A stretch of 64,000 bases of DNA from an uncultured Gammaproteobacteria bacterium (GTDB lineage Bacteria; Patescibacteriota; Patescibacteriia; Patescibacteriales; UBA12075). The notes beneath the pieces were generated by a model that saw only the letters and a list, made by a program, of their open reading frames with translations, was not told the origin of the DNA and ran no database searches. The stretch is from positions 27,529 through 91,528 of the forward strand of contig CAYWNT010000001.1 of the NCBI GenBank assembly GCA_964459725.1, in the 5' to 3' direction. Positions within the stretch are counted from its first letter, which is position 1. The number at the start of each line of letters is the position of its first letter. The position numbers and the translations under genes are program-made. This document shows, one piece after another, positions 1-64,000 of this stretch.

Positions 1-2
1 GG

Positions 3-524
3 AATAAGGATGGCGATAGTAAGGAATTAAAAAAGGTAATAATAAAATGTGCTAAATTGCTGGCACATTTACGCGGGACAATTAATATTTGGAAAGAAAA
101 TGCTCAGGATAGTTTTGATTCGGGACATGTTACTACTAATATTGAAAAACCATATCGAATAGGACAGTTGTTTTATAATCTTTGCCGTGGTCATGCTTTA
201 GCTTGTGGGAGAAGCCAAATTTCAGAAGATGACTTAAGATTATTGATAGATATAGCGATTGATAGTGCTCCCAGTATTAGAGCAAAGATATTTAGGAAAT
301 TGCTTGATAATGATGGAAGTTTGACGACTGGTGAGGTTGAAAAATATTTAAACTGTTCTAGACCTACAGCGTTAAAAGAAATGAATACTTTTAAAGTTCT
401 TGGTGTTTGTCAGATTAAGAACGTAAGTCATAATAGAGTTGGTAATCCTGAAAAAACTATGTATTTAAGAGATGATTTTAAATGGTTTCTATCATATGAA
501 TGCAAAAAAATGAGAAGTATTTAA
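3..524 (+). CDS. Hypothetical protein of the integrated element, 5' end probably outside the window
   Basis: The frame is open from base 3 to TAA 522-524. The ORF track starts it at TTG 57, but there is no upstream in-frame stop. The C-terminal segment TTGEVEKYLNCSRPTALKEMNTFKVLG looks winged-helix/HTH-like. Confidence 0.45.
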   Translation, partial: NKDGDSKELKKVIIKCAKLLAHLRGTINIWKENAQDSFDSGHVTTNIEKPYRIGQLFYNLCRGHALACGRSQISEDDLRLLIDIAIDSAPSIRAKIFRKLLDNDGSLTTGEVEKYLNCSRPTALKEMNTFKVLGVCQIKNVSHNRVGNPEKTMYLRDDFKWFLSYECKKMRSI

Positions 525-591
525 ATACACAACGTCAGATTTATTTAAAGTATTAATTGATTAAAGAATTTTGACGTTGTGAGGAAGTGAA

Positions 592-846
592 ATGAATTAT
601 CAGAAAACAATACAAAATCGAATACAAAAGAATAAAAATAAGATGTTAGAATTTTTGATTGAAAATAATGGGAATGTTTGTGATTCATGTGATGAGCTTG
701 GTATTCATCGGTCTACTTTTTATAGATGGTTGGAAAAAGATAAGGAATTCAGAGAGAAAGCAGAGAAAATAATTTTTAAGGGAAGAAAATTTAAAGGAGA
801 TGAAACATTGTATGACCTTTGGAAATATTTGAAAATGTTGTCTTAA
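592..846 (+). CDS. Small helix-turn-helix protein (candidate excisionase/recombination directionality factor or regulator)
   Basis: 84 aa with the HTH-like segment CDELGIHRSTFYRWLEKDKEF. A purine-rich gaggaag lies 4 nt upstream of the ATG. The gene sits immediately upstream of the recombinase. Confidence 0.55.
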   Translation: MNYQKTIQNRIQKNKNKMLEFLIENNGNVCDSCDELGIHRSTFYRWLEKDKEFREKAEKIIFKGRKFKGDETLYDLWKYLKMLS

Positions 847-887
847 TTTTACAATATCTGATTACTACGTTACAATCATCAATTAAT

Positions 888-2564
888 ATGGAAATAACAA
901 AAAGAAAAATTAAATATTTTTTATACGTTAGAAAATCATCAGAATCAGAAGACCGGCAAGTGCAGTCAATTGATGATCAAATTAACAGGTTGAAAGAATT
1001 GGCTGGAAGTTTGGATTTGAAAATTGTAAAAACTTTTACTGAGTCAAAGTCAGCAAAAAAGCCAAATAATAGGCCGAAATTTGCAGAAATGGTGGAAATG
1101 ATTAAGGATGGTGAAGCGGATGGAATACTTTGTTGGCAGATTAATAGACTCTCTCGAAATCCTATTGATAGTGCTCAAGTGCAATGGTTGCTACAAGAAG
1201 GTGTTTTAAAGTCTATTCAAACTATCGATCGGCAATATTTACCTGATGATAATGTCTTATTGTTTAACGTAGAGAGTGGGATGGCGAATCAGTTTATACT
1301 GGATTTAAAAAAGAATGTGACTAGAGGGATGTATAGTAAGGCCGAAAGAGGCTGGATGCCCGGGCAGGCGCCGATTGGTTATTTGAATGATCGATCTACA
1401 AAAACAATTATCAAGGATCCTGAAAGGTTTGAGACAGTTAGAAAAATTTGGGATTTAATGCTGACAGGGAAATATTCAGTTCCTAGTATTTTGGATATTG
1501 TAAATGATGATTGGGGTTTTAAGCAAATCAAAAAAAGAAAAGTGGGAGGATGTCCAATGTCGAGGAGTGTGCTGTATAAAATGTTAACTAGTTTGTTTTA
1601 TACAGGTATTTTTAAGTTTGGTAAAAAGCAGTACCAAGGAAAGCATGAACCGATGATAAGTTTGGAAGAGTATGACAGAGTTCAGGAAATTTTGGGAAGA
1701 GCTGGGAAGCCTCGACCAAAACAACATGAATTTGCTTTTACTGGTATTATAACTTGCGGAGAATGTGGGAGTATGATTACTGCTTGTGAGAAAAGAAAAT
1801 TTGTAAAATCGGAAAACAAATTTAAGACTTATGTCTATTATGCTTGCACAAAAAGGAAGAAGGGGGTGAAGTGTAATCAAAAACCAATTACTTTGAAAAA
1901 TTTGGAAGATCAAATTGATAATAATTTGAAAAAAATTACTATTCTTCCAGAGTTTAAAGATTGGGCTTTGGAGGTTTTAAGAAAAAACAACGATCAAGAG
2001 ATTGAAGATAGGTCAAATATTTATGAAACTCAACACAAGGCTTTAACAAGCACGCAAAATGAATTAGATAACTTAACTAAAATGAGATATCGAGATTTGA
2101 TTAACGATGAAACGTTTATTAAGGAAAGAGATATCTTGCAAAATAAAATTGTAAGACTTCGAGAGAAGTTGCGAAATACAGAGAAGCGAGCTGATGACTG
2201 GTTAGAGTTAACTGAGAAAGCATTTCATTTTGCTACTTACGCCAGAATTCATTTTAAGAAAGGTAGTTTGGATGCAAAGAGAGATATTCTGAGAACGGTT
2301 GGAACTAAGTTTATAATGCGTGATAAAATACTTCAACTTTCGCATAAAAAATGGTTACAGACAATTGAAAAAGATTATCCGAAATTGGAGAGTGGTTATA
2401 AGCGGTTGGAACCGCTTGAAAACGTGGAACATAAGCAAAAAAGCGAGGACTTAACCTCGCTTCGTTCATCTTGGTGCTCCCAGATGGACTTGAACCATCG
2501 ACCCCCACGTTATAAGCGTGGTGCTCTAACCACTGAGCTATGGGAGCAAAATATTAAATTGTGA
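888..2564 (+). CDS. Large serine recombinase (integrase)
   Basis: Resolvase-type N-terminus YVRKSSESEDRQVQSIDDQ...CWQINRLSRN, a recombinase domain, a Cys4 zinc ribbon CGECGS...YYACTKRKKGVKC and a coiled-coil tail. The start is moved to ATG 888 (MEITKRKIKYF) from the track's 819. The last ~40 codons are antisense to the tRNA terminator and tRNA. Confidence 0.85.
   Translation: MEITKRKIKYFLYVRKSSESEDRQVQSIDDQINRLKELAGSLDLKIVKTFTESKSAKKPNNRPKFAEMVEMIKDGEADGILCWQINRLSRNPIDSAQVQWLLQEGVLKSIQTIDRQYLPDDNVLLFNVESGMANQFILDLKKNVTRGMYSKAERGWMPGQAPIGYLNDRSTKTIIKDPERFETVRKIWDLMLTGKYSVPSILDIVNDDWGFKQIKKRKVGGCPMSRSVLYKMLTSLFYTGIFKFGKKQYQGKHEPMISLEEYDRVQEILGRAGKPRPKQHEFAFTGIITCGECGSMITACEKRKFVKSENKFKTYVYYACTKRKKGVKCNQKPITLKNLEDQIDNNLKKITILPEFKDWALEVLRKNNDQEIEDRSNIYETQHKALTSTQNELDNLTKMRYRDLINDETFIKERDILQNKIVRLREKLRNTEKRADDWLELTEKAFHFATYARIHFKKGSLDAKRDILRTVGTKFIMRDKILQLSHKKWLQTIEKDYPKLESGYKRLEPLENVEHKQKSEDLTSLRSSWCSQMDLNHRPPRYKRGALTTELWEQNIKL
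2433..2462 (-). terminator. Rho-independent terminator of tRNA-Ile
   Basis: On the minus strand, directly after the tRNA 3' end, there is a stem aagcgagg/cctcgctt (2441-2448 / 2455-2462) followed by a U-run (complement of the A-run at 2435-2440). Confidence 0.6.
2472..2547 (-). tRNA. tRNA-Ile, anticodon UAU, CCA encoded
   Basis: A 76-nt cloverleaf was built by hand: acceptor GCTCCCA/TGGGAGC, D arm GCTC-AGTGGTTA-GAGC, anticodon arm CCACG-CTTATAA-CGTGG, variable GGGTC, T arm GATGG-TTCAAGT-CCATC, discriminator A, CCA. Confidence 0.85.
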
Positions 2565-2565
2565 C

Positions 2566-2712
2566 TCAGAATTTGGTCGAATCGACCCTTCCGACTTTAC
2601 GTCGGAGCGCTCTCCGCCCGAACGACTGACTCATTCAGTCGTGCAGGTAACCACTGAGCCCTGCCTGCCGGCAGACAGGAAGCTTCGAAGGGCAGGCCCT
2701 AGTTCGAAGCTT
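2566..2712. repeat. GC-rich multi-hairpin element upstream (5') of tRNA-Ile; member of a dispersed GC-rich motif family
   Basis: A run of hairpins: ggtcga/tcgacc, ccgac/gtcgg overlapping cggag/ctccg, acgactga/tcagtcgt, cctgcctg-ccgg-cagacagg, and aagcttcgaa...ttcgaagctt. It contains the 12-mer AGGGCAGGCCCT (2689-2700), which is also found at 22084-22095. The 12-mer taaccactgagc is shared with the tRNA D-arm region. Confidence 0.4.
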
Positions 2713-2740
2713 TATTAAACAAGACTCTATGTTGTATTGC

Positions 2741-2771
2741 GAATAAAAAATATTCTTACCAAAAAGAATAT
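2741..2771 (-). terminator. Rho-independent terminator of the DHH phosphoesterase gene
   Basis: Stem atattctt/aagaatat (2750-2757 / 2764-2771), followed on the minus strand by tttttattc. Confidence 0.6.
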
Positions 2772-2841
2772 CTATATATAACTTATCATTAAATTTTATT
2801 TTTTTCAAGCACTAAAGACGCTAAAACATGGTGGAAATATT

Positions 2842-3996
2842 TTAAATATTTTTTAATATTTTGGCGTGTTTATTTCTTATTTCGGAGACGACTTCTTTTT
2901 CTGCATTCTGAACATCAGTTTTTATGAGTGCCTTAGCGTAGTTTTTAGTTCCGGATGGACTGTATTTTTTGATCAGGTCTAGGGCATTGAAGTTTTTCAT
3001 AGCATGGACTAGAATTTTGGTGGCGACTTGTTCGTTTATTTTTGTCTCATAAATTATTACCACAATCTTTGATTGAGGTATATTTACGATCAATTCATCT
3101 ATTACGTCTGAGATATCATCCTCTTTTGTATTTGTTCGCGCAAAGTCATTTTCATTAAGAACCGACCAGACAATTTTATTGTCTGATGAGCTGGCTAGAC
3201 GAGCCAGAACTCGGCCCCAGAGTTTTAGGATGTTTAGGGATCTGGATCGATATAGCTTCTTTACAATTTGTTCTCGACGAGCGCCAAGTGAGATAAGGTC
3301 TGATGACACTGAAAGAACCTGGGGAGTGATACTTTTTGTTTTGTAATTTCTAGTTTTGGAAATGATCCCGGCCAGAAGACAGGTGGCCATATTTTCATCT
3401 ATCAATTCACGGGAGTAGCTTGTTAGAAGATTGAAAATAATTTCAGAGGTGGCAATCGATGTTATTTCCGTTTTATTGATCTGTCCGTATCCTTCGTTAT
3501 TTGAGTGGTGGTCGATATTGACTATTGGGACCTGGTAAAAAAACTCAGTATCTTTTTCAAAGATGCCACCAAGTGACTCCAGGTCAGACGTGTCTAGAGT
3601 TATGATGAGATCATAGCGAAATTCTCCAGAGCGTGACTTTATATCGTTTTGGGAAAAAAATCCGTCTTTTGGATAAATAACAAAATCAAGAGAATTAGCT
3701 TCGTTTCTGTATTTTACTTTGTTTATTTTTGCATTGGTGGTGTCTAGAGAGATAATGAATTTTCTAAGATTTTCAATTTCAGTGCCTATCATGCTAGCCC
3801 CAGGCAGAAAATCAAATACATTTTTCTGGTCTATCTTTTCAGCTATAATATCAAATTTCTTGTTTAGTTTTTTGAGCAAAATCCCCATAGCCAAAGCAGA
3901 CGCAACAGCATCGCCATTCCATTCTTTGTTAAAAGTAATTAATATATTTTGAGCCTTTTTTATTTGGTCAAAAATTTGTTGATCCTGATTTAACAT
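2842..3996 (-). CDS. DHH-family phosphoesterase (NrnA-like oligoribonuclease/pAp phosphatase family)
   Basis: 384 aa with N-terminal NGDAVAS (DHH motif I-like) and the VNIDHHSNN DHH motif. The overall layout is DHH plus a DHHA1-like C-terminal half. Confidence 0.75.
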   Translation of the reverse strand: MLNQDQQIFDQIKKAQNILITFNKEWNGDAVASALAMGILLKKLNKKFDIIAEKIDQKNVFDFLPGASMIGTEIENLRKFIISLDTTNAKINKVKYRNEANSLDFVIYPKDGFFSQNDIKSRSGEFRYDLIITLDTSDLESLGGIFEKDTEFFYQVPIVNIDHHSNNEGYGQINKTEITSIATSEIIFNLLTSYSRELIDENMATCLLAGIISKTRNYKTKSITPQVLSVSSDLISLGARREQIVKKLYRSRSLNILKLWGRVLARLASSSDNKIVWSVLNENDFARTNTKEDDISDVIDELIVNIPQSKIVVIIYETKINEQVATKILVHAMKNFNALDLIKKYSPSGTKNYAKALIKTDVQNAEKEVVSEIRNKHAKILKNI

Positions 3997-4024
3997 TTGG
4001 GGAAAATAATTTGTCTAATATATA

Positions 4025-4053
4025 AATATATATCATACAGTAAGTAGTGTCAA
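4025..4053 (-). promoter_or_regulatory. Sigma70-type promoter for the DHH gene
   Basis: On the minus strand: TTGACA (4053-4048), a 17-nt spacer, TATATT (4030-4025). Confidence 0.5.
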
Positions 4054-4178
4054 CAAGTGGACGCAAATTTTGTAAGATTATGATAAATTGAGATATATTT
4101 GTCAATTTTTCGTAAAATAAAAAGGAAGAAACATAAAATATTTGCTAATAGTATGTACATATTTATTGACAAATATTA

Positions 4179-4207
4179 TTGACGGATATTGAAAATTATC
4201 ATATATT
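4179..4207 (+). promoter_or_regulatory. Sigma70-type promoter for the 4259/4528 small-gene pair
   Basis: TTGACG 4179-4184, a 17-nt spacer, TATATT 4202-4207. It is embedded in a cluster of ATTGACAAAT boxes. Confidence 0.45.
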
Positions 4208-4258
4208 GACAAATTAGTAATAATATCTACAAGATTAGTTCAAAAGAGAGGATATATA

Positions 4259-4507
4259 ATGAAGAAAAAATATTTGGAATTAAGCAAGATGAGTATTGGA
4301 GTAATTATTGGACTAGGCTCTATCTATCCTTTTGATTCTTATTGGTATTTTGGTTTTATAATTGGAGTAGTTATTATGGGGTGGGGATGGCGAGAGTCTA
4401 TGAATCATCTAAAGACCGGAAGGCCGATACCAACTCACAAAATCGGAGGCTTGATTTTATTGATTGTTGTCATTGTTAATCTGATTAAGTTCTTTTTAAG
4501 CATTTAA
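4259..4507 (+). CDS. Small membrane protein (three predicted hydrophobic segments)
   Basis: 82 aa with hydrophobic stretches. An SD-like aaagagagga lies upstream. Confidence 0.5.
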   Translation: MKKKYLELSKMSIGVIIGLGSIYPFDSYWYFGFIIGVVIMGWGWRESMNHLKTGRPIPTHKIGGLILLIVVIVNLIKFFLSI

Positions 4508-4527
4508 TTTTACAAGAGAGGCAAATA

Positions 4528-4782
4528 ATGGAAAAGAAACCGTTTCATGAAGTGGTCTTGGATAAAATAGAAAAAAGAATTCCGTTGATTTTGAGTTCTG
4601 TTAGAGCAGAACAGGACATACATGAGTTTGGAGATATTTTGAAGGATTCTTTTTTGACGGAAGAAGTTGCGACGGAAACTGTTGCCAGATTGAACGATCT
4701 AACTGAAAAGCTTTCCGGCAAGGGCGATAGAAGGCGTGCGTTTGTTTATCTTGAAAATCTAATTAAAGAGTTGTCAGAATGA
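4528..4782 (+). CDS. Hypothetical small soluble protein
   Basis: 84 aa with SD-like agagagg 7 nt upstream. It is followed by a strong terminator. Confidence 0.5.
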   Translation: MEKKPFHEVVLDKIEKRIPLILSSVRAEQDIHEFGDILKDSFLTEEVATETVARLNDLTEKLSGKGDRRRAFVYLENLIKELSE

Positions 4783-4794
4783 CAACAAGCAATA

Positions 4795-4830
4795 CTGCCA
4801 GCAGGATTTATTCTTGCTGGCAGTTTTTTA
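4795..4830 (+). terminator. Rho-independent terminator
   Basis: 12-bp stem ctgccagcagga/tcttgctggcag with one G-U pair, followed by tttttta. Confidence 0.75.
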
Positions 4831-4845
4831 TTTTAAGTAGTGTTA

Positions 4846-4895
4846 GAAAATAAAAAAGCTGGTATCCTTGTTGGACACCAGCTTGTTGTTTTTGG
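4846..4895. terminator. Bidirectional terminator hairpin (serves minus-strand gene 4909-5733)
   Basis: Stem agctggt/accagct (4857-4863 / 4877-4883), flanked by an A-run on the left and a T-rich run on the right. Confidence 0.6.
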
Positions 4896-4908
4896 TTTGT
4901 TTTTACTC

Positions 4909-5733
4909 TTAGTCTTTTTTTAAAGAAAAAGAGAAATCCATTCCCTCGATTCTTTTCGAGGCTTTAAGGAGCCAGTTCAGCGATTTGGTGAATTCATCGA
5001 TTTCTGCATCGCTCATTGCTTCCTTTTCAACCTCACCAACATCGATCGAGCTCGATGGTGGAGCTTCACTTGTTGAGTCGCTATCATCCGGTTCAGGAGG
5101 TTTAGTCTCGGCCGTTGAGCTTTTTTTGGCTGACTTGTTAGGCGAAACTATGTCCATAAGTTCTGGACATTTGTCGAGGATGTAACTATATAGTACAGCC
5201 TCGGACCCATTTAACAATATTCTATACAGCTCACCAGCATCCAAAAGTGAAACCAGTGGATGCGCTACTCTGATGGTTATTGGCCTCTTTTTTGCCGGCT
5301 TGTAAAATAGTTTACTGACCGGGGATTTCATAATTTTGGAAAATGGGTTTCTTATATCATTTCCTGGTTTATCCCTGACAAGTTCGTTTATTAACTCATT
5401 TAGTTCTATAAGGGTAAATGATTTATCATGACCTAGTAGTATGGCCATGATTGCTTTTTGCAAGGGATCACCGCGTTTGATATGAGCGGAATTTCTTTCC
5501 CGCCCTTCTTTAACCAATGATTTCAGCTCTCTTGTTAATTTCTCAAACTCTTCTTCCATTACTTCCCCCGTTGTTAATTGTTTTACTTCGCTTATTTCTC
5601 TGTCAGTTACCGGTGATTCTTGAGCAGGAGCTGTGTATCTGGGAATACCTTGCCCTTCTGTAAAGATTTTTTGCACTCCTGATTTTACATCTGAATTTGT
5701 AAATCCTGTACTGCCATGTGTACGATCATTCAA
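4909..5733 (-). CDS. Hypothetical protein with an acidic Ser/Pro-rich C-terminal region
   Basis: 274-aa ORF with TTG start and SD ggggga 6 nt upstream. No motif was recognised. It looks more G+C-rich than its surroundings. Confidence 0.5.
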   Translation of the reverse strand: MNDRTHGSTGFTNSDVKSGVQKIFTEGQGIPRYTAPAQESPVTDREISEVKQLTTGEVMEEEFEKLTRELKSLVKEGRERNSAHIKRGDPLQKAIMAILLGHDKSFTLIELNELINELVRDKPGNDIRNPFSKIMKSPVSKLFYKPAKKRPITIRVAHPLVSLLDAGELYRILLNGSEAVLYSYILDKCPELMDIVSPNKSAKKSSTAETKPPEPDDSDSTSEAPPSSSIDVGEVEKEAMSDAEIDEFTKSLNWLLKASKRIEGMDFSFSLKKD

Positions 5734-5787
5734 TTCAAATCCCCCGTAGTTTGTTTATAAATTGTAACAATGGACAAATTATTAAAT

Positions 5788-5816
5788 AATATAGCAAATA
5801 TTCACAATTTTGTCAA
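5788..5816 (-). promoter_or_regulatory. Sigma70-type promoter for gene 4909-5733
   Basis: On the minus strand: TTGACA (5816-5811), a 17-nt spacer, TATATT (5793-5788). Confidence 0.55.
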
Positions 5817-5849
5817 TAGTTGAGTATGTTATTCTATTATCTTCTTGTA

Positions 5850-5878
5850 TTGAAAAAAAATAAGCACTTTGCTATTAT
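5850..5878 (+). promoter_or_regulatory. Sigma70-type promoter for valS
   Basis: TTGAAA 5850-5855, a 17-nt spacer, TATTAT 5873-5878. The leader to the ATG at 5917 is about 38 nt. Confidence 0.5.
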
Positions 5879-5916
5879 TAAGTAATAATTATAAGAATTA
5901 ATTTATTTAATATTAA

Positions 5917-8547
5917 ATGAAATTGTCAAAAACATACGATCCGTCTTTGTGCGAGGATGAAATTTATAAGAAATGGGAAGAATCAGGGTTTTTTAATCCT
6001 GATAATTTGGATTTACCAGAAGATGCGCCAACATATACTATAGTTTTACCACCACCAAATATTACTGATAAGCTCCACTTGGGGCATTCTTCAATGCTGG
6101 CTATTGAGGATTTATTGATTCGATTTCATAGAATGAGCGGATATCGAGCTCTCTGGTTGCCTGGTACTGATCATGCTGCTATTGCTACTCAGAATGTAGT
6201 TGAGAAAAAGCTTTTAAAAGAGGAGAAATTGTCTCGTCATGATTTGGGTCGGGAGAAATTCTTGGAGCGTGTTTGGGAGTTCCTGGAAGAAACTCAATCA
6301 ACAATCCTGCATCAGACAAGGAAGATGGGATCATCTCTGGATTGGTCACGAACAGCTTTTACACTAGATAAGGAAAGAGAGGCGGCAGTCAAGAGAATGT
6401 TTGTCGATATGTATAATGAAAAAGTCATATATCAGGGAGAGAGAATAGTAAATTGGTGTCCTAGATGTCACTCAACACTTGCTGATGATGAGGTGGAATA
6501 TAAGGAACAATCAGCAAAAATTTATACTTTCAAATATTCAGATGACTTTCCTTTTACCATTGCTACCACTAGACCGGAAACAAAGTTGGGAGATACGGCT
6601 GTGGCGGTTAATCCGAAAGACAAGAGATACAAAGAATACATTGGTAAGACTTTTGAAGTTGATTTTTGCGGAGTAGAGCTGAATCTAACAGTTATAGCTG
6701 ACAGAGAAGTAGATATGGAGTTTGGAACTGGAGCTCTGGGTGTGACTCCGGCTCACTCTATGGTTGACTGGAAGATGGCAGAGGAAAATAACCTGGAAAT
6801 TATCAAGGTAATAGATGAGAGTGGAAATATCCATGACGGTTTTGGTGATTTTTCCGGGAAGACTGTTTTAGAGGCTAGAGAAATGATAGTGAAGGAACTA
6901 AAGAAGAGAAACTTAATGGAAAAGGAAGAAGAAATAGATAATAACCTCTCGATTTGTTATAGGTGTGATACGCCAATTGAACCTCTACCTTCAAAACAAT
7001 GGTTTATTGATGTAGATAGAAAATTAGACAGACTCGGAGGTAAATCTATGAAAGAGAAGGCGATTGAAGTTGCTGAAAAAAATGAAGTACAATTTGTTCC
7101 GCATAGATTTGCCAAGAGATACATAGACTGGATGTCCAATCTTCATAATTGGTGCATCAGTCGTCAGATTTGGTTTGGACACAGGATTCCTGCCTGGAAA
7201 AAAGGTGGGGAGATTTATGTAGGTGAAAATCCTCCAGAAGGGGAAGGTTGGGTGCAGGACGAAGATTCGCTCGATACTTGGTTTTCTTCTGGCATGTGGA
7301 CTTTTTCAACTCTAGGCTGGCCGGATGCTTTTGAGAATGGAGAAAAATCTGGGGACTTAAAAAAGTTCCACCCAACCCAAGTTTTAGAAACCGGTTATGA
7401 AATACTGACTCTCTGGGTGTCCAGAATGATAATGATGTCTTTGTTTGCTGTCGGGGAGATTCCTTTTGAAAATGTTTATTTACATGGGATGGTCTTGGAC
7501 AAAAATGGCAAGAAGATGAGTAAGTCAAAGGGTAATGGAATTGATCCTTTGGATGTGATCGATAAGTATGGAACGGATGCTACCAGATTATCTCTCTTGA
7601 TCGGCTCTACGCCTGGAAATGATGTTCGTTTCTACGAAGAAAAGATAGAAGGTTATAGAAACTTTGTTAACAAACTATGGAATGTTTCCAGATTCATACT
7701 CCAAACGATAGAAGACAAAGGACAAGACAGTATCTTAGAAGTTAAGCAAGAGGAATATTCGATGTCTGATTTATGGATTTTGGAAAAGATGAGAGGAGTG
7801 ATTAAGGACACAAAAAAGGATATAAAAGAATACAATTTTTCTCAAGCCGGAGAAAGACTCACAAGTTTTACCAGGGATGATTTAGCGGATTGGTTCCTGG
7901 AGGCGTCAAAATTTGAAGATAACGAAAACAAAAGCATGGTCTTGATGAAGATTTTGAAGGACCTGCTTAGACTGTGGCATCCTTTTATACCTTTTGTAAC
8001 GGAAAAGATTTGGGAAGAGATGGGAGAGGACAAGTTCCTCATGGTTAGTCAGATGCCGAAAGAAAAAGATTATGAAGAAATTCTTGGAAGCGCAGATAAG
8101 CAGAATGAAGATTTTGAGATTATAAAAGAAATTATTGTTGCGATTCGAAATGCTAGAGCTGAAAACAAAGTTGAGCCAGCAAAAAAGGTTAAAGCAATGG
8201 TTTACGCTGGTAAGCATAAAGAATTAATAGAATCTCAAGAAGTTTTAATAAAGAGTCTTAGAACCGGGATTGAAGAAATTGAAATAATCGACAAGAATGA
8301 GGATCAGAATGACTCTATCAAGGTTGTTGTGGGAGATATTGAGATTTACTTGCTTGGCGCTATAGACAAAGAAAAAGAAGCAGAGCGAATAAAAAAGGAG
8401 GTTGAAAATTTGGAAAAAGTTATAAAAGGAATCGAGGGGAAACTAAATAATAAACAATTTGTAGAGAGAGCTCCAGGGGAAGTGGTTGAAAAAGAGAAAG
8501 AAAGACTAAAAAAATTCAAAGAGGAGTTAAATAATATTACAAGTTAG
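5917..8547 (+). CDS. valS: Valine--tRNA ligase
   Basis: 876 aa with class I motifs PNITDKLHLGH (HIGH) and KMSKSKGN (KMSKS), a CP1 editing region and a C-terminal coiled coil. Confidence 0.95.
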   Translation: MKLSKTYDPSLCEDEIYKKWEESGFFNPDNLDLPEDAPTYTIVLPPPNITDKLHLGHSSMLAIEDLLIRFHRMSGYRALWLPGTDHAAIATQNVVEKKLLKEEKLSRHDLGREKFLERVWEFLEETQSTILHQTRKMGSSLDWSRTAFTLDKEREAAVKRMFVDMYNEKVIYQGERIVNWCPRCHSTLADDEVEYKEQSAKIYTFKYSDDFPFTIATTRPETKLGDTAVAVNPKDKRYKEYIGKTFEVDFCGVELNLTVIADREVDMEFGTGALGVTPAHSMVDWKMAEENNLEIIKVIDESGNIHDGFGDFSGKTVLEAREMIVKELKKRNLMEKEEEIDNNLSICYRCDTPIEPLPSKQWFIDVDRKLDRLGGKSMKEKAIEVAEKNEVQFVPHRFAKRYIDWMSNLHNWCISRQIWFGHRIPAWKKGGEIYVGENPPEGEGWVQDEDSLDTWFSSGMWTFSTLGWPDAFENGEKSGDLKKFHPTQVLETGYEILTLWVSRMIMMSLFAVGEIPFENVYLHGMVLDKNGKKMSKSKGNGIDPLDVIDKYGTDATRLSLLIGSTPGNDVRFYEEKIEGYRNFVNKLWNVSRFILQTIEDKGQDSILEVKQEEYSMSDLWILEKMRGVIKDTKKDIKEYNFSQAGERLTSFTRDDLADWFLEASKFEDNENKSMVLMKILKDLLRLWHPFIPFVTEKIWEEMGEDKFLMVSQMPKEKDYEEILGSADKQNEDFEIIKEIIVAIRNARAENKVEPAKKVKAMVYAGKHKELIESQEVLIKSLRTGIEEIEIIDKNEDQNDSIKVVVGDIEIYLLGAIDKEKEAERIKKEVENLEKVIKGIEGKLNNKQFVERAPGEVVEKEKERLKKFKEELNNITS

Positions 8548-8724
8548 TTGTTAAAATATATTCAAAGAGCTGTCAGTTTTCTAAAATATAATATTTATAG
8601 AAGTGAGCTAGCGCAGCCCCGCCTTATTGGCGGATCGTAAATTGAGCAAAAGAAACACTTGCTTAGTAATTACGTTTTAAAAATTATTTAATATTAAATT
8701 CCTTTATAGGATAATTAAAAAAGT

Positions 8725-9795
8725 ATGAGTAAAATTGAAATTTTAAATCAATATCCTTTTTTGGGGTATGAATTATACGGGAATAGTGTCTTGGATTATT
8801 TGATTGTGATTGGTGTGTTTTTATTGTCTGTAATTGTTTTGAATATTTTCAAAACAATAATCGTATCAAGGATTAAAAAATTGGCAGAAAAAACAAAATC
8901 AGAACTTGATGATATTATCATTAACGCCATCAATGCAATTCATTGGCCGTTTTATGTTTTTGTTTCTATTTACTTTGCCCTTCGATTTTTAAGTATTAAT
9001 GAAAAAGTAGATAAAATATTTTTTTACATATTTTTGGTCGCTGTTGTGTACTATGCGATAAAGTTTGTTGATGAAATGATAAATTTTGGTATTAAATTTG
9101 TTGTTAAATCAAAGGAAGGGGAAGACACTACAATTGTTAAGCTGGTTGGAACTGTGGCTAAGATTTTGTTGTGGGTTGGAGCGATTATGCTGGTGTTATC
9201 AAATATGGGAATCAATGTTACTTCAATAATAGCTGGAATGGGAATAGGTGGTATTGCCATAGCTCTTGCCCTTCAGAATGTGTTAGGAGACCTCTTTAGT
9301 TCGCTTTCAATTTACTTTGATAAGCCTTTTAAGACCGGAGACTATATCGCATTGGGAACTAGCTCTGGCACTGTAAAGAAAGTCGGACTGAAAACTACCA
9401 GAGTTGAGACACCTCAAGGTGAAGAATTAGTTATAGCAAATTCAGAACTTACCAAGGCACAGCTAAGCAATTTTGGTGTAATGAAAAGGAGACGAACTAC
9501 ATTTAATATCGGAGTAACATATGACACCCCAGTAGAAAAATTAAAAAAGATTCCAGATCTTATAAAGGAAATTATAGAGAGACATGGTCAGATGACAGAG
9601 GTGGCTAGAATTCACTTTACTACTTTTGGAGATTTCAGCTTGATTTTTGCTGTTGTTTATTATGTAAATAGCGGAAGCTATGACGACTTTGCTGATATTC
9701 AAGAAAATATCAACTTTAAAATACTGGAAAAGTTTGAAGAAGAAAAAATAGAAATGGCATTCCCTACACAGACTTTACATGTGAAGAAGGATTAG
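8725..9795 (+). CDS. Mechanosensitive ion channel, MscS family
   Basis: 356 aa with N-terminal TM helices, then GIGGIAIALALQNVLGDLFSSLSIYFDKPFKTGDYI (the pore helix/beta-domain signature of MscS). Confidence 0.85.
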   Translation: MSKIEILNQYPFLGYELYGNSVLDYLIVIGVFLLSVIVLNIFKTIIVSRIKKLAEKTKSELDDIIINAINAIHWPFYVFVSIYFALRFLSINEKVDKIFFYIFLVAVVYYAIKFVDEMINFGIKFVVKSKEGEDTTIVKLVGTVAKILLWVGAIMLVLSNMGINVTSIIAGMGIGGIAIALALQNVLGDLFSSLSIYFDKPFKTGDYIALGTSSGTVKKVGLKTTRVETPQGEELVIANSELTKAQLSNFGVMKRRRTTFNIGVTYDTPVEKLKKIPDLIKEIIERHGQMTEVARIHFTTFGDFSLIFAVVYYVNSGSYDDFADIQENINFKILEKFEEEKIEMAFPTQTLHVKKD

Positions 9796-9824
9796 ATCTT
9801 TAAAACATAAAAAAGGAGGAAACA

Positions 9825-10022
9825 GTGAAAACTTGCAACATTTTTAAGTATTTTGGCCTTTTGTTGTCAATTATTGGTATTGTTTTGTTATTTACTGAAT
9901 TTGAAAATTTTGCCATATATTCTTCTGCGGCAGGACTGGTATCGATTTTTATTGGGTATCGTATTTATTTAAGAAGTGAAAAAGAATTTAAGCCAATACT
10001 TGAGCTAAGAGATAGTTCGTAA
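9825..10022 (+). CDS. Small membrane protein
   Basis: 65 aa with GTG start, preceded by the strong SD aaaaaggagga. Two hydrophobic helices. Confidence 0.45.
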   Translation: MKTCNIFKYFGLLLSIIGIVLLFTEFENFAIYSSAAGLVSIFIGYRIYLRSEKEFKPILELRDSS

Positions 10023-10088
10023 TGTTGTCATTGGCATATCTTCTAAAATATTTTGCATAAAGCACAAAAACTCTTTGAAAAAGTAAGC

Positions 10089-10123
10089 GGGGTTTCGATA
10101 GAAAATCGAAGCCCCCTTTTTTT
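10089..10123 (+). terminator. Rho-independent terminator (copy 1 of a duplicated terminator-promoter cassette)
   Basis: 11-bp stem ggggtttcgat/atcgaagcccc followed by a T-run. Confidence 0.75.
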
Positions 10124-10136
10124 AATAATTTTTTAT

Positions 10137-10165
10137 TTGTATGAATTTTTTTCGTAATGTATAAT
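10137..10165 (+). promoter_or_regulatory. Extended -10 promoter (copy 1 of the cassette), drives the yvcK-like gene
   Basis: TTGTAT 10137-10142, a 17-nt spacer ending in TG, TATAAT 10160-10165. Confidence 0.6.
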
Positions 10166-10199
10166 AGAAACATAAAAATTCAGTATTTTATCAATACTT

Positions 10200-11159
10200 A
10201 TGCCAATAAAAATAACAACTATAGGCGGTGGTTCTGGTCAGTTTGTTTTGCTCTCTGCGCTTAGAGATATTAAGAATATAGAAATCAAGGCCATAGTTTC
10301 TATGGTTGATAGCGGTGGGAGTACAGGACGTCTCAGAGATGAATTTGGAGTTCTTCCTCCGGGGGATGTTTTGAAGTGTATATTGGCATTGTCTTCAAAT
10401 AGAGAGTCGGCCAGAAAGATTCTGCAAAAAAGATTTACAGGGCCTGGTAGATTAGCCGGGCATAATTCGGGTAACATGCTGCTTACTATTCTTTCCCAGT
10501 ACGCTGGTAGTTTCCCAGACGGAATAAAAGCGCTGGGAGAAGTGCTGGGAGCAAGGGGAGAAGTGTTGCCGGTTACTACCGACAAGGCAACACTGGTAGC
10601 TGAGCTTACAGATGGAAGCCGTCTCTATGGCGAATCAGCGATAGATGTTCCACGAGGGATGCAGAGAGAAAAGATAAAAAAGACTTACCTTGTTCCACAT
10701 CATTCAGACACCATCAAAGTCTATTTGCCTGTTATTGGGGCCATCAAAGATTCGGATTATATTATTCTGGGACCAGGAGATCTCTATACCAGCATCATTC
10801 CAAATTTATTGGTAGAGGGAGTCAAAGAGGCCATCAAAAAAACTAAAGCAAAGATTATCTATATTTCAAATCTGATGACCAAGTTTGGCGAGACTGATAA
10901 TTTTACTGGAAAAGATTTTGTAATAGAAATAGAAAAAGCAATTAATCGAAAAGTTGATATTGTTATATTTAATTCAACATGCCCAAGCAAAAGTATCCTT
11001 TCCGACTACTCTGAACAAAAAGCAAGATTGGTGGAAATGCCAAAAGAAGATAAATGGGGAGACAGGGAAACAATAAGAAAAGATATTCTAAATATAACCG
11101 GAAACATAATTCGTCATGATGAGAAAAAATTAGGAGAATTGATAGAATCTATTTTATAG
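10200..11159 (+). CDS. yvcK: YvcK/CofD-like protein (UPF0052 gluconeogenesis-factor family)
   Basis: 319 aa. The N-terminal sequence TIGGGSGQFVLLSAL...IVSMVDSGGSTGRLRDEFGVLPPGD is typical of the family. Confidence 0.8.
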   Translation: MPIKITTIGGGSGQFVLLSALRDIKNIEIKAIVSMVDSGGSTGRLRDEFGVLPPGDVLKCILALSSNRESARKILQKRFTGPGRLAGHNSGNMLLTILSQYAGSFPDGIKALGEVLGARGEVLPVTTDKATLVAELTDGSRLYGESAIDVPRGMQREKIKKTYLVPHHSDTIKVYLPVIGAIKDSDYIILGPGDLYTSIIPNLLVEGVKEAIKKTKAKIIYISNLMTKFGETDNFTGKDFVIEIEKAINRKVDIVIFNSTCPSKSILSDYSEQKARLVEMPKEDKWGDRETIRKDILNITGNIIRHDEKKLGELIESIL

Positions 11160-11191
11160 TTTAAAAATATTAAAAATTAATATAAAAAGAC

Positions 11192-11222
11192 AAAAGTGAG
11201 GCTATAATGGCTTCATTTTTTA
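11192..11222 (+). terminator. Rho-independent terminator
   Basis: Stem tgaggc/gcttca (one G-U pair) followed by ttttttat. Confidence 0.5.
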
Positions 11223-11233
11223 TTTCTATGCAG

Positions 11234-11261
11234 TTGACAAAAATTTGATTTGTGATATTAT
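11234..11261 (+). promoter_or_regulatory. Sigma70-type promoter for the PEP-CTERM protein gene
   Basis: TTGACA 11234-11239, a 16-nt spacer ending in TGa, TATTAT 11256-11261. Confidence 0.55.
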
Positions 11262-11365
11262 ACTTTGATGTTCTTTTTATTAAAAATAAATAAGGAGGTA
11301 ATTAAAAAGAAAAAGAGAGTAAGCAAAAGCAAGAAACCACTAAAATTACTTAAGGAGAATTGTTA

Positions 11366-12112
11366 ATGAAAAAGCTCATCATTATTACGTCAGTTGTTTT
11401 ATCTATTTTCTTATTGTCGTATGCGGTAAGTGCTTCCACTCTTTTAACCGAGGATTGGGAAGGCGGCATTGACTTAAGTGTTTGGAGATCCTGGGGGAGC
11501 CCTACCTCAACCCTGGAAAGCGGACCAGATTCGCTCGGACTTAATTCATTTCGCCCCAATGGCGATTCGAACTACGAAAGTGGTGTTGTCAGCTTGAATT
11601 CTTTCGATGTCACACCAGGCCTTCAGGTTTCTTTTTCCTCAATGAGAAGAAGAATCACGACACATTATAACTTTAATGTTGTGTCACTAACCACCTCTGA
11701 TCCCACAACTTTTGGCAACTCTACTGCTTTCTATCATGGACGTATTGGTCCTTATATTATGCACTCAGGAGAAACTGCAAATGGTGTTGGCGCCAAGCTT
11801 GCTGATGGTAACCCTTGGCAGAATGGAGTTAATGTAATTTCAGAATCCAGCATTGGAGAATGGATAGACTATATGTTCCAATTTAATGCTGATGGATCTG
11901 TCGGATATTTCCAGAATGGAATTCTCGCCCACACAACTGAAGCTGATTTTATTGATTACGCTACCGCCCCCGATGTGCACCTGGTTGTTGCCGGACGAGG
12001 CAACGGATTGATGGAAAGTATTTCAGTTACTCAGGCTGTTCCAGAACCTGCCAGCATGCTTCTTATCGGTTCCGGTCTCGCCGGACTTCTTGGTTTACGT
12101 CGGAAGAAATAA
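11366..12112 (+). CDS. Secreted protein with a C-terminal PEP-CTERM sorting signal
   Basis: The start is moved to ATG 11366 (SD aaggaga). Signal peptide MKKLIIITSVVLSIFLLSYAVSAS. The C-terminus VPEPASMLLIGSGLAGLLGLRRKK is a PEP motif plus a TM helix plus a basic tail. Confidence 0.8.
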   Translation: MKKLIIITSVVLSIFLLSYAVSASTLLTEDWEGGIDLSVWRSWGSPTSTLESGPDSLGLNSFRPNGDSNYESGVVSLNSFDVTPGLQVSFSSMRRRITTHYNFNVVSLTTSDPTTFGNSTAFYHGRIGPYIMHSGETANGVGAKLADGNPWQNGVNVISESSIGEWIDYMFQFNADGSVGYFQNGILAHTTEADFIDYATAPDVHLVVAGRGNGLMESISVTQAVPEPASMLLIGSGLAGLLGLRRKK

Positions 12113-12154
12113 ACTCCGACAAGATGTAAAAAATATCATAAAAATCTAATGATA

Positions 12155-12188
12155 GGCACGGAGTAATTATATTCCGTGCCTTTTTTTA
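12155..12188 (+). terminator. Rho-independent terminator
   Basis: Stem ggcacgga/tccgtgcc followed by tttttttat. Confidence 0.75.
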
Positions 12189-12328
12189 TTCGATTTTCCA
12201 ATATTAGACAAATAAAATTTATTATCTTTGTTTTGCAGTATTTTTGATTTTTTAAATTGTTGCAAAAGAGGAGGAATACAAGTAACACATCTCCTATTTT
12301 TTCAGGAGAGCTTTTTTTCATTTTTTGG

Positions 12329-12357
12329 TTGACTTTTTTTAAAAACAGTGGTATACT
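12329..12357 (+). promoter_or_regulatory. Extended -10 promoter for small paralog A
   Basis: TTGACT 12329-12334, a 17-nt spacer ending in TGg, TATACT 12352-12357. Confidence 0.6.
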
Positions 12358-12439
12358 AATTAACAGAAATTTTCGAGGAAGATAAAAATTGTTAAAAAAG
12401 CACTTTTACATACAAAAACACCTTTTAAGGAGGCATCTT

Positions 12440-12709
12440 ATGAATAAGGGCATAAAACCCAAACAACTTTATTCGTTCTCAGATGTCTTTTATTACCCTC
12501 CTAGGGATATTAGTGGCATATGGGAAACGGTAAGATTAAACAGAATGAATAAGTGGGAATTAGTGCGGCGTCATAGTACTAATCCAGGAGAGCCGGTTGG
12601 AAAAAAGATTTTAGTTAAAAATGGTTTAATTCGAATGTTGGGTCGTAGAATCGGCAAAGAAGAAATGGAAAAAATAATGTTGAATGCAAAAAACGAAAAA
12701 GAGGTGTGA
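12440..12709 (+). CDS. Small hypothetical protein, paralog A (SGIWET / W-LVRR family)
   Basis: The start is moved to ATG 12440, behind SD aaggagg. It shares QL(Y/F)SF, SGIWET, W.LVRR.S and PVG motifs with 12935-13207. Confidence 0.6.
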   Translation: MNKGIKPKQLYSFSDVFYYPPRDISGIWETVRLNRMNKWELVRRHSTNPGEPVGKKILVKNGLIRMLGRRIGKEEMEKIMLNAKNEKEV

Positions 12710-12759
12710 ATTTCATATCAAATATAAATAAGTCGAGATATTTATGTTTGGTGTAAAAA

Positions 12760-12789
12760 AAAGATCTAGCTAAACGCCAGGTCTTTTTT
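12760..12789 (+). terminator. Rho-independent terminator
   Basis: Stem aaagatct/aggtcttt (one G-U pair) followed by a T-run. Confidence 0.5.
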
Positions 12790-12807
12790 ATTTGTTGGGG
12801 AAGTAAC

Positions 12808-12835
12808 TTGACTTTTAGTAAAAAAAATGTAAATA
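12808..12835 (+). promoter_or_regulatory. Candidate promoter for small paralog B
   Basis: TTGACT 12808-12813, a 16-nt spacer, TAAATA 12830-12835. Confidence 0.35.
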
Positions 12836-12934
12836 TGCATTGAGATTCATTACAATAAGCTTAAACAAGAAAAAAGAAGAAAATAAAATAATTTTTAGTT
12901 TTTTAATGCTAATTATTGTCAAAGAGGTGCTTTT

Positions 12935-13207
12935 ATGGGTGTAGATATTAAACTTAACCAGTTATTTTCTTTTCCAGACGGCAAAACTCATCCAGACAAA
13001 AATTTTAGTGGCATATGGGAAACAACAGAAGTGACAAGTTTGCATGACCCATCGAAAACCAGATGGAGGTTAGTGCGGCGTTTAAGTGTCGATACAGAAG
13101 CGCCTGTTGGGGAGTCATTGTCTCTTCCTCCAAAAGTGATTGAGTTATTTGCTTACCGAGTTGATCGAAAAGCATTGGTTGGTACACCATTGAGCAATAA
13201 AAAATAA
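12935..13207 (+). CDS. Small hypothetical protein, paralog B (SGIWET / W-LVRR family)
   Basis: 90 aa with SD-like aaagagg. Motif-level similarity to 12440-12709. Confidence 0.6.
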   Translation: MGVDIKLNQLFSFPDGKTHPDKNFSGIWETTEVTSLHDPSKTRWRLVRRLSVDTEAPVGESLSLPPKVIELFAYRVDRKALVGTPLSNKK

Positions 13208-13241
13208 GTTATTGCATGTGTAAAAAGGGGAGGTAGAAACA

Positions 13242-13331
13242 ATGTGTATACAATATCATATTATGGTTTGGGCTGTTGCCTTAGCGCTTATGGGGCATGA
13301 ATTCCCAGCGGTTCCGATTGGCATCTGGTAG
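13242..13331 (+). CDS. Candidate 29-aa hydrophobic micro-protein
   Basis: ATG 13242 is preceded by the strong SD aaaggggagg at optimal spacing. The peptide is MCIQYHIMVWAVALALMGHEFPAVPIGIW. It falls below the ORF-track cutoff. Confidence 0.3.
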   Translation: MCIQYHIMVWAVALALMGHEFPAVPIGIW

Positions 13332-13373
13332 CAAAATAAAAAGAAAAACTTCTTTTTGAAAAATAAGAATAAA

Positions 13374-13404
13374 GGGTTCTCGATAAATATCGAAGCCCTT
13401 TTTT
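13374..13404 (+). terminator. Rho-independent terminator (copy 2 of the cassette)
   Basis: Hairpin gggttctcgat/atcgaagccc followed by a T-run. Near-identical to 10089-10123. Confidence 0.65.
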
Positions 13405-13406
13405 AT

Positions 13407-13435
13407 TTGTATGAATTTTTTTCGCAATGTATAAT
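13407..13435 (+). promoter_or_regulatory. Extended -10 promoter (copy 2 of the cassette)
   Basis: TTGTAT 13407-13412, a 17-nt spacer ending in TG, TATAAT 13430-13435. The ATG at 13442 lies 6 nt after the -10. Confidence 0.6.
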
Positions 13436-13441
13436 AAAAAT

Positions 13442-14779
13442 ATGAAAAGTTTAGATAATAATATAGCACAATTGAATAATCAGGAGGATATAAAACGAGC
13501 AAGAAAAGAATCGCGTCAAAAAGAAGGCAAGGAAAGCTTGGTTGAGAGGGCAGCTTTAGCGATTAGTAATCTTGTTAGCGGGTCTAAGTCAGAAGATTGG
13601 CCGGTAATTTATGATACACCCTTCGTAAAGGATGCAAAAAGCAAAAAAGACAAGAAAAAGATTACCAGAAGAGGGTTTTTGAAAATGGCTGCTGCTGTTG
13701 GGGTTGTTGGTGCTGGGGCTACAGTGGCTACTAATCCTTTAGCTAGAGCTGCGATCAAGGAGGTTTTGGGAGATCGGGGAATTGAAGAAGAGGACATAGC
13801 AGAAGATGAGATGTTCCTTGATAGTGAATTTTTTGATGAAGATCTAGAGAAGGACTGGGAAAAAAGTAAAAACTTATTTTCAAAAGAAGAGATAGCCGAC
13901 ATTATTAAAGGAAAAATTTCATTATTCAAGCAAAAAAGAGAAATGTCTTCAGTGAAAGAGGTGTTTGATGTAAAGAAAGCGGGAAAAGTTAAGGTAGTTC
14001 CTGGGGCAAAAGAAAAGATTTTTAATTATTGGGAGGATAAATACAAAAATGACCCTGTAAAGAGCAGGGATTTTGAAAATGGATTTAAGAAAGGTCAAAA
14101 GTGGAGCAAGGGAGCAAAAACAGTTTTTGAGGTAGTGGGAGCGCCGGCTGATTTAAGTCACTTGGCAATTGCGGAGTCATATTGGGAGCTAAATGCATTT
14201 TCAGGGGTTGCTTATGGCCCCTATTAGTTTACGAGAAAAACCGCCGACATGTATAGACTTAAAAATAGGGCAAATCCTTATGAGAGTGCTAGAGCTTGCG
14301 CTGAATGCTTGAAAGATTTATATAAAGCAACAGGAGATTGGGATTTAGCATTGAGCGGATATAATGGTGGTTATATTTGGGGGTACTTGAAAGATGCCAA
14401 ACAGAAAAAACAAAAACTATCATTTGATAATTTTTTGGTTTATTTGGCTGATTATCTAAATAATTATCATGAAAAAGTGCAAAAAATGGATAGTGTAATG
14501 TATCGGGTGAAGAGAGGAGATAATCTAAGTGCTATTTCAAAAAATTACTCAATTGATATGGATAAGTTGGCAGAAATGAATAAAATAAAAGATTCGAGTG
14601 ATATTAAGATAGGTCAAAAAATAAAAATACCGCCAACGAAAGATATTAGAGAAAAAATGGTGAAAAAGAAGTTTGCTCAGATACATCAAAACGCTGAATA
14701 CGCTGCAAAAGTAACTGCCGCCATAAAAAGAGCACAAGAAATGGAATCGGAGAACTTGAAATTCGCTAGTCTAAAATAG
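13442..14779 (+). pseudogene. LysM-domain lytic transglycosylase (SLT/GH23) interrupted by one in-frame TAG (14225-14227)
   Basis: ORFs 13427-14227 and 14249-14779 are in the same frame. Across the stop the SLT motif reads AESYWELNAFSGVAYGPY*FTRKTADMY, with the stop where the conserved Gln of GLMQ belongs. Downstream come the YNGG motif and a LysM repeat (YRVKRGDNLSAISKNY...IKIGQKIKIP). A Tat-like TRRGFLK sits at residues 80-86 of the track ORF. Confidence 0.6.
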
Positions 14780-14787
14780 TTATTTCT

Positions 14788-16158
14788 ATGAAGAAAATTA
14801 TATTTTTATTGGTATTACTATTTCCAATTATCGTTTCCGCCCAAACCATCCAAGAGAGAATGTCTGGAAGGATTTTGTTGCAGGTTGAGAAGAATGGTGA
14901 AGCTTGGTATGTGAGTCCGGGAAATAATTTTCGGTATTTCTTAGGTAGGCCAGCTGACGCTTTTAGAGTGATGAGAGAGTTGGGGGTGGGTATAAGTAAT
15001 GCTAATTTGGAAAAGATTCCAGTAGGGCTTGTAGATTTTGGCCAAAATATAGATAGCGACAGTGACGGATTACCTGACAAGATGGAAGAGGCCTTAGGAT
15101 TGAATGTAAATAACGCTGACACAGATGGCGATGGACATGGAGACGCGCAAGAGATAGAAAATGACTACAATCCTTTGAGTGGTGGTGAAAGTCTTGTTGA
15201 TTATAGCTTTACTAAAAGTAATTTAGGTAAAATATTTTTACAAGTCGAGAGGAATGGCGAGGCTTGGTATTTAGATCCAAAAACTGAGAAGAGGTACTTC
15301 CTGGGTCGTCCTAATGATGCCTTCAGAATAATGAGGCTCCTAGGGACTGGGATTACCAATAATGATTTAGCAACTATAAAGTCATTCTCACCGGATTTTT
15401 TAGTAGAAGATGTTGAGCTGGTAGTACATGATCTAATAAATAAGGAGCGAGAAAAAGAAGGGCTAGGCACATTGAAGTGGAATGACGATCTAGCTAATGT
15501 GGCCCGTGAGCATAGTGCAAATTTGGCAAGAGAGAATGAGGATTTCACAGGTTTGGGCAAGAGCTGTGACTATCCTATTATTCATCACGAGGGATTTAAT
15601 TTTGGAATATATAACAGGGAGAGACTGGAGAATAGAAATGTGCATTATTATGAAAAAATAGGAGAAAATATTGCTCTTATGTCAGTAGCCAATATTAATG
15701 TGAGATATATGTCGGGAGATGGGATTGAAAAAGCACTAGAGGACTGTGAGGAGGGTAGAGATGATAATCAAAATTTTAGTGATGCGCTAAAAAAGGAAGA
15801 AAATGAGGATAAAAAGCTTGAAATGATAAAGTCTGAGATAGACAAAAGGAAAGAAAGATTTGAAAATACCGTATTGTTTGAGGACTATAGCATAACCTGG
15901 AGCACAAAAAATGAAATTTCTATATCTACAGTAGAAGGCTGGATGAATAGCCCGGGGCATAGAAAAAATATCCTGACTGAAGATTTTGACGAAGCCGGAA
16001 TCGGTTCTGTTTATATAAACGGATACTTAATCTCTACCCAAGTATTTATAAAGAGAGCAGAATGCGGGTATAAGGATGGAGCTTGCTGCGAGAAGGAGGG
16101 CTACTACCCGTATTGCTTTACACCCCTGGAGTGCAATCAAAATAATATTTGTTATTAA
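14788..16158 (+). CDS. Secreted CAP/SCP (PR-1-like) domain protein with two N-terminal ~55-aa repeats and TSP3-like Asp-rich repeats
   Basis: It has a signal peptide. The repeats are GRILLQVEKNGEAWYVSP...YFLGRPADAFRVMRELGVGI and GKIFLQVERNGEAWYLDP...YFLGRPNDAFRIMRLLGTGI. There is also a DSDSDGLPD...DTDGDGHGD segment, and the C-terminal CAP motifs are GENIA...GWMNSPGHRKNIL. Confidence 0.8.
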   Translation: MKKIIFLLVLLFPIIVSAQTIQERMSGRILLQVEKNGEAWYVSPGNNFRYFLGRPADAFRVMRELGVGISNANLEKIPVGLVDFGQNIDSDSDGLPDKMEEALGLNVNNADTDGDGHGDAQEIENDYNPLSGGESLVDYSFTKSNLGKIFLQVERNGEAWYLDPKTEKRYFLGRPNDAFRIMRLLGTGITNNDLATIKSFSPDFLVEDVELVVHDLINKEREKEGLGTLKWNDDLANVAREHSANLARENEDFTGLGKSCDYPIIHHEGFNFGIYNRERLENRNVHYYEKIGENIALMSVANINVRYMSGDGIEKALEDCEEGRDDNQNFSDALKKEENEDKKLEMIKSEIDKRKERFENTVLFEDYSITWSTKNEISISTVEGWMNSPGHRKNILTEDFDEAGIGSVYINGYLISTQVFIKRAECGYKDGACCEKEGYYPYCFTPLECNQNNICY

Positions 16159-16162
16159 ATAT

Positions 16163-16426
16163 TTATTTTTTATCTTTCCAATTCCACCATTTCAATTTTT
16201 CGGGATTGGGATTTTTATTTTCTGCAAAGTAGACAGCTGAGCGACAAACATATAAAACGCAACGATCAACCTGGTGTCCCTTTTTAGCGCAAATTCTCAA
16301 ATACAACTCTTCCGGATCTCTACCTTTCAGACCTGAAACATTTTTGATTCCAATATTGGAAAATTCCTTAGACAACTTCGGTCCAACGCCAGGAATTTTT
16401 TGGAGTTCTTTGTGAATATTGTTCAT
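16163..16426 (-). CDS. Helix-hairpin-helix domain protein (Cdd1/'pathogenicity locus' HhH family)
   Basis: 87 aa with LQKIPGVGPKLSKEFSNIGI (HhH) and RDPEELYLRICAKKGHQVDRCVLY. Confidence 0.65.
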   Translation of the reverse strand: MNNIHKELQKIPGVGPKLSKEFSNIGIKNVSGLKGRDPEELYLRICAKKGHQVDRCVLYVCRSAVYFAENKNPNPEKLKWWNWKDKK

Positions 16427-16684
16427 AATGAAAATTATAAGTCTTATCTTTATTATATCATAGAACTTGTATGGGTAAAGAAAAAAAAGAGGTCTGTTTT
16501 TGAAAAAATATATAAAATTTCTCCCCCTAAATCACTGTTGTAGTGATGCCTTTAGTCTTCTTCAGAACTTCTGGTCGGACTTATCCACTTTTCCACAAAA
16601 TATTCGCTTGATTTTTATTTTAGGAGTGCTATTCTTCTAATAGGCGAAGTAAATACCACTAAAATAAGCCAATAATACCAACCG

Positions 16685-16712
16685 TTGACTTTACTATATA
16701 TTGTGGTATAAT
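16685..16712 (+). promoter_or_regulatory. Sigma70-type promoter upstream of nrdR-nrdD-nrdG
   Basis: TTGACT 16685-16690, a 16-nt spacer, TATAAT 16707-16712. Confidence 0.55.
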
Positions 16713-16739
16713 TATATTATAAGACACAAGATATAGTAT
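16691..16739 (+). promoter_or_regulatory. Two NrdR boxes (operator of the nrd operon)
   Basis: TTACTATATATTGTGG (16691-16706, inside the promoter spacer) and ACACAAGATATAGTAT (16724-16739) match the palindromic NrdR-box consensus acaCwAtATaTwgtgt at 13/16 and 14/16 positions. Their centres are 33 bp apart. Confidence 0.6.
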
Positions 16740-16895
16740 TTCTTTGAAAATCACCAAAATACCTTTTTTATCTTTATGCAAAATTGGAATTGGTGTTTTT
16801 TATTTGACTTAAAAATTGTAATCAAGACTTTAAATTTCAGATATTTTTCAAAATACATCTTGAAATTTAAAAATTTGTAGTAATTATTAAGCATT

Positions 16896-17360
16896 ATGAA
16901 GTGTCCTATTTGCCACAACGTAGATACTAAGGTAGTTGATTCCAGAGCAGCCAATGATGGATATTCGATTAGGAGAAGAAGAGAGTGTTCTAAGTGCCAA
17001 TTTCGATTTTCTACATTTGAAGAAGTTGAAATTTTAGATCTTTTGATCGTTAAGCGCGACAAAAGGAAAGAAGCTTATAATAGAGACAAGCTTATAAAGG
17101 GGCTTAATAGATCACTTGAAAAAAGACCGATCACAGAAGAGAGGTTTAAAAAACTGGTCAACTCTATCGAGAGAGACCTTCAGTCTTTGAAGAAAAATGA
17201 GATCATTTCTGATCAGATTGGAGAGATAATAATGAAACACCTTAAAAAAATCGATAAAGTGGCCTATATTCGTTTTGCCAGCGTTTACCAATCATTTGAA
17301 AATATTCAAATATTCCAAGAAGAGCTGGAGAAACTGATAAAAAAGAAAAAGAAAAAATAG
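16896..17360 (+). CDS. nrdR: Transcriptional repressor NrdR
   Basis: 154 aa with the N-terminal zinc ribbon MKCPICHNVDTKVVDSR...RRRRECSKCQFRFSTFE plus an ATP-cone. Confidence 0.92.
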   Translation: MKCPICHNVDTKVVDSRAANDGYSIRRRRECSKCQFRFSTFEEVEILDLLIVKRDKRKEAYNRDKLIKGLNRSLEKRPITEERFKKLVNSIERDLQSLKKNEIISDQIGEIIMKHLKKIDKVAYIRFASVYQSFENIQIFQEELEKLIKKKKKK

Positions 17361-17384
17361 ATTATAAAATAGATTTTTAATTCC

Positions 17385-19508
17385 ATGCAAAACTCAATAA
17401 AAAAACTTATCAAAAGATCCGGTCAAATTGTAGACTTTGATCAGAAAAAAGTAGAGAAGGCTATATACAAAGCAACTGTAGCGGTTGATAGAGCCAACAA
17501 GGCCCTAGCAAAACAGTTGGCTGAAGAAGTAGCAAAAAAAGTGAATGAAAAATTTCACACAAGGAGCATTCCGGCCGTTGAAGAGGTGCAGGATATTGTA
17601 GAGAAAGTTATTATCAACAATAACCACACCAAGATAGCAAAGGCCTACATTCTCTATAGAGATCAGCACAGACTACTCAGAGAAGTTAATGATACAGAGA
17701 TAGAAGATAAGTTAATGGAGGATTACTTGGGAAGAGCTGATTGGAGGCTTAAGGAAAATAGTAACATGAGTTTTTCCGTGCAGGGACTTAATAATTATTT
17801 AGCTTCTTCTATATCGGCAAAATATTGGTTGAACAAATTATATCCAACAGAAATTAGAAGTGCACACATTAATGGGGAATTACATATTCATGATTTAGGA
17901 ATGTTGTCACCATATTGTTGTGGGTGGGACCTTAAAGATCTTTTACTTCGCGGATTTGGCGGCGTTGGTGAAAAGATTCAAAGTAAGCCACCTAAACATT
18001 TTCGTTCTGCTTTGGGCCAGATAGTTAATTTTTTATACACTTTACAGGGAGAGGCAGCCGGCGCGCAAGCATTTGCTAATTTTGATACATATCTAGCTCC
18101 TTTTATTAGATATGATGGTCTAAGCGAAAAAGAAGTAAAGCAAGCATTGCAGGAGTTCATGTTTAATGTGAATGTTCCAACTCGTGTTGGATTCCAGACT
18201 CCTTTTACCAATGTTACTATGGATGTGGTTCCTTCAAAAATGATCGGAGAAGAACAAGTTATTATCGGTGGTAAGGTTATGAAGGAGAAATATGCTGATT
18301 TCCAAGAAGAGATGGATACATTTAACAAGGTTTTTGCTGAAGTTATGATCGCTGGAGATGCAACAGGCAGAGTGTTTGCCTTTCCAATACCAACATATAA
18401 TATTGATAGCAATTTTGATTGGAACAAGGAGGCATTGGAGCCAATGTGGGAAATGACAGCAAAATACGGAATTCCTTATTTTTCAAACTATATAAATTCT
18501 GATATGGACAGGGATGACGCTAGAAGCATGTGTTGTAGACTAAGGTTGGATAATAGAGAGCTTAGAAAAAGAGGCGGTGGTCTTTTTGGTGCCAACCCTC
18601 AGACTGGGAGCCTTGGCGTGGTAACTATAAATCTAGCCAGAATCGGACACCTGGCAAAAGACAAAGAAGATTTTAAAAAGAGATTAGGCAGACTTATGGA
18701 TTTATCAAAAGAGAGCCTAGAAATAAAGAGAAAAGTAATAGAGAAATACTCAAAAGACGGTTTGTACCCATATTCAAGATATTATTTGGAGAATATAAAC
18801 GAAAGATTTGGCACATACTGGAAAAATCATTTTAATACCATAGGTATAAATGGAATGAATGAAGCTTTGATCAACTTTATACAGAGAGATGTTTCAAGTC
18901 AGGAAGGAAAAGAGTTGGCTGAAGAGATTTTAGACTTCATGAGAGAGAGATTGATGGATTATCAAAATGAAACTAATAATCTATACAACCTAGAAGCAAG
19001 TCCGGCTGAAGGAGCAACATATAGATTTGCCAAGAAAGACAAAGAGCTATATCCGGAAATTGTAGTAGCAAATAATGACGCTGTAGAGAAGAAGGGAGCA
19101 GATCCTTACTACACCAATTCATCTCATCTGCCTGTAGGATTTACAAGTGATATTTTCGAAGCTTTGGATTTACAGGACGAACTACAAACAAAGTATACAG
19201 GAGGAACAGTACTTCATGGATTTGTAGGAGAAAGAATCAAGGATATTGAGAGTTGTAAGATGTTGGTAAAGAAGATTTGTGAGAAGTACCGCTTACCATA
19301 TTTTACAGTTACTCCTACATTTTCAATTTGTCCTAAGCATGGTTATCTTCCAGGTGAACATAAATATTGCCCGAAGTGTGACCAGGAAAATGGATATATT
19401 GAAGATGGCAGTGTAGAAATGCCAGCAGAAACAGTTCAATCAAGCATGGAAAAGGTTAGAGAGGGCCAGGAGAATACAGAGAGAAGTATTATTGAAGCAA
19501 TAGCGTAG
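17385..19508 (+). CDS. nrdD: Anaerobic ribonucleoside-triphosphate reductase NrdD, large part lacking the glycyl-radical motif
   Basis: 707 aa with an N-terminal ATP-cone, a class III RNR core and the C-terminal zinc ribbon ICPKHGYLPGEHKYCPKCD. A non-conserved acidic tail then ends at TAG 19506-19508, and no RVxGY/W motif is present in this ORF. Confidence 0.88.
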   Translation: MQNSIKKLIKRSGQIVDFDQKKVEKAIYKATVAVDRANKALAKQLAEEVAKKVNEKFHTRSIPAVEEVQDIVEKVIINNNHTKIAKAYILYRDQHRLLREVNDTEIEDKLMEDYLGRADWRLKENSNMSFSVQGLNNYLASSISAKYWLNKLYPTEIRSAHINGELHIHDLGMLSPYCCGWDLKDLLLRGFGGVGEKIQSKPPKHFRSALGQIVNFLYTLQGEAAGAQAFANFDTYLAPFIRYDGLSEKEVKQALQEFMFNVNVPTRVGFQTPFTNVTMDVVPSKMIGEEQVIIGGKVMKEKYADFQEEMDTFNKVFAEVMIAGDATGRVFAFPIPTYNIDSNFDWNKEALEPMWEMTAKYGIPYFSNYINSDMDRDDARSMCCRLRLDNRELRKRGGGLFGANPQTGSLGVVTINLARIGHLAKDKEDFKKRLGRLMDLSKESLEIKRKVIEKYSKDGLYPYSRYYLENINERFGTYWKNHFNTIGINGMNEALINFIQRDVSSQEGKELAEEILDFMRERLMDYQNETNNLYNLEASPAEGATYRFAKKDKELYPEIVVANNDAVEKKGADPYYTNSSHLPVGFTSDIFEALDLQDELQTKYTGGTVLHGFVGERIKDIESCKMLVKKICEKYRLPYFTVTPTFSICPKHGYLPGEHKYCPKCDQENGYIEDGSVEMPAETVQSSMEKVREGQENTERSIIEAIA

Positions 19509-19637
19509 GTTAGAGCTGTTAGATGGTTTTATAAATTTTACCAATAGTTAAATAAAATAAAATAAAAAAATAAATAAGGGTTTAGATTTGAATAGTTAAA
19601 AGTAATTATTCAATCCCTAACCCCAATCCCTATCAAT

Positions 19638-19775
19638 ATGAGTCCTATCAAAACAAAAAGGCAAGAATGCACAATATATAGCCGAGTTGTAGGCTGGATC
19701 ACTCCAACTAGAAATTGGAACAAAGGAAAGAAAAGTGAGTGGCAAGACAGAGAAACATACAAGGTAGATTGTTAA
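19638..19775 (+). CDS. Detached glycyl-radical domain of NrdD (45 aa)
   Basis: MSPIKTKRQECTIYSRVVGWITPTRNWNKGKKSEWQDRETYKVDC carries the class III RNR C-terminal radical motif. It is in the same frame as nrdD but separated by five stops. Its stop abuts the nrdG start. It falls below the ORF-track cutoff. Confidence 0.55.
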   Translation: MSPIKTKRQECTIYSRVVGWITPTRNWNKGKKSEWQDRETYKVDC

Positions 19776-20519
19776 TTGAAAATATTAATGATAATTGGCG
19801 GATTGGAAAAATTTAGCTTAATTGATTTCCCGAAGCATTTGTCGGCAATTGTTTTTACAAAAGGTTGTAATTTCCGATGCCAATTTTGTTATAATCCCAT
19901 GCTTGTCGTGCCCGAAAGGGAAAATGGGTTTGAAAAAGATCGTTTTCTTGATTCTGAAAAATCAGAGTCAATCAAAGAGAGCGATCTTTTTGTATTCCTG
20001 GAATCAAGAATTGGAAAATTAGACGCTGTAGTGATAACAGGAGGAGAGCCCCTCTTGCATAATGATTTAGAGGATTTTATCATAAAGATTAGAAAAATGG
20101 GCTTTAAAATAAAATTGGATACTAACGGAACAAGCCCAGAAAAACTGAAAAACTTAATTGAAAAAGGTTTATTGGATTATATCGCGATGGATATCAAGGG
20201 CCCGAAAGAAAAATATGTCGAAATTACAGGAGTTAATATTGATTTGAAAGATATTCTAGAAAGTATTATAATAATAATGGAGAGCGGAGTTGATTATGAG
20301 TTCAGAACTACAGTTGCTCCGAGCATGCTAGAGCCAGTTGATATAGAAAAAATGGGAGAAATGATAAAGGGTGCTAAAAAGTGGTATTTGCAGCCGTTTA
20401 AGTCTGATACTGAGTTAATAAACAATAAATATAAGAACACTTTACCATATAAAGATGATGAAATGGAAGAAATGAAAAAAAGAGGAGAAAAGTATGTGGA
20501 ATTATGTGAAGTAAGATAA
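19776..20519 (+). CDS. nrdG: Anaerobic ribonucleotide reductase activating protein (radical SAM)
   Basis: Radical-SAM cluster motif CNFRCQFCYNP. TTG 19776 or ATG 19788 is the start. Its position is directly after nrdD. Confidence 0.85.
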   Translation: MKILMIIGGLEKFSLIDFPKHLSAIVFTKGCNFRCQFCYNPMLVVPERENGFEKDRFLDSEKSESIKESDLFVFLESRIGKLDAVVITGGEPLLHNDLEDFIIKIRKMGFKIKLDTNGTSPEKLKNLIEKGLLDYIAMDIKGPKEKYVEITGVNIDLKDILESIIIIMESGVDYEFRTTVAPSMLEPVDIEKMGEMIKGAKKWYLQPFKSDTELINNKYKNTLPYKDDEMEEMKKRGEKYVELCEVR

Positions 20520-20535
20520 AATAATTATATTATTT

Positions 20536-20856
20536 ATGACTGTTCATAAAGAGTTATTCGAAAAAAGATCAAGCGATGAAGATTTGAGAAGGATGGTTGA
20601 AAAGAATTTGAAGCTAACAGAGGATCTTCATGAAAAAGTAAAAAAAATAAATCGTTTTGTGGTTTGGTCTCAAATAATGGGATTTATAAAGATTGTTTTG
20701 ATTTTGGGTCCAATAATTATAGGAATAATATTTTTACCACCCCTACTCAAGGATGTTTTCAAGGAGTATAGACAGATATTGGAGGCTGGTACTGGAGCTG
20801 CTGGTGTTGACCTGAATTCACTCTCTCCCGGACTCTCTGATATCTTTAAAAAATGA
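20536..20856 (+). CDS. Hypothetical membrane protein
   Basis: 106 aa with one long hydrophobic segment, VVWSQIMGFIKIVLILGPIIIGIIFLPPLL. Confidence 0.5.
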   Translation: MTVHKELFEKRSSDEDLRRMVEKNLKLTEDLHEKVKKINRFVVWSQIMGFIKIVLILGPIIIGIIFLPPLLKDVFKEYRQILEAGTGAAGVDLNSLSPGLSDIFKK

Positions 20857-20888
20857 TTAGGTCACAGAGACTCTTACTTGAGTCTCCA

Positions 20889-20918
20889 AAACAGCGAATT
20901 AGAGGTTTGCTGTTTTTT
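20889..20918 (+). terminator. Rho-independent terminator
   Basis: Stem aaacagc/gctgttt followed by a T-run. Confidence 0.55.
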
Positions 20919-20935
20919 AATTCTAACATTTGAAA

Positions 20936-22033
20936 ATGGAAAATTTGTTAAAAAAAATAAAAAACCTTCATGACCAAGTGATAAAAACTTGGGAGCTTTT
21001 GGATATTGATCAAAAAAAGGAAAAAATTGAAGATCAAAAACTAAAAATGAACGCTTCTGATTTTTGGGATGACCATGAAGAAGCAGTGCGAGTCAGTAAG
21101 AATTTAGAATCTTATAAAAAAGAGGTGGGAGAATGGGAAAATATGAAAAAGGAAATTATAGATCTAGAGCAGTTAGTAGTTGAAGGAGAGAAAGAAAAGG
21201 ATGATTCCATAGAGGAAATGGTGATTGAGCAATATGAAAAACTAAAATCTAAATTTGAAAAATTGGAATTTTATATTTTGTTTGGAGGTAAGTACGATGA
21301 GGGCGGAGCTATCATTTCTATTCATGCCGGAACAGGTGGGGTAGATGCTCAGGATTGGGCTCAGATATTGGAACGGATGCTTCTTCGGTTTTGTGAAAAA
21401 AAGAATTGGAAGGTGGAGTTGGTGGAACGAACAATGGGAAATGAAGCAGGGATCAAAAGTTCCATGTATCACATTACAGGAAGATGGGCATATGGTTATC
21501 TGCAAAGTGAATCAGGGGTGCATAGACTAGTGCGCATTTCACCTTTTGATGCTGAAGCTATGAGGCATACCTCCTTTGCCTTGGTCGAGGTTATTCCGGA
21601 ACTTCCAGAGACAGAGGAAGTAGAAATCCAGGATAATGATTTACGAATTGATGTTTTCAAATCATCAGGGCCTGGTGGGCAAAGTGTAAATACAACAGAC
21701 TCAGCAATCAGAATTAAGCACGAACCTAGTGGCATTGTGGTCACTTGCCAAAATGAAAGATCTCAACACCAGAACAAAGAAGCAGCCATGAAAATACTTA
21801 AATCAAAATTATTTAAACTAGAAGTTGAAAAGAGAGAGGAAGAGGAACGAAAGATAAAAGGAGAGGCTCAAAAGGCTGAATGGGGAAAGCAGATTAGATC
21901 CTATGTTTTGCAGCCTTATAAAATGGTAAAAGATCATAGGACTAATTATGAAACACAAGAGACAGACAAGGTTTTGGATGGTGAGCTGGAAGAGTTTATG
22001 GAGGAATATTTGAGATGGTCTCATAACACATAG
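20936..22033 (+). CDS. prfB: Peptide chain release factor 2 (single uninterrupted ORF, no +1 frameshift site)
   Basis: SPF tripeptide (RISPFDA) and GGQ (SSGPGGQSVNTT). ATG 20936 is preferred over TTG 20930. Confidence 0.92.
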   Translation: MENLLKKIKNLHDQVIKTWELLDIDQKKEKIEDQKLKMNASDFWDDHEEAVRVSKNLESYKKEVGEWENMKKEIIDLEQLVVEGEKEKDDSIEEMVIEQYEKLKSKFEKLEFYILFGGKYDEGGAIISIHAGTGGVDAQDWAQILERMLLRFCEKKNWKVELVERTMGNEAGIKSSMYHITGRWAYGYLQSESGVHRLVRISPFDAEAMRHTSFALVEVIPELPETEEVEIQDNDLRIDVFKSSGPGGQSVNTTDSAIRIKHEPSGIVVTCQNERSQHQNKEAAMKILKSKLFKLEVEKREEEERKIKGEAQKAEWGKQIRSYVLQPYKMVKDHRTNYETQETDKVLDGELEEFMEEYLRWSHNT

Positions 22034-22049
22034 CTCGTAACACATAACT

Positions 22050-22070
22050 CCCGCCAATTCGGCGGGTTTA
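22050..22070 (+). terminator. Terminator hairpin after prfB
   Basis: Stem cccgcc/ggcggg with loop aattc, followed by ttta. Confidence 0.5.
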
Positions 22071-22071
22071 T

Positions 22072-22113
22072 CCTCCGGGGAGGAGGGCAGGCCCTTCATA
22101 ACGGCGGGCAGGC
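22072..22113. repeat. GC-rich repeat motifs (same family as 2566-2712 and 32199-32282)
   Basis: AGGGCAGGCCCT 22084-22095 is identical to 2689-2700. GGCGGGCAGGC 22103-22113 is identical to 32222-32232. Confidence 0.5.
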
Positions 22114-22226
22114 ATAACATTTAATTTTATTGCTATTGAGGGATTTGACAGGGTATTTGAAAAATTTTTAAAAATAAGTTAAGATATATTTAAAGCGAAA
22201 ATAGTAAACCACGAAAGGAGGTCGAA

Positions 22227-22400
22227 ATGGCAAGTTTTTTAAAAAAAATACATCCCAACACAAAACAAGAAAGAAGGTTATTGGGAAATGGGGCAAACAA
22301 TGGTGTCGCAAGACTTTTTAAAAGAAGTTTGCCAAAAACAAAATTACCATTTGATCTTTATGTAAGGGGAACCGCAGATGAGCAAAATAAAACCTCTTAG
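22227..22400 (+). CDS. Candidate 57-aa basic protein
   Basis: ATG behind the strong SD gaaaggagg. It falls below the ORF-track cutoff and overlaps the next small ORF by 23 nt. Confidence 0.35.
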   Translation: MASFLKKIHPNTKQERRLLGNGANNGVARLFKRSLPKTKLPFDLYVRGTADEQNKTS

Positions 22401-22551
22401 AGTTAGCCTGGATAAGATGAAGTTATTTGAAGTAAGGGATGAAATGAGAAAACAAGGTATCAGCCCCTTGGAAGAGGGACTTCGCAGGACTTTAATTGTT
22501 GATCCAACACTTAGAAAGACTGCAGAAATGCTTCGAGAATTTCATTGCTAA
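22378..22551 (+). CDS. Candidate 57-aa protein overlapping the previous ORF
   Basis: The ATG at 22378 lies inside the 3' end of 22227-22400. It is followed by a terminator at 22578. Confidence 0.3.
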   Translation: MSKIKPLRVSLDKMKLFEVRDEMRKQGISPLEEGLRRTLIVDPTLRKTAEMLREFHC

Positions 22552-22577
22552 GACTAGTTGTTCTTTGAGTCAAAAAT

Positions 22578-22606
22578 AGAGGGAAATTTTTTCCCTCTTT
22601 TATTTT
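22578..22606 (+). terminator. Terminator-like hairpin abutting the comEC start
   Basis: Stem agaggga/tccctct followed by tttattttt. The comEC ATG follows at 22608. Confidence 0.55.
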
Positions 22607-22607
22607 T

Positions 22608-24098
22608 ATGAAGTTGTCTAATTCGAAATTATTTTTATATTCTTGTATTTCTTTTGTTGCTGGAATTGCTGTTGCTTCTTTTTTGCCGTCGACAATTATT
22701 AAAAATGATATTTTGTGGTTCAGTCTCGGTGCACTCTGTTTAGTTTTGGCAGTCTTTCTTTTTTTCTTTGGCAATCAATCTCAAAATAAAAAATCTGCTT
22801 ATCTTTATTATTTAAGCAGATTTTTTTTATTTACTATCTTTTTCTTTTTGGCAATCTGGAGATATTCATTGTCAATTCCGGCAGACTCTCCAAGATTGGT
22901 GGAGCATTACAACGAGCAATCAGTTAAAATTTTAGGAGTTATAGTGGACGATCCAGAGATTGGAAAGAGAACACAAAAACTAAGAGTAGATGTTCGCAAG
23001 CTTCAGAAGTTAGACAGAGTAGAAATAATAAGCAACATCGAGGGCGTTGTTTTAGTAACTACGAGTGTTTATCCGGAATTTGAATATGGAGATAGGATTG
23101 AGCTGGTTTGTAATTTAAAAACCCCAGAAGAGTATAATGGATTTGCCTATGATAAATATCTAGGCAGATTCAATATTTATAGTGTTTGTTTTTACCCAAA
23201 AAAACAAGAAAAGATTCCTGGAGAAAGGTTGGGGGCAATGATGGAGTTAAAAAGAAATATTTTCAGATTTAAAGAAGTAGTTAGCTTGAGAATTAAACAA
23301 GGATTGCCTGAGCCAGAATCAAGCCTGGCCCGCGCTATGATCCTGGGGGATAAGAAGGCAATAGGAGATGACCTACGGGAGACTTTTGCTCGTGTCGGCC
23401 TCAGTCACATAGTTGCTATATCCGGAATGCATATTGGAATAATAGCATTGATTTTTGCGTGGATATTATATCAGTTTGGGCTGTGGCGAAAGCATGTTTT
23501 CTATTTATCCTGCATATTTTTAATTATTTATGTTGTTATGATTGGAGCGCCGGCATCAGCTGTGAGAGCGGCGATCATGGGAATTATTATAGCATTTGGT
23601 TTTTTCATTGGTCGTGTTGGCAGATTGGAGAACGCGTTAATTTTTGCACTCAGTATTATGCTTATCTTCAATCCGAAATTACTTAGATATGATATTGGAT
23701 TTCAGTTGTCATTTCTAGCTCTTTTTGGAATTGTGTATGCTTTTCCTTTCTTTGAAAAGTATTATTTAAAAGTAAAACATAAAATAAATCCTCGAAACAA
23801 TAGGTATTTAAAAATTGGTTTAGACATTGTTATTATTTCTATAATTATTCAGCTGGTAACGATGCCGGTTATAATAATTAATTTTAAACAAATTTCATTA
23901 ATCTCACCAATAGCCAATTTGTTTGTGCTTTGGATTTTACCATTATTAATAAGCGCGTTACTCGTGGCAATAGCTCTCAGCTTGGTCCTTCCCTCCTTTT
24001 CGTTTTTATTCTTTCTTCCAATCCTCATTATCCTCAAATATATTATATTTATCGCTGAAGTAATGTCGAAGTTGCCTTTTTCGTATATTGGTTTGTAA
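22608..24098 (+). CDS. comEC: ComEC/Rec2-family DNA internalisation channel (competence domain only)
   Basis: 496 aa and polytopic, with ARAMILGDKKAIGDDLRETFARVGLSHIVAISGMHIGIIAL. No metallo-beta-lactamase domain. Confidence 0.85.
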   Translation: MKLSNSKLFLYSCISFVAGIAVASFLPSTIIKNDILWFSLGALCLVLAVFLFFFGNQSQNKKSAYLYYLSRFFLFTIFFFLAIWRYSLSIPADSPRLVEHYNEQSVKILGVIVDDPEIGKRTQKLRVDVRKLQKLDRVEIISNIEGVVLVTTSVYPEFEYGDRIELVCNLKTPEEYNGFAYDKYLGRFNIYSVCFYPKKQEKIPGERLGAMMELKRNIFRFKEVVSLRIKQGLPEPESSLARAMILGDKKAIGDDLRETFARVGLSHIVAISGMHIGIIALIFAWILYQFGLWRKHVFYLSCIFLIIYVVMIGAPASAVRAAIMGIIIAFGFFIGRVGRLENALIFALSIMLIFNPKLLRYDIGFQLSFLALFGIVYAFPFFEKYYLKVKHKINPRNNRYLKIGLDIVIISIIIQLVTMPVIIINFKQISLISPIANLFVLWILPLLISALLVAIALSLVLPSFSFLFFLPILIILKYIIFIAEVMSKLPFSYIGL

Positions 24099-24118
24099 AA
24101 TTTGACTAGGAAATAAAA

Positions 24119-24151
24119 ACGCCAATCAGCTTTTGTTTAGCTGATTGGCGT
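24119..24151. terminator. Bidirectional terminator between comEC and fabZ
   Basis: 12-bp stem acgccaatcagc/gctgattggcgt, flanked by A-rich sequence on one side and T-rich on the other. Confidence 0.75.
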
Positions 24152-24175
24152 ATTGTTGTTATGGTGGAAAAATTA

Positions 24176-24643
24176 TTAACTTAAAGCTGCCTGAAATTTT
24201 CCTTCGCAAACAACATTGTTGCCGACGAGGGCTTGGCCCTTGATAAACCAAAGGCCCATTTTTTTTCTCACTAAATTCACTTCTCCTGTGATTTGATCTC
24301 CTGGTCTTACTTCTTTTCTAAACTTAACTTTATCCATACCGGTAAATAATATTTTTTTACCAATATTTTCAATATCAGAAAGAAACACCATTAGAGCTCC
24401 TGATTGAGCAAGCATTTCAACCTGGAAAACTCCGGGAAAAATTGGAAAATCCGGAAAATGACCCTCGAAAATCGGCTCGTTAATTGATACTGATTTTTGC
24501 GTCACAATGCTTTTGCCTGCTTCAAAGTTGATAACCTTCTCGACAAGTAAAATCGGAGAACGGTGCGGTAATAATAATTTGATATCATCAATATTAAGAC
24601 AATTAGCTTTTTGCAGTCGTTCGAATTCTTTCTGGTCAATCAT
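24176..24643 (-). CDS. fabZ: 3-hydroxyacyl-ACP dehydratase FabZ
   Basis: 155 aa with LLPHRSPILLVEKV...FEGHFPDFPIFPGVFQVEMLAQSGA (hot-dog fold active-site region). Confidence 0.88.
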   Translation of the reverse strand: MIDQKEFERLQKANCLNIDDIKLLLPHRSPILLVEKVINFEAGKSIVTQKSVSINEPIFEGHFPDFPIFPGVFQVEMLAQSGALMVFLSDIENIGKKILFTGMDKVKFRKEVRPGDQITGEVNLVRKKMGLWFIKGQALVGNNVVCEGKFQAALS

Positions 24644-24798
24644 ATTTTTCTCCTTGTTGTGGTTAAATCTATTCTATTTTTTAGATAGTCATTTTATAGT
24701 ATATGTAAAATTAGAAATTGTCAATCTATTCTGCTTTATACAAGAAAAAATAAAAAAATAATTATATAAATTGAGATGAATAAAATTGGCGAATTTTC

Positions 24799-24827
24799 TT
24801 GACAAATAGCGATAAGTATGATAATAT
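24799..24827 (+). promoter_or_regulatory. Extended -10 promoter for the 24932/25931 gene pair
   Basis: TTGACA 24799-24804, a 17-nt spacer ending in TGa, TAATAT 24822-24827. Confidence 0.6.
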
Positions 24828-24931
24828 TAAGTATCTAATAAAATTCATTTTTATGTTTAATGTTAGTTAATTCTGATCATTGAAAACTAAATAATTTGCC
24901 TTATTTAATAAAAACAATAAAGGGGAGTGTC

Positions 24932-25870
24932 ATGGAAGATGGAAAAAGCTTAGTAGTGAGAGAAGAAACATCAGTCGCTTTTGTGGCTAATCAAACTAAG
25001 GCAGCAATTAACTCCGGTATTCGATCAGTTGCCAGGGCAGCCGTAAGTCAAGTTGAAGATTTGCCAGTTGGGCAAATACGACAGGTGCTTGATGCTGTGT
25101 GTGCAGGACATCCATTTGCGATGCGTACAATGGTTGAGACCTCTCTCACTTTCAATAGTGATGATGAGTATTCGGCAATTGTTGAGGCTATGGAGCCTGA
25201 TGAAATTCAGCATATAATGGAAATAAGTGAAAATATTTTTTCACAAGATAGTTTTCACGTTATTTCTCCACTTGATCACCACGATGATGCCTTATGGATT
25301 CCAATTACGGAAGAGGAGAAAGAGGCGATTGATAGATCTGAAGACGCTAATCTTCAGTCTAGAGTAAGAAGCATAAATCCTGTTTCTAGTTCTGTGAAAG
25401 TAGAAGGCCCATGGGCGATATTTCACAAAAAAACTGCCGTTGATAAAGAATCCATCATAAGTTATGTGTCAGCAGTAGTTAATGCCCGTCGCAGTAACGA
25501 TTGGAAAGAGGACATGCTTCGGGCAATAGGATTGGAAGTTTTGGCTTTTGTTTTTCATCATGATGATGAGATAAGAGCGAGAGTACAAAAAATTTCCCCT
25601 AAATTTGAAATTGAAGTTAAGGCTTTTTTGGAAAACAATCAACACGATCTTGAAGTGTTGATAGCACAAAGGCATGAAGATGCCCTTGATGATATGGGCA
25701 TGGCCGATACAGTCTTGCCAGAAGAAGAGCAATCGACAGAGTCTCTGTTGGGTGAACTTTCAGAATTAGAAGCACTTGCTGGCGGTGATGTTCAGGAGGC
25801 CGAAATTGCTTCAAGTGATATAGATGATGCGCTGAGCGCGGCATTTCAAAAAGGTATTCCTAATGAATGA
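24932..25870 (+). CDS. Hypothetical acidic protein P1 (no signal peptide), distant paralog of 25931-27799
   Basis: The start is moved to ATG 24932, behind SD aaaggggag. It shares the NIFS(Q/E)D ... LW....EE.EAI block with the next gene. It looks more G+C-rich than the flanks. Confidence 0.6.
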   Translation: MEDGKSLVVREETSVAFVANQTKAAINSGIRSVARAAVSQVEDLPVGQIRQVLDAVCAGHPFAMRTMVETSLTFNSDDEYSAIVEAMEPDEIQHIMEISENIFSQDSFHVISPLDHHDDALWIPITEEEKEAIDRSEDANLQSRVRSINPVSSSVKVEGPWAIFHKKTAVDKESIISYVSAVVNARRSNDWKEDMLRAIGLEVLAFVFHHDDEIRARVQKISPKFEIEVKAFLENNQHDLEVLIAQRHEDALDDMGMADTVLPEEEQSTESLLGELSELEALAGGDVQEAEIASSDIDDALSAAFQKGIPNE

Positions 25871-25877
25871 GGTAATG

Positions 25878-25907
25878 AGGCTCTACTTGTTTTTACAAGT
25901 AGAGCCT
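25878..25907 (+). promoter_or_regulatory. Intercistronic 13-bp perfect stem-loop without a T-tract
   Basis: Stem aggctctacttgt / acaagtagagcct with loop tttt, lying between the P1 stop and the P2 SD (gggggga). Confidence 0.5.
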
Positions 25908-25930
25908 TACTAAATTGGGGGGAGAAAATT

Positions 25931-27799
25931 ATGAGCAATGGTGACATAGTAGAAGTTTCTTCGATTGAAGCAGATGAGAGTTATTTGTTTGCTCAGGTGT
26001 ACTCAGCTCTTGATTTGTCTCCGGAAATAAGGGATTCACACAAAGAAGAGTTGAGATCTCTGGGCCTTAAACAAATAAAGGAGTTCGGCGGTAATCCGAT
26101 TAACCAAGCCGATCAAGCGAGAGGTGTAAGAAGGGCTTTGAAATTAATAAACCTTGGCCTTGAAAAAGCTGTAGAGAAAAAAGATCAAGAAATTGCTTTT
26201 TTTGATACAAATTTTGCTGGCATTATATTACGGAACAAGCCGTTGGAAATTTTGTACAAATTGGGAAAAAATATTTTTTCAGAAGACCGGGAAGTTGCCC
26301 TGAGTTTGTTAGAAAAGTCTGAGATAAAAGTCGATGAACTGTGGTATTGTTTAATAAATCCTGAAGAGCTGGAAGCAATAAGACAAATTACAGACTTGGA
26401 TGTATGTCGAGGCACTATTTCGGAGCACAAGTCGGCAACTAATTCTGTTCCAGGGGTATTCAGGAAAATGGAATTAGCAAAAAATTTACCTTTCTTTAAA
26501 GGTGATCTTATTTTCAGAAACTTTAAATCTTTTGGATCTCTGACAAAAGGGAATTATACCTCCGGAGAAGGTCTAGTTGATGTCTTCTTAGTTTCGTTAA
26601 TAATTGCGTGTTTGCATCGTGATGAAGAAGAGATGTTCCAGAGAAAAAGGGATTTAGAAGGTCGTGACATATTAAAAAAGAGTATAGATATTGCTCGTGC
26701 CATTGGTGATTATGAAAGCATCGAAAGACTTGTTGCTGATTCACAAGTGACAGAGAGATCAATGCAGTATGACAGAGAAGCTAGGTATCGCGATAAAAAA
26801 ATGCAGGAAAATTTTTTATCCGATCTGTCATTAGTTAAAATTGAAGAACTTGAAAGTTTTATCGAAATGATGTTTTGGGAAAAAGAAAAATTTTTAGTCA
26901 AAGCTCATAACATAAAAAGTCGCTATAATGATTTTTTCACAGTAACAGTTGATACTTTAAAGCTAAAAAATGAAGGAAAAATCTATAGTTCTACTCTTTT
27001 CTTGTTCCAAGAGTTAATTGTAAAAATATATGAAGATGTAAGAGCATTTTATCTTACAATTGATGATCCTGATTTAAAAAATGATGAAGTAGTAAAATTT
27101 TGGAACGGAAGAGTCTTGTTAAAACCTGCCCGTGATAACAGCATGATGGAGGGCATTGCAAAAGGTGCAGAGAATGGAGTCGGACCATCTGAGCTTGCAA
27201 AAATGCCGCTCGATTTTGTTTTAAAATCAGTGTCTCATTTTATTCACTGGAAGGAGAGCAGAAAAAGTGAGTTTGTCGCAAGCTTTAACCCCAATAGATT
27301 TATCTACGAGAAAGATGATCAGTGGAATTTTGTCGTCTTTTTCAGATTTTTAGATCCCTATGCTATTGGCTGGCCTGAACAAGCGACGCCAAATGTAGAC
27401 AGTGATCTAAGGATGGCCATTAAAAATTGCAGGTTTGGCGAGGAGCAAGATGACAAATCAGTGGTTGTTTATGAGCAGAGTGAAGATCACACCCATGAAT
27501 TGTTGAAAAAAATAGCTTGGGAACATGTTCATCCGATTTCTGTATCAATGTTGTGGGAATATGGCTCTGATAAAATCAGAAATTTCATCTCTAATCATTG
27601 TGACAGGATAAAGATCACAACGCATGCTTTGAAAAAGTATTACATTTTCGAGCATGAAGATTTGCGTTTACTTGATTTTGCTTTAACCGAATTAATTAAT
27701 CAAGACAAGCTCAAGAAAAAGGCTTGGGAAAATTTGATTTGGCTTTCAAAAGATATGCCGAGAGCCGGGAGACTGGTAATGGAAAAATCTCAAACATAA
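25931..27799 (+). CDS. Hypothetical protein P2 (622 aa, no signal peptide)
   Basis: Long ORF with SD. Its N-terminal third resembles P1. No catalytic motif was recognised. Confidence 0.6.
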   Translation: MSNGDIVEVSSIEADESYLFAQVYSALDLSPEIRDSHKEELRSLGLKQIKEFGGNPINQADQARGVRRALKLINLGLEKAVEKKDQEIAFFDTNFAGIILRNKPLEILYKLGKNIFSEDREVALSLLEKSEIKVDELWYCLINPEELEAIRQITDLDVCRGTISEHKSATNSVPGVFRKMELAKNLPFFKGDLIFRNFKSFGSLTKGNYTSGEGLVDVFLVSLIIACLHRDEEEMFQRKRDLEGRDILKKSIDIARAIGDYESIERLVADSQVTERSMQYDREARYRDKKMQENFLSDLSLVKIEELESFIEMMFWEKEKFLVKAHNIKSRYNDFFTVTVDTLKLKNEGKIYSSTLFLFQELIVKIYEDVRAFYLTIDDPDLKNDEVVKFWNGRVLLKPARDNSMMEGIAKGAENGVGPSELAKMPLDFVLKSVSHFIHWKESRKSEFVASFNPNRFIYEKDDQWNFVVFFRFLDPYAIGWPEQATPNVDSDLRMAIKNCRFGEEQDDKSVVVYEQSEDHTHELLKKIAWEHVHPISVSMLWEYGSDKIRNFISNHCDRIKITTHALKKYYIFEHEDLRLLDFALTELINQDKLKKKAWENLIWLSKDMPRAGRLVMEKSQT

Positions 27800-27820
27800 A
27801 AAAGAAAAAAATGAAATAAT

Positions 27821-27855
27821 ATAGCAACTTGCTTAGGTAGGTTGCTATTTTTTTA
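27821..27855 (+). terminator. Rho-independent terminator
   Basis: Stem atagcaac/gttgctat followed by a T-run. Confidence 0.65.
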
Positions 27856-28009
27856 TGAAATTTTTATGAATTCTTTATTTGACAAATTGCCTTGAAATAT
27901 TTTCTTGCATATGATAAAAAACAAGGTCAATATTTTTATAAATTACTTCAGCGCTTTTGATTGCAGTATTGATGAATTATTTAGCGTTTTATCAAGGGGG
28001 ACAAAAAAT

Positions 28010-31000
28010 ATGTACAATATAAACTTTATCCCAAAACCTAAGAAAAAGGTTGATTTTTCTAAGGTATTGCCATTGATGGTTATTTTTTCAATGGTGATTT
28101 CTATGTTTCCGGCACCTATCTTTGCTGATTTAAATACAGGTATCGATTCTGGAAATAAAATTGATTTTTCTACTATTATTGGACTCGGAAAACATCAATA
28201 CAAAAATGGAAATTATTCCAAATTACAGGACGCTTATAGGTATATCTTTAATAATATCTATACAGATGGTTCTAAGCTACTTGCCTATCCTGAAAAATTT
28301 TCTGCTTCAGAGTCGGGAGCTAGTATTAATTATGATCAAGGAGCAGTATTTAATTTGGACGAAAATGATGACTTGAGTGATCCGAGACAGAAAAATAAAT
28401 TTGAATACTTTGTAAGTTCAACTACGGCAGAGCTAGGAAGAGCTAAGGCTTTATATGATGGCAACATTGCTATATTAGATCTTGAAAAGCACGTAAACGG
28501 AGAATTAAAAAATCTTACATTTGAATCCTCTTCTTATTGTCATATTTTGCATACTTATATTGGTAAGCACGAACAATGTTTCTCTGGCATGAGAGATTAT
28601 GAGGAGTATTTAGATGATGAAAAGTTTGCCGAAAAAGAAGAAACAAGTATTGTTTATTTTCATGTGGATGATGCTAAAAACGGAAAGTTAATGAATGGCA
28701 ATAATCCTCTCTTTAATATTTTGATCTTGCCTGATTTAATTTTTGGTCAAGAAGATAAAGTTCTTGAGAGCTTAGGAGTTGAGGGACAAAAAGCGATCAG
28801 AGATTTTGCAGCTGCAGGAGGAACTGTTTTCTCAACTGGAAAGTCATCTTATTTACTTGAAAAAATTGGACTTCTGGCAGATGGCACAGTTGATAAAGGC
28901 ACAGTAGTAAGAAGCAACTTCAACAAGATTAATTTGAATTGGAACGGGAAAGATGATTATGAAAGTAAATTGCTCAAGATGGGAAATTTTGAAAATGTTT
29001 TTGACGAAACTTTTCTTAATCCGGAAAACAAAGTGTTGAAAGTCATGGCTGACCACTATGTGCGCACTGGAGCGATAGAAGACAATGAGAATAAGTATAA
29101 TGAGACTATAGAAATACTACGAGGATTTAATCATAGATCTCAAATGTATTTCCTAACAAATTATTTTGTTAATTCAGAGAACGACGGAGAACTTAATGAG
29201 GTGGCAAGTTATAATTTAACAATAGGAAATAATTTAACATTTCAAAACGAAGATTCCTTAAGTTCTATAGAAAGGCCAGCCGACAAGATGACAGCCATAG
29301 CTTGGAAAAAATATGATAAAGGAAAAGTGGTGGTTATAAACGGAAATCCAGCATCTGGTCATGAAAAGTATTATCCTTATATTTTTAATTCAGTTTTCTT
29401 GTCTGGAGCAAAAAGCATAATTGCTGACTTAAAGGTGGCGCAAAAAACAAACCCTGACTTAGATGATGATATAATCCCAGCTTATGAAAAAGAGGTGGGA
29501 CTCCTAGGGAGCTTTAAAGTTAATAATTTTTTCAATAAACCAATTGAGAATATAAAGATTGGTGTAAATATTTATAAAGGATTTGAGATCGGTCAAAGTG
29601 ATAGCCTTTCTAATTGTGAAGTAAGAACTTTGGATGATAATGATTTGTATAACCAGAGACTAGAATGTGTTTATGACACCATAGAAGCTTTTGAAGAAGT
29701 ATATTTTGATTTTCCTGTTGTTATGACAGATCCGTATGTCACCAGAAAGAGAAAGGACATAGAAGCAGCAGATGGGGAGATGATTTATACAAGAGATGGA
29801 TTGTGGCAAGAAACAGTAAGTGGAGGAATTAGTTATTTACAAGCTAGAAATAGTTCAGAGATAAGAGGAGAGTATAATCCTGATCCGTCTTCGTTTTACC
29901 CCTTGAAAGGTGAAGGTGATTACATAGACAATGTTTTGTCAGCTCAAAATAGGGCACATACTGACGCTCTAGACGTTGAGCATATTGCAGTAGTTCCATT
30001 GATATCACCTGTGGTTGATGGGAATGATCAAGCTTCACTTGCTTATACTTTGGAGTTTTACAATGAATACTATCAGAACAAAAAAACAGAAAATTCTTAT
30101 GTGTTTCCATTTGAACAATATGGAGAAGTTAGGGATTATGATTATTTAGACTATAAGGAGCTTGGTTGTTCTGATGTAGTACTATCTCCTGACTGGGATA
30201 CACCAGTAAAAGTTGAGCTCATGAATAGAAGCGAAGCTGACTTACCAGTAAGCACAAGTTGTGAAGATGGAAGTCTGAGTAATATTGTTGGAAGAAATTA
30301 TGCGTACAGTATAAATAATAACAACCTAGCAACACTTCAAAGGTTTTTTCCAGATGCTGGAGACACTTACACCAATGCAACACAAAGACAATTGGTATTC
30401 CTAGACACTACCAAAGAGAAAGGAGCTAGAGATTACTATGAAGGATCTATTCCGGAAGAAATAAGAAACGGCAAGACGGCTAAGAAGAAATTGGTTTTTG
30501 CCAGAAATGACGTTTATTTTTATGATAATGACAATTATCCTCTACCATTAGGTGTTGAAGATAATGATATTTATATTTCAGTTGATAAAATGGATGAATG
30601 TGGTGACCCGGAGAAAGGAATTGTAAATCCTGGATATTTTGATCATGAAAAAGAGGGCGGTATAAAGCCAAATGAATATGAAAATGAACTGAGGTGTGAA
30701 CATGGAAAGAAGAAGATTCACGCTAATGTGGTAGAGGATTATACAAATGGAAAAGTTGAGCTATCTCATTATCTTTTCCCTATTACAGATAGTGATAACA
30801 TAAACGAAGTTCATGATTTGGCAGATTTTAATACTTCTTCCAATGAGCACAAAGACTATAGCGAGGTTGAATTTGTAAAAGCGCATACAAATATTTTTAC
30901 ATTGAATCCTAGAACAACACCACTCGGTGGTAAGTTCGTCTTTACTTTGCCTAGTGATGTTAACTTTAATTCAGATGATCCAGTGGGTGAAGGTCTTATT

Positions 31001-34000
31001 AATTTCTCTGCTGACCATGTGGCTTTTAGAGAGATTGAATATAATGCGGAAACAGGAGAGGTGATTGCGAAGTTTATTCGCGGCAAGATGCCAAATGAAA
31101 GATATGGCAAACCAGATATAATGCAGGTTAATTTTGAGGATCTGGATACTGATAGAGATTTTGACCTTAAGGTAGAGCTCAAGAGCTTGGAATATGATAT
31201 TGGCAATGGAGAAAATATGGAAATTTACAAAAATGCTGAGTTCACAGATAATATGCAAATGCAGAAAAAGCCCTTTCTTCGAATGCCTAGTCTTATATTG
31301 AAATTCAGATTAAATAGAGGGGAGAATGAAGATGAAAGTTATTTCAAAAGATACGAAAACATGGAGCCGTTTATTAGATACGGTGTTTATATCCAGGAGC
31401 TATTAAAACATAGAACAGTATATGGTTTTGCAGAAAATCATCCCGTGAGAGATCCTGGGTTGGTACTTAGAAGTGGAGGATTCTCAACATTTTCAAATAT
31501 TGGAGCATCTTCAATTCCGTTCAAAGAATACTTGCAAACAGGAATTAGACAGAGTGTGCCAGCTTCAGCGGTTACTTCTCGTATTGATTATAAAGATATA
31601 TGGAATAGACAATGGACCATGCCAGCCAGAACCGTGCTTCCTGATGTTCCTCCAATTCCGCCACCACTTAGAAATTTTATGATCAATACTACTTTTGAAA
31701 TGAGAGACATGGAAACCGGAGAGCGACACTTAGAGTGGGCATCGGACAGAGAGGTGGAAGTGCTTCATAAATTAAAAACAGTAAATAATTACCCTAAGTA
31801 TTTTGATTGTACAGCCTGTGAGGGAAATGAACTTTTGGTAAGAGAGGACAAGGAAGTAAAGGTGAGAAAAAAATATTATGTGGATATTAGTGAAGAGAGT
31901 CTTTACCCAAATCCTAATAGCTATCCATTAGCCAGAAATATGCCTGATAATGATATGGATGGATTACCTAATTATATGGAGGCAAATATTGGTTCTGATG
32001 AAAATAGTGAAGACACAGATGGAGATGAATATTTGGATGGGGAAGAATTTGTAAATGGATACAATGTCACAGGTGAAGGGGAAGCTTCAACCAGCACTTC
32101 ATCAAGCGCAGGAGCAAGTACAACAATGGAAGAGATAGTAGAAGAAGAGGAAGAAGCTCAAGGATTAAATGGTGACAACGAAGAAGATCCTTCGACCACT
32201 TCGACAGGCTCCCTCCAGGAAGGCGGGCAGGCTCCTTCGGCAAGCTCTCCTTCGACAGGCTCCCTCCAAGACGGCGGGCAAGTAGGACAAGAGGTACAGG
32301 AGGGTGAATCTGGAAATTCTACTGAGGAAGAATCAAATAAAGAAGATTCAACTGAAGAACAGGAAGAGTCTTCTGATTCTGAATCTGAAACTCCTCAAAC
32401 ACAGGAAGTTGAAGTCGAAACAATTGAACAAGTAGAAAGTTCATCTGATGAGGCTAGCAATTTTGCAATTTCATCTGATGGGGTAGACCATCCTGAAAAT
32501 TTGTATTTGAAGTCAGGAAATACTGCCAATTATGGAATGTGTTATCAATCAAAAGGAGATTTAGTTGACGGAGACGTGCTAACTGATAGTGAGAGAAATA
32601 AAATATTAGATGTTGAATTATGTGAAAGTGATGACGAGTGTAGTGAATTGGCTGATATACCTAGCCTATCCAAAAGACCAAGAGGAGAGAGTGGCAACTG
32701 GAACCATTCAGAGGCGGTTGAGGATTATTATCCAGAGAATTATATAAATGAAAGCATGTGGAGTCTGACTCATTATGATTATGCAGACAATGCCTTTGAG
32801 AAAGGTTATGTTTATCATATGGACAATCTTCTTCCTAATTTAGACAATATTAACAATAGAAAAATTCTAAGACCACATAATATTATAGCTCAGCCAATGT
32901 ACAAGGGTCTTGGTTATGCCATGAATTATGACAGAAATTATACATCGAAATTTTATGATGTAGAAGGAAATAAAATTACAGGTTGGCAAAGTGATAACCT
33001 GCAAAACAAAGACGATACATTGCTTGGCGGTCAGCTAGAAGCAAATGAGATTTCAGTAGACAAGGATAATCAGATGAAAAATAGATTTGTAGAGATTACA
33101 AATTTGGAAAATGGTGGAGAAAAGGTAGACAGGGCACTGGGCAATATTTATGCTTGTTTATTTAATAGGTGGAGAGCGAAAGTAGATCCTAATGACACTA
33201 AGTTTGTTTATCCTGACAATGTTTATAAGAATAATGTTATTCCTATTATTCCAGAGCTAAACAAGAATGATGCAAAGTTGACTAGTTATAATTGCGGAAG
33301 TGAATATTATACTCCAGAAAACATTCATGAAATAGACAATATCAAAGAAACTTATTCTAAGGATTGGTTATATTTTGGAATGGGACTTAGAGGTGGAGCT
33401 AAGGAAACCATAAACATAGTTTCAAAGCTAGATCCAATCGAGGGAGTGGCCTATGAGGGAGCGACCAAGATAAATACTGGAGCTAGATTTACTTATTGGA
33501 ATCCGGCCAATGGACCTAATTCGTTTATAGTAACTGATAATGACGTGAATATTGTAGAAGCTAAGCGAAGCAATATCGTGGTGAAGAAAGAAATCATTCC
33601 TGTGGAGGTGCCAACGTTTAATGCTGATATTTATCATTTGATATCTGTGGAAGACGCTAAAGAACATTGGCGATGGTTTAGGGATTCGCCGTATACAAAG
33701 CATTTCGGCTTTGGTGATGCTTCTACCGGAGTAATAGTTGGAAATAACAAGAAGTTGAAAAATAATGGCAGTATAATTAATCCTGGCCAGGAAACCGTTG
33801 TGAAAATTGAATTACTTAATAATAGCGGGTATGATTGGAATTTAATCAAATCACAGAATGGAAAACCAGCGATTGAAGCCCTAGAATTACCAGCAGAAGC
33901 AATTAATGCTAATGATTATTTGTACAAACTTAAACACGCCATCAAAAAGCCGATCAAGTTTAATTTTATAGATCTTGATATTCCGGCTGAGATTAAGGAC

Positions 34001-36115
34001 TATGTAGAAATTATTCCATCAACTTACAATATTAAAGTAGCAGGAATGCTGTTTGACTTTGAGAATATTAATGCTACTAGAATTAGAGATGCTTATAAAG
34101 GTACTTACTATTTAGACCTTAAACTTAAGGACAATTTCCCAGACGAGCTTCGAGGTAGAACTTTTGACATAGGCGTAAAGATTAATTCTGAATATTTTGA
34201 TAAATATCCAGGACATAATAGTCCCGTTGCTCATGATTATGAGTTAGAAATTCCTGATATTAGATTTGGGGTACCTTTCGGAGATGACATGGGTTGGCTT
34301 GCTGGCAGGGTGCATAGAGTTAGTGGACATTCTAAAAATATAAGTATTACAGATGAAATGCCAGAAGGCATAGAGCCAATTGCTATAAAAAGAATCAATG
34401 CTTGGAGTGTAAAGAAGTTTAGAGAAGTGGCCAATGATCCAGTAGCCAAACAAAGAGACATGGATAATTTGTTTAATAAGGCCTGGTATGGAGAAGAAAT
34501 TAATTTTTCTAGTGATAAATTGGAGAATGGAAGCACTGAAATTGAAATTGATTTTAAGAGAAATGATATGAGAGAGTTCCCATTGCCACCTAGTAAGTAT
34601 GGACGCAGCGAAGACGCGAAAATTTACTTCCTTGTAAAATCAAAAGCCAAACAATTAGAATTTGGAGAAAGTATAGTGAATAAGAATTTAGAATTAGACT
34701 ATATTGATACAAATGGGTATAGCAAAACATCAGAAATGAGTAAGCCGAGCTATAGAAAGGTGAAAGCATCAGGCGCTGACCTGGTGGCAACTTATAAAGC
34801 TGAGATTATTGGTGGATCCACAGGAGATACCTTGAGCGCTCAAAAGTTATTTAGAGTTGGAGCAAATTTTGTGAGAGCAGACGTAGAAATATATAACAAT
34901 GGTTCAGCAATTGCATACAAGCCCGTGGTAAAAGTATTTGTTCCAAGAGATGTAAACATAGTTCAAAAAGGAAATATTAAAATACTTAAAGAAAACGGAA
35001 AAAATATTGCAGAAATTTCATTAAACAGAGATATGCCACCAGGAGACAAAACATCTGTAGAATTGATTTTAGAAGTAGGAGCAGAGGATGATCAGTCTGA
35101 TCTTTTAAGTCTTTTGATCAACACTGCTAATGCGGTGAGTGACAAAGTGACAGTGATAGAAAAAGTAGAAACAGAGTTTGATCTGACAAGCACCAGAAAT
35201 GAAAATAGGGTAACTCAGGTAACTGCAGGAAGTTTTGACATGGAATATGCTGATAATGTTTTTTCTAGTTCTGATATTTCAATTGGTGTCACAGAAGTAG
35301 AAGGAGACTCTTATAAAGTAAAATTAACCGGGAACAATATTTCTAATCCATTTTATAAATTGTTTATTAGAAACAATGACTCCGAAGACTTTATTTCACT
35401 CCAGAGTGACTATTCAAGTTCTGGAGAGTACGCTATTGATTTAATAAAAGGGGAGACTCAAATATTTGGAGCCTTGTATGAAAAGAGGAGTGTGCTAAAT
35501 GAAAGTGGAGAAGAAAATGAAGAGTACGTGAAGCTAGCAGAATCATCAGTTTACATGGCTAGTGAAAAAATATTTGGTGGAAGTGGGTTAACAACAGTTC
35601 ATAAATCATTTCTAGCTTCTAGTATCTCAACTAACGATATAATAGATGATGCGACCATGGTTGAAGTGGTAACTGAAGCTGAAAAAGAAGAAATAAAGAC
35701 AAGCGAAGAAGCAATAGAGATAAGTGAGGGGGAAATTCATGAAGATAGTGAAAATGAAATATTGGAAATAAGTATTTGTGGAAGAACAGATGAAGAGGGA
35801 AGGTTAGTGAAAGCTACAAAAATATATTATGTGTCAGAGGGACGAGCAGTTTTTGTTCCAAATTTGAATGAGCTACAAAAATATGCTGGAAAACAAATTT
35901 TTGATGTAAGCCATGAAACTGTTCGGGAGTATTATGATGAAACAAGCGAAAAGAGTTATCCTGACGGAACATTGATTAGAGGATCATGGATATACTTTAT
36001 TAATAGTGATAAGATGGTGTATTTAAGAAGCATGAAAGACCTCCAAGAATATTCAGGAATACCGATATGCAATATAAACAACCAAGAACTGAGAAATTAT
36101 CAAGATAATTACTAA
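28010..36115 (+). CDS. Giant secreted multi-domain surface protein (~2,700 aa)
   Basis: The start is moved to ATG 28010, behind SD aaggggga. The signal peptide ends in ...VISMFPAPIFA. Its recognisable parts are:
- a GATase1-like segment, FNILILPD...AIRDFAAAGGTVFSTGKS
- a TSP3-like segment, DNDMDGLPNYME...DTDGDEYLDGEE
- an acidic Ser/Thr/Glu-rich linker (about 32080-32460)
- CARDB/Ig-like segments near the C-terminus
- two C-terminal ~45-aa repeats
No LPXTG motif or TM anchor was found. Confidence 0.8.
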   Translation: MYNINFIPKPKKKVDFSKVLPLMVIFSMVISMFPAPIFADLNTGIDSGNKIDFSTIIGLGKHQYKNGNYSKLQDAYRYIFNNIYTDGSKLLAYPEKFSASESGASINYDQGAVFNLDENDDLSDPRQKNKFEYFVSSTTAELGRAKALYDGNIAILDLEKHVNGELKNLTFESSSYCHILHTYIGKHEQCFSGMRDYEEYLDDEKFAEKEETSIVYFHVDDAKNGKLMNGNNPLFNILILPDLIFGQEDKVLESLGVEGQKAIRDFAAAGGTVFSTGKSSYLLEKIGLLADGTVDKGTVVRSNFNKINLNWNGKDDYESKLLKMGNFENVFDETFLNPENKVLKVMADHYVRTGAIEDNENKYNETIEILRGFNHRSQMYFLTNYFVNSENDGELNEVASYNLTIGNNLTFQNEDSLSSIERPADKMTAIAWKKYDKGKVVVINGNPASGHEKYYPYIFNSVFLSGAKSIIADLKVAQKTNPDLDDDIIPAYEKEVGLLGSFKVNNFFNKPIENIKIGVNIYKGFEIGQSDSLSNCEVRTLDDNDLYNQRLECVYDTIEAFEEVYFDFPVVMTDPYVTRKRKDIEAADGEMIYTRDGLWQETVSGGISYLQARNSSEIRGEYNPDPSSFYPLKGEGDYIDNVLSAQNRAHTDALDVEHIAVVPLISPVVDGNDQASLAYTLEFYNEYYQNKKTENSYVFPFEQYGEVRDYDYLDYKELGCSDVVLSPDWDTPVKVELMNRSEADLPVSTSCEDGSLSNIVGRNYAYSINNNNLATLQRFFPDAGDTYTNATQRQLVFLDTTKEKGARDYYEGSIPEEIRNGKTAKKKLVFARNDVYFYDNDNYPLPLGVEDNDIYISVDKMDECGDPEKGIVNPGYFDHEKEGGIKPNEYENELRCEHGKKKIHANVVEDYTNGKVELSHYLFPITDSDNINEVHDLADFNTSSNEHKDYSEVEFVKAHTNIFTLNPRTTPLGGKFVFTLPSDVNFNSDDPVGEGLINFSADHVAFREIEYNAETGEVIAKFIRGKMPNERYGKPDIMQVNFEDLDTDRDFDLKVELKSLEYDIGNGENMEIYKNAEFTDNMQMQKKPFLRMPSLILKFRLNRGENEDESYFKRYENMEPFIRYGVYIQELLKHRTVYGFAENHPVRDPGLVLRSGGFSTFSNIGASSIPFKEYLQTGIRQSVPASAVTSRIDYKDIWNRQWTMPARTVLPDVPPIPPPLRNFMINTTFEMRDMETGERHLEWASDREVEVLHKLKTVNNYPKYFDCTACEGNELLVREDKEVKVRKKYYVDISEESLYPNPNSYPLARNMPDNDMDGLPNYMEANIGSDENSEDTDGDEYLDGEEFVNGYNVTGEGEASTSTSSSAGASTTMEEIVEEEEEAQGLNGDNEEDPSTTSTGSLQEGGQAPSASSPSTGSLQDGGQVGQEVQEGESGNSTEEESNKEDSTEEQEESSDSESETPQTQEVEVETIEQVESSSDEASNFAISSDGVDHPENLYLKSGNTANYGMCYQSKGDLVDGDVLTDSERNKILDVELCESDDECSELADIPSLSKRPRGESGNWNHSEAVEDYYPENYINESMWSLTHYDYADNAFEKGYVYHMDNLLPNLDNINNRKILRPHNIIAQPMYKGLGYAMNYDRNYTSKFYDVEGNKITGWQSDNLQNKDDTLLGGQLEANEISVDKDNQMKNRFVEITNLENGGEKVDRALGNIYACLFNRWRAKVDPNDTKFVYPDNVYKNNVIPIIPELNKNDAKLTSYNCGSEYYTPENIHEIDNIKETYSKDWLYFGMGLRGGAKETINIVSKLDPIEGVAYEGATKINTGARFTYWNPANGPNSFIVTDNDVNIVEAKRSNIVVKKEIIPVEVPTFNADIYHLISVEDAKEHWRWFRDSPYTKHFGFGDASTGVIVGNNKKLKNNGSIINPGQETVVKIELLNNSGYDWNLIKSQNGKPAIEALELPAEAINANDYLYKLKHAIKKPIKFNFIDLDIPAEIKDYVEIIPSTYNIKVAGMLFDFENINATRIRDAYKGTYYLDLKLKDNFPDELRGRTFDIGVKINSEYFDKYPGHNSPVAHDYELEIPDIRFGVPFGDDMGWLAGRVHRVSGHSKNISITDEMPEGIEPIAIKRINAWSVKKFREVANDPVAKQRDMDNLFNKAWYGEEINFSSDKLENGSTEIEIDFKRNDMREFPLPPSKYGRSEDAKIYFLVKSKAKQLEFGESIVNKNLELDYIDTNGYSKTSEMSKPSYRKVKASGADLVATYKAEIIGGSTGDTLSAQKLFRVGANFVRADVEIYNNGSAIAYKPVVKVFVPRDVNIVQKGNIKILKENGKNIAEISLNRDMPPGDKTSVELILEVGAEDDQSDLLSLLINTANAVSDKVTVIEKVETEFDLTSTRNENRVTQVTAGSFDMEYADNVFSSSDISIGVTEVEGDSYKVKLTGNNISNPFYKLFIRNNDSEDFISLQSDYSSSGEYAIDLIKGETQIFGALYEKRSVLNESGEENEEYVKLAESSVYMASEKIFGGSGLTTVHKSFLASSISTNDIIDDATMVEVVTEAEKEEIKTSEEAIEISEGEIHEDSENEILEISICGRTDEEGRLVKATKIYYVSEGRAVFVPNLNELQKYAGKQIFDVSHETVREYYDETSEKSYPDGTLIRGSWIYFINSDKMVYLRSMKDLQEYSGIPICNINNQELRNYQDNY
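32199..32282 (+). repeat. GC-rich direct repeat inside the giant gene (33-nt core repeated with a 51-nt period)
   Basis: cttcgacaggctccctccaggaaggcgggcagg (32199-32231) versus cttcgacaggctccctccaagacggcgggcaag (32250-32282), with 3 mismatches. It is translated as STGSLQ(E/D)GGQ and shares 10-11-mers with 22101-22113. Confidence 0.8.
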
Positions 36116-36121
36116 ACAAAA

Positions 36122-36145
36122 AACGCTCCGAAAGGAGCGTTTTTT
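36122..36145 (+). terminator. Rho-independent terminator of the giant gene
   Basis: Stem aacgctcc/ggagcgtt with loop gaaa, followed by ttttt. Confidence 0.8.
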
Positions 36146-36267
36146 AGTAAGTCAAATAACAAATATTTACTTTTTAAATTGTTGTAAAAATTGACGACCG
36201 TCAAATTCTACAACAATTGATAATTTTCGATGGATTGTCTAGGTGTTCTAATGTAGTTTGTATTAAA

Positions 36268-36317
36268 ATAGCACATTCTATAGCACATTCCATGGAATGT
36301 GCTATAGAATGTGCTAT
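36268..36317. repeat. 50-bp perfect palindrome
   Basis: ATAGCACATTCTATAGCACATTCCA|TGGAATGTGCTATAGAATGTGCTAT. Each arm contains the direct repeat ATAGCACATTC twice. It is flanked by ACGACCGTCAAA (36193-36204) and its near-inverse TTTGACCGTCGT (36319-36330). Confidence 0.9.
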
Positions 36318-36374
36318 GTTTGACCGTCGTATAGCAAGGAGGAGTAGAACAACAAGGCTTTCAAGCTTTAAGTA

Positions 36375-36383
36375 TGGTATAAT
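36375..36383 (+). promoter_or_regulatory. Extended -10 element placed for a leaderless transcript of the methyltransferase gene
   Basis: TGgTATAAT 36375-36383, 6 nt, then ATG 36390. No SD is possible. Confidence 0.5.
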
Positions 36384-36389
36384 TAATAT

Positions 36390-37730
36390 ATGAAGAAGAG
36401 ACTTCCGGATAAATTTGAAGTGACAATAGAAAAAATGCATCACAGTGGTGCTGGTGTAGGACGATATAAGAATCGTTCGATTTTTGTTTTTGGAGCAATG
36501 CCTGGAGAAGTGGTTATGGTTCGCCCTTTGCGTGTTAGTCGTGGGAAGGCAAAAGCTGAGCTTGTTAGGGTTGTTAAGTCAGACCCTGGAAGAAAAAAAG
36601 AAAAAGAAGATCATTATTTGTCATGTTCCCCATGGCAGGTTATTGACTATAAATGTCAATTGGAATTAAAAAAGCAAATAGTAAAGTCTCGTTTTGGGCA
36701 AAGTATTGGTAAACCGCCGACAGGAAGTATGGAAATCGAGGGTGGTGTTAGAGAGTGGAATTATCGAAACAAAATGGAGTTTAGTTTTGTGGAGAGCGAA
36801 AAGGGTGGGTTACAACTAGCCCTACACAAAAGAGGAAGACGATATGATTGCTATGAGCTTCATAAGTGTGAAATTGCTCATGAGAGGATAAATATCTGTG
36901 CAAAAGAGGTGGTTGACACATTGAATGCTAAAAAAGTAAAGATCGATCAGGTAAAAAATTTAGTAATGCGTTATAGCCTGTCAGAAAATAAATGTATAGC
37001 TGTGTTGTATGCCAAAGATGAGAATATAGATCTGTTTGATATTAAAATAGAGAATATGGTTGGCTGGAAAATTATTTATTCAGATCCTAGGTCACCAGCT
37101 ACAGTAATTACTAAAATTTTACACAGCCAGGGAAATGATAATTTAACTGATATAATCTTAGGAATAAAACTTGATTATCATTATAGTAACTTTTTCCAAA
37201 TTAATCCTCCAATGTTTGAAAAGTTACTTCAATATGTGATTGACAATATGGAACCTGGAGGCAAGCTCATAGACTTATACTCCGGTGTTGGCACAGTTGG
37301 CTTTGTCTTATCGAAATATTTTGACAGCATAATAAGCGTAGAGCAAGACGAGAAAGCAGTCGAAATTGCCAAGGGCAATATGAAGAAAAATAATTTAAGC
37401 AATGTTGCCTTCTATTCTGGTGCCTCAGAGAAGCAAGATTTGTCCAATATTTTATCTATGGCAGACACCCTGGTGGTAGATCCACCCAGAAGTGGACTTC
37501 ACCCAAAAGTAGTGAAAACTATAGCAAAAAATCCGCCAAAGCAATTTATATATATTTCATGTAATCCCAACACACAGGCAGAGGACACGGAGAAGCTTAA
37601 AAAGATATATAAAATAAAAAAATACAAATTATTTGATCTATACCCCCAGACTCCACATGTTGAAAGTGTGATGATTATGAGAAAAAAGAATTGGCTAGAA
37701 ATGTTTTTTCAAAAAGTTTTGTTAAAATAA
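36390..37730 (+). CDS. TRAM-domain RNA (uracil-5-)-methyltransferase, RlmD/RumA/TrmA family
   Basis: N-terminal TRAM domain (FEVTIEKMHHSGAGVGRY...AELVRV), SAM motif DLYSGVGTVGF, and DPPRSGL and YISCNP motifs. Confidence 0.85.
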   Translation: MKKRLPDKFEVTIEKMHHSGAGVGRYKNRSIFVFGAMPGEVVMVRPLRVSRGKAKAELVRVVKSDPGRKKEKEDHYLSCSPWQVIDYKCQLELKKQIVKSRFGQSIGKPPTGSMEIEGGVREWNYRNKMEFSFVESEKGGLQLALHKRGRRYDCYELHKCEIAHERINICAKEVVDTLNAKKVKIDQVKNLVMRYSLSENKCIAVLYAKDENIDLFDIKIENMVGWKIIYSDPRSPATVITKILHSQGNDNLTDIILGIKLDYHYSNFFQINPPMFEKLLQYVIDNMEPGGKLIDLYSGVGTVGFVLSKYFDSIISVEQDEKAVEIAKGNMKKNNLSNVAFYSGASEKQDLSNILSMADTLVVDPPRSGLHPKVVKTIAKNPPKQFIYISCNPNTQAEDTEKLKKIYKIKKYKLFDLYPQTPHVESVMIMRKKNWLEMFFQKVLLK

Positions 37731-37737
37731 ATAAATA

Positions 37738-37746
37738 TGTTATAAT
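37738..37746 (+). promoter_or_regulatory. Extended -10 element placed for a leaderless transcript of the first mcp
   Basis: TGtTATAAT 37738-37746, 6 nt, then ATG 37753. Confidence 0.5.
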
Positions 37747-37752
37747 ATATTT

Positions 37753-39399
37753 ATGAACAAGGAGAAAAAACAAACAATAGTTAAAATAGTAAGATTTGGG
37801 TTTTTTTTGGTTTTTGCATTCGCCTCGTCCATGGGGGGGATTTTTTTAATTGTCTTGTCTATTACCAAAATTCACATTAGTCAAACCATGGATACTATTA
37901 TTTATTCGAATGCTTATATTGAAGATATAGAGGTTGGTGCCAGTAGAATCAAAGAGGTTGAACAATACTATAAAATCGGTCATTTGGTATCTTTTAACAC
38001 AGCATCATCTGCTACGTTGAGCAATGTAGAGAGGGAGGAGTTCTATTATGCTAAGGCAGAAAATATCTTTTCTGAAATAAAGGCTGAAATTTTATCAAAC
38101 CTAAGTAATATTAAAATAATACCTAAAATAGAAGACTCAATACTTGTTTCAACCGAAGAGGTGCAAGTAAAATTGACAGAGCTGGAACAGGCTAACTTAG
38201 AGTTGATTAACGAGTATCGAATTCATGGAAGCATGATCCAGGAAAAGATTGTGAACTTCGAAAGCAAACAAGAGGAGACAGTGAATGGCATAAAGGTTCT
38301 TAATAGAAAATTAAATGAGCAATACTTTGTAAAAGCCGGCAATATTAATAATTTTTTGGTGTTACTTTTGTATTTAAACGCTGTTATGGTGGTGATGATC
38401 ATTGGAATTGGCATGCTTTTTTCAAAATATTTCTCCGGAAGCGTAAAGGGAATGCTACTTAGTCCTATTGGAGAGATTAAAAATTCCTCAAAAGATATTA
38501 TTAATTTCTTGGTTAAAAATAAAGGAATATCAGCTAGAGCTTCTGAAGTTTCTCGGGATGTTGCCCAGGGAGCAATTAGACAATCTGAGAAATCAAAGGA
38601 AATTGCCTCTCTTATATCTGGTATAGCTCAATCTACAGAAAAAATGTCAAATTCAGCTGGAGGAGCAAGTGAATCCGCAGAGCATACTGCCAAAATTGCC
38701 AAAGAAGCAGAAATAAAGAGTAAGGATTCTCAAAAGAGCCTCGAAGATATTAAGAATATTGTATTGGGCACCTTGGAAATATCGCAAAGTATGTCAGATA
38801 AATCAGAAAAAATTAATAATATAGTAGAAGTAATAACAGGTATAGCCAAACAAACAAATTTACTAGCCCTAAACGCTTCTATTGAGGCTGCCAGTGCAGG
38901 TGAGGCTGGGAGAGGTTTTGCAGTTGTGGCTGAAGAGGTTAGAAAGTTGGCAGAAGAAGCAGATAAATCAGCTGGTGAAATAAGGTTGTTGGTTGATGAT
39001 CTAGCTACTGGTATTAGAGAGACAGTGGTTTCTGCCGAATCAGGAACAGATATTGTGACAAAGAGCACTAAGGAAATAAACAAAACCATAGAGGGGCTAA
39101 AAAGTGTTTCAGATTCAGTTTCAGGTGTGACAGGAAAAGTTGAGGAAGTGTCAGATATCGCTAAGGAACAAACCAAGGCCACAAGTGATATTTCTAAAAT
39201 TTTTGACTCAATTGCTGATGTGGCTAATCAAAATTCAGAAAATGCAAACAAGCTATTAGATATAGTGGGAGAATTGAATATTTCCAATAGTCAGATGTCA
39301 AAAGTGTCATCACAGGTAAAAGGCATGTCGGAAATATTAAAGGATTTGGTCTACAAGACTAAGAAAAAGTTTACCAAAGAACAGGGGGCTGGTAGTTAA
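37753..39399 (+). CDS. mcp: Methyl-accepting chemotaxis protein (two TM helices, ~170-aa extracytoplasmic sensor)
   Basis: Signalling hairpin tip [43 protein letters not shown]. Confidence 0.9.
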
Positions 39400-39432
39400 A
39401 AGAGTATATTTTTGGCATTTTTAGCAAAAAAA

Positions 39433-39441
39433 TGTTATAAT
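39433..39441 (+). promoter_or_regulatory. Extended -10 promoter element upstream of the second mcp
   Basis: TGtTATAAT 39433-39441, about 40 nt before the ATG at 39482. Confidence 0.5.
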
Positions 39442-39481
39442 TTTTTTACAAAGAATATTTATTATTTATTTTTATATTAAT

Positions 39482-41281
39482 ATGAAATTTTTAAAAAATT
39501 CAACGATTGGAAAGCAAATTATAACAGGCTCATCCTCTGTTTTTATTATCATTATTATTTTTCTAACCTTTATTATTTTTAATTTGGGTAGTTTAAAAGA
39601 TATTAACGCAAAAAAGTTTAAATCAGTAGAAGTCATGGAAGCTGTAAACAATGCTGAAGTTCTATTTCAGAGAATGTTTGCGGTTAATACAGAGTATGCA
39701 GAAAGCATGGTAAATTATCTTCAGGCATTAGAAAATTCAGAGAATGCCTATTCGGCAAATTTAAAATTGGAAAAATCAATAATTGACGGAGAAACAACAT
39801 TTAATCAAACTTACAAAGAATTTAAAGATGCAATAGTAAGTATAGATACTGCCTCAGTTAATACTGAGATCGATGGTAAGATAAAAGAACTTGATAGTAA
39901 GGTGACCACCTTTATTGAGAAAAAGAATGCCCTGTTGGCAACCTATAGAGCAAAAGATACAAGTGGGGCAACAATAAAAATGAACGAAATTGACGAAGCT
40001 GCAAAGAGCATTAACGCTGGTTTTGCTCAGATAGGAGAGAAATTGCAATCAAAAATTAACAAAGAAAATGAAATAGTAAAAAGTAAGATTAGTAATATTT
40101 TATTATTGCTCATTTTAGTGTTGGTGCTAAGTGTATTGGTTGGAGCACTGGTTACTTATTTTATAATTAGATCAATAAATGTTAAGATTTCCAATTCAAT
40201 CGATCAAGTTTCTGTTTCAGCAAATTCCTTAGCAACAGCTGCTCAGCAAACCAGTGCCAGCTCGCAACAAATTTCATCTATTTCTCAGCAATTAGCAGCA
40301 GGAGTTACTGAGCAGTCAAAGAGGGCTGGGGAAATATCGGGAGCAATTACAGCTATGGCCGGAGCAGCCCAGCAAATGTCAGCTTCAGCCCAGCAAGCCT
40401 CTTCAACAGCGGCTAGATCATCCAAGACTGCGCAAGAGGCGGGGCAAAACAGTGAAAAATCAATGAAAAGTTTAGGCAGCATAAAGAAAATCGTATCTAA
40501 CACAGCAGAAATGAGCAGGGGCATGTTTGATAAGTCTAAAAAAATAGGAGATATTGTTGAGTCAATTACAGCCATAGCTAAACAGACGAACCTGCTTGCT
40601 TTAAACGCTAATATTGAGGCTGCTAGAGCAGGTGAAGCAGGACGAGGATTTGCAGTGGTGGCTGATGAAGTTCGTAAATTAGCAGAAGGAGCGAGTGGCG
40701 CGGCTGATCAAATAAAATCATTGGTAACAGATATGGTATCTGGCATTGAAAACACGGCAAAAGTGGCCGAGTCAGGCACCAGGACGGTAGAGGAGGGTTC
40801 AAAGGTTATTGATGAAACAATTTCCGCTTTACAGAAAATATCATCTTCTTCAATGCAGGTTACAGCAAGTATTGGAGAATTGTCAGCCGGAATTCAGCAG
40901 CAAGCAGCGTCTACTCAGCAGATTGCTATGAATATGGATTCAATCGCCTCAATTACAGAGCAAAACTCTGCAGGGGCACAGCAGTTGTCTGCTTCAACCC
41001 AGCAACAAAGCGCAGCAAATCAGCAAATTGCATCAGCAGCTCAGCAGCTACAGTCTCTGGCGGCTGGTTTTATGAGCTTGGTTAGTCGAGGTAAAAAAGA
41101 AGATAAGGAGAAAAAAGATAATTTCAAAGATGAGGGAGAAGATAGTGATGACCTAGAAAGCTCTTCTCATGAGGAAAAAGAAGGAGTAGAAAAAGAGAAC
41201 CATGAGAACACCTCTTCTCAAGCTAATTCTGAAGAGAAGAAACAAGACAAAGAAAGTGGCGATAACAAAGAGAGCAATTAG
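39482..41281 (+). CDS. mcp: Methyl-accepting chemotaxis protein with an acidic low-complexity C-terminal tail
   Basis: [43 protein letters not shown], Gln/Ser/Ala-rich coiled-coil arms, and the tail [20 protein letters not shown]... Confidence 0.9.
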
Positions 41282-41342
41282 GTAAAATAATTAATTAGTA
41301 AATTCATTCGTGTCTTTTTAAGGGTGAATTAAACAAGCACAT

Positions 41343-41924
41343 ATGTCCACACAAGATGAGCTAATAAAAAAAGTAGCAGATCAGGAGAGTAAAAAAAACG
41401 ATAAAGTTGAGGATTTTATTCAACTGGTTATTTTTGAGCTGGATAAGGAAGAGTATGCTGTGGAAATTACAGATTTGCAAGAGATTATAAATATTCCGGA
41501 AATTACACCTATTCCTAATGCTCCAAAATTTATAAACGGAATATTGAATTTACGCGGAAAAATAAGTGTTGTTGTTGATCTAGAAAAGAGATTTAACTTA
41601 GTAAGAGAGCATGAAAATCAAGATGATGGAAATGTAATAATCACCGAGGTGGATGATAATAGTTTTGGGGTTATGGTTGATAGGGTAAGCGAGATTATAT
41701 CAGTACCTAAGTCAAGTATTCAGTCAACTCCGGCATTGGTATCATCCAAGATTCATGCTGATTATTTAAAAGGGGTGGTGGTTATAGTCGATCAAGAAAA
41801 AAAGGAAAAAGAGGTGAAAAAGCAAGTTGGTTCAAGATTAATTATTCTTTTAGATTTACATAAAATGCTCCAAGAAAAAGAGCTTTTACAATTAGGAAAA
41901 TCAATAAAAGAAGTAGTTAAATAA
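41343..41924 (+). CDS. cheW: Chemotaxis coupling protein CheW
   Basis: 193 aa with FELDKEEYAVEITDLQEIINIPEITPIPNAPKFINGILNLRGK. Confidence 0.88.
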   Translation: MSTQDELIKKVADQESKKNDKVEDFIQLVIFELDKEEYAVEITDLQEIINIPEITPIPNAPKFINGILNLRGKISVVVDLEKRFNLVREHENQDDGNVIITEVDDNSFGVMVDRVSEIISVPKSSIQSTPALVSSKIHADYLKGVVVIVDQEKKEKEVKKQVGSRLIILLDLHKMLQEKELLQLGKSIKEVVK

Positions 41925-42000
41925 ATTTTATAAAATATAAATTGCTAAAATAAGTATGAGATATGTATTGCTTATTTTTGTTATTTATTAATTAAAAAAA

Positions 42001-42360
42001 ATGGATACTAGTATAAAGATTTTACTTGCTGATGATTCAGCGTTTATGAGAAAAATCTTAAAAGACATTTTGGCCGAGGCCGGCTTTTCAGATTTTGTCG
42101 AAGCTTCTAACGGAAAAGAGGCCATAGAGAAGTTCGAGGTGGAAAGCCCGAGCTTGCTACTCTTAGATGTGGTCATGCCAGAGGTAGACGGAATTGCCGT
42201 GGTAAAAGAGTTAGGCAAGAAAGCAAGTGTGTTGATGGTTAGCGCAGTCGGGCAAGAAAGTGTTATTAAAGAAGCGATGGAACATGGCGCTAAGGGGTAT
42301 ATTGTTAAGCCCTTTGAGAAAGAAAAAGTGATTGAGGAGATAAAAAAAGTTTTAGAATAA
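42001..42360 (+). CDS. cheY: Chemotaxis response regulator CheY
   Basis: 119-aa single receiver with the acidic pair LADDS, phospho-acceptor LLLLDVVMP, MVSAVG and KGYIVKPF. Confidence 0.88.
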   Translation: MDTSIKILLADDSAFMRKILKDILAEAGFSDFVEASNGKEAIEKFEVESPSLLLLDVVMPEVDGIAVVKELGKKASVLMVSAVGQESVIKEAMEHGAKGYIVKPFEKEKVIEEIKKVLE

Positions 42361-42376
42361 TTTCAGGATTTTAAAC

Positions 42377-43417
42377 ATGGCTCAAAATGATAAAATCAAG
42401 TTGCTTATTGTCGATGACAGTTTTTTGATGAGAAAAATCTTGATTGAATTATTGAGCGAAGAAGATGATATAGAAATAGTTGGAGAAGCCGCTGATGGTG
42501 AAGATGCTTTTTTGAAAACCAAGAGCTTGAGACCGGATATTATAACGATGGATTATAATATGCCCCTAATGAATGGCCTGGAAGCTATAAAGAAGATTAG
42601 AAGAGAGATGGATTATTTTCCGGCTATTATAATGATTTCTGCTAAGACCAGAGAGGGGGCAAATGACACTCTTGAGTGTATGCGCCAGGGGGCTATAGAC
42701 TTTATTCCAAAACCCTCGGGAGAAATATCAGTTGATATTAAAAGAGTATACAAGGAGTTGGTATTGAAAATCAGAACAGCTATAAAAGCAAGGGGAAAGA
42801 TAGGCAAAAAAGAAAAGAAAGAGGTAAAAGAGGCAAGTGAAAAATCAATCGAGGCCGTAGTTATTGGAGCGTCTACAGGTGGCCCGCCAGTAGTTGAAGA
42901 TATTATTAAAAGCGTGTCAATTACTAAAAAGGCAACTTTGTTGGTAGTGCAGCACATGCCTAGATATTTTACTTCCAGTTTGGCAAAAAGACTGGATAAA
43001 TTGTCTAAGATAGAAGTTCGAGAGGCAAAAGACGGTGAGGAGCTAGTTGGTGGCAGCTGTTTGATAGCTCCAGGTGGGAAGCATATGATGATCGTTAGGG
43101 ATAAGTCAAAAAAAGTGGTTGTTAATCTAACTGATCAGCCCTTAAGAAATGGATTTAGGCCATCGATAGACTATGCAATGGAGTCAGTTGCGCAAATCTA
43201 CAAAGAAAAAACCATGGGCATAATATTAACCGGGATGGGATTTGACGGCACTGATGGAATGGTGGAAATTAAAAATAAGGGAGGGTACACCATCGCTCAA
43301 TCCCCAGAGGAGGCTATCGTAGATTCAATGCCAGAATCAGCTATAGAAACAGGATCGGTTAATGAAGTTCTAGAAATCGAAAAAATAATAAAAAGAGTAA
43401 GTGAGTTATGCGCTTGA
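42377..43417 (+). CDS. cheB: Chemotaxis methylesterase/deamidase CheB (receiver plus esterase)
   Basis: Receiver (IVDDS...ITMDYNMP) plus a catalytic domain with GASTGGP. Confidence 0.9.
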   Translation: MAQNDKIKLLIVDDSFLMRKILIELLSEEDDIEIVGEAADGEDAFLKTKSLRPDIITMDYNMPLMNGLEAIKKIRREMDYFPAIIMISAKTREGANDTLECMRQGAIDFIPKPSGEISVDIKRVYKELVLKIRTAIKARGKIGKKEKKEVKEASEKSIEAVVIGASTGGPPVVEDIIKSVSITKKATLLVVQHMPRYFTSSLAKRLDKLSKIEVREAKDGEELVGGSCLIAPGGKHMMIVRDKSKKVVVNLTDQPLRNGFRPSIDYAMESVAQIYKEKTMGIILTGMGFDGTDGMVEIKNKGGYTIAQSPEEAIVDSMPESAIETGSVNEVLEIEKIIKRVSELCA

Positions 43418-43522
43418 TATTAAAGCAGGGGTGATTTTTTCCTGACTAAAATATCAGGAATTGAATAATTCAAAGATTAATTAAAAAATATTTAATGTTT
43501 GAATCATTCAATTTTTATATAA

Positions 43523-45271
43523 ATGATAGATATCTCAAAATTTAAAGATTTATATATTTCCGAAACTGAAGACCAGTTGCAAATATTGAATAAAAATCTA
43601 CTTGTGCTGGAAAAAAGTATCAAGGGAAAAGATGGCAAGACAGACAAAAAGACTGTTCTAAATGATCTGATGCGAGCATCACACACTATAAAAGGTTCAT
43701 CAGCCACTATGGGATTTAATGATATGGCTTATTTGGCCCATGTTATGGAGGATGTTTTTGATAATGGAAGAAATGATCTGCTTGAATTGAATGAGGAAAT
43801 GGTAGATTATGCTTTTCGTTCAGCTGATAAATTGGAAGAATCATTAAATTCAGTAAAAGATAGCAATAAAGAATTGAAGTTGAAAAAACTAGCAGACAAA
43901 ATCAAGAATCTTACAGGTGTAGATACAACTGGTATTGGAAAATCTGCAAGAAATCAAGATGCCTCCGTAAAACCAGAAAATGAGACAGCGCCAGAAGTAG
44001 AAAAGTCTTCTGATGATTTAGAAAAAGAAGAAACTCTAAACAAAGACCTGGAAAAGACTGAAACAGATACTAAGAAAGATATAAATCACCCAAGTGAATC
44101 CACTGTAAAAATAAATCACATAAAAGTTCCAGTAAAACGATTAGACACCCTCATGGACTTGATTGAAGAGTTGGTAATTGAAAAAATGGCATTACGACGA
44201 TTAAGTGTTGACAATAAAGACCTAAAAGAGGTGGTTGATCGCACTAATTTGCTAATACAAAGCTTGGAATATGAAGTTATGCAAGCTCGTTTGGTTCCTG
44301 TAGATCAGATATTTGCTCGTTTTCCGCGCATGATACGTGATTTGTCAAAAGCGCAAGGAAAGAATGTTGACTTCCGTCTTGATGGTGGAGAATTAGAGTT
44401 GGACAGAACAATTGTAGACAAGCTTGGAGAGCCATTGGTACACCTACTTAGAAATGCTATTGACCATGGAATATCCAAGGAAGGTTATGTAAAGTTGATG
44501 GCTAAGAGGGATAGAGAAAATGCTGTGATTATTGTAGAGAATGATGACAAGTCTATAGATCTAGAAGAGGTAAAAGTATCAGCCGTGAAAAGAGGGATTG
44601 TAAGTGATAAGGAGTTGGAAAGTTTTACAGATGAGCAAGTTATAGATTTAATTTTTCATCCTAAATTATCGACCAACAAAGAGGTAACAGAGATATCGGG
44701 TCGTGGTATAGGTTTAAATGTAGTAAAAAAGTTTGCAGAATCTTCAGGAGGAAAAGTAATAGTTGAAAATATCAATCCCGGTGTTAGATTTACATTGAAT
44801 CTACCCTTAACCTTGGCTATAATCAATTCTTTGTTGGTAGAGGTGGGAAATAATATTTACGCTATTCCATTTGCAAACATTGATCGATCAATAATTGTTG
44901 AGCCAAAAAATGTGAAGAAAATGGCTGATAAGAATGTGGCCATAGTAGACGAAGACAAGGTTCCCTTGATAGATTTAAGAAATGTTTTTGGCAGCGAGGA
45001 GGAAGTCGAAAAAAGCGATGCTAAAGAAGTAGAGGGAGAAAAAAATGCCAACGATTTAGTAAATAATAATTTGATCACTGTTGTTATTAAAAGCGGGAAA
45101 GAGCGAGTTGGACTGGTGGTTGATAAATTAGCCAGCGAACAAGAGGTTACAGTGAAGCCCTTGTCCTCTGTTTTAAAAAGCATAAAAGGTTTTTCAGGGT
45201 CAACTATCCTGGGAGATGGTAGGACGATATTGATATTGGATGCCGGGAGCTTGTTAGAAACAATAAAATAA
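43523..45271 (+). CDS. cheA: Chemotaxis histidine kinase CheA (divergent ATP-binding G1 box)
   Basis: Hpt motif SHTIKGSSATMGF, N box HLLRNAIDHG, G2 box SGRGIGLNVV and a C-terminal CheW-like domain. The G1 position reads ENDDKSID instead of the EDDGxGID type. Confidence 0.88.
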   Translation: MIDISKFKDLYISETEDQLQILNKNLLVLEKSIKGKDGKTDKKTVLNDLMRASHTIKGSSATMGFNDMAYLAHVMEDVFDNGRNDLLELNEEMVDYAFRSADKLEESLNSVKDSNKELKLKKLADKIKNLTGVDTTGIGKSARNQDASVKPENETAPEVEKSSDDLEKEETLNKDLEKTETDTKKDINHPSESTVKINHIKVPVKRLDTLMDLIEELVIEKMALRRLSVDNKDLKEVVDRTNLLIQSLEYEVMQARLVPVDQIFARFPRMIRDLSKAQGKNVDFRLDGGELELDRTIVDKLGEPLVHLLRNAIDHGISKEGYVKLMAKRDRENAVIIVENDDKSIDLEEVKVSAVKRGIVSDKELESFTDEQVIDLIFHPKLSTNKEVTEISGRGIGLNVVKKFAESSGGKVIVENINPGVRFTLNLPLTLAIINSLLVEVGNNIYAIPFANIDRSIIVEPKNVKKMADKNVAIVDEDKVPLIDLRNVFGSEEEVEKSDAKEVEGEKNANDLVNNNLITVVIKSGKERVGLVVDKLASEQEVTVKPLSSVLKSIKGFSGSTILGDGRTILILDAGSLLETIK

Positions 45272-45355
45272 ATAATATTTATCATTGCTGAATTGATTAA
45301 TCAGGTTTAATTACTCAAGTCTGTTTGACAATTTTTCAATGCAACAAAAGTAATT

Positions 45356-45967
45356 ATGACTGACAAAAAAATAGATGATTTGCAGCTTGATCAGCTAAAG
45401 GAGATTGTAAACATAGGCGCTAGTCATGCCTCAACCGCACTTTCTCAGATGATAAATGAGAAGGTGGATTTGACCGTACCAGAAGCTTATGTGGATGAAA
45501 TTCACAACATAAATAAGTATGTCAAAGGGAAGACAGAAGAAGTTGTTGCAGCATTATTAAAAATTTATGGTGATGCTAGCGGAGTAATGTTTTTTATGTT
45601 TGATCAAGGTGATGAGCAAAAATTAGCTAAAACACTTGTGAGAGGACTTATAGATGAAAAAAACAGAAAAGAACTAGAAATGTCCGCTATTGGTGAGATG
45701 GCAAACGTTTTGGCCGGAGCTTCACTAACTGCTTTTTCCAAGTTTTTGAATATGAATTTGCTTCATACTGTTTCAAATATTGTTGTAGATACTGTTGATT
45801 CTATTACAAATTCTGTGGCAGTGGAGATAGGCAAAACAACCGGAAGAGCCTTGGTTTTTCAGGTAAATTTCGAAATAAATAAAATAGGAGTAAAGACAAA
45901 TTTTCTTTTCTTCTTTGATCCTAGTGCTACAAAAAAAATACTAGAAGCTATTAAGAATAAATATTAA
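45356..45967 (+). CDS. cheC: CheC-family CheY-P phosphatase
   Basis: 203 aa with LDQLKEIVNIGASHASTALSQMI and a second ELEMSAIGEMANVLAGA repeat. Confidence 0.8.
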   Translation: MTDKKIDDLQLDQLKEIVNIGASHASTALSQMINEKVDLTVPEAYVDEIHNINKYVKGKTEEVVAALLKIYGDASGVMFFMFDQGDEQKLAKTLVRGLIDEKNRKELEMSAIGEMANVLAGASLTAFSKFLNMNLLHTVSNIVVDTVDSITNSVAVEIGKTTGRALVFQVNFEINKIGVKTNFLFFFDPSATKKILEAIKNKY

Positions 45968-45978
45968 AATATATAATT

Positions 45979-46461
45979 ATGGCCAAAGATATCAAAATCA
46001 ATACCGGGGAGATGGTGGTAAGCGAGGCTCCAACAAAAATAACTACGACAGGAATAGGATCTTGCGTTTTTATTTGTGTTTATGATGACCAGGCTAAAGT
46101 CGGCGGAGCTATTCATGCTATGATTCCCAGCAGGAGTGGTGGTAAAAAAAATAATCTACCAGTTGTTGGAGAGGACAAAAACTCAAGTAAGTATGTTGAT
46201 GAGGCAATTGTTAAGCTCGTCAATAAAATAGTTCAACAAAAAGGAAAAAAAGAAAACTTGAAAGCCAAAATGGTTGGCGGAGCAAGTATGTTTCAAGTTT
46301 TTAGCAATAGTAATATCGGGCGAGAAAATGTAAAAACTGCCGAGCAAATTTTGCAATTATTAAAAATTCCCATAAAAAACAAGTCTGTTGGAGGAAAAGT
46401 GGGAAGGAGTGCAGTGTTTAATTTGAATAATGGAGTAGTTGAAGTTGCAATGAAGATGTAA
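45979..46461 (+). CDS. cheD: Chemoreceptor glutamine deamidase CheD
   Basis: 160 aa with TTGIGSCVFICVYD...GGAIHAMIP. Positioned next to cheC. Confidence 0.8.
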   Translation: MAKDIKINTGEMVVSEAPTKITTTGIGSCVFICVYDDQAKVGGAIHAMIPSRSGGKKNNLPVVGEDKNSSKYVDEAIVKLVNKIVQQKGKKENLKAKMVGGASMFQVFSNSNIGRENVKTAEQILQLLKIPIKNKSVGGKVGRSAVFNLNNGVVEVAMKM

Positions 46462-46504
46462 TTTTAGCTTCAGTAATTTTTAAAATTTAAAGACTCTTTA
46501 TTAT

Positions 46505-46873
46505 ATGCGTGTTCTTGTAATTGAAAATAATGACATATTGAAAACTGTTTATGAGTCAGAACTTCATCAGCAGAATATAGTTGTAGATCTGGCCTCGGAC
46601 GGAGAAGAAGGTTTTGAGATGGCAAAAAAGAATAAACCAGATTTGATTGTGACTGAACTTATTTTGCCAAAAGTCAATGGTTTTGATTTTTTAAAAAAGA
46701 TAAAAAAAGATAAAAAGTTAAAAGATGTAAAGGTTTTAATCACATCCATACTTTCACAGAAAAATGATGTGGAAGAAGCAAAATCGCTTGGGATTTATAA
46801 GTATTTACAAAAAGATATATATTCACAAAAGCAGGTGGTTGAAGAAATATTAAAAATATTAATGAGCTCTTAA
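46505..46873 (+). CDS. Single-domain receiver protein with Glu in place of the phospho-acceptor Asp
   Basis: 122 aa with the receiver fold (VLVIENND...PDLIVTELILPKVNG...VLITSIL...YLQKD). Codon GAA 46655-46657 (E51) aligns with the conserved Asp of DLILLD-type beta3. Confidence 0.75.
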   Translation: MRVLVIENNDILKTVYESELHQQNIVVDLASDGEEGFEMAKKNKPDLIVTELILPKVNGFDFLKKIKKDKKLKDVKVLITSILSQKNDVEEAKSLGIYKYLQKDIYSQKQVVEEILKILMSS

Positions 46874-46920
46874 GTGTACAAGACTTAAGAGATTATATTA
46901 GTCTTGAATAGGAGGAAGTT

Positions 46921-48612
46921 ATGAAGTTAACTAATAATCAGCTAAAAATTCTATTATTGGGATCAAATCTGATCCCCTATGAAAAACTGGAAATGGCAGT
47001 AAAGGAGGCTGATAAAAAAAAGCTATCATTATTGGATTATCTGCCATCTACCCTACTTGTATCATCTGAACAATTGGGGAGGATTGTGGCCGATGAATTA
47101 AAGATTAGTTTTGTAGATTTAAAAGAGGAAAAACTTGATGAAAAATTATTACATTTAATTCCGGAAAGAGTAGCTAGGGCAAAAGGTGTAATCGTCTTTG
47201 GCACAACCGGCAATATGGCCAAGGTGGGAATGACTGATCCGGAAGATATTGAAACTAATCACCTGGTTCAAAAAAAGATAGGCAAAAGGGTTATTCCTTA
47301 TTATATTACCAAGCAGGACTTGGAGTATGCACTATCAAAATACAAAGGAAGTGTACAGGATAAGTTTAAAAAAATATTAAAAGAGATAAATAGTAAGTCA
47401 ATATCCTCTGTTAAAAAGGATGAGATAACCGTAAAGATTGTTGACATGATTTTGGAATATGGATATCAGAGTAAGGCTTCTGATATTCATGTCGAACCAT
47501 TTACTAATGAAATAATGATTCGTTTTAGGGTTGATGGAATACTACATGATGTTTTAAATATCCCAAAAGAATTATTAGAGCTCATATTATCAAGAATAAA
47601 GATTATGTCTAAGATGAGGACGGATGAACATAGAGATGCTCAGGACGGTAAAATTAAGTTCAAGACTGCCCTGGAGGATCTGGATATTCGTGTGTCTATA
47701 TTGCCTACATCTGAGGGGGAAAAGGTAGTGATGCGTTTGCTTTCTTCTAAGAATAAGACATACGGTTTGTCTGACTTGGGACTTTCGTCTAACAACTTGG
47801 CAATCGTAAATAATACTATAAAAAATCCCCATGGTATGATCTTGGTGACTGGTCCCACTGGAAGTGGTAAAACAACGACTATTTACGGTGTATTAAAGAT
47901 ATTAAACAGAAGAGAGGTAAATATTTCTTCAATCGAAGATCCGGTTGAGTATAATATTGACGGAGTAAATCAGATTCAGGTAAACAATAAAACAAATTTA
48001 ACTTTTGCTAGAGGTTTGAGATCGATATTAAGACAAGATCCTGATATTATCATGATCGGAGAGATCCGTGATGAAGAGACGGCTGCTATAGCTGTAAATT
48101 CTGCCTTGACCGGTCACTTGGTTCTCTCTACGCTGCATACCAATGATGCAGCCACCACTCTCCCCAGGTTTTTAGAAATGGGCATCGAGCCTTTTTTAGT
48201 TTCATCAACTGTAAATGTGGCTATAGCCCAAAGATTGGTTAGAAAGATATGTAAAAAATGTATCACATCATACAAGATCACCGAAGATGAAGTAAGAATT
48301 ATAAAAAGAAGTAAAAAAATTCAAGAATATTTAAAAATTGAAGGATATAAAGATATAGAAAATTTGAGGTTATATAAGGGTATAGGATGTCAGGTTTGTG
48401 GGAACACCGGATTTTCAGGTCGAGTAGGAATTTTTGAAGTTTTGGAAATGACCGAGGAAATAAGGGAATTAGTAATAAGTAGGGCTAGTAGTGATGATAT
48501 TTTAAGAGTAGCTGAAGCAAATGGTATGATCGTCATGCTTCACGATGGCGTAAGAAAAATATTCGAAGGTGTTACCACTCTTATGGAGGTAGCTAGAGTT
48601 ACTGCTAAATAA
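46921..48612 (+). CDS. pilB: Type IV pilus assembly ATPase PilB (GspE family)
   Basis: 563 aa with SD aggagg, Walker A GPTGSGKTTT, an Asp box, Walker B, a tetracysteine CKKC...CQVC and an N-terminal GspE_N/MshEN-like domain. Confidence 0.92.
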   Translation: MKLTNNQLKILLLGSNLIPYEKLEMAVKEADKKKLSLLDYLPSTLLVSSEQLGRIVADELKISFVDLKEEKLDEKLLHLIPERVARAKGVIVFGTTGNMAKVGMTDPEDIETNHLVQKKIGKRVIPYYITKQDLEYALSKYKGSVQDKFKKILKEINSKSISSVKKDEITVKIVDMILEYGYQSKASDIHVEPFTNEIMIRFRVDGILHDVLNIPKELLELILSRIKIMSKMRTDEHRDAQDGKIKFKTALEDLDIRVSILPTSEGEKVVMRLLSSKNKTYGLSDLGLSSNNLAIVNNTIKNPHGMILVTGPTGSGKTTTIYGVLKILNRREVNISSIEDPVEYNIDGVNQIQVNNKTNLTFARGLRSILRQDPDIIMIGEIRDEETAAIAVNSALTGHLVLSTLHTNDAATTLPRFLEMGIEPFLVSSTVNVAIAQRLVRKICKKCITSYKITEDEVRIIKRSKKIQEYLKIEGYKDIENLRLYKGIGCQVCGNTGFSGRVGIFEVLEMTEEIRELVISRASSDDILRVAEANGMIVMLHDGVRKIFEGVTTLMEVARVTAK

Positions 48613-48643
48613 AAAAGTTTTCTAATTTCAGGTTTAAAAATAA

Positions 48644-49735
48644 ATGAGCAATCCTAAAAACAAAAAAAGCATACTGGATTTGGATATTAGCATTGGTAAA
48701 GTAAGCTTAGAGCAAAAAATAGCTTTTATAAAACACTTGGCAGTGATGTTGAAGTCCGGCTTGACCATTTCTGAGGCCTTGGAGATTGTTTATGATCAAA
48801 CTGGCGGCAAGTTGAAAAAAATTGTCGGCACCATAAGACTATCTGTAGAGTCAGGCAATTCTTTATCTGCTTCTTTGGGAAAATATCCTAAAGTTTTTTC
48901 TTCTATTTTTGTAAACACAGTGTACGTTGGTGAATCCTCAGGAACTATGGATGAGAATTTAGAAGGTTTGTCTCAGTACTTAAAAAAAGACAAAGAGCTC
49001 ATTGACAAGATAAAGGGAGCAATGTTTTACCCGATAATTGTATTGATTTTGGCAGGCGTGCTTGGATTGGCAATGGCTTTTGTAGTGTTGCCAAAAATAA
49101 CTCCACTTTTTGAGGGGTTAGGAATTGATTTGCCTGTTACCACTAGGGCGCTTATCTCTTTTTCATCAATTATTCAGGAGTATGGCAAAGAGTTGTTTGC
49201 TGGAATTGCTGCTTTTGTGTTTTTGGTGTTGTGGTTGGTTAAGCAAAAATTTTCACAACCCGTTACTCATTATTTGATATTGAAAACACCCATCATTAAA
49301 AATATTGCTATCAATAAGAATTTAACTGTTTTTTCTTCTACCCTGGGAACTTTGCTAAAAAGTGGTTTAAATATTGATGAGGCTTTGAGAATTACAAAAG
49401 ATACTGTAAATAATTATTATTTTAAAAAGGCCTTATCCGAAGCGGAGATGAAAGCTAGGCAGGGAGTAAAGTTGTCTGAGATTTTACAAAGATCAGGCAA
49501 ACTTTTTCCATCCTTATTAATTAATATGACGAAGATTGGTGAGAATTCTGGAAGGCTTGAGGAGACATTGTTCTATCTTTCAGAATATTTTGAAACTGAA
49601 GTAAATAACACAACCAAAAAGCTATCCACCGCAATTGAGCCGATGTTATTAATATTTATTGGTTTGATGGTGGGAGGATTGGCCTTGTCTATTATTACCC
49701 CTATTTATAAACTAACAGGTAATGTACAAAGATAA
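48644..49735 (+). CDS. pilC: Type IV pilus platform protein PilC (GspF family)
   Basis: 363 aa with two T2SSF repeats and three TM segments. It follows pilB directly. Confidence 0.9.
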   Translation: MSNPKNKKSILDLDISIGKVSLEQKIAFIKHLAVMLKSGLTISEALEIVYDQTGGKLKKIVGTIRLSVESGNSLSASLGKYPKVFSSIFVNTVYVGESSGTMDENLEGLSQYLKKDKELIDKIKGAMFYPIIVLILAGVLGLAMAFVVLPKITPLFEGLGIDLPVTTRALISFSSIIQEYGKELFAGIAAFVFLVLWLVKQKFSQPVTHYLILKTPIIKNIAINKNLTVFSSTLGTLLKSGLNIDEALRITKDTVNNYYFKKALSEAEMKARQGVKLSEILQRSGKLFPSLLINMTKIGENSGRLEETLFYLSEYFETEVNNTTKKLSTAIEPMLLIFIGLMVGGLALSIITPIYKLTGNVQR

Positions 49736-49766
49736 AGGCTATTTGTTTTAATCATACTCTATAAAC

Positions 49767-49794
49767 CACCAGCTTTCAGCTGGTGTTTGTGTTT
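49767..49794 (+). terminator. Rho-independent terminator after pilC
   Basis: Stem caccagc/gctggtg followed by tttgtgttt. Confidence 0.6.
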
Positions 49795-50117
49795 AATGAA
49801 GTAATCCTTGTATGCATAGTTTTAATAATAATTGGTATTAAAAACTCTTTAAGCCTATCGCGCTACCGCTTATGTCACTTTTGTGATCAAAAGTAACCAA
49901 AACTCTTGGGGGTTCCTGATTCGCTAACACATTGATTTCTGCTTTATCCTTCCTAGCAATGTCGCTCAGCATCCACCCCCAAACCCCTGTTGGTGATTTA
50001 AGCACAGAATTATCATAAAAATTTGATAATTTAATAAATGGTTCAGTTCACAATGGTGGACAAGGTGCTCAATTTATAACCCCGGTTAGTCTAATAGTAA
50101 TAGTTATTGGTTGTTTT

Positions 50118-50146
50118 TTGTTTGAAAGTAAAAAAAATGGTATAAT
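50118..50146 (+). promoter_or_regulatory. Extended -10 promoter of the pilin-like gene operon
   Basis: TTGTTT 50118-50123, a 17-nt spacer ending in TGg, TATAAT 50141-50146. Confidence 0.55.
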
Positions 50147-50210
50147 ATATTCAAATGATCAATTTAATTTTATTATTTTTAATGTAAAAAATTAATCAGT
50201 TTTTGAGTGG

Positions 50211-50696
50211 ATGATTCATAAAAGGTGTTTTAAAAAATATGCTAGCAATAAAGGTTTTACGCTCCTGGAGTTATTAATTGTAATTGGTTTAACAGTGTCT
50301 ATTGTTGCTGTTTCAGTACCAATGTATGAAAATTTGCACACCTCTACTAAATTGGATGAGGGTTTGGCTCAAATAATGTCAGAGATCAGGTTGGCAAGAG
50401 AAAAGAGTATGGCAGGAATTAATAATGAAGGTCATGGAGTGTATTTTGATCCCGGAAACAATAAGTTGGTTCAATTTGAAGGGGCATCTTACGCTGCCAG
50501 AAATACAGATAACGACAGAGAGTTGATTGTAGATTCTAATATTATCATGTCAACGACGATTGTTTTTAACGAAATAAATTTTGAGAGAGGAAATGGCGTA
50601 CCAGATGCTGTCGGTCAAGTAGAATTATCGCTAAATGAAAAGTCCAGAACTATAGAGATCAATGACTTTGGAATAGTTTTAGAAATTAATGAGTAA
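50211..50696 (+). CDS. Prepilin-type N-terminal cleavage/methylation domain protein (minor pilin, GspH/FimT-like)
   Basis: The leader ends in ...SNKG|FTLLELLIVIGLTVSIVAV. Confidence 0.8.
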   Translation: MIHKRCFKKYASNKGFTLLELLIVIGLTVSIVAVSVPMYENLHTSTKLDEGLAQIMSEIRLAREKSMAGINNEGHGVYFDPGNNKLVQFEGASYAARNTDNDRELIVDSNIIMSTTIVFNEINFERGNGVPDAVGQVELSLNEKSRTIEINDFGIVLEINE

Positions 50697-50699
50697 TGT

Positions 50700-51737
50700 A
50701 TGTTTCATAACCTGTTAGACTCTTTTAAATCTGTAGTACAAAAAAATATTATTAAGCAGTCTTTGGGTGGTAATAATTCTGGAAATTCAATTATAGAAAT
50801 AGTTATTGCATTGGCTATTTTTATTTTGATATCATCATCTTTGGCCAGTGTTATTATGGGAAGTTATAATATTTATAATCGTCAATCAGAGATAATTGAA
50901 GCAGGTATTTTGGCAAAGTCAGGAATTGAGGCTACAAGATTTATAAAGGATAATAAATGGAACAATTTGATATATGATCAAAGTGCTGTTTCTCTAATTA
51001 GCGACACTTGGGAATTCTTGGGCGAGGGCACAACAGAGCAAATTGGAGATTATAGTCGAGTAATTAATTTTTTTGATATTTATAGAGATGAGAATGGCGC
51101 TGTAGTTCCACAAGCCTCATCAAGCGAGGGGGGAGTGTATCTTGATGTACACAGTAAGCGAGTGGAAGTAGTTGTTGGTTGGGAAGTTGGAGGAGGAGAA
51201 ATTTTGGAAATAAAAAACGAATCTATATTTTCTAATTGGAGTAGATCGATTTGGAATCAGGATGACTGGTCTGGAGGAGGTGGCCAGAGCTTATGGGGTG
51301 ATGATGATCGTTATTTTAGCGATGATGGAAATATTGATATTGCTTCAGGAACTATTCTTTTGAAAGAAACTGGTACAACTAGTTTAGCGGTTCTAGGATC
51401 CATTGAGTCGTCTGCCTTTCAAATTGAAGAGAATAGAAATTATAATGTGGTAGAGTGGTCAGCAACCTCTACTAAGACAGGTCCTTGTCCGGAATGTGAA
51501 GCAAGAGTATGGATAAAAACAGCTCCTGATTCTTCAGGTGTCCCTGGGGTATGGACATCAACCTGGTCAGGACCAGATGGTGATGACGGTGATGAAGTTG
51601 ACTATTTTGCAACATCAACTGGGTCTTTGATAAGTACTGACCACGATGGTGATCGATGGCTTAAATATAAAATAGAGCTTATTGGAAATGGAACCCACAC
51701 CCCGTCATTTGAAGAGATGAAAATAAGTTATAATTAA
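50700..51737 (+). CDS. Pilin-like protein with a large C-terminal domain
   Basis: N-terminal GNSIIEIVIALAIFILISSSL (Glu at +5 of the hydrophobic helix), 345 aa, located in the pilin operon. Confidence 0.55.
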   Translation: MFHNLLDSFKSVVQKNIIKQSLGGNNSGNSIIEIVIALAIFILISSSLASVIMGSYNIYNRQSEIIEAGILAKSGIEATRFIKDNKWNNLIYDQSAVSLISDTWEFLGEGTTEQIGDYSRVINFFDIYRDENGAVVPQASSSEGGVYLDVHSKRVEVVVGWEVGGGEILEIKNESIFSNWSRSIWNQDDWSGGGGQSLWGDDDRYFSDDGNIDIASGTILLKETGTTSLAVLGSIESSAFQIEENRNYNVVEWSATSTKTGPCPECEARVWIKTAPDSSGVPGVWTSTWSGPDGDDGDEVDYFATSTGSLISTDHDGDRWLKYKIELIGNGTHTPSFEEMKISYN

Positions 51738-51759
51738 TAGCTCTGCAAGAAAGTGTTAA

Positions 51760-52278
51760 ATGAAAATTAAAAGCAAAAGAAAAAAAAGAGGCTTTACCAT
51801 CGTAGAAACATTAGTCTACATTGCTTTAATATCTGTTGTCCTCGGAAGTTTTGTAAGTTTCGGTGTATATATGGCCGATCTTCGCGTGAAGGCTGCTGCA
51901 ATTCAGACAGTTGAGGAATCTGCTATGATTTCACTAAACTTGATTTCTTCTCATATCAAAAGATCTGACAGTATAGTAATACCCGCCCCTGGAGATGAGG
52001 CAACTAGTACTTTGTATCTTGATATGCCGGACGGTAATAGTGATATTATTTATTCATTAGAAAATGGAATTTTATATATAACCGAAGGGGCAGCGAGCGC
52101 TGTACAGTTAACAGGAGATGGAATAGAGATTCTGGATTTGTCTTTCAACAATATTGCCAAATTAAATCAGCAAGATAGTATATATATTAATATGGATATG
52201 CACAGAAGGAACGCTATAAATAAAGCCTATGAATATAGCAATAGTTATCAAATAAATCTAACGAAACGAATAAGGTAA
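51760..52278 (+). CDS. Prepilin-type N-terminal domain protein (minor pilin)
   Basis: KKRG|FTIVETLVYIALISVVLGSF. Confidence 0.75.
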   Translation: MKIKSKRKKRGFTIVETLVYIALISVVLGSFVSFGVYMADLRVKAAAIQTVEESAMISLNLISSHIKRSDSIVIPAPGDEATSTLYLDMPDGNSDIIYSLENGILYITEGAASAVQLTGDGIEILDLSFNNIAKLNQQDSIYINMDMHRRNAINKAYEYSNSYQINLTKRIR

Positions 52279-52303
52279 TTTTAGAACTAACTTAGTTTAA
52301 AAA

Positions 52304-52714
52304 ATGAATAACTACCACAGAATACAAAAAAACAAAAAAGGAGCAGCTGCAATATTTACTATTGTAATAATTGGAGCAGCCTCCTTAATTATGGTAAAAA
52401 GTGTTGCCTTTCTTAGTCTGTCTAGTTTAGAAATGGTGGATATTTCTAGGAATAGCGAGAGTGTTGCCTATGTAACTGAGGGGTGTGCTGAAGAAGCACT
52501 GAGAAGATTAATGACTGATAATAGTTACGTAGTTACTGATAATAATTTTTCTTATGGCGATGGTTCTTGTGTTTTAAATGTATCACAAGGAGGCGGAGAT
52601 GTGACAATAGAAAGTGTAGGAACACTTAATTCATACGTGAAAAAAATAAATATTGAACTCACCATAAGTGACGAAGAAATTGATATAAATAAATGGGAGA
52701 GTGTTGATATATAA
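52304..52714 (+). CDS. PilX-like small pilus protein
   Basis: N-terminal KKGAAAIFTIVIIGAASLIMV hydrophobic helix, 136 aa, located in the pilin operon. Confidence 0.45.
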   Translation: MNNYHRIQKNKKGAAAIFTIVIIGAASLIMVKSVAFLSLSSLEMVDISRNSESVAYVTEGCAEEALRRLMTDNSYVVTDNNFSYGDGSCVLNVSQGGGDVTIESVGTLNSYVKKINIELTISDEEIDINKWESVDI

Positions 52715-52717
52715 CTA

Positions 52718-54943
52718 ATGAAATTTTCTACTAGTAAAAATTCAATAGGTGTAAATATTTCAGACCACAGCATAAAGATGGTGGAGTTGTCTTATGCTAA
52801 TGGGCAAGCAAAGATTGTCAATCATTCGCATGTAGTCTTGGAGGTTGGCATTGTTAAACATGGTCGAATAATAAATGAGGAAAAATTAACAAAATTATTC
52901 AAGGAGGCCCTACTGAAAGCTAGCCCTAAATCTATAAAGGCAGATGAAATTTATTTTGCTATCCCGGAGCGTCAAGCCTATTCGCATGTTTTTAACATAG
53001 ACGCTGAAAAAGAAAATGAAATTAACAACCTGGTTAAAGAAGAGGCTTTAAATAGCATTCCATTAAACAGAGAGGATTTGATTTATTCTTTTAAAATTGT
53101 AGAAAAATGTAAGAAATTGATTGTCCCGGAAGAAGATGGGATAGAGGCAGAGACTAAGAGCATGATGATAACCGCTGATGACACTGATTCACAAGGCGAA
53201 AAAAAGGTAATAGAAAAAAATAAGATTAGAATTTTAATATCTGCAGTTGACAGAAATGTAATTGATGAATGGAGATTATTTTTTGAAAAAAATAATATAA
53301 AAATTAAGCATTTTGACTTAGAGCTAATCTCAACTTTTAGGGGTTTCTATAAGAGCTTCCCTGAAAAGCCAGTTTGTCTGGTGGATATAGGTGCCAATAA
53401 TACAAATATTGGAATATTTTCAAGGGGTGGTTTGACCTACTCACACACTCTAAATGTTGCTGGAAATTTTTTCACCAAGAAGCTTTTGGATGGAATAAAC
53501 AGTCTAGAGGAAGATAAAAAATATACACATGAGCAAGTCGGTAAACTAAAAAGACAAATCGGTATGTTGTCTACTGGTTCACAAAATGATGTAGCTGTTA
53601 TATTAAAAAGTGCTGTTTTGTCGATTATTGATGAAATTTCAATTGCAGTCAAATATTACAATAAGTATACAGGGAAAATAATAAATAATATTGTTTTTGT
53701 TGGCGGTTCAAGCAAGATCAATGGATTGGTTGATTATATAAAGGCGAATTTATCAGGATTGAAATATGAATTAAAAATAGTTGATAAAGAAGAAGGGGAA
53801 AAAGAGAAAAAAGAAATAGAATTTAAGTTGGGGGCTCCCGTCATGTCGAATGCTCCAATAGAACTAGCAGAGGCCATAGGACTTGCTATTCAAAAATATG
53901 ACAAAAATTGGCAAAAACAAGCCATAAAATTACCTCTAGAGTTTGATATGGAGGGTTATGATGAAGTGAAAAAAACCAAGCCAAAGGAAGATGGGCAGGA
54001 AAGTGAAGGAGATGAGCGAGCTGGCAAAACAACTTGGATAAAAGAGCATATGAGAGAGTTTCAGTTGATAGTTATTTTACTTATCGGTGTCATGGCTGTT
54101 GGTTGGGCTTTTTGGTATAGGGGGCATAGTGCTAAACAGAGATTATTGGCTCTAAAGCAAGATAAAAAATATGAAAAGAGTATCGATATCAGCGTAAAGA
54201 TGGGAACCGATATTTCTAGTTATACAAAAGAAAATATACGGGGAAGAATTTTCAAGGATGATTTTGATGAGCCGTATAAATATGATGAGCTTTTAGAAAA
54301 AAGCATAGCCAATGCCAGAATTAAAACAAAGAAAGGAGAAATATTGTGGGAAGAAAATTTAAGCATAACTAAAGAGGATTCACTTATTTTTCCCCTGACT
54401 GTAGAGTGGTTGATTTATAATGAGAAAGACGCAGGGGTAAAATTTATATCCAAGGCCAAGGAGTCACATGGTAATAATGATGATTTTGAATTTAAGAATT
54501 TTGCATTTCAAAATTTAGAAAAAAAGAAGGGGGATTATTATTTGGTTGGAGTAGTCAATATAATGACCAAAGAAGATCCTGGAAAAGTCACAGCGGGAGA
54601 GGTAGAAAAGGATATTGTTTCAGATGGAGCAGGGGATAAAGAGAAAGATAAAAATGAACAAGAAGATGAAAATTCAGAACCCGTTACTGAGGAGATAAAA
54701 TCTATTGCTGACTTAAGCAAGTTATTTGCCAAGTCAAAATTAGGTTTTGTATCTATTGATGACTCTGGATTAGAGTGGCTCAATGCTAGAAGCGGTCCGG
54801 GAACCAATAATCAAATAGTAGATAAAATATACCCAGGAAATGTGTATGAGTTAATAGAGGCACAAGAGGAGTGGTTGAAAATTAAAATTTCTGAAGATAA
54901 AGAAGGTTGGGTATTTAGAGAATATGCCAGTATTTTAGAGTAG
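52718..54943 (+). CDS. pilM: PilM-like actin-fold pilus assembly protein fused to a TM segment, an extracytoplasmic region and a C-terminal SH3b domain
   Basis: N-terminal IGVNISDHSIKMVEL..., VDIGANNTNIGIF and VFVGGSSKINGL (actin-like ATPase motifs). TM helix FQLIVILLIGVMAVGWAFWY. C-terminal LNARSGPGTNNQIVDKIYPGNVYELIEAQEEWLKIKISEDKEGWVF (SH3_3-like). Confidence 0.75.
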   Translation: MKFSTSKNSIGVNISDHSIKMVELSYANGQAKIVNHSHVVLEVGIVKHGRIINEEKLTKLFKEALLKASPKSIKADEIYFAIPERQAYSHVFNIDAEKENEINNLVKEEALNSIPLNREDLIYSFKIVEKCKKLIVPEEDGIEAETKSMMITADDTDSQGEKKVIEKNKIRILISAVDRNVIDEWRLFFEKNNIKIKHFDLELISTFRGFYKSFPEKPVCLVDIGANNTNIGIFSRGGLTYSHTLNVAGNFFTKKLLDGINSLEEDKKYTHEQVGKLKRQIGMLSTGSQNDVAVILKSAVLSIIDEISIAVKYYNKYTGKIINNIVFVGGSSKINGLVDYIKANLSGLKYELKIVDKEEGEKEKKEIEFKLGAPVMSNAPIELAEAIGLAIQKYDKNWQKQAIKLPLEFDMEGYDEVKKTKPKEDGQESEGDERAGKTTWIKEHMREFQLIVILLIGVMAVGWAFWYRGHSAKQRLLALKQDKKYEKSIDISVKMGTDISSYTKENIRGRIFKDDFDEPYKYDELLEKSIANARIKTKKGEILWEENLSITKEDSLIFPLTVEWLIYNEKDAGVKFISKAKESHGNNDDFEFKNFAFQNLEKKKGDYYLVGVVNIMTKEDPGKVTAGEVEKDIVSDGAGDKEKDKNEQEDENSEPVTEEIKSIADLSKLFAKSKLGFVSIDDSGLEWLNARSGPGTNNQIVDKIYPGNVYELIEAQEEWLKIKISEDKEGWVFREYASILE

Positions 54944-54968
54944 AAAATTAATCAAGAATATGTAAAAA

Positions 54969-55670
54969 ATGATAAACAAAGAAAGTTTAAAAAAAGAACT
55001 GAAAAAATCGTCCAGTCCTCATCAAGCCGCCGTTTTGCAAAGATTTTTCAAAACAGGTAAAGGTGAATATGGGGAGGGCGATATTTTTTTGGGCATTAAA
55101 ATGCCAGAGCTAAGAAAGTTAGTAAAGAGATATAAGGACTTAAATATTTCTGATGTGCTTAGCCTACTTGAAAGCAAAATTCATGAATACAGAATGACAG
55201 CCTTGCTTATCCTGGTGGCAAAGTTTAACGAGGGGAATGAGAGGGAAAAGAAAAAAATATTTAACCTCTATCTCAAAAACACCAAATATATAAATAATTG
55301 GGATTTAATAGATGTAACCGTGGCACACATTGTGGGGGCTTATCTTTTTGACAAAGATAGAGCAGTATTATACAAATTGGCAAAGTCAAAAAATTTATGG
55401 GAGAGAAGAATTGCCATTATCGCCACCCACCATTTTATTAGAAATGATGATTTTTATGACACTTTAACTCTTGCCGAATTGTTGGTAGATGATAATCATG
55501 ATCTAATTCATAAGGCTGTCGGCTGGATGCTTCGCGAGGTCGGCAAGAAGGACTTAGAAGTAGAAGAGGTATTTTTGCGCAAGCATTACAAGACAATGCC
55601 TAGAACAATGCTTCGGTATGCCATAGAACGTTTTGCTGAGGAGAAGAGAATGTTTTATATGGGCAAATAA
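54969..55670 (+). CDS. DNA alkylation repair protein (AlkD-like HEAT-repeat glycosylase family)
   Basis: QRFFKTGKGEYGEGDIFLGIKMPELRKL..., NNWDLIDV and LWERRIAI. Confidence 0.8.
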   Translation: MINKESLKKELKKSSSPHQAAVLQRFFKTGKGEYGEGDIFLGIKMPELRKLVKRYKDLNISDVLSLLESKIHEYRMTALLILVAKFNEGNEREKKKIFNLYLKNTKYINNWDLIDVTVAHIVGAYLFDKDRAVLYKLAKSKNLWERRIAIIATHHFIRNDDFYDTLTLAELLVDDNHDLIHKAVGWMLREVGKKDLEVEEVFLRKHYKTMPRTMLRYAIERFAEEKRMFYMGK

Positions 55671-55694
55671 ATTAATTTTTAATTTTCAAAAATA

Positions 55695-55724
55695 AAAGTC
55701 CTTAGTAATACCACTAAGGACTTT
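55695..55724. terminator. Bidirectional terminator between the alkD-like gene and the RND gene
   Basis: 12-bp stem aaagtccttagt/actaaggacttt flanked by A/T runs. Confidence 0.75.
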
Positions 55725-55743
55725 TACTCTTTGTAGTTGTAAT

Positions 55744-58700
55744 TTAAACTTGGAAGCTTTCGTTTTCTTTTTTTCTTTGAATGCACTCTTTGCTACAAAT
55801 TCCTGCAAAGTATACTGGAACGACAACCAATATCAAGAATGTAGAAAATAATAGTCCGAAGATGATTGTAACTGATACACCCCTCCATAGCTCAGATGAG
55901 AAAATTAGAGGGAAGATACCGGCGATGGTGGTAACCGATGTTAGAAATATAGGTTGCATACGCGCGATACCACCTTCTATAATTGCGTCAATAAATTCCA
56001 TTCCGTCGAGTATGTTTTTGTTTATCCTGTCGATCAAAACAATAGCGTCATTAACTACGATACCAGAAAGAGACACTAGTCCGATAAACACTGTGAATGA
56101 GAATGGATGTCCAATGATATTTAGGCCGATCATTACACCAATTATTGCCAGAGGCAACGAAAAGATAATAAGGAAGGGCTGCTTGAATGAATTGAATTGT
56201 AGTACTAGAATAAATGCGATAAGAATAATAGAAAGAATCATGGAAAGAAAAAGTTCTTTATACGATTTTTCGATATCTTCCACTTCACCACCGACTTTGA
56301 TATTAATATTTTTAGGCAGACCAAGGTCATTATATTTTGCACTGAAATTAGACAATATGTTTGTGAGACTAGCTCCTTTTTCAAGACCGGCTGAAACAGT
56401 TGCTGTTCTTTTTCCGTCTCGGTGTTTTATGGTAAGTAGGGCTGGTTTGAGATTTACTTCAGCGACTTGTTTGAGGGTTATGTGGTCACCTGTGTTGGTA
56501 AACAGTGTTATATTTTCCAAGTCATTAATGCTGTTTAGTTTATTTTCATTATACTTTACTGTAATATCAACATCATCTCCGTCGATGTTTACTATTGATG
56601 CAGTGCTTCCGAAAAGGGCTCCTCTCAACGTACTGGCGATGCTGGCAGTATCTAGGCCGTAATAACTTGCTTTTTGCTTGTTAACAGTAAAGGTGAACTC
56701 TCCAGCTGCTTCTTCAATGCTGTCTCTTATATTTATTACTCCAGGCACAGTATCGAAGTAATCCATTATTTTAGATGAGGCTAGGGATAGATCCTCTAGA
56801 TCTTCTCCGGATATTCTTACCTCAATTGGCGCTCCTGTTGGAGGTCCAGCTGCAAGCTCCTCTGTTCTTACGGTAGCTCCCTGAATAGCTTCTAGTTTGG
56901 GTCGAATTTCTTCAGTTATTTCGTAGCTCTTTCTTGTTCTTTCATCTTTGCTTACCAGATTTACAGTGACATTAGCTAAGTGAGCACTTCGTGTGCCTCC
57001 TCCACCAAATCCGAGATCCATAGATGATCCGATGTTGATAACATAATTATCAAGCTCTGGAATTTGAGAAACTAATTTTTCTATTTTTTCGGTAACATCT
57101 TTTGTGGCGTCGAGTGTCGATCCAATTGGTAGTTCAATATTCACAATAAAAAATTCTAAATCAATATCAGGGAACATTTCAATATCCATTAGCCCTGAGA
57201 TGGGCACGGCAAGTGAAAGAAAGAAAAGAATCCACACTGTGGCTAATAGCTTTCTTCTTTTATTTTTATGCGGCAGTATTTTTAATAAAAATTCTCTATA
57301 TATTTTAAATAATTTTTCTAGATTTTTATCAATAAAAATATGCCTTTTTTTATTTCTATGTCTGTTTAGGCATGAATTGCCAATCCTTATTTCTTCTTTT
57401 TCTTTTTCATCAAGAACATCAGTTTTACTTCCATTCTTTTTCACAAATCTGGTTGCCAGAGTCGGAATTGCGACAATAGCTACGAATAATGAGGAAAGCA
57501 GGGTAACTGAAATGGTTTTCGGAAGTATGCTCATGTATTCGCCCATAATTCCAGAAACAAGAAGCATGGGTAAAAAGGCGGAAACTGTGGTCATGGTTCC
57601 TGATGTTATGGCCCATTTGAAATTCCAGACAGAAAGAATTGCTGCTTGATAGATTGATTTTCCGTGTTTTTCAACATACTCATTAATTCCCTCGATAATG
57701 ATAATAGCATTATCAACCATGAGGCCAAGTGATAAAACAAGCGAAAAGAGAACCATGCCGTTTATGGTCATTCCTTCTAGCATGAGGAAGACAAAGGCCA
57801 TTAGAAAAGCCAGAGGTACAGCACTAGCTGTGATTATGGCACCACGAAAACTAAGCACAATCATAAGCAAGAGCGCAATCAGTGTAAATGTTTGTATTCC
57901 ACTGGTTCCTAGAGTTTTTAAATCCTCTTTTACAAAGACTGAATTATCATTTGTTTTTTCAGTAACAATATCAGATGGAATTTTGCCATTTTTATACAAT
58001 TCGTCAATTTTTTCTTGAGAATTTTCGACAATATTTAGAATGTTGCCTCCTGTTTTTTTATAGAGTTGAATAGATATTGTTTTTTGGGCCTGCTTGTCTG
58101 GGAATCCAATAAAAGACTCTGTTGTTTTTTCTTTGTATCCATCTTTTATAACGGCTACATCGGTGAGTCTAACTGGTGATTGATCATAAGTCGCGACTAT
58201 AATATTTTCCAGTTCTTTTGCCTCAGTTAGTTTTCCTTTTACCCTGACATCATATTTGTAATTATCGATTTCTAGATTGCCGGCAGGGAGATTGTAATTA
58301 TTTGATCTGATAGCATTTGCAATTTGTCCAAGGGAGATATTATAGTTGATTAATTTTTTTTGGTCCAGGATTACTTGAAATTCTTGCTCTATTCCGCCTA
58401 TAATTTCAGCCCGATTGACGTCTTTGATACTTTCTAGTTCTTCCTGCAGGTTATTAGCAAGATTCTTCATTTCAGAATCAGAATAGTCACCTACAAGAGA
58501 GTAGGTTACAATTGGGATATCGTTAAAGTTTACTTCAGTGACGACTGGAGCTTCAACTTCATCTGGCAATGCGGATTCTGCCGTATCTACTGCATCACGT
58601 AGTTTTTGGAAGCTATCTTTGAGGTTTGCTTCTGCATTGAACTCTACAAATACACTAGAATATCCCTGTCCGGAGGTTGAGTTGAATACACTTAAATTAT

Positions 58701-59007
58701 CAAGATTTTTTATTTCATCTTCAATTTTTTCAGTTATCAGTTCTTCTGTGTCTGACGGGGTGGCCCCTGGCCAGATCGTATTAACCACAGCAAAAGGAAC
58801 TCTCACCTCAGGCTCAGCTTCTTTGGGAAGAGTGAGTATAGCATAAAAACCACCAATAATTATTGTGAAAATAATTAAATAAGTAAAACGGAAATTTTTA
58901 ATAAAAAAACCAGCTACACTTTTCTCTTCCTTCCGAAATCCTTTTTCTAATTTCTTTTTAAATCTTTCTTCGAAAGAATTGTTTTCTATTTCAGTTCTAT
59001 TATCCAT
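55744..59007 (-). CDS. RND-family efflux transporter permease (AcrB-like)
   Basis: 1087 aa with a 12-TM, two-large-loop architecture and a typical N-terminus FFIKNFRFTYLIIFTIIIGG. Confidence 0.88.
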   Translation of the reverse strand: MDNRTEIENNSFEERFKKKLEKGFRKEEKSVAGFFIKNFRFTYLIIFTIIIGGFYAILTLPKEAEPEVRVPFAVVNTIWPGATPSDTEELITEKIEDEIKNLDNLSVFNSTSGQGYSSVFVEFNAEANLKDSFQKLRDAVDTAESALPDEVEAPVVTEVNFNDIPIVTYSLVGDYSDSEMKNLANNLQEELESIKDVNRAEIIGGIEQEFQVILDQKKLINYNISLGQIANAIRSNNYNLPAGNLEIDNYKYDVRVKGKLTEAKELENIIVATYDQSPVRLTDVAVIKDGYKEKTTESFIGFPDKQAQKTISIQLYKKTGGNILNIVENSQEKIDELYKNGKIPSDIVTEKTNDNSVFVKEDLKTLGTSGIQTFTLIALLLMIVLSFRGAIITASAVPLAFLMAFVFLMLEGMTINGMVLFSLVLSLGLMVDNAIIIIEGINEYVEKHGKSIYQAAILSVWNFKWAITSGTMTTVSAFLPMLLVSGIMGEYMSILPKTISVTLLSSLFVAIVAIPTLATRFVKKNGSKTDVLDEKEKEEIRIGNSCLNRHRNKKRHIFIDKNLEKLFKIYREFLLKILPHKNKRRKLLATVWILFFLSLAVPISGLMDIEMFPDIDLEFFIVNIELPIGSTLDATKDVTEKIEKLVSQIPELDNYVINIGSSMDLGFGGGGTRSAHLANVTVNLVSKDERTRKSYEITEEIRPKLEAIQGATVRTEELAAGPPTGAPIEVRISGEDLEDLSLASSKIMDYFDTVPGVINIRDSIEEAAGEFTFTVNKQKASYYGLDTASIASTLRGALFGSTASIVNIDGDDVDITVKYNENKLNSINDLENITLFTNTGDHITLKQVAEVNLKPALLTIKHRDGKRTATVSAGLEKGASLTNILSNFSAKYNDLGLPKNINIKVGGEVEDIEKSYKELFLSMILSIILIAFILVLQFNSFKQPFLIIFSLPLAIIGVMIGLNIIGHPFSFTVFIGLVSLSGIVVNDAIVLIDRINKNILDGMEFIDAIIEGGIARMQPIFLTSVTTIAGIFPLIFSSELWRGVSVTIIFGLLFSTFLILVVVPVYFAGICSKECIQRKKENESFQV

Positions 59008-59011
59008 ATTT

Positions 59012-60769
59012 TTATTGTTTTTCTTTTATTTCTATTGTTTCTCCGTCTTCAACTATTTTTGCTCCATTGATTATTAATTCATCATCATCGTTAAGGCCAG
59101 TAATAATTTCAATCAAAGCATTTTCAGTTTTTCCTACTTGAACATTTTGTTTTTTGGCCATAGTTGAAGTGCCTGTTTTTTCTACTATATAAACAATATT
59201 TTCTGTTTGGCCAATGGTTACAGCGCGTAGTGGTACGAAAAAAGAGGACTCTGAGGATTTTTTCAGTTCTTCAAGGGGAATTAGAATATCTACAAATGTT
59301 CCTGTGATCAAGTCATTATTTTTGTTGTCAAAAATTATTTCAACTCCGACTTTCTTAGTAACCGGGTCGGCAGCAGGTTCAATAAGACTTATAGTTCCTT
59401 CTAATTGCCCATTGATAATTGCTTTTCCATCTACTTTTATTCTGTAAATATCTTCGCTTGGCAAATTGATCTTGATTTTCACGGTGTCAGTATTTTGAAT
59501 TCGGGCTATCATTTGTCCTGGGTTTATCTCTGTTCCGATTTCAATATTCTTACTTGTGATAGTTCCGCTAATTGGTGCCTTGATATTTAGGTCACCGGCC
59601 TGAGCTAGGGCCAGGTTGTATTGTCCGTAGGAATTATCCAGGGAGGTCTGAGAAGATAGAATCTGTTGGTCCTTGCCTTCTTTGGCATTCTGAAGAGCGG
59701 TATAGGCGTTGTCATAACCAGTTTTGGCCAAGTCCAATTGGTTTTCAGCTGAGAGGAGCGCATTTTCCAATGCGTCTATTTCTTGTGATTTTGTTAGGGT
59801 TAGGTTTTCCAGGGATTGTAGTGTAAGATCAGCTGAAGTTTGAAGAGATACTATGGAATTTAAAAAACCGGTGAAAATTGATTTTTGCTCCGAAAGAGAA
59901 CTTTCTGAAAAATCTGCACTGATTATTGTATTATCAAGAACTATAATCATGCTATCAATCATTTGTTTGGTCTGGTCGAGCGCTGCTACTAGTTTTTGCA
60001 TGTCATTTCTTATGCTTGAGTTGTCAGGATTTAGAATGGAGAGTTCGTTGTATTTTTCCTTTGCGCTTCTATAGTCCATTTTACATTTGGTTAGAGTTGA
60101 TATGTCTTCTTTGCCAAGTACATTCTCAATTCCAGCTAGCTCTATACTATCATCATCCACTTGGAGAAGATAGTTAGTTTGGTCAAGAACGTTGAAAATT
60201 GTGTTTAGTTGTCCTTCAAAAAATATTACAGCATTTTTTTTCGTGTCTTCACTGTTTTTCTCTGTCAGGGTGTCGGCGTTATTTAGATTGTCAGTTGCAG
60301 ACTCTACTCCGATTTCAGCTGCGCGAACTGACTCGACTGCGCTTTTTAGATTTATCTCCGCCAGTCTTACAGATTCGTCAGTAATTCTTTCAGTGGACGC
60401 TAGATTGCTTTGCATGTTGGCGAAGTTGGTTTTGGCTATGTTTAGATTAGTTAAAGTGGCGTTGTCGTTTAGCACAGAAAGGGTTTTATTCTTAGTTACT
60501 TTATCCCCAGTTTTAAAATAAACTCCACGAACTGTGCCTCTGGTAGTCGCCATGATATCAATGCTAGTTTCAGCCTCAACCAATCCGGTGGTTTTTATTT
60601 CAGAAATATCCGAATTGTCACTTATGTTAATAGTTGTAACTTGGGTTATTTTTTCCTCCTTTGGAGCGTTGTCAGAGTTGTTTCCTATGATGTTTCTGGC
60701 AGCAATAATCAAAATAATCGCAATAATAGCGATAATATAAGGTTTTTTTAGTAAGTGTAGTATTTTCAT
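59012..60769 (-). CDS. Efflux adaptor (membrane fusion protein, HlyD/RND-adaptor family) with an unusually long coiled coil
   Basis: N-terminal TM anchor, a lipoyl-like half TTRGTVRGVYFKTGDKV ... APISGTITSKNIEIGTEINPGQ, about 300 aa of coiled coil between the halves, and a 4-nt gap to the RND gene. Confidence 0.8.
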   Translation of the reverse strand: MKILHLLKKPYIIAIIAIILIIAARNIIGNNSDNAPKEEKITQVTTINISDNSDISEIKTTGLVEAETSIDIMATTRGTVRGVYFKTGDKVTKNKTLSVLNDNATLTNLNIAKTNFANMQSNLASTERITDESVRLAEINLKSAVESVRAAEIGVESATDNLNNADTLTEKNSEDTKKNAVIFFEGQLNTIFNVLDQTNYLLQVDDDSIELAGIENVLGKEDISTLTKCKMDYRSAKEKYNELSILNPDNSSIRNDMQKLVAALDQTKQMIDSMIIVLDNTIISADFSESSLSEQKSIFTGFLNSIVSLQTSADLTLQSLENLTLTKSQEIDALENALLSAENQLDLAKTGYDNAYTALQNAKEGKDQQILSSQTSLDNSYGQYNLALAQAGDLNIKAPISGTITSKNIEIGTEINPGQMIARIQNTDTVKIKINLPSEDIYRIKVDGKAIINGQLEGTISLIEPAADPVTKKVGVEIIFDNKNNDLITGTFVDILIPLEELKKSSESSFFVPLRAVTIGQTENIVYIVEKTGTSTMAKKQNVQVGKTENALIEIITGLNDDDELIINGAKIVEDGETIEIKEKQ

Positions 60770-60886
60770 TTATTTTAAACAATGACAAAATTTAGCCATT
60801 TAGATTAATTAATTATTTTGTAATTTAAGCAATAATTAGATAAAAAGTCAAGCAAGAAGAGCAATGTTTTTTGACATGATTTAGTT

Positions 60887-60914
60887 TTGAATTTTTTGAA
60901 ATATATGTTATAAT
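60887..60914 (+). promoter_or_regulatory. Extended -10 promoter of the pilin gene
   Basis: TTGAAT 60887-60892, a 16-nt spacer ending in TGt, TATAAT 60909-60914. Confidence 0.55.
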
Positions 60915-60953
60915 AAATTAATATAATGCACAATTTAATTTTCATCAAAAAAT

Positions 60954-61496
60954 ATGACAAAAATTAAAAAATTAAAAGCTTGCCTGTCAGGTAGACAAGG
61001 TTTTACATTGATTGAATTACTAATCGTTATTGCTGTTATGGCTATTCTTACTACAGTAGTATTTGTGGCTTTGAACCCGTTGGCAAGATTTCAAGACTCA
61101 AGAAACTCCAGAAGATGGTCTGATGTTAATGCTATTTTGGGCGCTATTAAGCTCGACCAGGTTGATAATGGTGGAGCATATGAAACTGAAATTACAACTC
61201 TAGTTGATGATGCTAATTATATAATTGGAACCAATGACGATGGATTGAATTGTGCTAATCTTACCTGTGATGTTACTGTAACCGATTGTGTAGATATTTC
61301 AGGCCTAGTAGGCGAAGGATATTTACCGAAAATGCCGTATGATCCAAATGACACAGAGGTGTCAGAGGAGGATGGTGATGTTCTTATTTCCAAATATTAT
61401 TTGAGAAAGACTTCAAATGGAGCTATGGCAGTAGGAGCTTGTACTTCTGAGTTAGGTTCGGCCGCCGCAGCTGCTGCAATTGAAGTGGTAAGATAG
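60954..61496 (+). CDS. Type IV pilin (candidate major pilin)
   Basis: Leader MTKIKKLKACLSGRQG|FTLIELLIVIAVMAILTTVVFV, Cys pairs in the C-terminal half, 180 aa, with its own promoter. Confidence 0.85.
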   Translation: MTKIKKLKACLSGRQGFTLIELLIVIAVMAILTTVVFVALNPLARFQDSRNSRRWSDVNAILGAIKLDQVDNGGAYETEITTLVDDANYIIGTNDDGLNCANLTCDVTVTDCVDISGLVGEGYLPKMPYDPNDTEVSEEDGDVLISKYYLRKTSNGAMAVGACTSELGSAAAAAAIEVVR

Positions 61497-61505
61497 ACCA
61501 AGCTC

Positions 61506-61763
61506 ATGCCTAGAAGGATATTTTTCTTTGCTTTAATCTGTCTGATTTTACTAACAGGCGGATGCAAAACCAAAATTGAAAAAAAGAAGTTAGCTGAACC
61601 TTCATTTTGTGAAGCTGATACTGATTGTGGGTTATATAACTGTACTAATTGTGGCAATAGTTTGTGGATTGAGGAAAACGAAGAGAGCAATGAGGGCTGT
61701 AATAATAAGCGAAAGATTGATTGTAAATGTGAAAATAGTGTTTGTAAGAGGGTTTATAAATAA
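61506..61763 (+). CDS. Small Cys-rich secreted protein, possible lipoprotein
   Basis: Signal peptide ending in LLTGGC, with a further 9 Cys in 60 residues. Confidence 0.55.
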   Translation: MPRRIFFFALICLILLTGGCKTKIEKKKLAEPSFCEADTDCGLYNCTNCGNSLWIEENEESNEGCNNKRKIDCKCENSVCKRVYK

Positions 61764-61788
61764 AATTATTTATATTTAGTATACAAAT

Positions 61789-61823
61789 AAACAAGGTGAA
61801 AAGCCTTGTTTATTTTTGTTTTT
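61789..61823 (+). terminator. Rho-independent terminator
   Basis: Stem aaacaagg/ccttgttt followed by atttttgttttt. Confidence 0.7.
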
Positions 61824-61847
61824 AGGAGGGGGAAATTTGGAAAAAAA

Positions 61848-61905
61848 TATTAAAGGTACCTTTAATAGTACTTTTAAAGGTACTATTAAAAGTACTATTA
61901 ATTAC
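61848..61905. repeat. Four and a half tandem 12-bp repeats (TAWTAAARGTAC)
   Basis: The units are tattaaaggtac, ctttaatagtac, ttttaaaggtac, tattaaaagtac and tattaattac. GTAC recurs at 61856, 61868, 61880 and 61892. Confidence 0.85.
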
Positions 61906-61926
61906 AAAATAAATTTTTATCAAGCA

Positions 61927-61955
61927 TTGACAATTTGTTATTTTTTTGCTAATAT
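61927..61955 (+). promoter_or_regulatory. Sigma70-type promoter for gene 61997-62761
   Basis: TTGACA 61927-61932, a 17-nt spacer, TAATAT 61950-61955. Confidence 0.6.
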
Positions 61956-61996
61956 ACGAAAAAAAGTATTTACCACTTAACCTGGGAGGAGAAAAA

Positions 61997-62761
61997 GTGA
62001 TAAGCTCATTACAAAAATATCTTGATTCTTTTTTACAGCATAGATCAATTAATAAGGTTACGAATACGCTGGATACATTGTTTGTGGGACTCTTAATCCT
62101 TGTTTCAATCATCTTGGTTTATTTTTTTGCTGAGATGTTTCATTTCAATGTCAGTATTCCAAAATGGGGCGATCTGCCAAAGCTGGACATATCAGTCTTT
62201 GAGGAGATGCCAGGTTGCTATGAAAATTACGAGGAAACACATGGGGTGCTGAAAGCTTGGAGAGACAAAGGGGAGTCTATTGTAAAAAATTCAGCCACAA
62301 GCATTAAGAAGGCCATGGGGCATGCAAATAAACAGTATTTTAAGCTCTTGTTTATTTCAATGCTTTCATTGATCTCATTTGTTTTTTTGTTTATCTATTC
62401 AGCGAGTTTTAAAATTGTCTTTTTGGGACTCAAGAGCGCCAAAGAAGAAAATTCCGATCTCCAAAACAAAGTCCAGGAAGAAAAGGAAGGGGGAGAAGAA
62501 GCTCTCCTAAAATACAAAGTTGAAGTAGAAAAAGACCTCTTAGAGGGTCAAGGGGCAGTAGAAAGGGCCAAATCGACAGTTACGGACGCAATTAAAAACA
62601 GAGATGTCTATGCTGAACAAGCGGCAACAAAAGCGAGAAAAGAAATTAGAGAAAAAACATATTTACAAATAGAAAAACTAAATGAGGTATTAGATGCTAG
62701 AGATGAGGAAATAAAGCGCTTGAAAAGCCGTCTTCATCTAGCAGGTGTAGCAATAGACTAA
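61997..62761 (+). CDS. Membrane protein with a C-terminal coiled coil
   Basis: The start is moved to GTG 61997, behind SD gggaggag, because the track's ATG at 61946 lies inside the promoter. Two TM segments, then a Lys/Glu-rich coiled coil. Confidence 0.55.
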   Translation: MISSLQKYLDSFLQHRSINKVTNTLDTLFVGLLILVSIILVYFFAEMFHFNVSIPKWGDLPKLDISVFEEMPGCYENYEETHGVLKAWRDKGESIVKNSATSIKKAMGHANKQYFKLLFISMLSLISFVFLFIYSASFKIVFLGLKSAKEENSDLQNKVQEEKEGGEEALLKYKVEVEKDLLEGQGAVERAKSTVTDAIKNRDVYAEQAATKARKEIREKTYLQIEKLNEVLDARDEEIKRLKSRLHLAGVAID

Positions 62762-62805
62762 AAGGCCATAACTGTGCCTTGTTAAAAATCTTCAAAGAAT
62801 TAAAA

Positions 62806-62836
62806 AGGTTCGAACATAAAAACGGGCCTTTTTTTA
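62806..62836 (+). terminator. Candidate rho-independent terminator
   Basis: Stem aggttcg/cgggcct (two G-U pairs) followed by ttttttta. Confidence 0.45.
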
Positions 62837-62927
62837 TTTGCAAGTACAAAAAAATACAAAAATCATCACCTCAGTAAAGTGTCAAAAATTCTCGCGGTCG
62901 TGAAAATTATTGACACTTGCTTTTTTA

Positions 62928-62956
62928 TTTTTATGTATTGACGAATAGCATTTTTG
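62928..62956 (+). promoter_or_regulatory. Sigma70-type promoter for gene 63002-63658
   Basis: TTGACG 62928-62933, a 17-nt spacer, TATAGT 62951-62956. Confidence 0.55.
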
Positions 62957-63001
62957 CTGCTATAGTGCCATACAAGACAAATCAAAAAGAAGGAGTGAGA
63001 G

Positions 63002-63658
63002 ATGAAGATATTTTATGTTGTTTTGTTTTTATTGTTCTTTCTGCCAATCAAGAGTCAGTCCGCCGAAAATCAACCCGTTGTGATTCCCACTGCAGAGGAG
63101 CAGCGTTTTGTGGATACTGTTTTTCATCCAACTTTGACAAGAATAGAAAAGCATTATCCCTTGGAAGGATTAAGAAAAATTTTTTCGGAGATTCTTAATA
63201 AGTATCGTTCAGGAGGGAGTTTAACTATAACAAATAAAAAGACTGATATATTGGCTAGTTATCAGAATGAATATGGAATTATTTTTTATATTCCTTTCGT
63301 TATGATAAAGTATCAAAGACACAGCCTGGAGGATTTTGAAGATTTGATAGTTTTAGCATTATTGCATGAAAATTTTCATATGGAAAATCATTCGACGATG
63401 CTTAGTCAAATTATGTTTGCTAGGAATGAGAAGGTTCGTTATGAAAATATCTTTACGGTTGAGAGCGAAGCATGGGTTTACTCTTTTGAAAAAATAATTG
63501 ATCCCATGGTGAAAAATAATAGAATGAAGGAAATGACAACGAAATTAGAAAAAGGTTACCTGGCTTGGTTATCAGCCGACGGAGATTATGACCATCCTGA
63601 CTGGGTAGCTTTTATAGATTTGTCTTGTCAGCATAACAAGCTTTTAAAGGGGGATTAA
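63002..63658 (+). CDS. Secreted hypothetical protein with an HExxH motif
   Basis: SD aaggag, signal peptide MKIFYVVLFLLFFLPIKSQSA, and LALLHENFHMENH. Confidence 0.6.
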   Translation: MKIFYVVLFLLFFLPIKSQSAENQPVVIPTAEEQRFVDTVFHPTLTRIEKHYPLEGLRKIFSEILNKYRSGGSLTITNKKTDILASYQNEYGIIFYIPFVMIKYQRHSLEDFEDLIVLALLHENFHMENHSTMLSQIMFARNEKVRYENIFTVESEAWVYSFEKIIDPMVKNNRMKEMTTKLEKGYLAWLSADGDYDHPDWVAFIDLSCQHNKLLKGD

Positions 63659-63679
63659 GCTGAATTTGTTCAAGTCAAA

Positions 63680-63719
63680 AGACCCTAGTGATACATAAGT
63701 ATCTAAGGGTCTTTTTTTT
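63680..63719 (+). terminator. Rho-independent terminator
   Basis: Stem agaccct/agggtct followed by a run of 8 T. Confidence 0.7.
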
Positions 63720-63800
63720 ATTTGATAATATATATAATTTAGCATCTAATATAAAAAGTTTATTATCCATAATTCTATACTTGCGGGATGCTAAACGTAA

Positions 63801-63834
63801 ATAAAAAAGCCAAGCAGATTAATCCACTTGGCTT
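63801..63834 (-). terminator. Rho-independent terminator of the partial minus-strand gene
   Basis: Stem aagccaag/cttggctt, followed on the minus strand by ttttttat. Confidence 0.65.
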
Positions 63835-63849
63835 TTGAATTGTATTAAG

Positions 63850-64000
63850 TTATTTCTTTTTCCTTCTATTTTTTTTGTAGCATTCTGGACAACCGCCACC
63901 TCCTAATCGATTATCTCCTTTTGCTTGCCATTCATGCTCGCATCCAATCTTTGAACATTTCCACCAAAGTTTTTTGCCAGTTCCAGCTATAACTTGATCA
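63850..64000 (-). CDS. Zinc-ribbon domain protein, C-terminal fragment (the gene continues beyond the window)
   Basis: The minus-strand frame reads ...GKKLWWKCSKIGCEHEWQAKGDNRLGGGGCPECYKKNRRKKK*, with stop complement at 63850-63852. This is a treble-clef zinc-ribbon pattern of the type annotated as DUF4379. Confidence 0.6.
   Translation of the reverse strand, partial: DQVIAGTGKKLWWKCSKIGCEHEWQAKGDNRLGGGGCPECYKKNRRKKK

Follow-up and report, generated by a model that had tools for sequence, protein, structure and literature searches.

Genomic setting of the palindrome

The window analyzed here (the whole 64-kb stretch of DNA, ∼35% GC) encodes, from left to right, RF2, ComEC, a FabA-like protein (− strand), two unknown genes and a giant 2736-aa protein, followed by the palindrome with which this study is concerned; to the right of it lie rumA, two MCPs, CheW, CheB, CheA, CheC/X, CheD, CheY, PilB, PilC, pilins and PilM. 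The 2736-aa protein contained no Pfam domains, and its gene ends at a bidirectional intrinsic terminator at 36116–36147 (AAAACGCTCC-GAAA-GGAGCGTTTT with A and T runs, the hairpin occupying about 36120–36143 next to the T run). The first downstream gene, rumA (36390–37730, + strand), encodes an RNA uracil-5-methyltransferase with TRAM and tRNA_U5-meth_tr domains. Its promoter TGGTATAAT (36375–36383), followed by 6 nt and the ATG at 36390, forms a leaderless-type layout (36375–36392, + strand) 58 bp to the right of the palindrome, which lies at about −122 to −73 counted from the rumA start. The position between the giant-gene terminator and the methyltransferase promoter is that described in the original prediction, and the leaderless-type promoter proposed there is plausible: mcp, the next gene after rumA, has the same arrangement (TGTTATAAT, 6 nt and an ATG), and a TGnTATAAT-N6-ATG layout is shared with the AbrB-like genes described below. 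Shine-Dalgarno-like sequences were found at only 5 of 42 ORFs in the window. An AAGGAGG at 36336–36342 was rejected as a ribosome site, there being no start codon at a usable distance.

The rumA product is of the RumA/RlmD type, with closest homologues at no more than 61% identity, those with names belonging to Falkowbacteria, Parcubacteria and other Patescibacteria. Orthologues at 54–60% identity (P0004 and P0010) lacked the array and had other neighbors, and in the closest rumA relatives the gene order was RF, ComEC, a 156-aa gene and rumA, again without the array. The site is thus lineage specific and located at a break in gene order, and, on comparison of these orthologues, the array is not conserved together with rumA.

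Structure and authenticity of the palindrome

On re-reading of the window sequence, positions 36268–36317 were confirmed as an exact 25+25 palindrome of 50 bp, ATAGCACATTCTATAGCACATTCCA followed directly by TGGAATGTGCTATAGAATGTGCTAT. The palindrome resolves into four 12-bp units of the form TAGCACATTCYA, two forward and then two reverse: unit 1 (TAGCACATTCTA, 36269–36280, + strand), unit 2 (TAGCACATTCCA, 36281–36292, + strand), unit 3 (36293–36304, − strand, the + strand reading TGGAATGTGCTA) and unit 4 (36305–36316, − strand, the + strand reading TAGAATGTGCTA). Units 2 and 3 together make up a 24-bp core, TAGCACATTCYATRGAATGTGCTA, which recurs across Patescibacteria. The 11-mer that had been predicted to occur twice per arm, giving four half-sites, does so: ATAGCACATTC is present exactly four times in the 64-kb window (two copies on each strand, 12 bp apart), all of them inside the palindrome, and near matches to it elsewhere in the window were at chance level. 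A search of the window for the 24-bp core returned no second match with three mismatches allowed, and none of 100 shuffles matched it, in agreement with the earlier view that the palindrome is too perfect to have arisen by chance. The single-stranded form has a folding energy of −24.3 kcal/mol (z = −11.3).

An assembly fold-back (the chimera that might have produced such symmetry) is excluded, since the intergenic region is base-for-base the same in two other, independent assemblies (BioSamples SAMN10231913 and SAMN10231914); the same gene as at the window locus is also present on six further contigs. The palindrome is therefore real and far beyond chance expectation. Three small ORFs over it (58 aa on the + strand; 80 and 26 aa on the − strand) were rejected because they are the repeat itself in translation (MCYRMCY.., AHSIAHSMECAIECA), and Rfam, at gathering and at permissive thresholds, gave only meaningless microRNA-like hairpins far under the cutoff.

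The array overlaps no strong promoter in the window, and its ends form only weak −10-like boxes. On the right, TGCTATGTT (36312–36320, + strand) is an extended −10-like element that may have promoter activity and is placed on the array just as TGCTATAAT is at the AbrB-like genes; on the left, TGCTATTTT (36265–36273, − strand) is its mirror image, readable as a −10-like element or as a U tract. The flanking 12-mers said to bracket the palindrome do exist, with ACGACCGTCAAA at 36194–36205 (one position to the right of where it had been placed) and its inverted copy with one mismatch, TTTGACCGTCGT, at 36319–36330, but they do not exceed chance (an equal number of matches at two mismatches or fewer arose in 32 of 100 shuffles) and are absent from all other loci with arrays. 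A unit of ∼140 bp, or a MITE-like remnant, is accordingly not upheld. The first 12-mer falls within a second, imperfect 25+25 inverted repeat (36172–36223, center TTGACG-AC-CGTCAA), which is outside the conserved motif.

Distribution of the 12-bp unit in other genomes

Other copies of the array, for which the original prediction had recommended a search, were sought by scanning 185,579 species (one genome per species) with the pattern TAGCACATTC-N0-30-GAATGTGCTA. The scan returned 63 loci, against a chance expectation estimated at ∼17 over the whole collection. About half are from Patescibacteria/Parcubacteria: 28 of the 63 were labeled Patescibacteria, Parcubacteria, Paceibacterota or Saccharibacteria, and a further 2 were low-GC (33%) MAG contigs carrying identical arrays. 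Matches in other phyla were hairpins with unrelated loops, in about the number expected by chance, apart from two small families. A single MAG contained up to six loci. The units nearly always formed arrays in a 12-bp register, forward before reverse, of two or three units (1+1, 2+1 or 1+2), the 2+2 array of the window being the largest seen. Asymmetric arrays elsewhere (2+1 and 1+2, with CATA/TATG centers) preserve the unit sequence and not perfect symmetry, which argues against a cruciform, one of the roles proposed earlier, as the selected property.

Genes downstream of the other arrays had no common theme (histidine phosphatase, CysS, RNase HII, SHMT, NUDIX, ABC transporters and an IS200-like gene), and the gene contexts examined were not those of SOS genes. 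Several arrays sit between convergent genes or directly after a stop codon (e.g., L017, L021, L045, L053 and L071), and a terminator-like TATTTT follows 13 of 69 array ends. In viral collections the motif scan gave just two unrelated hairpins. Searching the literature, whether for the sequence string or for the topic, turned up no paper on the motif or on the 54–55-aa protein described next.

Association with a small AbrB-fold protein

At three loci (L041, L049 and L057), the array was followed by TAAT, 6 nt and the ATG of a 55-aa ORF (MAKHIIKLTKSSRYSYS...EDKGRG..KDWR) that matches Pfam PF04014 (MazE/AbrB/SpoVT) above the curated cutoff. Searches with tblastn over the retrieved loci and metagenome matches added L048, L070 and L073/74, with L054 probably another. 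Together with L080 and L092, arrays of TAGCACATTCYA adjoin the start of a stand-alone 54–55-aa PF04014 gene in at least nine species or loci (L041, L048, L049, L057, L070, L073/74, L080, L092 and probably L054). The junction is fixed: GTGCTA runs directly into TAAT, so that the TGcTA of an extended −10 box, TGCTATAAT, belongs to the last unit. In most of these loci the ATG lies 6–8 nt after this box (∼30 nt in L073/74), in a leaderless-type layout. Upstream of the array the sequence cannot be aligned between species, the neighboring genes were different in each genome examined, and no toxin gene followed the AbrB-like gene.

As most motif-first loci, including the first of those above, were ascertained on the motif itself, gene-first look-ups from protein homologues served as a motif-independent control. 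Homologues numbered 58 by single-sequence search and 919 by profile, and 10 genes at nine distinct loci were examined. In 8 of the 10 genes, two to four units of the TAG-N6-CTA type lay no more than 60 nt from the ATG; the Moranbacteria-type loci L075/76 and L077/78 were without an array. In L080 and L092 the core was CACATT, as in the window units. Other cores were TACATA in L079 (TAGTACATACTA), TACATA and TACGTA in L085 (TAGTACATACCT and TAGTACGTACTA), TGTCAT in L083 (TAGTGTCATTTA) and AGACTT in L090 (TAGAGACTTCTA). Two paralogues 600 bp apart in L081 carried TAGAGCACTCTA (L081a, core AGCACT) and TAGAGGACTCTA (L081b, core AGGACT), a core difference of one base, and their N-terminal loops differ as well (KKGRYSYT versus KKTEYSYT). 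In all, six different 6-bp cores occurred among the gene-first loci, the core changing alongside the protein variant in this small sample, while the frame (CYATRG at unit junctions, TAG/CTA at unit edges) stayed constant. Under a strict definition (a 24-mer TAG...CTA at most two mismatches from a palindrome), such 24-mers were found within the gene-first loci only at the AbrB-like gene, and the unrelated loci, 200 kb in all, contained a single one.

From residue 21 onwards (the C-terminal two-thirds) the family alignment hardly varies, in contrast to the variable residues 2–13. Many database gene calls of the family begin MCYN.., MCYRMCYN.. or MECAII..., which is (G)AATGTGCTATAAT in translation; these spurious N termini are translated units and place the motif upstream of the gene in further clusters. 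An AF2 monomer of the 54–55-aa protein had a strand-strand-helix-strand-strand order at low confidence (pLDDT 60), and its top Foldseek hits were all of the AbrB fold (SpoVT, MazE, the AbrB N-domain, C68 and VapB), with weak E-values. Taken with the Pfam match, the low-confidence model and the weak structural hits suggest that the fold is of the AbrB type. Neither the protein nor the family profile had a significant match among PDB sequences, no curated NCBIfam family matched, and viral collections held no relatives of the family.

Neither tblastn nor a profile search of all six frames found a family member encoded in the 64-kb window, the part of the genome that these searches covered. Among the 120 homologues listed of the 919, none could be tied to the organism of the window, the candidates P0205 and P0131 coming from other samples.

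Alternative explanations

The palindrome might act as a hairpin in RNA, independently of any protein, as a backup or bidirectional intrinsic terminator or as an RNA-stability stem between the giant gene and rumA/che, in which case its conserved sequence would be incidental. A consensus scan found it terminator-like on both strands, with TATTTT following the left end on the − strand and TATGTTTG following the right end, and the arrays elsewhere that end in TATTTT, lie between convergent genes or come just past a stop codon are of the same kind. However, the stems of terminators are not conserved in sequence between species, whereas here at least 20 identical bases are found across many MAGs. 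At the AbrB-like genes the array precedes the predicted transcription start and so is not transcribed there; RNA pairing also leaves both the asymmetric 2+1 arrays and the core changes that track the protein unexplained. In the window itself, a canonical terminator already follows the giant gene 120 bp before the palindrome, and the − strand has no gene leading into the palindrome. We regard a hairpin that works without a protein as an unlikely explanation of the site as a whole. Nevertheless, the arrays between convergent genes or after stop codons and the TATTTT at 13 of 69 ends keep a terminator or roadblock role alive for some sites, whether as a rival or as a second function.

The same low probability attaches to the array being a horizontally transferred orphan or relic (one that came with the giant-gene block, for instance), bound by nothing in this genome or serving only to titrate a regulator. 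The lineage-specific location at a break in gene order would suit such an origin, as would the outcome that no cognate gene was found in the window and none was identified for the organism, although the gene search covered only 64 kb of the genome. Set against it are four units free of mismatches and identical in all assemblies, which point to selection or to a very recent origin.

A small palindromic repeat that moves or spreads, as REP/REPIN or MITE elements do, and that owes its maintenance to a transposase-like enzyme without any regulatory role here, is a less probable account still. The motif is multicopy and intergenic and is found at nonhomologous places in several genomes, the window site coincides with the gene-order break relative to its nearest relatives, and in L023 a palindrome with the same arms stands directly before an IS200-like Y1_Tnp gene. 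Yet Y1_Tnp occurs only in L023, and neither in the window nor at the other loci; the L023 palindrome, moreover, has a different center and ends in a −10-like box (TGCTATACT) before the gene, which fits an operator. Copy number is low (only ∼6 exact copies per MAG and one in the 64-kb window), neither conserved flanks nor target duplications are present, and REP elements diverge fast between species, whereas the unit is identical across many MAGs and fixed on the promoter of one gene. A REP/REPIN element with a RAYT was rejected on the single site in 64 kb and the restriction of Y1_Tnp to L023, and a MITE on terminal 12-mers that are at chance level and absent beside every other array.

Some other DNA transaction, be it replication (an origin or terminus), recombination (a dif-like or recombinase site) or DNA uptake, is very improbable, although one could cite for it the perfect palindrome, the ComEC and type IV pilus genes of the window and a serine recombinase 34 kb away. 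None of these roles would account for the constant placement of the array on the promoter of the AbrB-like gene. GC skew stays positive across the whole window and never switches, so that the window contains no origin or terminus and the replication-related role suggested earlier is not supported. No recombinase adjoins the palindrome. Uptake sequences occur roughly once per kb in Neisseria and Haemophilus, in contrast to one site in 64 kb that holds all four exact 11-mers.

Two known regulatory boxes were also compared and rejected. The CIRCE element of HrcA (TTAGCACTC-N9-GAGTGCTAA) shares with the array the outer arms TAGCAC ... GTGCTA in an inverted repeat, but the spacing between these is 13 nt in the CIRCE consensus and 12 nt here, and the inner bases differ. 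No site examined preceded groES/groEL or dnaK, the genes downstream of the other sites were unrelated to chaperones, and the neighbors in the window (giant surface protein, rumA and che genes) do not fit, leaving a superficial likeness. An NrdR box was dismissed because the CACA...TGTG arms stand 4 bp further apart than in the NrdR consensus; nrdR-nrdD of the window is 17 kb away.

A probable operator array for an autoregulated AbrB-like protein

The palindrome is probably a four-unit operator array for the 54–55-aa protein of the AbrB/MazE/SpoVT fold that is widespread in Patescibacteria. A conserved array, its fixed position relative to the −10 box of one gene, cores that track the protein and paralogue-specific cores are together what an autoregulated transcription factor and its operator would produce. 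The L081 paralogues, in which cores and N termini both differ, fit self-recognition better than a third-party regulator shared by the two genes. Of the roles first proposed, the comparative data thus support the high-occupancy operator with four equivalent half-sites for a multimeric regulator, as arrays of the same 12-bp unit lie on the promoter of an AbrB-fold gene in many Patescibacteria.

The AbrB-like protein would recognize the 12-bp unit TAGCACATTCYA, presumably as one dimer per unit, with repression as the likely outcome. At its own promoter, protein bound to two or three units would cover TGCTATAAT, and, as the last unit supplies part of the −10 box, would block RNA polymerase, giving negative autoregulation. 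With a constant frame and a variable core, recognition of the frame may fall to the invariant part of the protein and that of the core to the variable N-terminal residues. In each genome the same protein would bind a few further intergenic arrays as well. In the window, whose genome we presume to encode such a protein, several dimers could bind next to one another along the double-stranded DNA of the array, which separates the giant-gene terminator from the rumA, chemotaxis and type IV pilus genes. The most likely effects there would be silencing of the weak outward promoter-like ends (TGCTATGTT rightwards and TGCTATTTT leftwards), a roadblock or insulator formed by the bound protein between the giant-gene and rumA/che transcription units, or both.

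Comparison with known AbrB-fold regulators

An operator array of an AbrB-fold regulator is in itself an already known kind of element. AbrB and MazE bind repeated or palindromic DNA over their own promoters and so autoregulate, and the candidate binder, which shares the PF04014 match (a swapped-hairpin fold) with the N-domains of AbrB/SpoVT, the transition-state regulators of Bacillus, and with MazE/VapB and has SpoVT, MazE and the AbrB N-domain as its best structural neighbors, appears to do likewise. In contrast to AbrB, it is just 54–55 aa long, a DNA-binding domain with a short basic tail and without the C-terminal multimerization domain of the AbrB type; unlike the MazE/VapB antitoxins, its gene is not followed by a toxin gene. 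The sequence specificity of AbrB is loose, whereas the unit here is sharply defined and has a 12-bp period.

MraZ offers a closer parallel in arrangement, as an AbrB-fold regulator that acts on short repeats of fixed spacing upstream of its own gene (the dcw promoter), and here too several subunits would lie side by side on an array. However, MraZ consists of two fused AbrB-like repeats, forms large rings and uses direct-repeat boxes ∼10 bp apart, as opposed to 12-bp units placed head-to-head, a single domain of half the size and no link to dcw. In size (∼50–60 aa) and as domain-only dimers, C68 (pSSVx), C56 (pSSVi) and a “histone-like protein” (PDB 5itj) are similar, and they were among the top Foldseek neighbors, at only 21–24% sequence identity to the candidate binder and on a low-confidence model. 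These three have been described as general or plasmid-specific DNA binders and are not known as regulators with periodic operators. The array principle itself has an analogy without homology in the Omega repressor (pSM19035) and MetJ, whose operators consist of two to four short units, direct or inverted, with affinity rising with the number of units; both are of the ribbon-helix-helix fold and have units of 7–8 bp.

Implications for Patescibacteria

Very little is known about transcription regulation in the uncultivated, reduced-genome Patescibacteria. The pairing of this regulator with its operator is apparently widespread among them and undescribed, and it ties a sharply defined DNA word to a tiny, widespread DNA-binding protein for which nature provides a series of operator and protein variants. 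As the protein has 55 aa and can be synthesized, and its operators are modular at 12 bp, direct in vitro tests of binding, of stoichiometry and of the specificity code are possible without a culture. For annotation, the pairing accounts for a recurring perfect palindrome and for the false MCYN... N termini, a gene-calling artifact on the AbrB-like gene.

A broader and more speculative extension, which we consider possible but rather doubtful, is that the family (at least 919 homologues) and its TAG-N6-CTA arrays constitute a regulatory or chromatin system that extends across Patescibacteria and whose recognition code can be read. In such a code, the invariant C-terminal part would be responsible for the constant CTATAG frame and the variable N terminus for the 6-bp core, with paralogues insulated from one another by single-base core changes; arrays would occlude promoters at some sites and, at others, form protein roadblocks or terminate transcription in both directions, and that of the window would insulate a horizontally acquired block with the giant surface protein from the chemotaxis and type IV pilus genes. 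The motif itself is usable for reading regulons in thousands of MAGs.

Genes surrounding the array

The first gene downstream of the palindromic array (window positions 36268-36317), rumA, encodes an RNA uracil-5-methyltransferase and opens with a leaderless-type layout (TGnTATAAT, 6 nt, ATG; 36375-36392) that it shares with the next gene, encoding a methyl-accepting chemotaxis protein (MCP; layout at 37738-37755). The AbrB-like genes of other Patescibacteria are likewise arranged with TGnTATAAT 6 nt ahead of ATG, and a Shine-Dalgarno-like sequence was found in only 5 of 42 large open reading frames (ORFs) of the window. Positions 37753-54943 of this Patescibacteria genome carry a complete chemosensory set (two MCPs, CheW, CheB, CheA, CheC/X, CheD and CheY) together with type IV pilus genes (PilB, PilC, pilins and PilM-SH3). 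The pilus genes directly adjoin the chemosensory set, and this adjacency suggests that the pili are under chemosensory control.

On the other side of the array, about 140 nt (36116-36260, minus strand) separate its left end (TGCTATTTT) from a bidirectional terminator. An imperfect 25+25 inverted repeat lies within this stretch (36172-36223), and the RNA of the stretch was predicted to fold with an energy of -39 kcal/mol (z = -6.6). The stretch may represent a small RNA that the array controls. Adjoining it is an ORF of 2,736 amino acids (27905-36115) with an N-terminal hydrophobic segment and an acidic low-complexity stretch, in which no Pfam domain was detected. In the nearest relatives, the interval between ComEC and rumA contains neither this ORF nor the two unknown genes that precede it in the window.

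Further upstream, an ORF for a large serine recombinase (819-2564; domains Resolvase, Recombinase and zinc ribbon) runs at its 3' end into a tRNA gene that lies on the other strand (2475-2547), an overlap that may mark the edge of an integrated element. Positions 16896-20519 hold an nrdR-nrdD-radical-SAM activase cluster, that is, an anaerobic ribonucleotide reductase with its repressor.

Array variants and palindromes with shared arms

In three other genomes (L046, 6690-6830; L068, 570-720; L072, 770-900; loci from other genomes are numbered with the prefix L), the array lies within a conserved inverted repeat that extends beyond it, GTTAAATGAAATTGGCTTCACGAT ... ATCGCGAGCCAACTTCACTTAAC, and this composite of array and inverted repeat may be structured. 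A Saccharibacteria metagenome-assembled genome carries two copies of a variant in the order TAGCACATTC-TAGCATATGCTA-GAATGTGCTA, in which the middle unit is palindromic (L020, 6365-6396; L044, 7372-7403). At L023 (6956-7682), a palindrome with array-type arms and a 5-nt center is found within a longer inverted repeat, 7 nt upstream of an IS200-like Y1_Tnp gene, and the end of the palindrome makes TGCTATACT. Two further multicopy palindrome families, one from Poribacteria (L003, L007, L011, L036, L056 and L063) and one from Eubacteriales/Clostridia (L010, L047, L052 and L061), have the array's 10-nt arms TAGCACATTC/GAATGTGCTA around other loops (either TGTTA or AAGGAT, and a conserved loop of 17 nt between TTA...TAAT). 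Both families may consist of REP-like elements or of unrelated operators.

AbrB-like gene calls and a paralogue pair

Database gene calls of the AbrB-like family run upstream into the operator in ten protein clusters (P0126, P0129, P0131, P0132, P0140, P0141, P0143, P0147, P0150 and P0152) and therefore acquire false N-termini (MCYN.., MCYRMCYN.. and MECAII..), which are the translated motif. These extended calls are a systematic annotation artefact. Locus L081 (3001-3766) holds a pair of AbrB-like paralogues at a distance of 600 bp, with a zinc-ribbon gene between them, and each paralogue has its own array. The variable 6-bp cores of the two arrays differ by a single base (AGCACT versus AGGACT), and in the N-terminal loop one protein has GR where the other has TE. 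This paralogue pair constitutes a natural test of specificity.

Follow-up and report, generated by a model that had tools for sequence, protein, structure and literature searches.

A chemosensory gene cluster joined to type IV pilus genes in a Parcubacteria-like bacterium

The stretch of DNA analysed in this study (64 kb, hereafter the window) carries 16 genes on the plus strand that span positions 37753-54943 and encode, according to Pfam searches of the window ORFs, two chemoreceptors (MCP), CheW, CheY, CheB, CheA, CheC, CheD, a receiver that we call REC2, PilB, PilC, four pilin-like proteins and a PilM fusion with a transmembrane segment (residues 448-466) and an SH3 domain (Table 1). These identities, their order and their strand match the original prediction made from the DNA, which had counted 17 genes. 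N_methyl matches were obtained for two of the four pilin-like ORFs, and an N-terminal hydrophobic segment is present in all four. PilB has an MshEN N-domain, the Walker A sequence GPTGSGKT and a tetra-Cys motif; it scores 524 bits with the NCBIfam PilB model and 519 bits with the GspE model, both under the cut-off, and no c-di-GMP-binding MshEN motif was found in it. Among the window ORFs of at least 100 aa, leaving aside those nested in a longer one on the opposite strand or in a different frame, no PilT, PilD, flagellar or CheF (DUF439) family was found with Pfam. The predicted lack of flagellar genes in the window is thus borne out, and the suggested search for pilT and pilD, run on these 64 kb, returned neither. 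The same window contains comEC (22608-24098).

Table 1. Genes and sequence signals of the che-pil region, in window coordinates.
Feature	Position	Strand	Evidence
Promoter-like site TTGTTA-16-TATAAT with TG, 5' of mcp1	37719..37746	+	consensus match alone
MCP1 (2-TM chemoreceptor)	37753..39399	+	Pfam MCPsignal 3.6e-39
Promoter-like site, extended -10, TTGGCA-18-TATAAT (11/12), 5' of mcp2	39412..39441	+	consensus match
MCP2 (2-TM chemoreceptor)	39482..41281	+	Pfam 2.5e-42
CheW coupling protein	41343..41924	+	Pfam CheW 2e-33
CheY canonical receiver	42001..42360	+	Pfam; pocket residues; structure matches
CheB methylesterase/deamidase, N-terminal receiver	42377..43417	+	Pfam CheB_methylest 3e-60 and Response_reg
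CheA kinase, P1(Hpt)-linker-P3-P4-P5	43523..45271	+	Pfam Hpt, dimerisation, HATPase and CheW domains
CheC-type CheY-P phosphatase	45356..45967	+	Pfam CheC/CheX; motif check
CheD receptor glutamine deamidase / CheC partner	45979..46461	+	Pfam CheD 2.1e-24
REC2, Asp-less single-domain pseudo-receiver	46505..46873	+	DNA codons, alignments, AF2 fold, synteny
AU-rich hairpin, REC2-pilB spacer	46867..46891	+	dG -13 kcal/mol, z -2.3, no U-tract
PilB-type extension ATPase	46921..48612	+	Pfam MshEN and T2SSE 2e-125
PilC platform protein	48644..49735	+	Pfam T2SSF 2.9e-60
Terminator-like GC hairpin with U-rich tail, 3' of pilC	49767..49785	+	dG -15.3, z -3.9
Minor pilin, G/FTLLE prepilin motif	50211..50696	+	weak GspH/ComGD similarity
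345-aa pilin-like protein, N-terminal hydrophobic helix	50700..51737	+	no family match; kept in relatives
Minor pilin, G/FTIVE	51760..52278	+	Pfam N_methyl 2.7e-06
136-aa pilin-like protein	52304..52714	+	N-terminal hydrophobic helix
PilM actin-like ATPase, TM, extracellular region, C-terminal SH3	52718..54943	+	Pfam PilM_2 1.6e-22, SH3_3 1.4e-10
Separate prepilin, candidate major pilin, outside the cluster	60954..61496	+	Pfam N_methyl 5.9e-08; NCBIfam IV_pilin_GFxxxE

The chemosensory pathway looks F1-like, combining CheC and CheD with HAMP-less receptors of 44-heptad length and with Thermotoga/archaeal-like CheA and CheY proteins. CheA contains a single Hpt, no P2 domain and no C-terminal receiver, and carries a clade-specific linker motif, GVDTTGIGKS (residues 132-141); its best matches are T. 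maritima CheA and a haloarchaeal CheA model. A cheC-plus-cheD style rather than a Pil-Chp style had been predicted, and indeed CheA does not have the Tfp/Pil-Chp architecture. CheY is a canonical phosphorylatable receiver, in which the DD pocket, the Asp acceptor, Ser and Lys are all present, and among solved structures it comes closest to CheY 6ER7, followed by T. maritima CheY. CheC has an unaltered first active-site motif (D-x3-E-x2-N-x22-P) and a second one in which Ser replaces Pro, while CheD retains Cys29 and His46. As had been noted, cheB is not accompanied by cheR: a six-frame search of the 64-kb window with a Pfam-verified CheR seed found none. The missing cheR does not significantly distinguish this clade, since cheR lies beside che in 0/13 CPR-clade and 13/76 non-CPR loci (p = 0.2).

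MCP1 has an extracellular domain of ~165 aa and a hairpin tip at E384, and a consensus scan found no methylation site in it. MCP2, with its tip at E385 and a 60-aa acidic C-terminal tail, has 10 strict consensus sites for methylation/deamidation, nine of them Gln-Gln. No HAMP domain was found in either receptor, and in both the distance from TM2 to the tip is 157-161 aa and from the tip to the end about 154 aa, in agreement with the earlier reading that they enter the coiled coil almost directly past TM2. The arm lengths of MCP2 match the 44-heptad class and its C-arm aligns without gaps to T. maritima TM1143 (2CH7).

The receiver encoded between cheD and pilB had been described as an orphan. 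REC2 (122 aa) is not a phospho-acceptor: Glu51 replaces the Asp at the position equivalent to Asp57 (codons GTG ACT GAA CTT, V-T-E-L) and the acidic pocket is degenerate, which the first reading had missed. The family is narrow, with only 16 homologues at E<1e-8, and Glu occupies the acceptor site in 17/19 members. The α4-β5-α5 face is conserved, as is a SELHQQNI segment at the end of α1. The AF2 model shows a canonical receiver fold (pLDDT 95), and the PDB matches include 2JB9, the constitutively active PhoB D10A/D53E. Because the Glu and the degenerate pocket are conserved in orthologues, a simple phosphorelay from CheA through this receiver to PilB is unlikely.

The che genes are closely spaced through the receiver, pilB and pilC, and a terminator-like hairpin was seen only after pilC, where a transcription unit starting at mcp2 probably ends. 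The extended -10 predicted ahead of mcp2 was recovered as a promoter-like site, and a second such site lies ahead of mcp1. The 47-nt gap between the receiver and pilB does hold a hairpin and a pilB Shine-Dalgarno site (GGAGG), as described. This hairpin is not a typical terminator; it is not kept in relatives, where the two genes overlap by 4 nt at one extreme and lie 88 nt apart at the other, with a spacer of at most 17 nt in 5/6 loci, the cheD-REC2 spacers falling within the same range. In the 475-nt gap 3' of pilC, no credible ORF was found.

The nearest named relatives of the ValRS are from Ca. Parcubacteria (71%), Parcubacteria ADurb.Bin316, Kuenenbacteria and Falkowbacteria, and those of CheA that bear taxon-specific names are Patescibacteria, except for one record labelled Gammaproteobacteria. 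Judged by these relatives, the organism is a Parcubacteria-like member of the Patescibacteria (CPR), as the original prediction held. Surveys describe this group as non-motile and devoid of chemotaxis genes, and neither flagellar genes nor flagella have been found in it by surveys and cryo-EM (PMC7137472). The predicted rarity of chemotaxis genes in CPR needs qualifying: at 40-64% identity there are over 100 CheA clusters (formed at 90% identity), whose names include Uhr-, Pace-, Wolfe-, Magasanik- and Gracilibacteria.

Pil genes lie beside che in 10 of 13 distinct CPR-clade CheA loci, in three arrangements, and in none of 36 non-CPR relatives (Fisher p = 3e-8, the loci being treated as independent despite shared ancestry). 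The adjacency exceeds chance, and the linkage in relatives on which the original prediction hung is found in many of them; the junction persists at 43-64% CheA identity, and in a rough CheA tree both CPR subclades show the linkage. In each of the seven distinct loci whose neighbours were read (the window and six others), REC2 immediately precedes pilB. The order is cheD-REC2-pilB-pilC in L008, L009, L010, L092 and L094, and cheC-REC2-pilB-pilC in L096, where cheB and cheD are missing and the REC2 stop overlaps the pilB start; the conserved core therefore consists of MCP, CheW, CheA, CheY and CheC together with REC2, PilB and PilC. L068 joins cheD to pilB-pilC without a receiver, so that the linkage does not depend on REC2. 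L003 joins cheD to pilM/SH3, and in L093 pilC and ATPases lie 3-8 kb downstream, with a 329-aa PilT-like ATPase nearby. Furthermore, L010 carries an additional HK-REC(Asp)-PilB-PilM module, which suggests that the pairing of REC with PilB recurs as a CPR design. For three of the 13 CPR-clade loci (L004, L006, L091), no pilus gene lies closer than 10 kb; adjacency is therefore not universal and could reflect operon shuffling. In the four non-CPR relatives inspected, che lies within flhB-flhA-flhF-...-sigma flagellar export operons, and the motor partner thus seems to have been exchanged.

We propose, as moderately probable, that a dedicated chemosensory pathway outputs to the type IV pilus (T4P) machine in this bacterium. 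Ligand binding at the receptors would modulate CheA, which would phosphorylate CheY (and CheB), and CheC would dephosphorylate CheY~P. CheD and CheB would deamidate the many Gln-Gln sites of MCP2, and a CheC-CheD-CheY~P feedback would provide adaptation, as in Bacillus. In place of the flagellar switch, CheY~P would target the PilB extension ATPase and bias where or when pili extend, and pilus-based movement or host contact would be steered by chemical cues. Precedents exist for receiver proteins that act on PilB: in Synechocystis the T4P motor is bound by PATAN-CheY regulators (bioRxiv 10.1101/2021.06.11.447907), and pili are assembled at the correct sites only with the Asp-less REC of FimX (PMC11656802). 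More speculatively, REC2 may be the coupling piece between CheY~P and PilB: a receiver locked in an "on-like" state and seated on PilB, it would offer CheY~P a docking site or compete with it, a role that would parallel that of CheF between CheY and the archaellum. REC2 could equally bind CheA-P1 or CheC. Of the pilus-directed taxis originally predicted, the tie to the pilus is supported by the conserved che-pil linkage, while taxis itself is inferred; twitching-type motility can only be postulated, since the window holds no pilT (retraction ATPase) or pilD.

Che might instead turn pilus extension on and off for adhesion, host attachment or DNA uptake without any true taxis, which we consider somewhat unlikely. 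PilB is an extension and not a retraction motor, comEC but no pilT is present in the window, and T4P and competence genes are core genes of Parcubacteria, thought to serve attachment and uptake (PMC4508563). However, systems with a full adaptation set (CheB, CheC, CheD, a Gln-rich receptor) typically sense temporal gradients and are not simple switches. A pilT gene may be encoded elsewhere, and L093 has the PilT-like ATPase in its vicinity. It is unlikely, too, that REC2 acts as a decoy or regulator within the Che pathway, for example as a CheY~P mimic titrating CheC/CheD or occupying CheA-P1, with CheY~P reaching PilB directly or via another protein. In some receivers a Glu substitution imitates phosphorylation (2JB9 description), SELHQQNI ends the helix, α1, through which receivers contact HK/Hpt domains, several REC2-bearing loci hold two or three cheC copies, and L068 dispenses with the receiver; yet REC2 is always on the pilB side of the junction, even where cheB and cheD have been lost (L096).

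That che and pil are mere neighbours, brought together in compact CPR genomes with several pil loci, while Che serves an "alternative cellular function" or another CheY target, appears quite improbable. In its favour, the neighbourhood is fluid: the housekeeping genes map, ruvX and recO separate pilC from the pilins in L008 and L094. The loci are also not independent of one another in phylogeny, and three CPR loci lack nearby pil genes. Against this stand the exact cheD/cheC-REC2-pilB-pilC junction, kept with short spacers across relatives of 43-64% CheA identity, two further junction types (cheD-pilB and cheD-pilM), a narrow receiver family that, where its neighbours were read, sits at the che-pilB junction only, and the lack of pil neighbours in the 36 non-CPR relatives. 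Very improbable is a pathway steering a flagellum or other motor encoded elsewhere, as F1-type systems normally do. By sequence its nearest kin are flagellar/archaellar F1-type systems, and the window is 64 kb of a 200-kb scaffold; but no flagellar gene was found in it, nor among the genes called and annotated with Pfam up to 10 kb from each of the 13 CPR che loci, consistent with the surveys of Patescibacteria cited above.

Full-text literature searches found no description of such a che-pil cluster, so that the system appears undescribed, as had been suspected. A pathway that normally steers flagella would here be joined to a pilus motor via a non-phosphorylatable receiver in a tiny-genome bacterium, which suggests how host-dependent Patescibacteria might sense and reach partners. 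Among known systems, Pil-Chp (Tfp-class, Pseudomonas aeruginosa and relatives) likewise controls T4P through MCP, CheW, CheA, CheY-like and CheB proteins, its outputs being the single-domain receivers PilG and PilH (PMC11656802, PMC12632253). However, ChpA combines several Hpt domains with a receiver at its C-terminus (PMC10782961), Pil-Chp has CheR (PilK) and no CheC/CheD, its outputs are phosphorylatable and act partly via cAMP, where an Asp-less protein occupies the junction here, and in the present cluster che is physically joined to pilB-pilC. The F1 class of the Wuichet and Zhulin 2010 classification (outlined in PMC10782961) shares CheC and CheD, the order cheY-cheB-cheA-...-cheC-cheD, 44-heptad-length receptors and the best matches (T. 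maritima CheA, TM1143 and CheY, archaeal CheY, the haloarchaeal CheA model). F1 systems occur in Firmicutes, Thermotogae and Archaea, but with flagellar or archaellar genes rather than pilB, pilC, pilins and pilM, and the present one differs in having no cheR, cheV or P2 domain and in the CheA linker motif. In the archaeal CheY-CheF-archaellum system, F1-type Che proteins are again paired with a T4P-family motor (PilB-like ATPase, PilC-like platform), and a dedicated adaptor takes the place of FliM; here CheF is missing from the window, the candidate adaptor has a receiver fold, and the filament is encoded by bacterial pilin genes accompanied by pilM.

FrzS of Myxococcus is an Asp-less receiver protein in pilus control, required for the T4P extension machinery to be correctly placed or active. 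The same holds for the Asp-less REC of FimX from Pseudomonas/Xanthomonas (PMC11656802). In cyanobacterial Tax/Pix phototaxis (PixG/PixH, PixE), a Che-like kinase is combined with CheY-family output regulators that bind the PilB1 motor and set pilus activity (bioRxiv 10.1101/2021.06.11.447907; PMC11181946), but these are phosphorylatable and have PATAN domains, the CheA is Tfp-class with fused receivers, and CheC and CheD are absent. REC2 differs from FimX and FrzS, which are large, have several domains and work with c-di-GMP or polarity modules: it consists of nothing but a 122-aa receiver domain with Glu at the acceptor site, and its gene sits between those for CheD and PilB.

A complete chemosensory pathway and a type IV pilus gene set are encoded together in one operon-like cluster that is conserved in relatives. 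The genes, their order and strand and the distances between them are as originally predicted, according to the ORF listing and Pfam scans, with one correction: 17 genes had been claimed and 16 are counted, the 475-nt gap after pilC containing no credible ORF.

Genes of the chemosensory and pilus cluster, with window positions, strand and basis of the call
Gene	Position	Strand	Basis
MCP1	37753-39399	+	Pfam/ORF listing
MCP2	39482-41281	+	Pfam/ORF listing
CheW	41343-41924	+	Pfam/ORF listing
CheY	42001-42360	+	Pfam/ORF listing
CheB	42377-43417	+	Pfam/ORF listing
CheA, 582 aa	43523-45271	+	Pfam/ORF listing
CheC	45356-45967	+	Pfam CheC 2.5e-16; just after cheA
CheD	45979-46461	+	Pfam CheD 2.1e-24
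REC2 receiver, 122 aa	46505-46873	+	Pfam Response_reg 2.8e-20
PilB	46921-48612	+	Pfam/ORF listing
PilC	48644-49735	+	Pfam/ORF listing
Four pilin-like ORFs	between 50211 and 52714	+	
PilM-TM-SH3 fusion, 741 aa	52718-54943	+	

The type IV pilus parts present are a PilB-type extension ATPase, a platform protein (PilC), PilM and prepilins bearing the G|F-x-x-x-E signal. The PilB protein scores nearly equally with PilB and GspE models, under the cut-offs of both, and a regex search of its N-domain found no c-di-GMP-binding MshEN motif, which is weak evidence. Among window ORFs of at least 100 aa, except for any enclosed by a longer ORF in a different frame or on the opposite strand, Pfam detected no flagellar, CheR, CheF, PilT or PilD family, in agreement with the prediction that the window holds no flagellar gene. 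The prepilin peptidase PilD and the retraction ATPase PilT, neither of which lies within the 64-kb window, may be encoded elsewhere in the genome.

The 47-nt spacer between the receiver gene and pilB does contain, as predicted, a hairpin and a Shine-Dalgarno site, the former AU-rich and devoid of a U-tract (dG -13 kcal/mol, z -2.3), the latter GGAGG. As a terminator this hairpin is unconvincing, and it is absent as a conserved feature from relatives. A far better terminator-like hairpin follows pilC (49767-49785, dG -15.3, z -3.9), and promoter-like sites are found upstream of mcp1, of the first pilin gene and of mcp2, where a promoter had been proposed. Based on this second hairpin and the positions of the promoter-like sites, the likely transcription units are mcp1, mcp2 through pilC, and the pilins through pilM.

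The window comes from a metagenomic scaffold of 200 kb (ENA ERZ23498639, SUTE22-1_SAMN10231914), and its GC content is uniform (0.32-0.39), so that the cluster is not marked out as foreign. The nearest named relatives of the valyl-tRNA synthetase (5917-8547) belong to Ca. Parcubacteria (71%), Parcubacteria ADurb.Bin316, Kuenenbacteria, Falkowbacteria and 'Patescibacteria group'. For CheA, over 100 clusters of relatives (at the 90% identity level) share 40-64% identity; those with a taxon-specific designation are Patescibacteria, Uhr-, Pace-, Wolfe-, Magasanik- or Gracilibacteria, with a sole exception labelled Gammaproteobacteria. Since the relatives of both proteins are Patescibacteria (CPR), a CPR origin of the contig, as originally assumed, is supported by a housekeeping gene and by the cluster itself, and a CPR-wide CheA clade evidently exists. 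The search of genome contigs with CheA returned a single relative, L003 (CAYUHZ010000023.1; loci with CheA or receiver relatives are designated L and a number), labelled 'uncultured Gammaproteobacteria'. It carries a CPR-clade che cluster whose CheA is 49% identical and has the linker motif described below, and which is joined to a PilM/SH3 gene. Given its gene content and place in the CheA tree, this label is probably wrong.

Pfam divides CheA into one Hpt domain (residues 9-109) and dimerisation, kinase and CheW domains, with no Response_reg in its 582 residues. An acidic, low-complexity 85-aa linker occupies the usual place of the P2 domain, for which no match was found in Pfam or the PDB; P2-less CheAs are common (PMC10782961). 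The ChpA architecture of the Tfp class (Pil-Chp), with multiple Hpt domains and a C-terminal receiver (PMC10782961), is thus absent, although the pilus-gene neighbourhood is shared with that class, pilB-pilC-pilins-pilM lying directly downstream and being conserved in relatives. The best PDB matches of CheA are T. maritima CheA (2e-69) and then the full-length CheA in 6s1k (1e-61), and its best NCBIfam model is the haloarchaeal CheA_Halo (352 bits, versus 236 for the enteric CheA), both scores being below the equivalog cut-offs. All the catalytic residues (DD, Asp, Ser, Lys) are present in CheY, and its closest structures are 6ER7 (3e-35), which we take to be from Pyrococcus horikoshii, and T. 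maritima CheY (1e-28). Both receptors have two TM segments and an outside domain of about 165 aa with no family match, and neither contains a HAMP domain, consistent with the proposed near-direct passage from TM2 into the signalling coiled coil. From TM2 to the hairpin tip (E384, E385) there are 157-161 residues, and about 154 from the tip to the helix end; the C-arm of MCP2 aligns ungapped over 150 aa with the 44-heptad receptor TM1143 (2CH7), while the N-arm alignment has offsetting gaps. These lengths and the C-arm alignment fit the 44H receptor class.

The CheC/CheD pair and the CheA architecture support the assignment to a Firmicutes/Thermotogae style rather than the Pil-Chp style. As in the F1 class, cheC and cheD are encoded with cheA, and CheA and CheY show affinity to Firmicutes, Thermotogae and archaeal proteins. 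The F1 class is however associated with flagellar or archaellar genes, none of which was found in the 64-kb window or at a distance of up to 10 kb from any of the 13 CPR che loci. The CheF (DUF439) adaptor that couples archaeal Che systems to a type IV filament also has no such Pfam family among the window ORFs. The system thus appears F1-like in every tested feature except its neighbours.

The otherwise variable P1-P3 linker of CheA contains, in the usual P2 place, a motif G-V-x-T-x-G-x-G-K-S (residues 132-141; window 43916-43945), exactly 78 residues after the phospho-His. It also occurs in L003, L004, L006, L008-L010, L012, L091-L094 and L096, and is present in 17 of 20 CPR-clade CheA ORFs and 47 of 54 aligned CPR CheAs, as against 0 of 76 non-CPR CheAs. 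This motif may be a docking peptide.

Far from being unlinked in all relatives, the che and pil blocks lie side by side in 10 of 13 CPR-clade loci, as the gene contexts of CheA and receiver relatives revealed; the count takes in distinct loci whose sequence extends 4 kb or more past cheA on the downstream side. The order cheW-cheY-cheB-cheA-cheC (one to three copies)-cheD-receiver-pilB-pilC is found in L008, L009, L010, L092 and L094, the last being a 565-kb contig of GCA_018897195.1, 'Ca. Parcubacteria bacterium', and usually continues with four pilin-like genes and a PilM/SH3 fusion. L096, whose CheA is 43% identical, has cheW-cheY-cheA-cheC-receiver-pilB-pilC-pilins-pilM and lacks cheB and cheD. 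Elsewhere cheD is joined directly to pilB-pilC with no receiver (L068) or to the PilM/SH3 gene (L003), and in L093 (Uhrbacteria) pilC and two secretion-type ATPases lie 3-8 kb downstream on the other strand. No pilus gene is found within 10 kb of the che locus in L004 (a 1.14-Mb chromosome), L006 and L091. Spacers at the junction range in relatives from a 4-nt overlap to 88 nt, and five of six are at most 17 nt. A metagenome scan with a CheA alignment, which returned mostly non-CPR CheAs and was kept as a negative control only, gave 36 non-CPR CheA loci, none with pilus genes beside che (Fisher p = 3e-8 against 10/13, loci treated as unrelated). The four non-CPR relatives inspected all lie within flhB-flhA-flhF-...-sigma flagellar operons. 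In a rough neighbour-joining tree of CheA, the receiver-pilB loci form one clade with L003 and L096, and a sister CPR clade mixes linked (L068, L093) and unlinked loci.

These loci differ in further details. Tandem duplication or triplication of cheC is seen in the closest relatives (L008 11938-13207, L009 7810-9115, L094 7539-9466, and L011), the window having a single copy. One or two genes of about 192 aa without a Pfam match lie between cheW and cheY in L004 (7971-8552), L091 (959-1537) and L093 (4140-5318), which are CPR che loci not directly joined to pilus genes. A non-CPR che cluster, L027 (12672-15632), has between its cheC copies a gene for a 707-aa PilM/FtsA-like protein with a ThiS-like C-terminus, then CheR.

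REC2, the receiver between cheD and pilB, was originally described as an orphan receiver: the receiver fold is indeed there, and the ordinary phospho-acceptor is not. Aligned with the CheY proteins of E. coli and the window and with PDB receivers, REC2 has Glu51 (codon GAA, 46655-46657) at the place of the phospho-accepting Asp57 of CheY, and its acidic pocket reads E-N instead of D-D (EN or EK in the closest orthologues), the Ser, Tyr and Lys at the switch positions being kept. The family is narrow: a search of 5.8 billion sequences yielded 16 homologues with E<1e-8. The acceptor position is Glu in 17 and Asp in 2 of 19 aligned members, and the gene is directly upstream of pilB in all seven distinct loci whose neighbours were read. 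The AF2 model displays a canonical receiver fold with five strand-helix units (pLDDT 95). By Foldseek it superimposes on RR468, DivK and CheY4 (TM about 0.9), its neighbours being generic receivers with none specific to pili; they include the PhoB D10A/D53E variant (2JB9), described as constitutively active. The majority of the invariant residues fall in the SELHQQNI segment at the end of alpha1 and on the alpha4-beta5-alpha5 face, the surface that receivers use for effector binding. Because of the Glu at the Asp57 position and the degenerate pocket, phosphate uptake from CheA is very unlikely, and REC2 resembles a receiver that is locked in a single signalling state. A profile search for REC2-PilB fusions among 1.84 billion representatives was dominated by multi-receiver proteins, for which scores are summed; the top matches included only about three clusters of single-domain proteins.

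The Asp is retained by other receivers of these loci. One of them is part of a second module in L010 (1-7797), upstream of the che-pil genes: it follows a dCache-HAMP-PAS histidine kinase of 1320 aa and precedes another PilB and another PilM/SH3 fusion. This second module suggests that pairs of receiver and PilB are a recurring control unit in CPR.

MCP2 has ten strict matches to the methylation/deamidation consensus, nine of them Gln-Gln. Receptors of the same type in L004, L008, L009, L012, L014, L093 and L094 have 6-12 Gln-Gln pairs in this consensus and almost no Glu-Glu; MCP1-type receptors have no Gln-Gln pair, and in non-CPR receptors of the same data set the consensus pairs mostly contain Glu. 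In L096, the locus without cheB and cheD, the receptor fragment contains just one consensus site, a Glu-Gln, and not one Gln-Gln pair. This distribution fits a dependence of MCP2-type receptors on deamidation by CheD/CheB. A six-frame phmmer search with a Pfam-verified CheR seed gave no CheR match for the window or for the surroundings of any of the CPR che loci, so the window has cheB without cheR, as predicted. The absence is not statistically supported as a special CPR property, since cheR adjoins cheA in only 13 of 76 non-CPR loci (against 0/13 in CPR, p = 0.2). The TrmA-like gene just upstream of mcp1 (36390-37730) was rejected as a CheR substitute, as it encodes a TRAM and tRNA-U5 methyltransferase protein and is not conserved upstream in relatives.

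The F1 systems of Bacillus and Thermotoga provide established knowledge of how such components work. By analogy, the receptors would control CheA via CheW, CheA would phosphorylate CheY and CheB, and CheC would strip phosphate from CheY. CheD would deamidate receptor glutamines, and CheC would draw CheD off at high CheY~P, giving adaptation. The gene context suggests that CheY~P could then act on the PilB/PilC extension motor, and we regard such coupling of Che to the pilus as probable, if by no wide measure. Against it stand the lack of pilT and pilD in the window, the three unlinked CPR che loci and the one linked locus without a receiver. More speculative than the other steps, and only tentatively put forward, is a role of REC2 as an adaptor on PilB, bound or displaced by CheY~P as CheF serves the archaellum. 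Precedents indicate that receiver-family proteins can act on PilB or pilus assembly: PATAN-CheY regulators bind PilB1 in Synechocystis (bioRxiv 10.1101/2021.06.11.447907), and correct assembly of the pilus requires the Asp-less REC domain of FimX (PMC11656802). It is rather unlikely that REC2 instead works inside the Che pathway, as a mimic or decoy of CheY~P.

Adjacency of che and pil genes without functional meaning is quite improbable, given that the exact junction persists down to 43% CheA identity, that three independent junction types exist and that the REC2 family is specific to the junction. A flagellum encoded elsewhere in the genome seems very improbable. More weight, though still short of a likely explanation, goes to a pathway that gates pilus extension for attachment or DNA uptake and not movement, which would agree with the comEC gene in the window and with pilT not being seen there. 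The coupling model can also be extended: an F1-type pathway, either transferred or descended from that of a flagellated ancestor, would have been rewired to a type IV motor via a dedicated, permanently on-state Glu-receiver adaptor, REC2, on PilB, giving ultra-small episymbionts chemotactic host finding, with the all-glutamine MCP2 processed by CheD/CheB in a non-canonical, possibly CheR-less adaptation. That all these parts hold jointly is doubtful; if they do, CPR bacteria would have evolved an equivalent of the link between Che and the archaellum in archaea.

Type IV pili are known to be under chemosensory control in the Pil-Chp, Frz/Dif and cyanobacterial Tax systems, so the kind of system is not new. 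The window system differs from these in its F1-like signalling core with a CheA lacking Tfp-class architecture, in having CheC/CheD, in the physical joining of the cluster to pilB-pilC, in the Glu-receiver at the junction and in a host phylum regarded as chemotaxis-less. Patescibacteria represent a large share of bacterial diversity and lead a host-attached life. They have been described as non-motile and without chemotaxis, with 0.8 +/- 1.2 genes for motility and chemotaxis combined per surveyed genome (PMC7137472). In a Peribacteria genome paper, genes for chemotaxis and for pili are just listed next to each other, a Parcubacteria core-genome paper does not mention chemotaxis, and no description of a CPR che-pil cluster was found in the full-text literature, many subscription papers lying outside the search; the MiST database may already classify these CheAs. 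To the question of how CPR find their hosts, the cluster offers a concrete, testable mechanism of sensing-directed pilus activity. In chemotaxis research it would stand as a clear example of an F1-like pathway of flagellar/archaellar type re-targeted to a type IV pilus, independently of the Tfp class and in parallel to the archaeal archaellum. Biochemistry has specific handles in the Glu-for-Asp junction receiver, in the glutamine-only receptor and in the linker motif of CheA, and all three can be expressed and tested in vitro without culturing the organism.

Several features of the window lie outside the cluster. A perfect 44-nt palindrome (36271-36314; 20-bp stem, 4-nt loop), scored as a bidirectional terminator-like site, separates the TrmA-like gene from a 2736-aa ORF, the last of three consecutive ORFs (324, 622 and 2736 aa; 24896-36115, +) without any Pfam match, which probably encode giant surface proteins. 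A 250-aa protein (11360-12112) ends in a PEP-CTERM sorting motif (E 8.7e-08), unexpected in a Patescibacteria genome because the PEP-CTERM/exosortase system is associated with Gram-negative bacteria. Finally, a large serine recombinase ORF (Resolvase, Recombinase and Zn ribbon; 819-2564, +) overlaps a tRNA-Ile gene with the unusual anticodon TAT (2472-2547, -), an overlap that may mark the border of an integrated element.

Follow-up and report, generated by a model that had tools for sequence, protein, structure and literature searches.

Pseudo-receivers, also called aspartate-less receivers (ALR; Maule et al. 2015, as cited in PMC12632262), account for several percent of receiver domains, and the mechanisms by which they are activated and inactivated have been described as 'a mystery' (Bourret et al. 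2025, PMC12632262). According to the same paper, the residue found most often at their D position is Glu, which can act as a phosphomimic, although this role has been disproved for some pseudo-receivers, and all but 2 of the 20 bacterial atypical regulators that have been characterised are orphans. Some receiver proteins are known to act on the extension ATPase of type IV pili. In Synechocystis, PixG binds PilB1 in its phosphorylated form only (PMC11181946). EmvR of Xanthomonas oryzae, a single-domain regulator, represses the ATPase of PilB, to which it binds (PMC11973254), and DrdR of X. campestris, which consists of a pseudo-receiver and a receiver, binds both PilB and PilT (PMC13507683). 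In the literature that we searched, no description was found of a che-pil operon or of a receiver-pilB pair in CPR/Patescibacteria.

The receiver studied here is encoded in the genome of a member of the Patescibacteria (CPR), in a stretch of 64,000 nucleotides that was analysed as a whole and is referred to below as the window. All coordinates are those of the window.

46505-46873, + strand: single-domain pseudo-receiver gene, 122 aa, Glu at the acceptor position (translation, Pfam PF00072, AF2 model, Foldseek)

An earlier note, made from the sequence alone, had assigned a receiver fold to this product. The assignment was borne out by exact translation, by the Pfam match (PF00072 Response_reg, 73 bits against a cutoff of 30.2, E = 2.8e-20) and by the AF2 model (mean pLDDT 95.3), which has the canonical (beta-alpha)5 fold with five strands and five helices. 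Pfam recognised one domain, covering residues 3-111, and neither Pfam nor the AF2 model gave an extra domain such as a coiled coil or PATAN. The best Foldseek matches in the PDB were response-regulator receivers (RpaA, RR468, Spo0F and CheY4, TM about 0.9), and the PhoB D10A/D53E structure 2jb9 was also among the matches. Sequence comparison with PDB chains by phmmer yielded, among others, the receiver of FrzS (2gkg, E = 1.2e-7). No named NCBIfam model reached its cutoff, CheY_Halo scoring 45 bits against the required 200.

The active-site residues were mapped by phmmer against PDB chains and by MAFFT alignment with E. coli CheY, Spo0F, and the CheY and the CheB receiver encoded in the window.

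46523-46528, + strand: codons of Glu7-Asn8, at the positions of the metal-binding acidic pair DD1/DD2 (alignments)
46655-46657, + strand: codon GAA of Glu51, at the phospho-acceptor position, D57 in E. coli CheY (alignments, codon check)
46745-46750, + strand: codons of Ser81 (the conserved T/S) and Ile82 (T+1, bulky compared with Ala/Gly/Ser) (alignment)
46802-46816, + strand: codons of Tyr100 (switch aromatic), Leu-Gln, Lys103 and Asp104 (alignment)

Glu51, in the segment DLIVTELILP, shares its alignment column with CheY D57 and Spo0F D54, and the same placement was obtained against DivK and RR468; the acceptor is thus Glu and not Asp, as the earlier note had read it. The N-terminal pair, given there as IENND in place of DD, is indeed degenerate: Glu7 and Asn8 correspond to CheY D12 and D13, DD1 remaining acidic and DD2, a direct metal ligand, being non-acidic. 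A further acidic residue, Asp10, lies two residues past the pair. Ser81 (in VLITSI) and Lys103 (in YLQKD), both claimed to be retained, align with T87 and K109 of E. coli CheY, and Tyr100 aligns with Y106. Asp104 stands where a cis-Pro is usual, and the K+1 residue is non-Pro throughout the wider Patescibacteria-like receiver group. The CheY (gene at 42001) and the CheB receiver of the window carry the full DD/D/S/K set and are canonical, again as stated before. Compared with a canonical phosphorylatable receiver, the 122-aa protein possesses the Thr/Ser and the Lys and lacks the acceptor Asp and a complete acidic pair; the acceptor Asp and the match to a curated CheY model that define a chemotaxis CheY are both missing as well. 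For aspartate-less receivers the defining feature is the missing acceptor Asp (PMC12632262); the protein lacks this residue as well as DD2 and is confirmed as a genuine aspartate-less (Glu) receiver with a degenerate acidic pair.

The gene had been placed between the che genes and pilB. Pfam searches with the neighbouring products support this location and yield the order MCP-MCP-CheW-CheY-CheB-CheA-CheC-CheD-REC-PilB-PilC.

37753-39399 and 39482-41281, + strand: two methyl-accepting chemotaxis protein genes (Pfam MCPsignal, 135 and 145 bits)
41343-41924, + strand: cheW (Pfam CheW, 115 bits)
42001-42360, + strand: cheY, canonical, with DD, D, S and K-P all present (Pfam Response_reg, 92 bits; alignment)
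42377-43417, + strand: cheB, canonical receiver plus methylesterase (Pfam, alignment)
43523-45271, + strand: cheA, with Hpt, dimerisation, HATPase and CheW-like domains (Pfam)
45356-45967 and 45979-46461, + strand: cheC and cheD, directly upstream of the pseudo-receiver gene (Pfam CheC/CheX, CheD)
46921-48612, + strand: pilB, type IV pilus extension ATPase with N-terminal MshEN (Pfam T2SSE, 419 bits, and MshEN)
48644-49735, + strand: pilC, platform protein (Pfam T2SSF, 202 bits)
49767-49785, + strand: terminator-like GC-rich hairpin with T tail, 3' of pilC (consensus scan, in which the number of sites was not above that in shuffles)
50211-50696 and 51760-52278, + strand: pilin-like genes; two unassigned ORFs; 52718-54943, + strand: pilM-SH3 fusion (Pfam N_methyl, PilM_2, SH3_3)

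The best NCBIfam match of the PilB protein was TIGR02538 PilB, with 524 bits, which is under the cutoff of that model (676). The hairpin downstream of pilC is likely to mark the end of a che-REC-pilBC transcription unit. The gene order between 50211 and 54943, from the pilin-like genes to the pilM-SH3 fusion, is repeated in orthologous loci. An Rfam scan found a tRNA as its sole match. The pilB gene starts 47 nt downstream of the pseudo-receiver gene, which is packed equally tightly against cheD and pilB; adjacency is therefore as compatible with a partner in the Che system as with PilB.

Relatives of the protein form a receiver family found in Patescibacteria only, with 85 members and the motifs SELHQxNI and K[DE]xYSxKQ. 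The acceptor residue is Asp in 45 members, Glu in 39 and Gly in one (P0208), a ratio that is biased because the query profile had been built mostly from Glu-type sequences. Other searches were less productive. In a profile search of representative proteins the best 150 matches were almost all multi-receiver hybrids, because their summed scores outrank those of single domains, and the useful ones were P0024, P0008 and P0107. A scan of genome contigs, biased because one of its search patterns required Glu, gave 5 loci, among them the Saccharibacteria locus L001, and in a scan of metagenome contigs, where the generic receiver pattern swamped the results, no close orthologues were recovered.

In the 11 independent loci recovered besides the window, the slot CheC/CheD-[REC]-PilB-PilC was occupied by a member of this family in every case. 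The Glu-type loci are L006/L007, L008/L009, L010, L013, L014/L015 and L096, and the Asp-type loci L011, L012, L097 and L098. The receiver is 3' of CheC/CheD in each of them, and PilB comes next wherever downstream sequence exists (L012 ends earlier), with a single Bro-N gene inserted between receiver and PilB in L097. The earlier note had asked whether Glu is also found in the orthologues of related che-pil clusters, and the answer is divided: 39 of the 85 members have it and 45 have Asp, about half of the recovered members combining a fully canonical Asp site with an identical operon position. The uniform Asp among orthologues that, according to the note, would indicate a strain-specific mutation was not found. 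Since Glu is common among the orthologues, the protein is a conserved example of an already known kind, the pseudo-receiver.

GAA is one nucleotide away from GAT and GAC, and the Glu could in principle stem from a point mutation in this strain, from an error of sequencing or from decay of the gene. This explanation, which has next to no probability left, is refuted by the Glu-type family members, their codons and dN/dS. The 39 Glu-type members are 47-72% identical to the window protein and use both GAA and GAG, the Asp-type orthologues use GAT, and the flanking codons have diverged, which shows that the Glu is neither accidental nor confined to one strain. The ORFs are intact and synteny is conserved; dN/dS was about 0.11-0.28, values that are only rough because synonymous sites are saturated in most pairs. 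These observations indicate that the gene is under purifying selection and is not decaying.

The outgroup receivers all have Asp, and neighbour-joining (NJ) trees, which imply 2-6 state changes, gave D as the root state in 40/40 bootstraps. As judged from these trees Asp is ancestral in the family, and Glu is thus a derived state at the level of lineages. The two types differ at three further positions of the active site. DD2 is Asp in 97% of the Asp-type proteins and Glu, Lys or Asp in 30, 28 and 15% of the Glu-type ones; D+4 is Pro in 97% of the former compared with Pro in 48% and Thr in 38% of the latter; and T+1 is Ala or Ser in 82% of the former compared with Ile in 25%, Ser in 25% and Ala in 15% of the latter. 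In both types the T/S position is Ser in 97%, the Lys is present in 100% and the aromatic residue is Tyr or Phe in about 96-99%. Ser81, Lys103, Gly59, Phe60 and Asp88 are invariant or nearly so among Glu-type proteins, and the surface positions E19, Q22, N24, N58, K67, E91, S107, K109 and Q110 are kept in 94-100% of them. The family-specific residues of alpha1 (Y16, S18, E19, Q22 and N24) are as conserved in Glu-type proteins, or more so. The decay of DD2, the D+4 Pro and T+1 after the D-to-E change supports relaxed selection, since this is the pattern to be expected once metal binding and phosphotransfer have ceased to be selected for, and we strongly infer from these sequence comparisons that phosphorylation has been lost in the Glu-type proteins. 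The segment SELHQ[QE]N was also considered as an MCP-like site of deamidation or methylation by CheD/CheB and was rejected: on inspection the flanking small-residue consensus was absent, and the Q/E difference at position 23 tracks phylogeny and not the acceptor state.

It could be argued that the protein continues to function as a receiver, with phosphorylation of Glu51 or of a different residue, or with a metal site of altered geometry, given that DD1 (Glu7), Ser81 and Lys103 remain and Asp10 is close to the pair. This is very improbable. The decay just described is specific to the Glu-type clades, the Glu-type receivers of Saccharimonadales (see below) have no partner kinase gene beside them, and according to PMC12632262 a receiver counts as non-catalytic if any one of the five residues is missing.

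The reading that we favour, with a probability of roughly 0.5, is that the protein is a phosphorylation-independent pseudo-receiver descended from a phosphorylatable second response regulator, that its partner is PilB and that Glu holds it in an activated-like state. That ancestor would have belonged to a Patescibacteria operon for chemosensory and type IV pilus proteins. In the lineage of the window, Glu51 has replaced the acceptor Asp, Asn8 removes a Mg2+ ligand and Ile82 would narrow the access to the site, and the receiver would no longer accept the phosphoryl group from CheA, whose only remaining phospho-outputs would be the canonical CheY (42001) and CheB. The switch residues Ser81, Tyr100 and Lys103 and the conserved positions of alpha1, alpha4 and alpha5 are kept by purifying selection, which suggests that the protein still acts through protein-protein contacts. 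As judged from conserved gene adjacency, PilB, the extension ATPase whose gene comes next, is the most likely partner. This contact would be under the control of CheA~P in the Asp-type relatives, much as binding of PixG to PilB1 is controlled by PixL~P in Synechocystis; for the Glu-type proteins it would be independent of the kinase and probably fixed in an activated-like form by the Glu carboxylate. An 'on-like' conformation caused by Glu51, as proposed in the earlier note, is suggested by analogy only.

A different possibility is that the protein is a localisation or scaffold module, or responds to some other input (ligand, partner-switching, abundance), similarly to FrzS or the ShkA pseudo-receiver, the Glu being incidental. 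FrzS recruits SgmX through its alpha3-beta4-alpha4 surface and thereby activates type IV pili, several such mechanisms are listed in PMC12632262, in some of which the residue at the D position is irrelevant, and one family member, P0208, has Gly at the acceptor position. We regard this explanation as rather unlikely. Ser81, Lys103 and Tyr100 are kept at 94-100% in the Glu-type proteins, compared with about 65-70% in bacterial pseudo-receivers generally, and this strict retention suggests that the switch network of the active site is still used; moreover, it is specifically Glu that is found in 39 of the 40 non-Asp members, and no extra domain is attached to the 122-aa protein.

The choice of PilB as partner has to be weighed against a role within the Che pathway, in which the protein would be a phosphate-blind decoy that resembles CheY or CheY~P, docks on CheA (P1/P2) or on the CheC phosphatase and CheD, and tunes the flow of phosphate to CheY/CheB or the adaptation by CheC-CheD. 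The gene is directly 3' of cheC-cheD in nearly every locus, and in the window a weak hairpin (46867-46891, from the consensus scan whose sites were not above shuffles) separates it from pilB. In Bacillus subtilis, formation of the CheC-CheD complex is promoted by CheY~P, which would also fit such a role. Alpha1 is the usual kinase-docking surface in receiver-kinase complexes; as its family-specific residues are conserved in the Glu-type proteins, even more strongly than in the Asp-type, the protein could still dock on CheA. They are, however, quite unlike the alpha1 residues of the CheY encoded alongside, and that protein has to dock on this very CheA. Gene order also speaks for PilB: locus L013 lacks cheB and cheD and keeps the REC-pilB pair.

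Further evidence came from the 80 loci of the metagenome scan, which served as background for how often a receiver adjoins pilB and for the residues of the active site. A single-domain receiver was found directly upstream of pilB(-pilC) in 17 of 66 related metagenome loci, and CheA adjoins in only one of the 17, L060, which has the order CheA-REC-PilB with neither cheC nor cheD between. Receivers directly upstream of pilB are common where che genes are absent. A separate family of pilB-adjacent receivers in Saccharimonadales has a Glu acceptor in 10 of 23 members. In the Asp-type locus that was inspected (L100) a HisKA/HATPase kinase gene is directly upstream of the receiver, and no kinase gene was present beside the receiver in the two Glu-type loci inspected (L099 and L001), where no che gene was detected either. 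The Asp/Glu split in Saccharimonadales is an independent parallel, the kinase-loss part of which refers to one Asp-type and two Glu-type loci. Overall, a decoy in the Che pathway seems an unlikely function.

These loci also allow a broader, quite tentative reading, according to which Patescibacteria have a dedicated receiver-PilB module, with a small stand-alone receiver, encoded next to pilB, as a regulatory subunit of PilB that in several lineages has gone independently from kinase control to a Glu-locked state. The che-linked family and the che-less REC-pilB group show reversals of surface charge, so the two need not share a partner, and a comparison for residues exclusive to pilB-adjacent receivers brought up A40 and Y106 alone. 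In such a module, the che-pil operon keeps CheA though its receiver could no longer take the phosphate; in Saccharimonadales the Glu-type loci inspected have no histidine kinase gene beside the receiver. It would mean that host-dependent ultrasmall bacteria have repeatedly given up signal gating in favour of constitutive pilus extension.

Pili of Patescibacteria serve host attachment and DNA uptake, and the che-pil operon suggests that type IV pili of this group are under chemosensory control. For a pseudo-receiver, an operon shared with CheA, a canonical CheY and the PilB motor is unusual, nearly all characterised bacterial ones being orphans. The Asp-type and Glu-type orthologues occupying one slot constitute matched natural pairs for comparisons of phosphotransfer, conformation and PilB ATPase, which could show how pseudo-receivers work, and the order in which DD2, D+4 and T+1 decayed after the D-to-E change can be read from the tree.

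Compared with pseudo-receivers in general, the window protein has several usual features: it matches PF00072 without two of the five catalytic residues, its T+1 residue is not small, and Glu at D and Asn at DD2 are the commonest replacements reported. In contrast to them it is a stand-alone protein of 122 aa and a non-orphan in an operon with CheA, conservation of T, K and the switch Tyr is much stricter in its family, and it has Asp-type orthologues in the same slot. Among the nearest known systems are PixG/PixH (Tax1) and PixE, regulators resembling CheY that belong to chemotaxis-like systems of Synechocystis and have PilB1 as their target (PMC11181946; bioRxiv 10.1101/2021.06.11.447907). 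There too a chemotaxis-like kinase and two response regulators control type IV pili and one regulator binds the extension ATPase, PilB binding being putative for the window protein. PixG, however, is a PatA-type protein, in which an N-terminal PATAN domain is fused to the receiver, whereas the window protein has neither PATAN nor the acceptor Asp.

EmvR and DrdR are, by their description, comparable in being output-less receiver proteins that bind PilB and change its ATPase activity. DrdR resembles the window protein in containing a pseudo-receiver and differs from it in having two receiver domains, the C-terminal one phosphorylatable, EmvR differs by its functional Asp59, and both are orphans, encoded neither beside pilB nor in a che operon. 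The receiver domains of FrzS (Myxococcus xanthus) and FimX (Pseudomonas/Xanthomonas) are likewise Asp-less, and these proteins regulate assembly or polarity of type IV pili. In FrzS the receiver is followed by a long coiled coil and the protein acts via SgmX/MglA, whereas the window protein is a bare single-domain receiver, and FimX is a REC-PAS-GGDEF-EAL protein of roughly 700 aa acting with PilZ and c-di-GMP. Finally, PhoB D10A/D53E (2jb9) combines the same type of changes, D-to-E at the acceptor and loss of one residue of the acidic pair, and is constitutively active. This mutant of a DNA-binding regulator was engineered, whereas in the single-domain protein of the window the change is natural and conserved, and the corresponding activity is putative.

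Translation and Pfam agreed with the earlier note on a 122-aa receiver ORF, whose residues 3-111 matched Response_reg with 73 bits (cutoff 30.2). The features in and around the operon were the following:

46505-46873, plus strand, receiver gene (122-aa translation; Pfam Response_reg)
42001-42360, cheY, full catalytic set in the MAFFT alignment
46867-46891, weak AT-rich 9-bp hairpin overlapping the receiver stop codon, followed by a weak T-containing tail
49767-49785, GC-rich terminator-like hairpin after pilC

Residues were mapped by HMMER alignments to solved receivers (DivK, RR468 and a CheY) and by MAFFT alignment with E. coli CheY, Spo0F, the window CheY and the CheB receiver. In both, Glu51 (codon GAA, 46655-46657) took the place of the acceptor D57 of E. 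coli CheY, as the note had said; in the MAFFT alignment the window CheY and CheB receivers, which it had called canonical, had the full catalytic set. D12/D13 of E. coli CheY corresponded to Glu7/Asn8, and T87, Y106 and K109 to Ser81, Tyr100 and Lys103; Lys103 is followed by Asp104 in the usual cis-Pro slot. The AF2 model, for which 13 family sequences were the input, had a confident (beta-alpha)5 fold (mean pLDDT 95.3). Its top PDB fold matches were ordinary receivers (TM about 0.9), and the constitutively active PhoB mutant D10A/D53E was also among the matches. The protein has the receiver fold and lacks both the acceptor Asp and the metal ligand DD2, the second residue of the acidic pair after beta1.

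The first protein search found 16 relatives with 50-72% identity, named only as Parcubacteria and Patescibacteria, mostly with Glu in the acceptor position (Asp in two). A profile search led to about 120 proteins; the family is marked by SELHQ[QE]NI at the end of alpha1 and K[DE]xYSxKQ in the beta5-alpha5 region. Among 85 motif-bearing members the acceptor residue was Asp in 45, Glu in 39 and Gly in one, a 45:39 ratio biased by the query profile, in which Glu-type sequences predominated. Uniformly Asp-bearing orthologues would, according to the earlier note, have indicated a strain-specific mutation; with Glu in 39 of 85 members, the protein belongs to a conserved family. Both GAA and GAG were used for Glu and GAT in the Asp-type orthologues, and the flanking codons had diverged between orthologues. 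Pairwise dN was 0.2-0.5 with saturated dS, and dN/dS, for pairs where it was computable, was about 0.11-0.28; judged by the sequences, the gene is under purifying selection.

The window gene order (Pfam) is MCP, MCP, CheW, CheY, CheB, CheA, CheC, CheD, receiver, PilB and PilC, with pilins and a PilM-SH3 fusion 3' of pilC. Besides the window, 11 independent orthologous loci were found, all 11 with the receiver directly 3' of CheC/CheD. PilB-PilC followed on the same strand in every locus with downstream sequence (that of L012 stops just past the receiver gene), often after 1-20 nt or with stop/start codon overlap. Glu was shared by orthologues in related che-pil clusters (L006/L007, L008/L009, L010, L013, L014/L015 and L096) and Asp was present in others (L011, L012, L097 and L098). 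They occupy the same slot, and therefore the Asp-type and Glu-type proteins are orthologues in one operon position. CheC-REC-PilB is kept in L013 without cheB and cheD, and in L097 a Bro-N gene is inserted between receiver and pilB. Through the hairpin at 46867-46891, expression of pilB could be partly independent of that of the che genes; the orthologues do not conserve the hairpin, since their gaps there are only 1-23 nt.

The window PilM (52718-54943, 741 aa) carries a fused C-terminal SH3_3 domain, a fusion also present in L006, L008, L096 and L098. The window che cluster (37753-46461) has CheB and CheD without CheR; a methylesterase/deamidase system without a nearby methyltransferase is unusual. 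A scan of the large ORFs (at least about 90-110 aa) over the 64 kb of the window turned up no CheR domain, nor was CheR listed in the orthologous clusters of L006, L008 and L096-L098. L006 (3824-9466) carries two CheY genes, of which one has a D-N acidic pair, and a tandem run of three CheC paralogues; there are two CheC genes in L008 and one in the window. Copy number showed no clear relation to the Asp/Glu state.

Elsewhere in the window, a ComEC homologue (22608-24098; Competence and DUF4131 domains), some 13 kb 5' of the che-pil genes, fits with DNA uptake that depends on pili. A serine recombinase ORF (819-2564; Resolvase, Recombinase and Zn-ribbon domains) adjoins and nominally overlaps a minus-strand tRNA-Ile gene (2472-2547) with the uncommon anticodon TAT; the junction may mark a site of integration or the edge of a mobile element. 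An AcrB-type RND transporter with an HlyD-type membrane-fusion protein (55744-60769) and a PEP-CTERM-motif protein (11360-12112), components usually associated with diderm envelopes, sit in this apparent Patescibacteria genome. The ORF at 27905-36115 (2736 aa) had no Pfam match at E <= 0.001.

All more distant receivers recovered from Patescibacteria-like contigs had the canonical E/D-D...D...S/T...K set, and an NJ tree, computed with the three active-site columns left out, was rooted on them. The root state was Asp, and the Glu-type proteins fell into two nested clades. As Asp was the root state in 40/40 bootstrap replicates, its ancestry in the family is robust; state changes numbered 2 to 6 per replicate, a range that fixes the count of independent D->E events only loosely. 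Three columns (offsets counted from the acceptor D and the conserved T/S) differed between the two types:

DD2: Asp-type D 97%; Glu-type E 30, K 28, D 15%
D+4: Asp-type P 97%; Glu-type P 48, T 38%
T+1: Asp-type A or S 82%; Glu-type I 25, S 25, A 15%

Within the Glu clades the acidic pair goes from DD through DE to DG, DS or EE, and as far as DN, DT, DY, DK, EK or EN in the window's clade. Mg2+ binding, the shape of the beta3-alpha3 turn and the accessibility of the acceptor depend on these positions (PMC12632262), and their relaxation after D->E is the trace that lost phosphotransfer is expected to leave. The alignments argue strongly that the window receiver is not phosphorylated. Residual phosphorylation, gene decay or sequencing error is unlikely or refuted, given the two Glu codons, this relaxation and the dN/dS of about 0.11-0.28. 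The comparisons show a receiver conserved under selection and derived from Asp-type ancestors in the che-pilB operon.

In the Glu-type members Ser81, Lys103, Gly59, Phe60, Leu83 and Asp88 are invariant or nearly so, and position 100 is still Tyr or Phe. Bacterial pseudo-receivers overall keep the T, K and switch aromatic in only about 65-70% (PMC12632262), and their strict retention in this family suggests a switch network that still serves a function. Retention of Ser81 and Lys103 is compatible with the Glu carboxylate engaging both; the sole member with Gly is a hint that a carboxylate may not be strictly needed, and a scaffold or otherwise regulated, FrzS-like pseudo-receiver is possible. 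Position K+2 of the window receiver is Ile105, a type of residue with which CheY reportedly favours its active conformations (PMC12632262). Nine surface positions (E19, Q22, N24, N58, K67, E91, S107, K109 and Q110) are 94-100% conserved in Glu-type proteins, more than in Asp-type ones. Charge reversals separate the che-linked family from wider Patescibacteria-like receivers (E19/K, E91/K or R, K99/D or T, E114/K) and suggest a distinct partner surface.

In a background set of 80 metagenome loci (L016-L095; receivers 32-47% identical to the query), 66 extended far enough 3' for the next genes to be read, and in 17 of these a single-domain receiver lay directly 5' of pilB(-pilC). All 17 had canonical Asp sites, and CheA adjoined the pair only in L060. 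Receiver, pilB and pilC often had stop/start overlap, without che genes. A separate Saccharimonadales family is divergent to the adjoining pilB-pilC-pilin genes. Examples of both arrangements are:

L026 3320-5445, receiver-pilB pair
L049 7986-10125, receiver-pilB pair
L086 7989-10132, receiver-pilB pair
L001 9962-10363, Saccharimonadales locus
L099 6001-6414, Saccharimonadales locus
L100 4989-6432, Saccharimonadales locus

Glu was the acceptor residue in 10 of 23 close Saccharimonadales members, and several Asp-bearing ones had a non-acidic DD2. In L100, the sole fully canonical locus inspected, a HisKA/HATPase histidine kinase gene lies immediately 5' of the receiver, whereas in the Glu-type loci L099 and L001 it is absent from that position; the sample is small (one Asp-type, two Glu-type loci). 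There is a parallel with the che-pil family in that pilB was the constant neighbour of the receivers and the upstream one varied: CheD, CheC, CheA, a histidine kinase or nothing. Neither che-pil operons nor receiver-pilB pairs were described for Patescibacteria in the literature searched, and a detailed Saccharibacteria pilus paper mentioned no regulator.

Adjacency and precedent make PilB the putative partner. In Synechocystis PilB1 is bound by PixG only when phosphorylated (PMC11181946), EmvR, a regulator with a single domain, binds PilB and has a repressive effect on the ATPase (PMC11973254), and the pseudo-receiver-containing DrdR binds PilB and PilT (PMC13507683). On these grounds we propose for the Asp-type ancestor the role of a second CheA substrate that gated PilB; in the Glu-type descendant the PilB contact would need no kinase, and CheY (42001) and CheB would remain as the CheA phospho-outputs. 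It is plausible that the Glu-type receiver acts instead as a decoy on CheA or CheC/CheD. Its gene is directly 3' of cheC-cheD, and Glu-type proteins conserve family-specific residues of alpha1, where kinases usually dock; however, this alpha1 does not resemble that of the co-encoded CheY, L013 lacks cheD and cheB, and receiver-pilB pairs occur without che genes. Under the preferred PilB reading, Glu51 might, by analogy only, fix an activated-like state, an idea for which both support and counter-examples are noted (PMC12632262). The earlier note had seen a phosphorylation-independent, on-like adaptor to PilB or a phosphate-blind competitor of CheY; its observation stood, and its interpretation was supported in part.

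On its residues, the window receiver is a pseudo-receiver (aspartate-less receiver) as defined in PMC12632262, where Glu is the most frequent replacement of the acceptor Asp and Asn that of DD2. None of the curated NCBIfam models reached its cutoff with it. The Asp/Glu orthologues offer a naturally matched set in which to study the working of pseudo-receivers, and a first handle on chemosensory pilus control in ultrasmall episymbiotic bacteria. The protein differs from CheY in having no acceptor Asp, from PatA-type proteins in lacking a PATAN domain and from the FrzS type in lacking a coiled coil. The novelty lies in the family and where it is encoded: in Patescibacteria, a stand-alone pseudo-receiver that is not an orphan occupies the slot between cheD and pilB, which Asp-type orthologues occupy as well.
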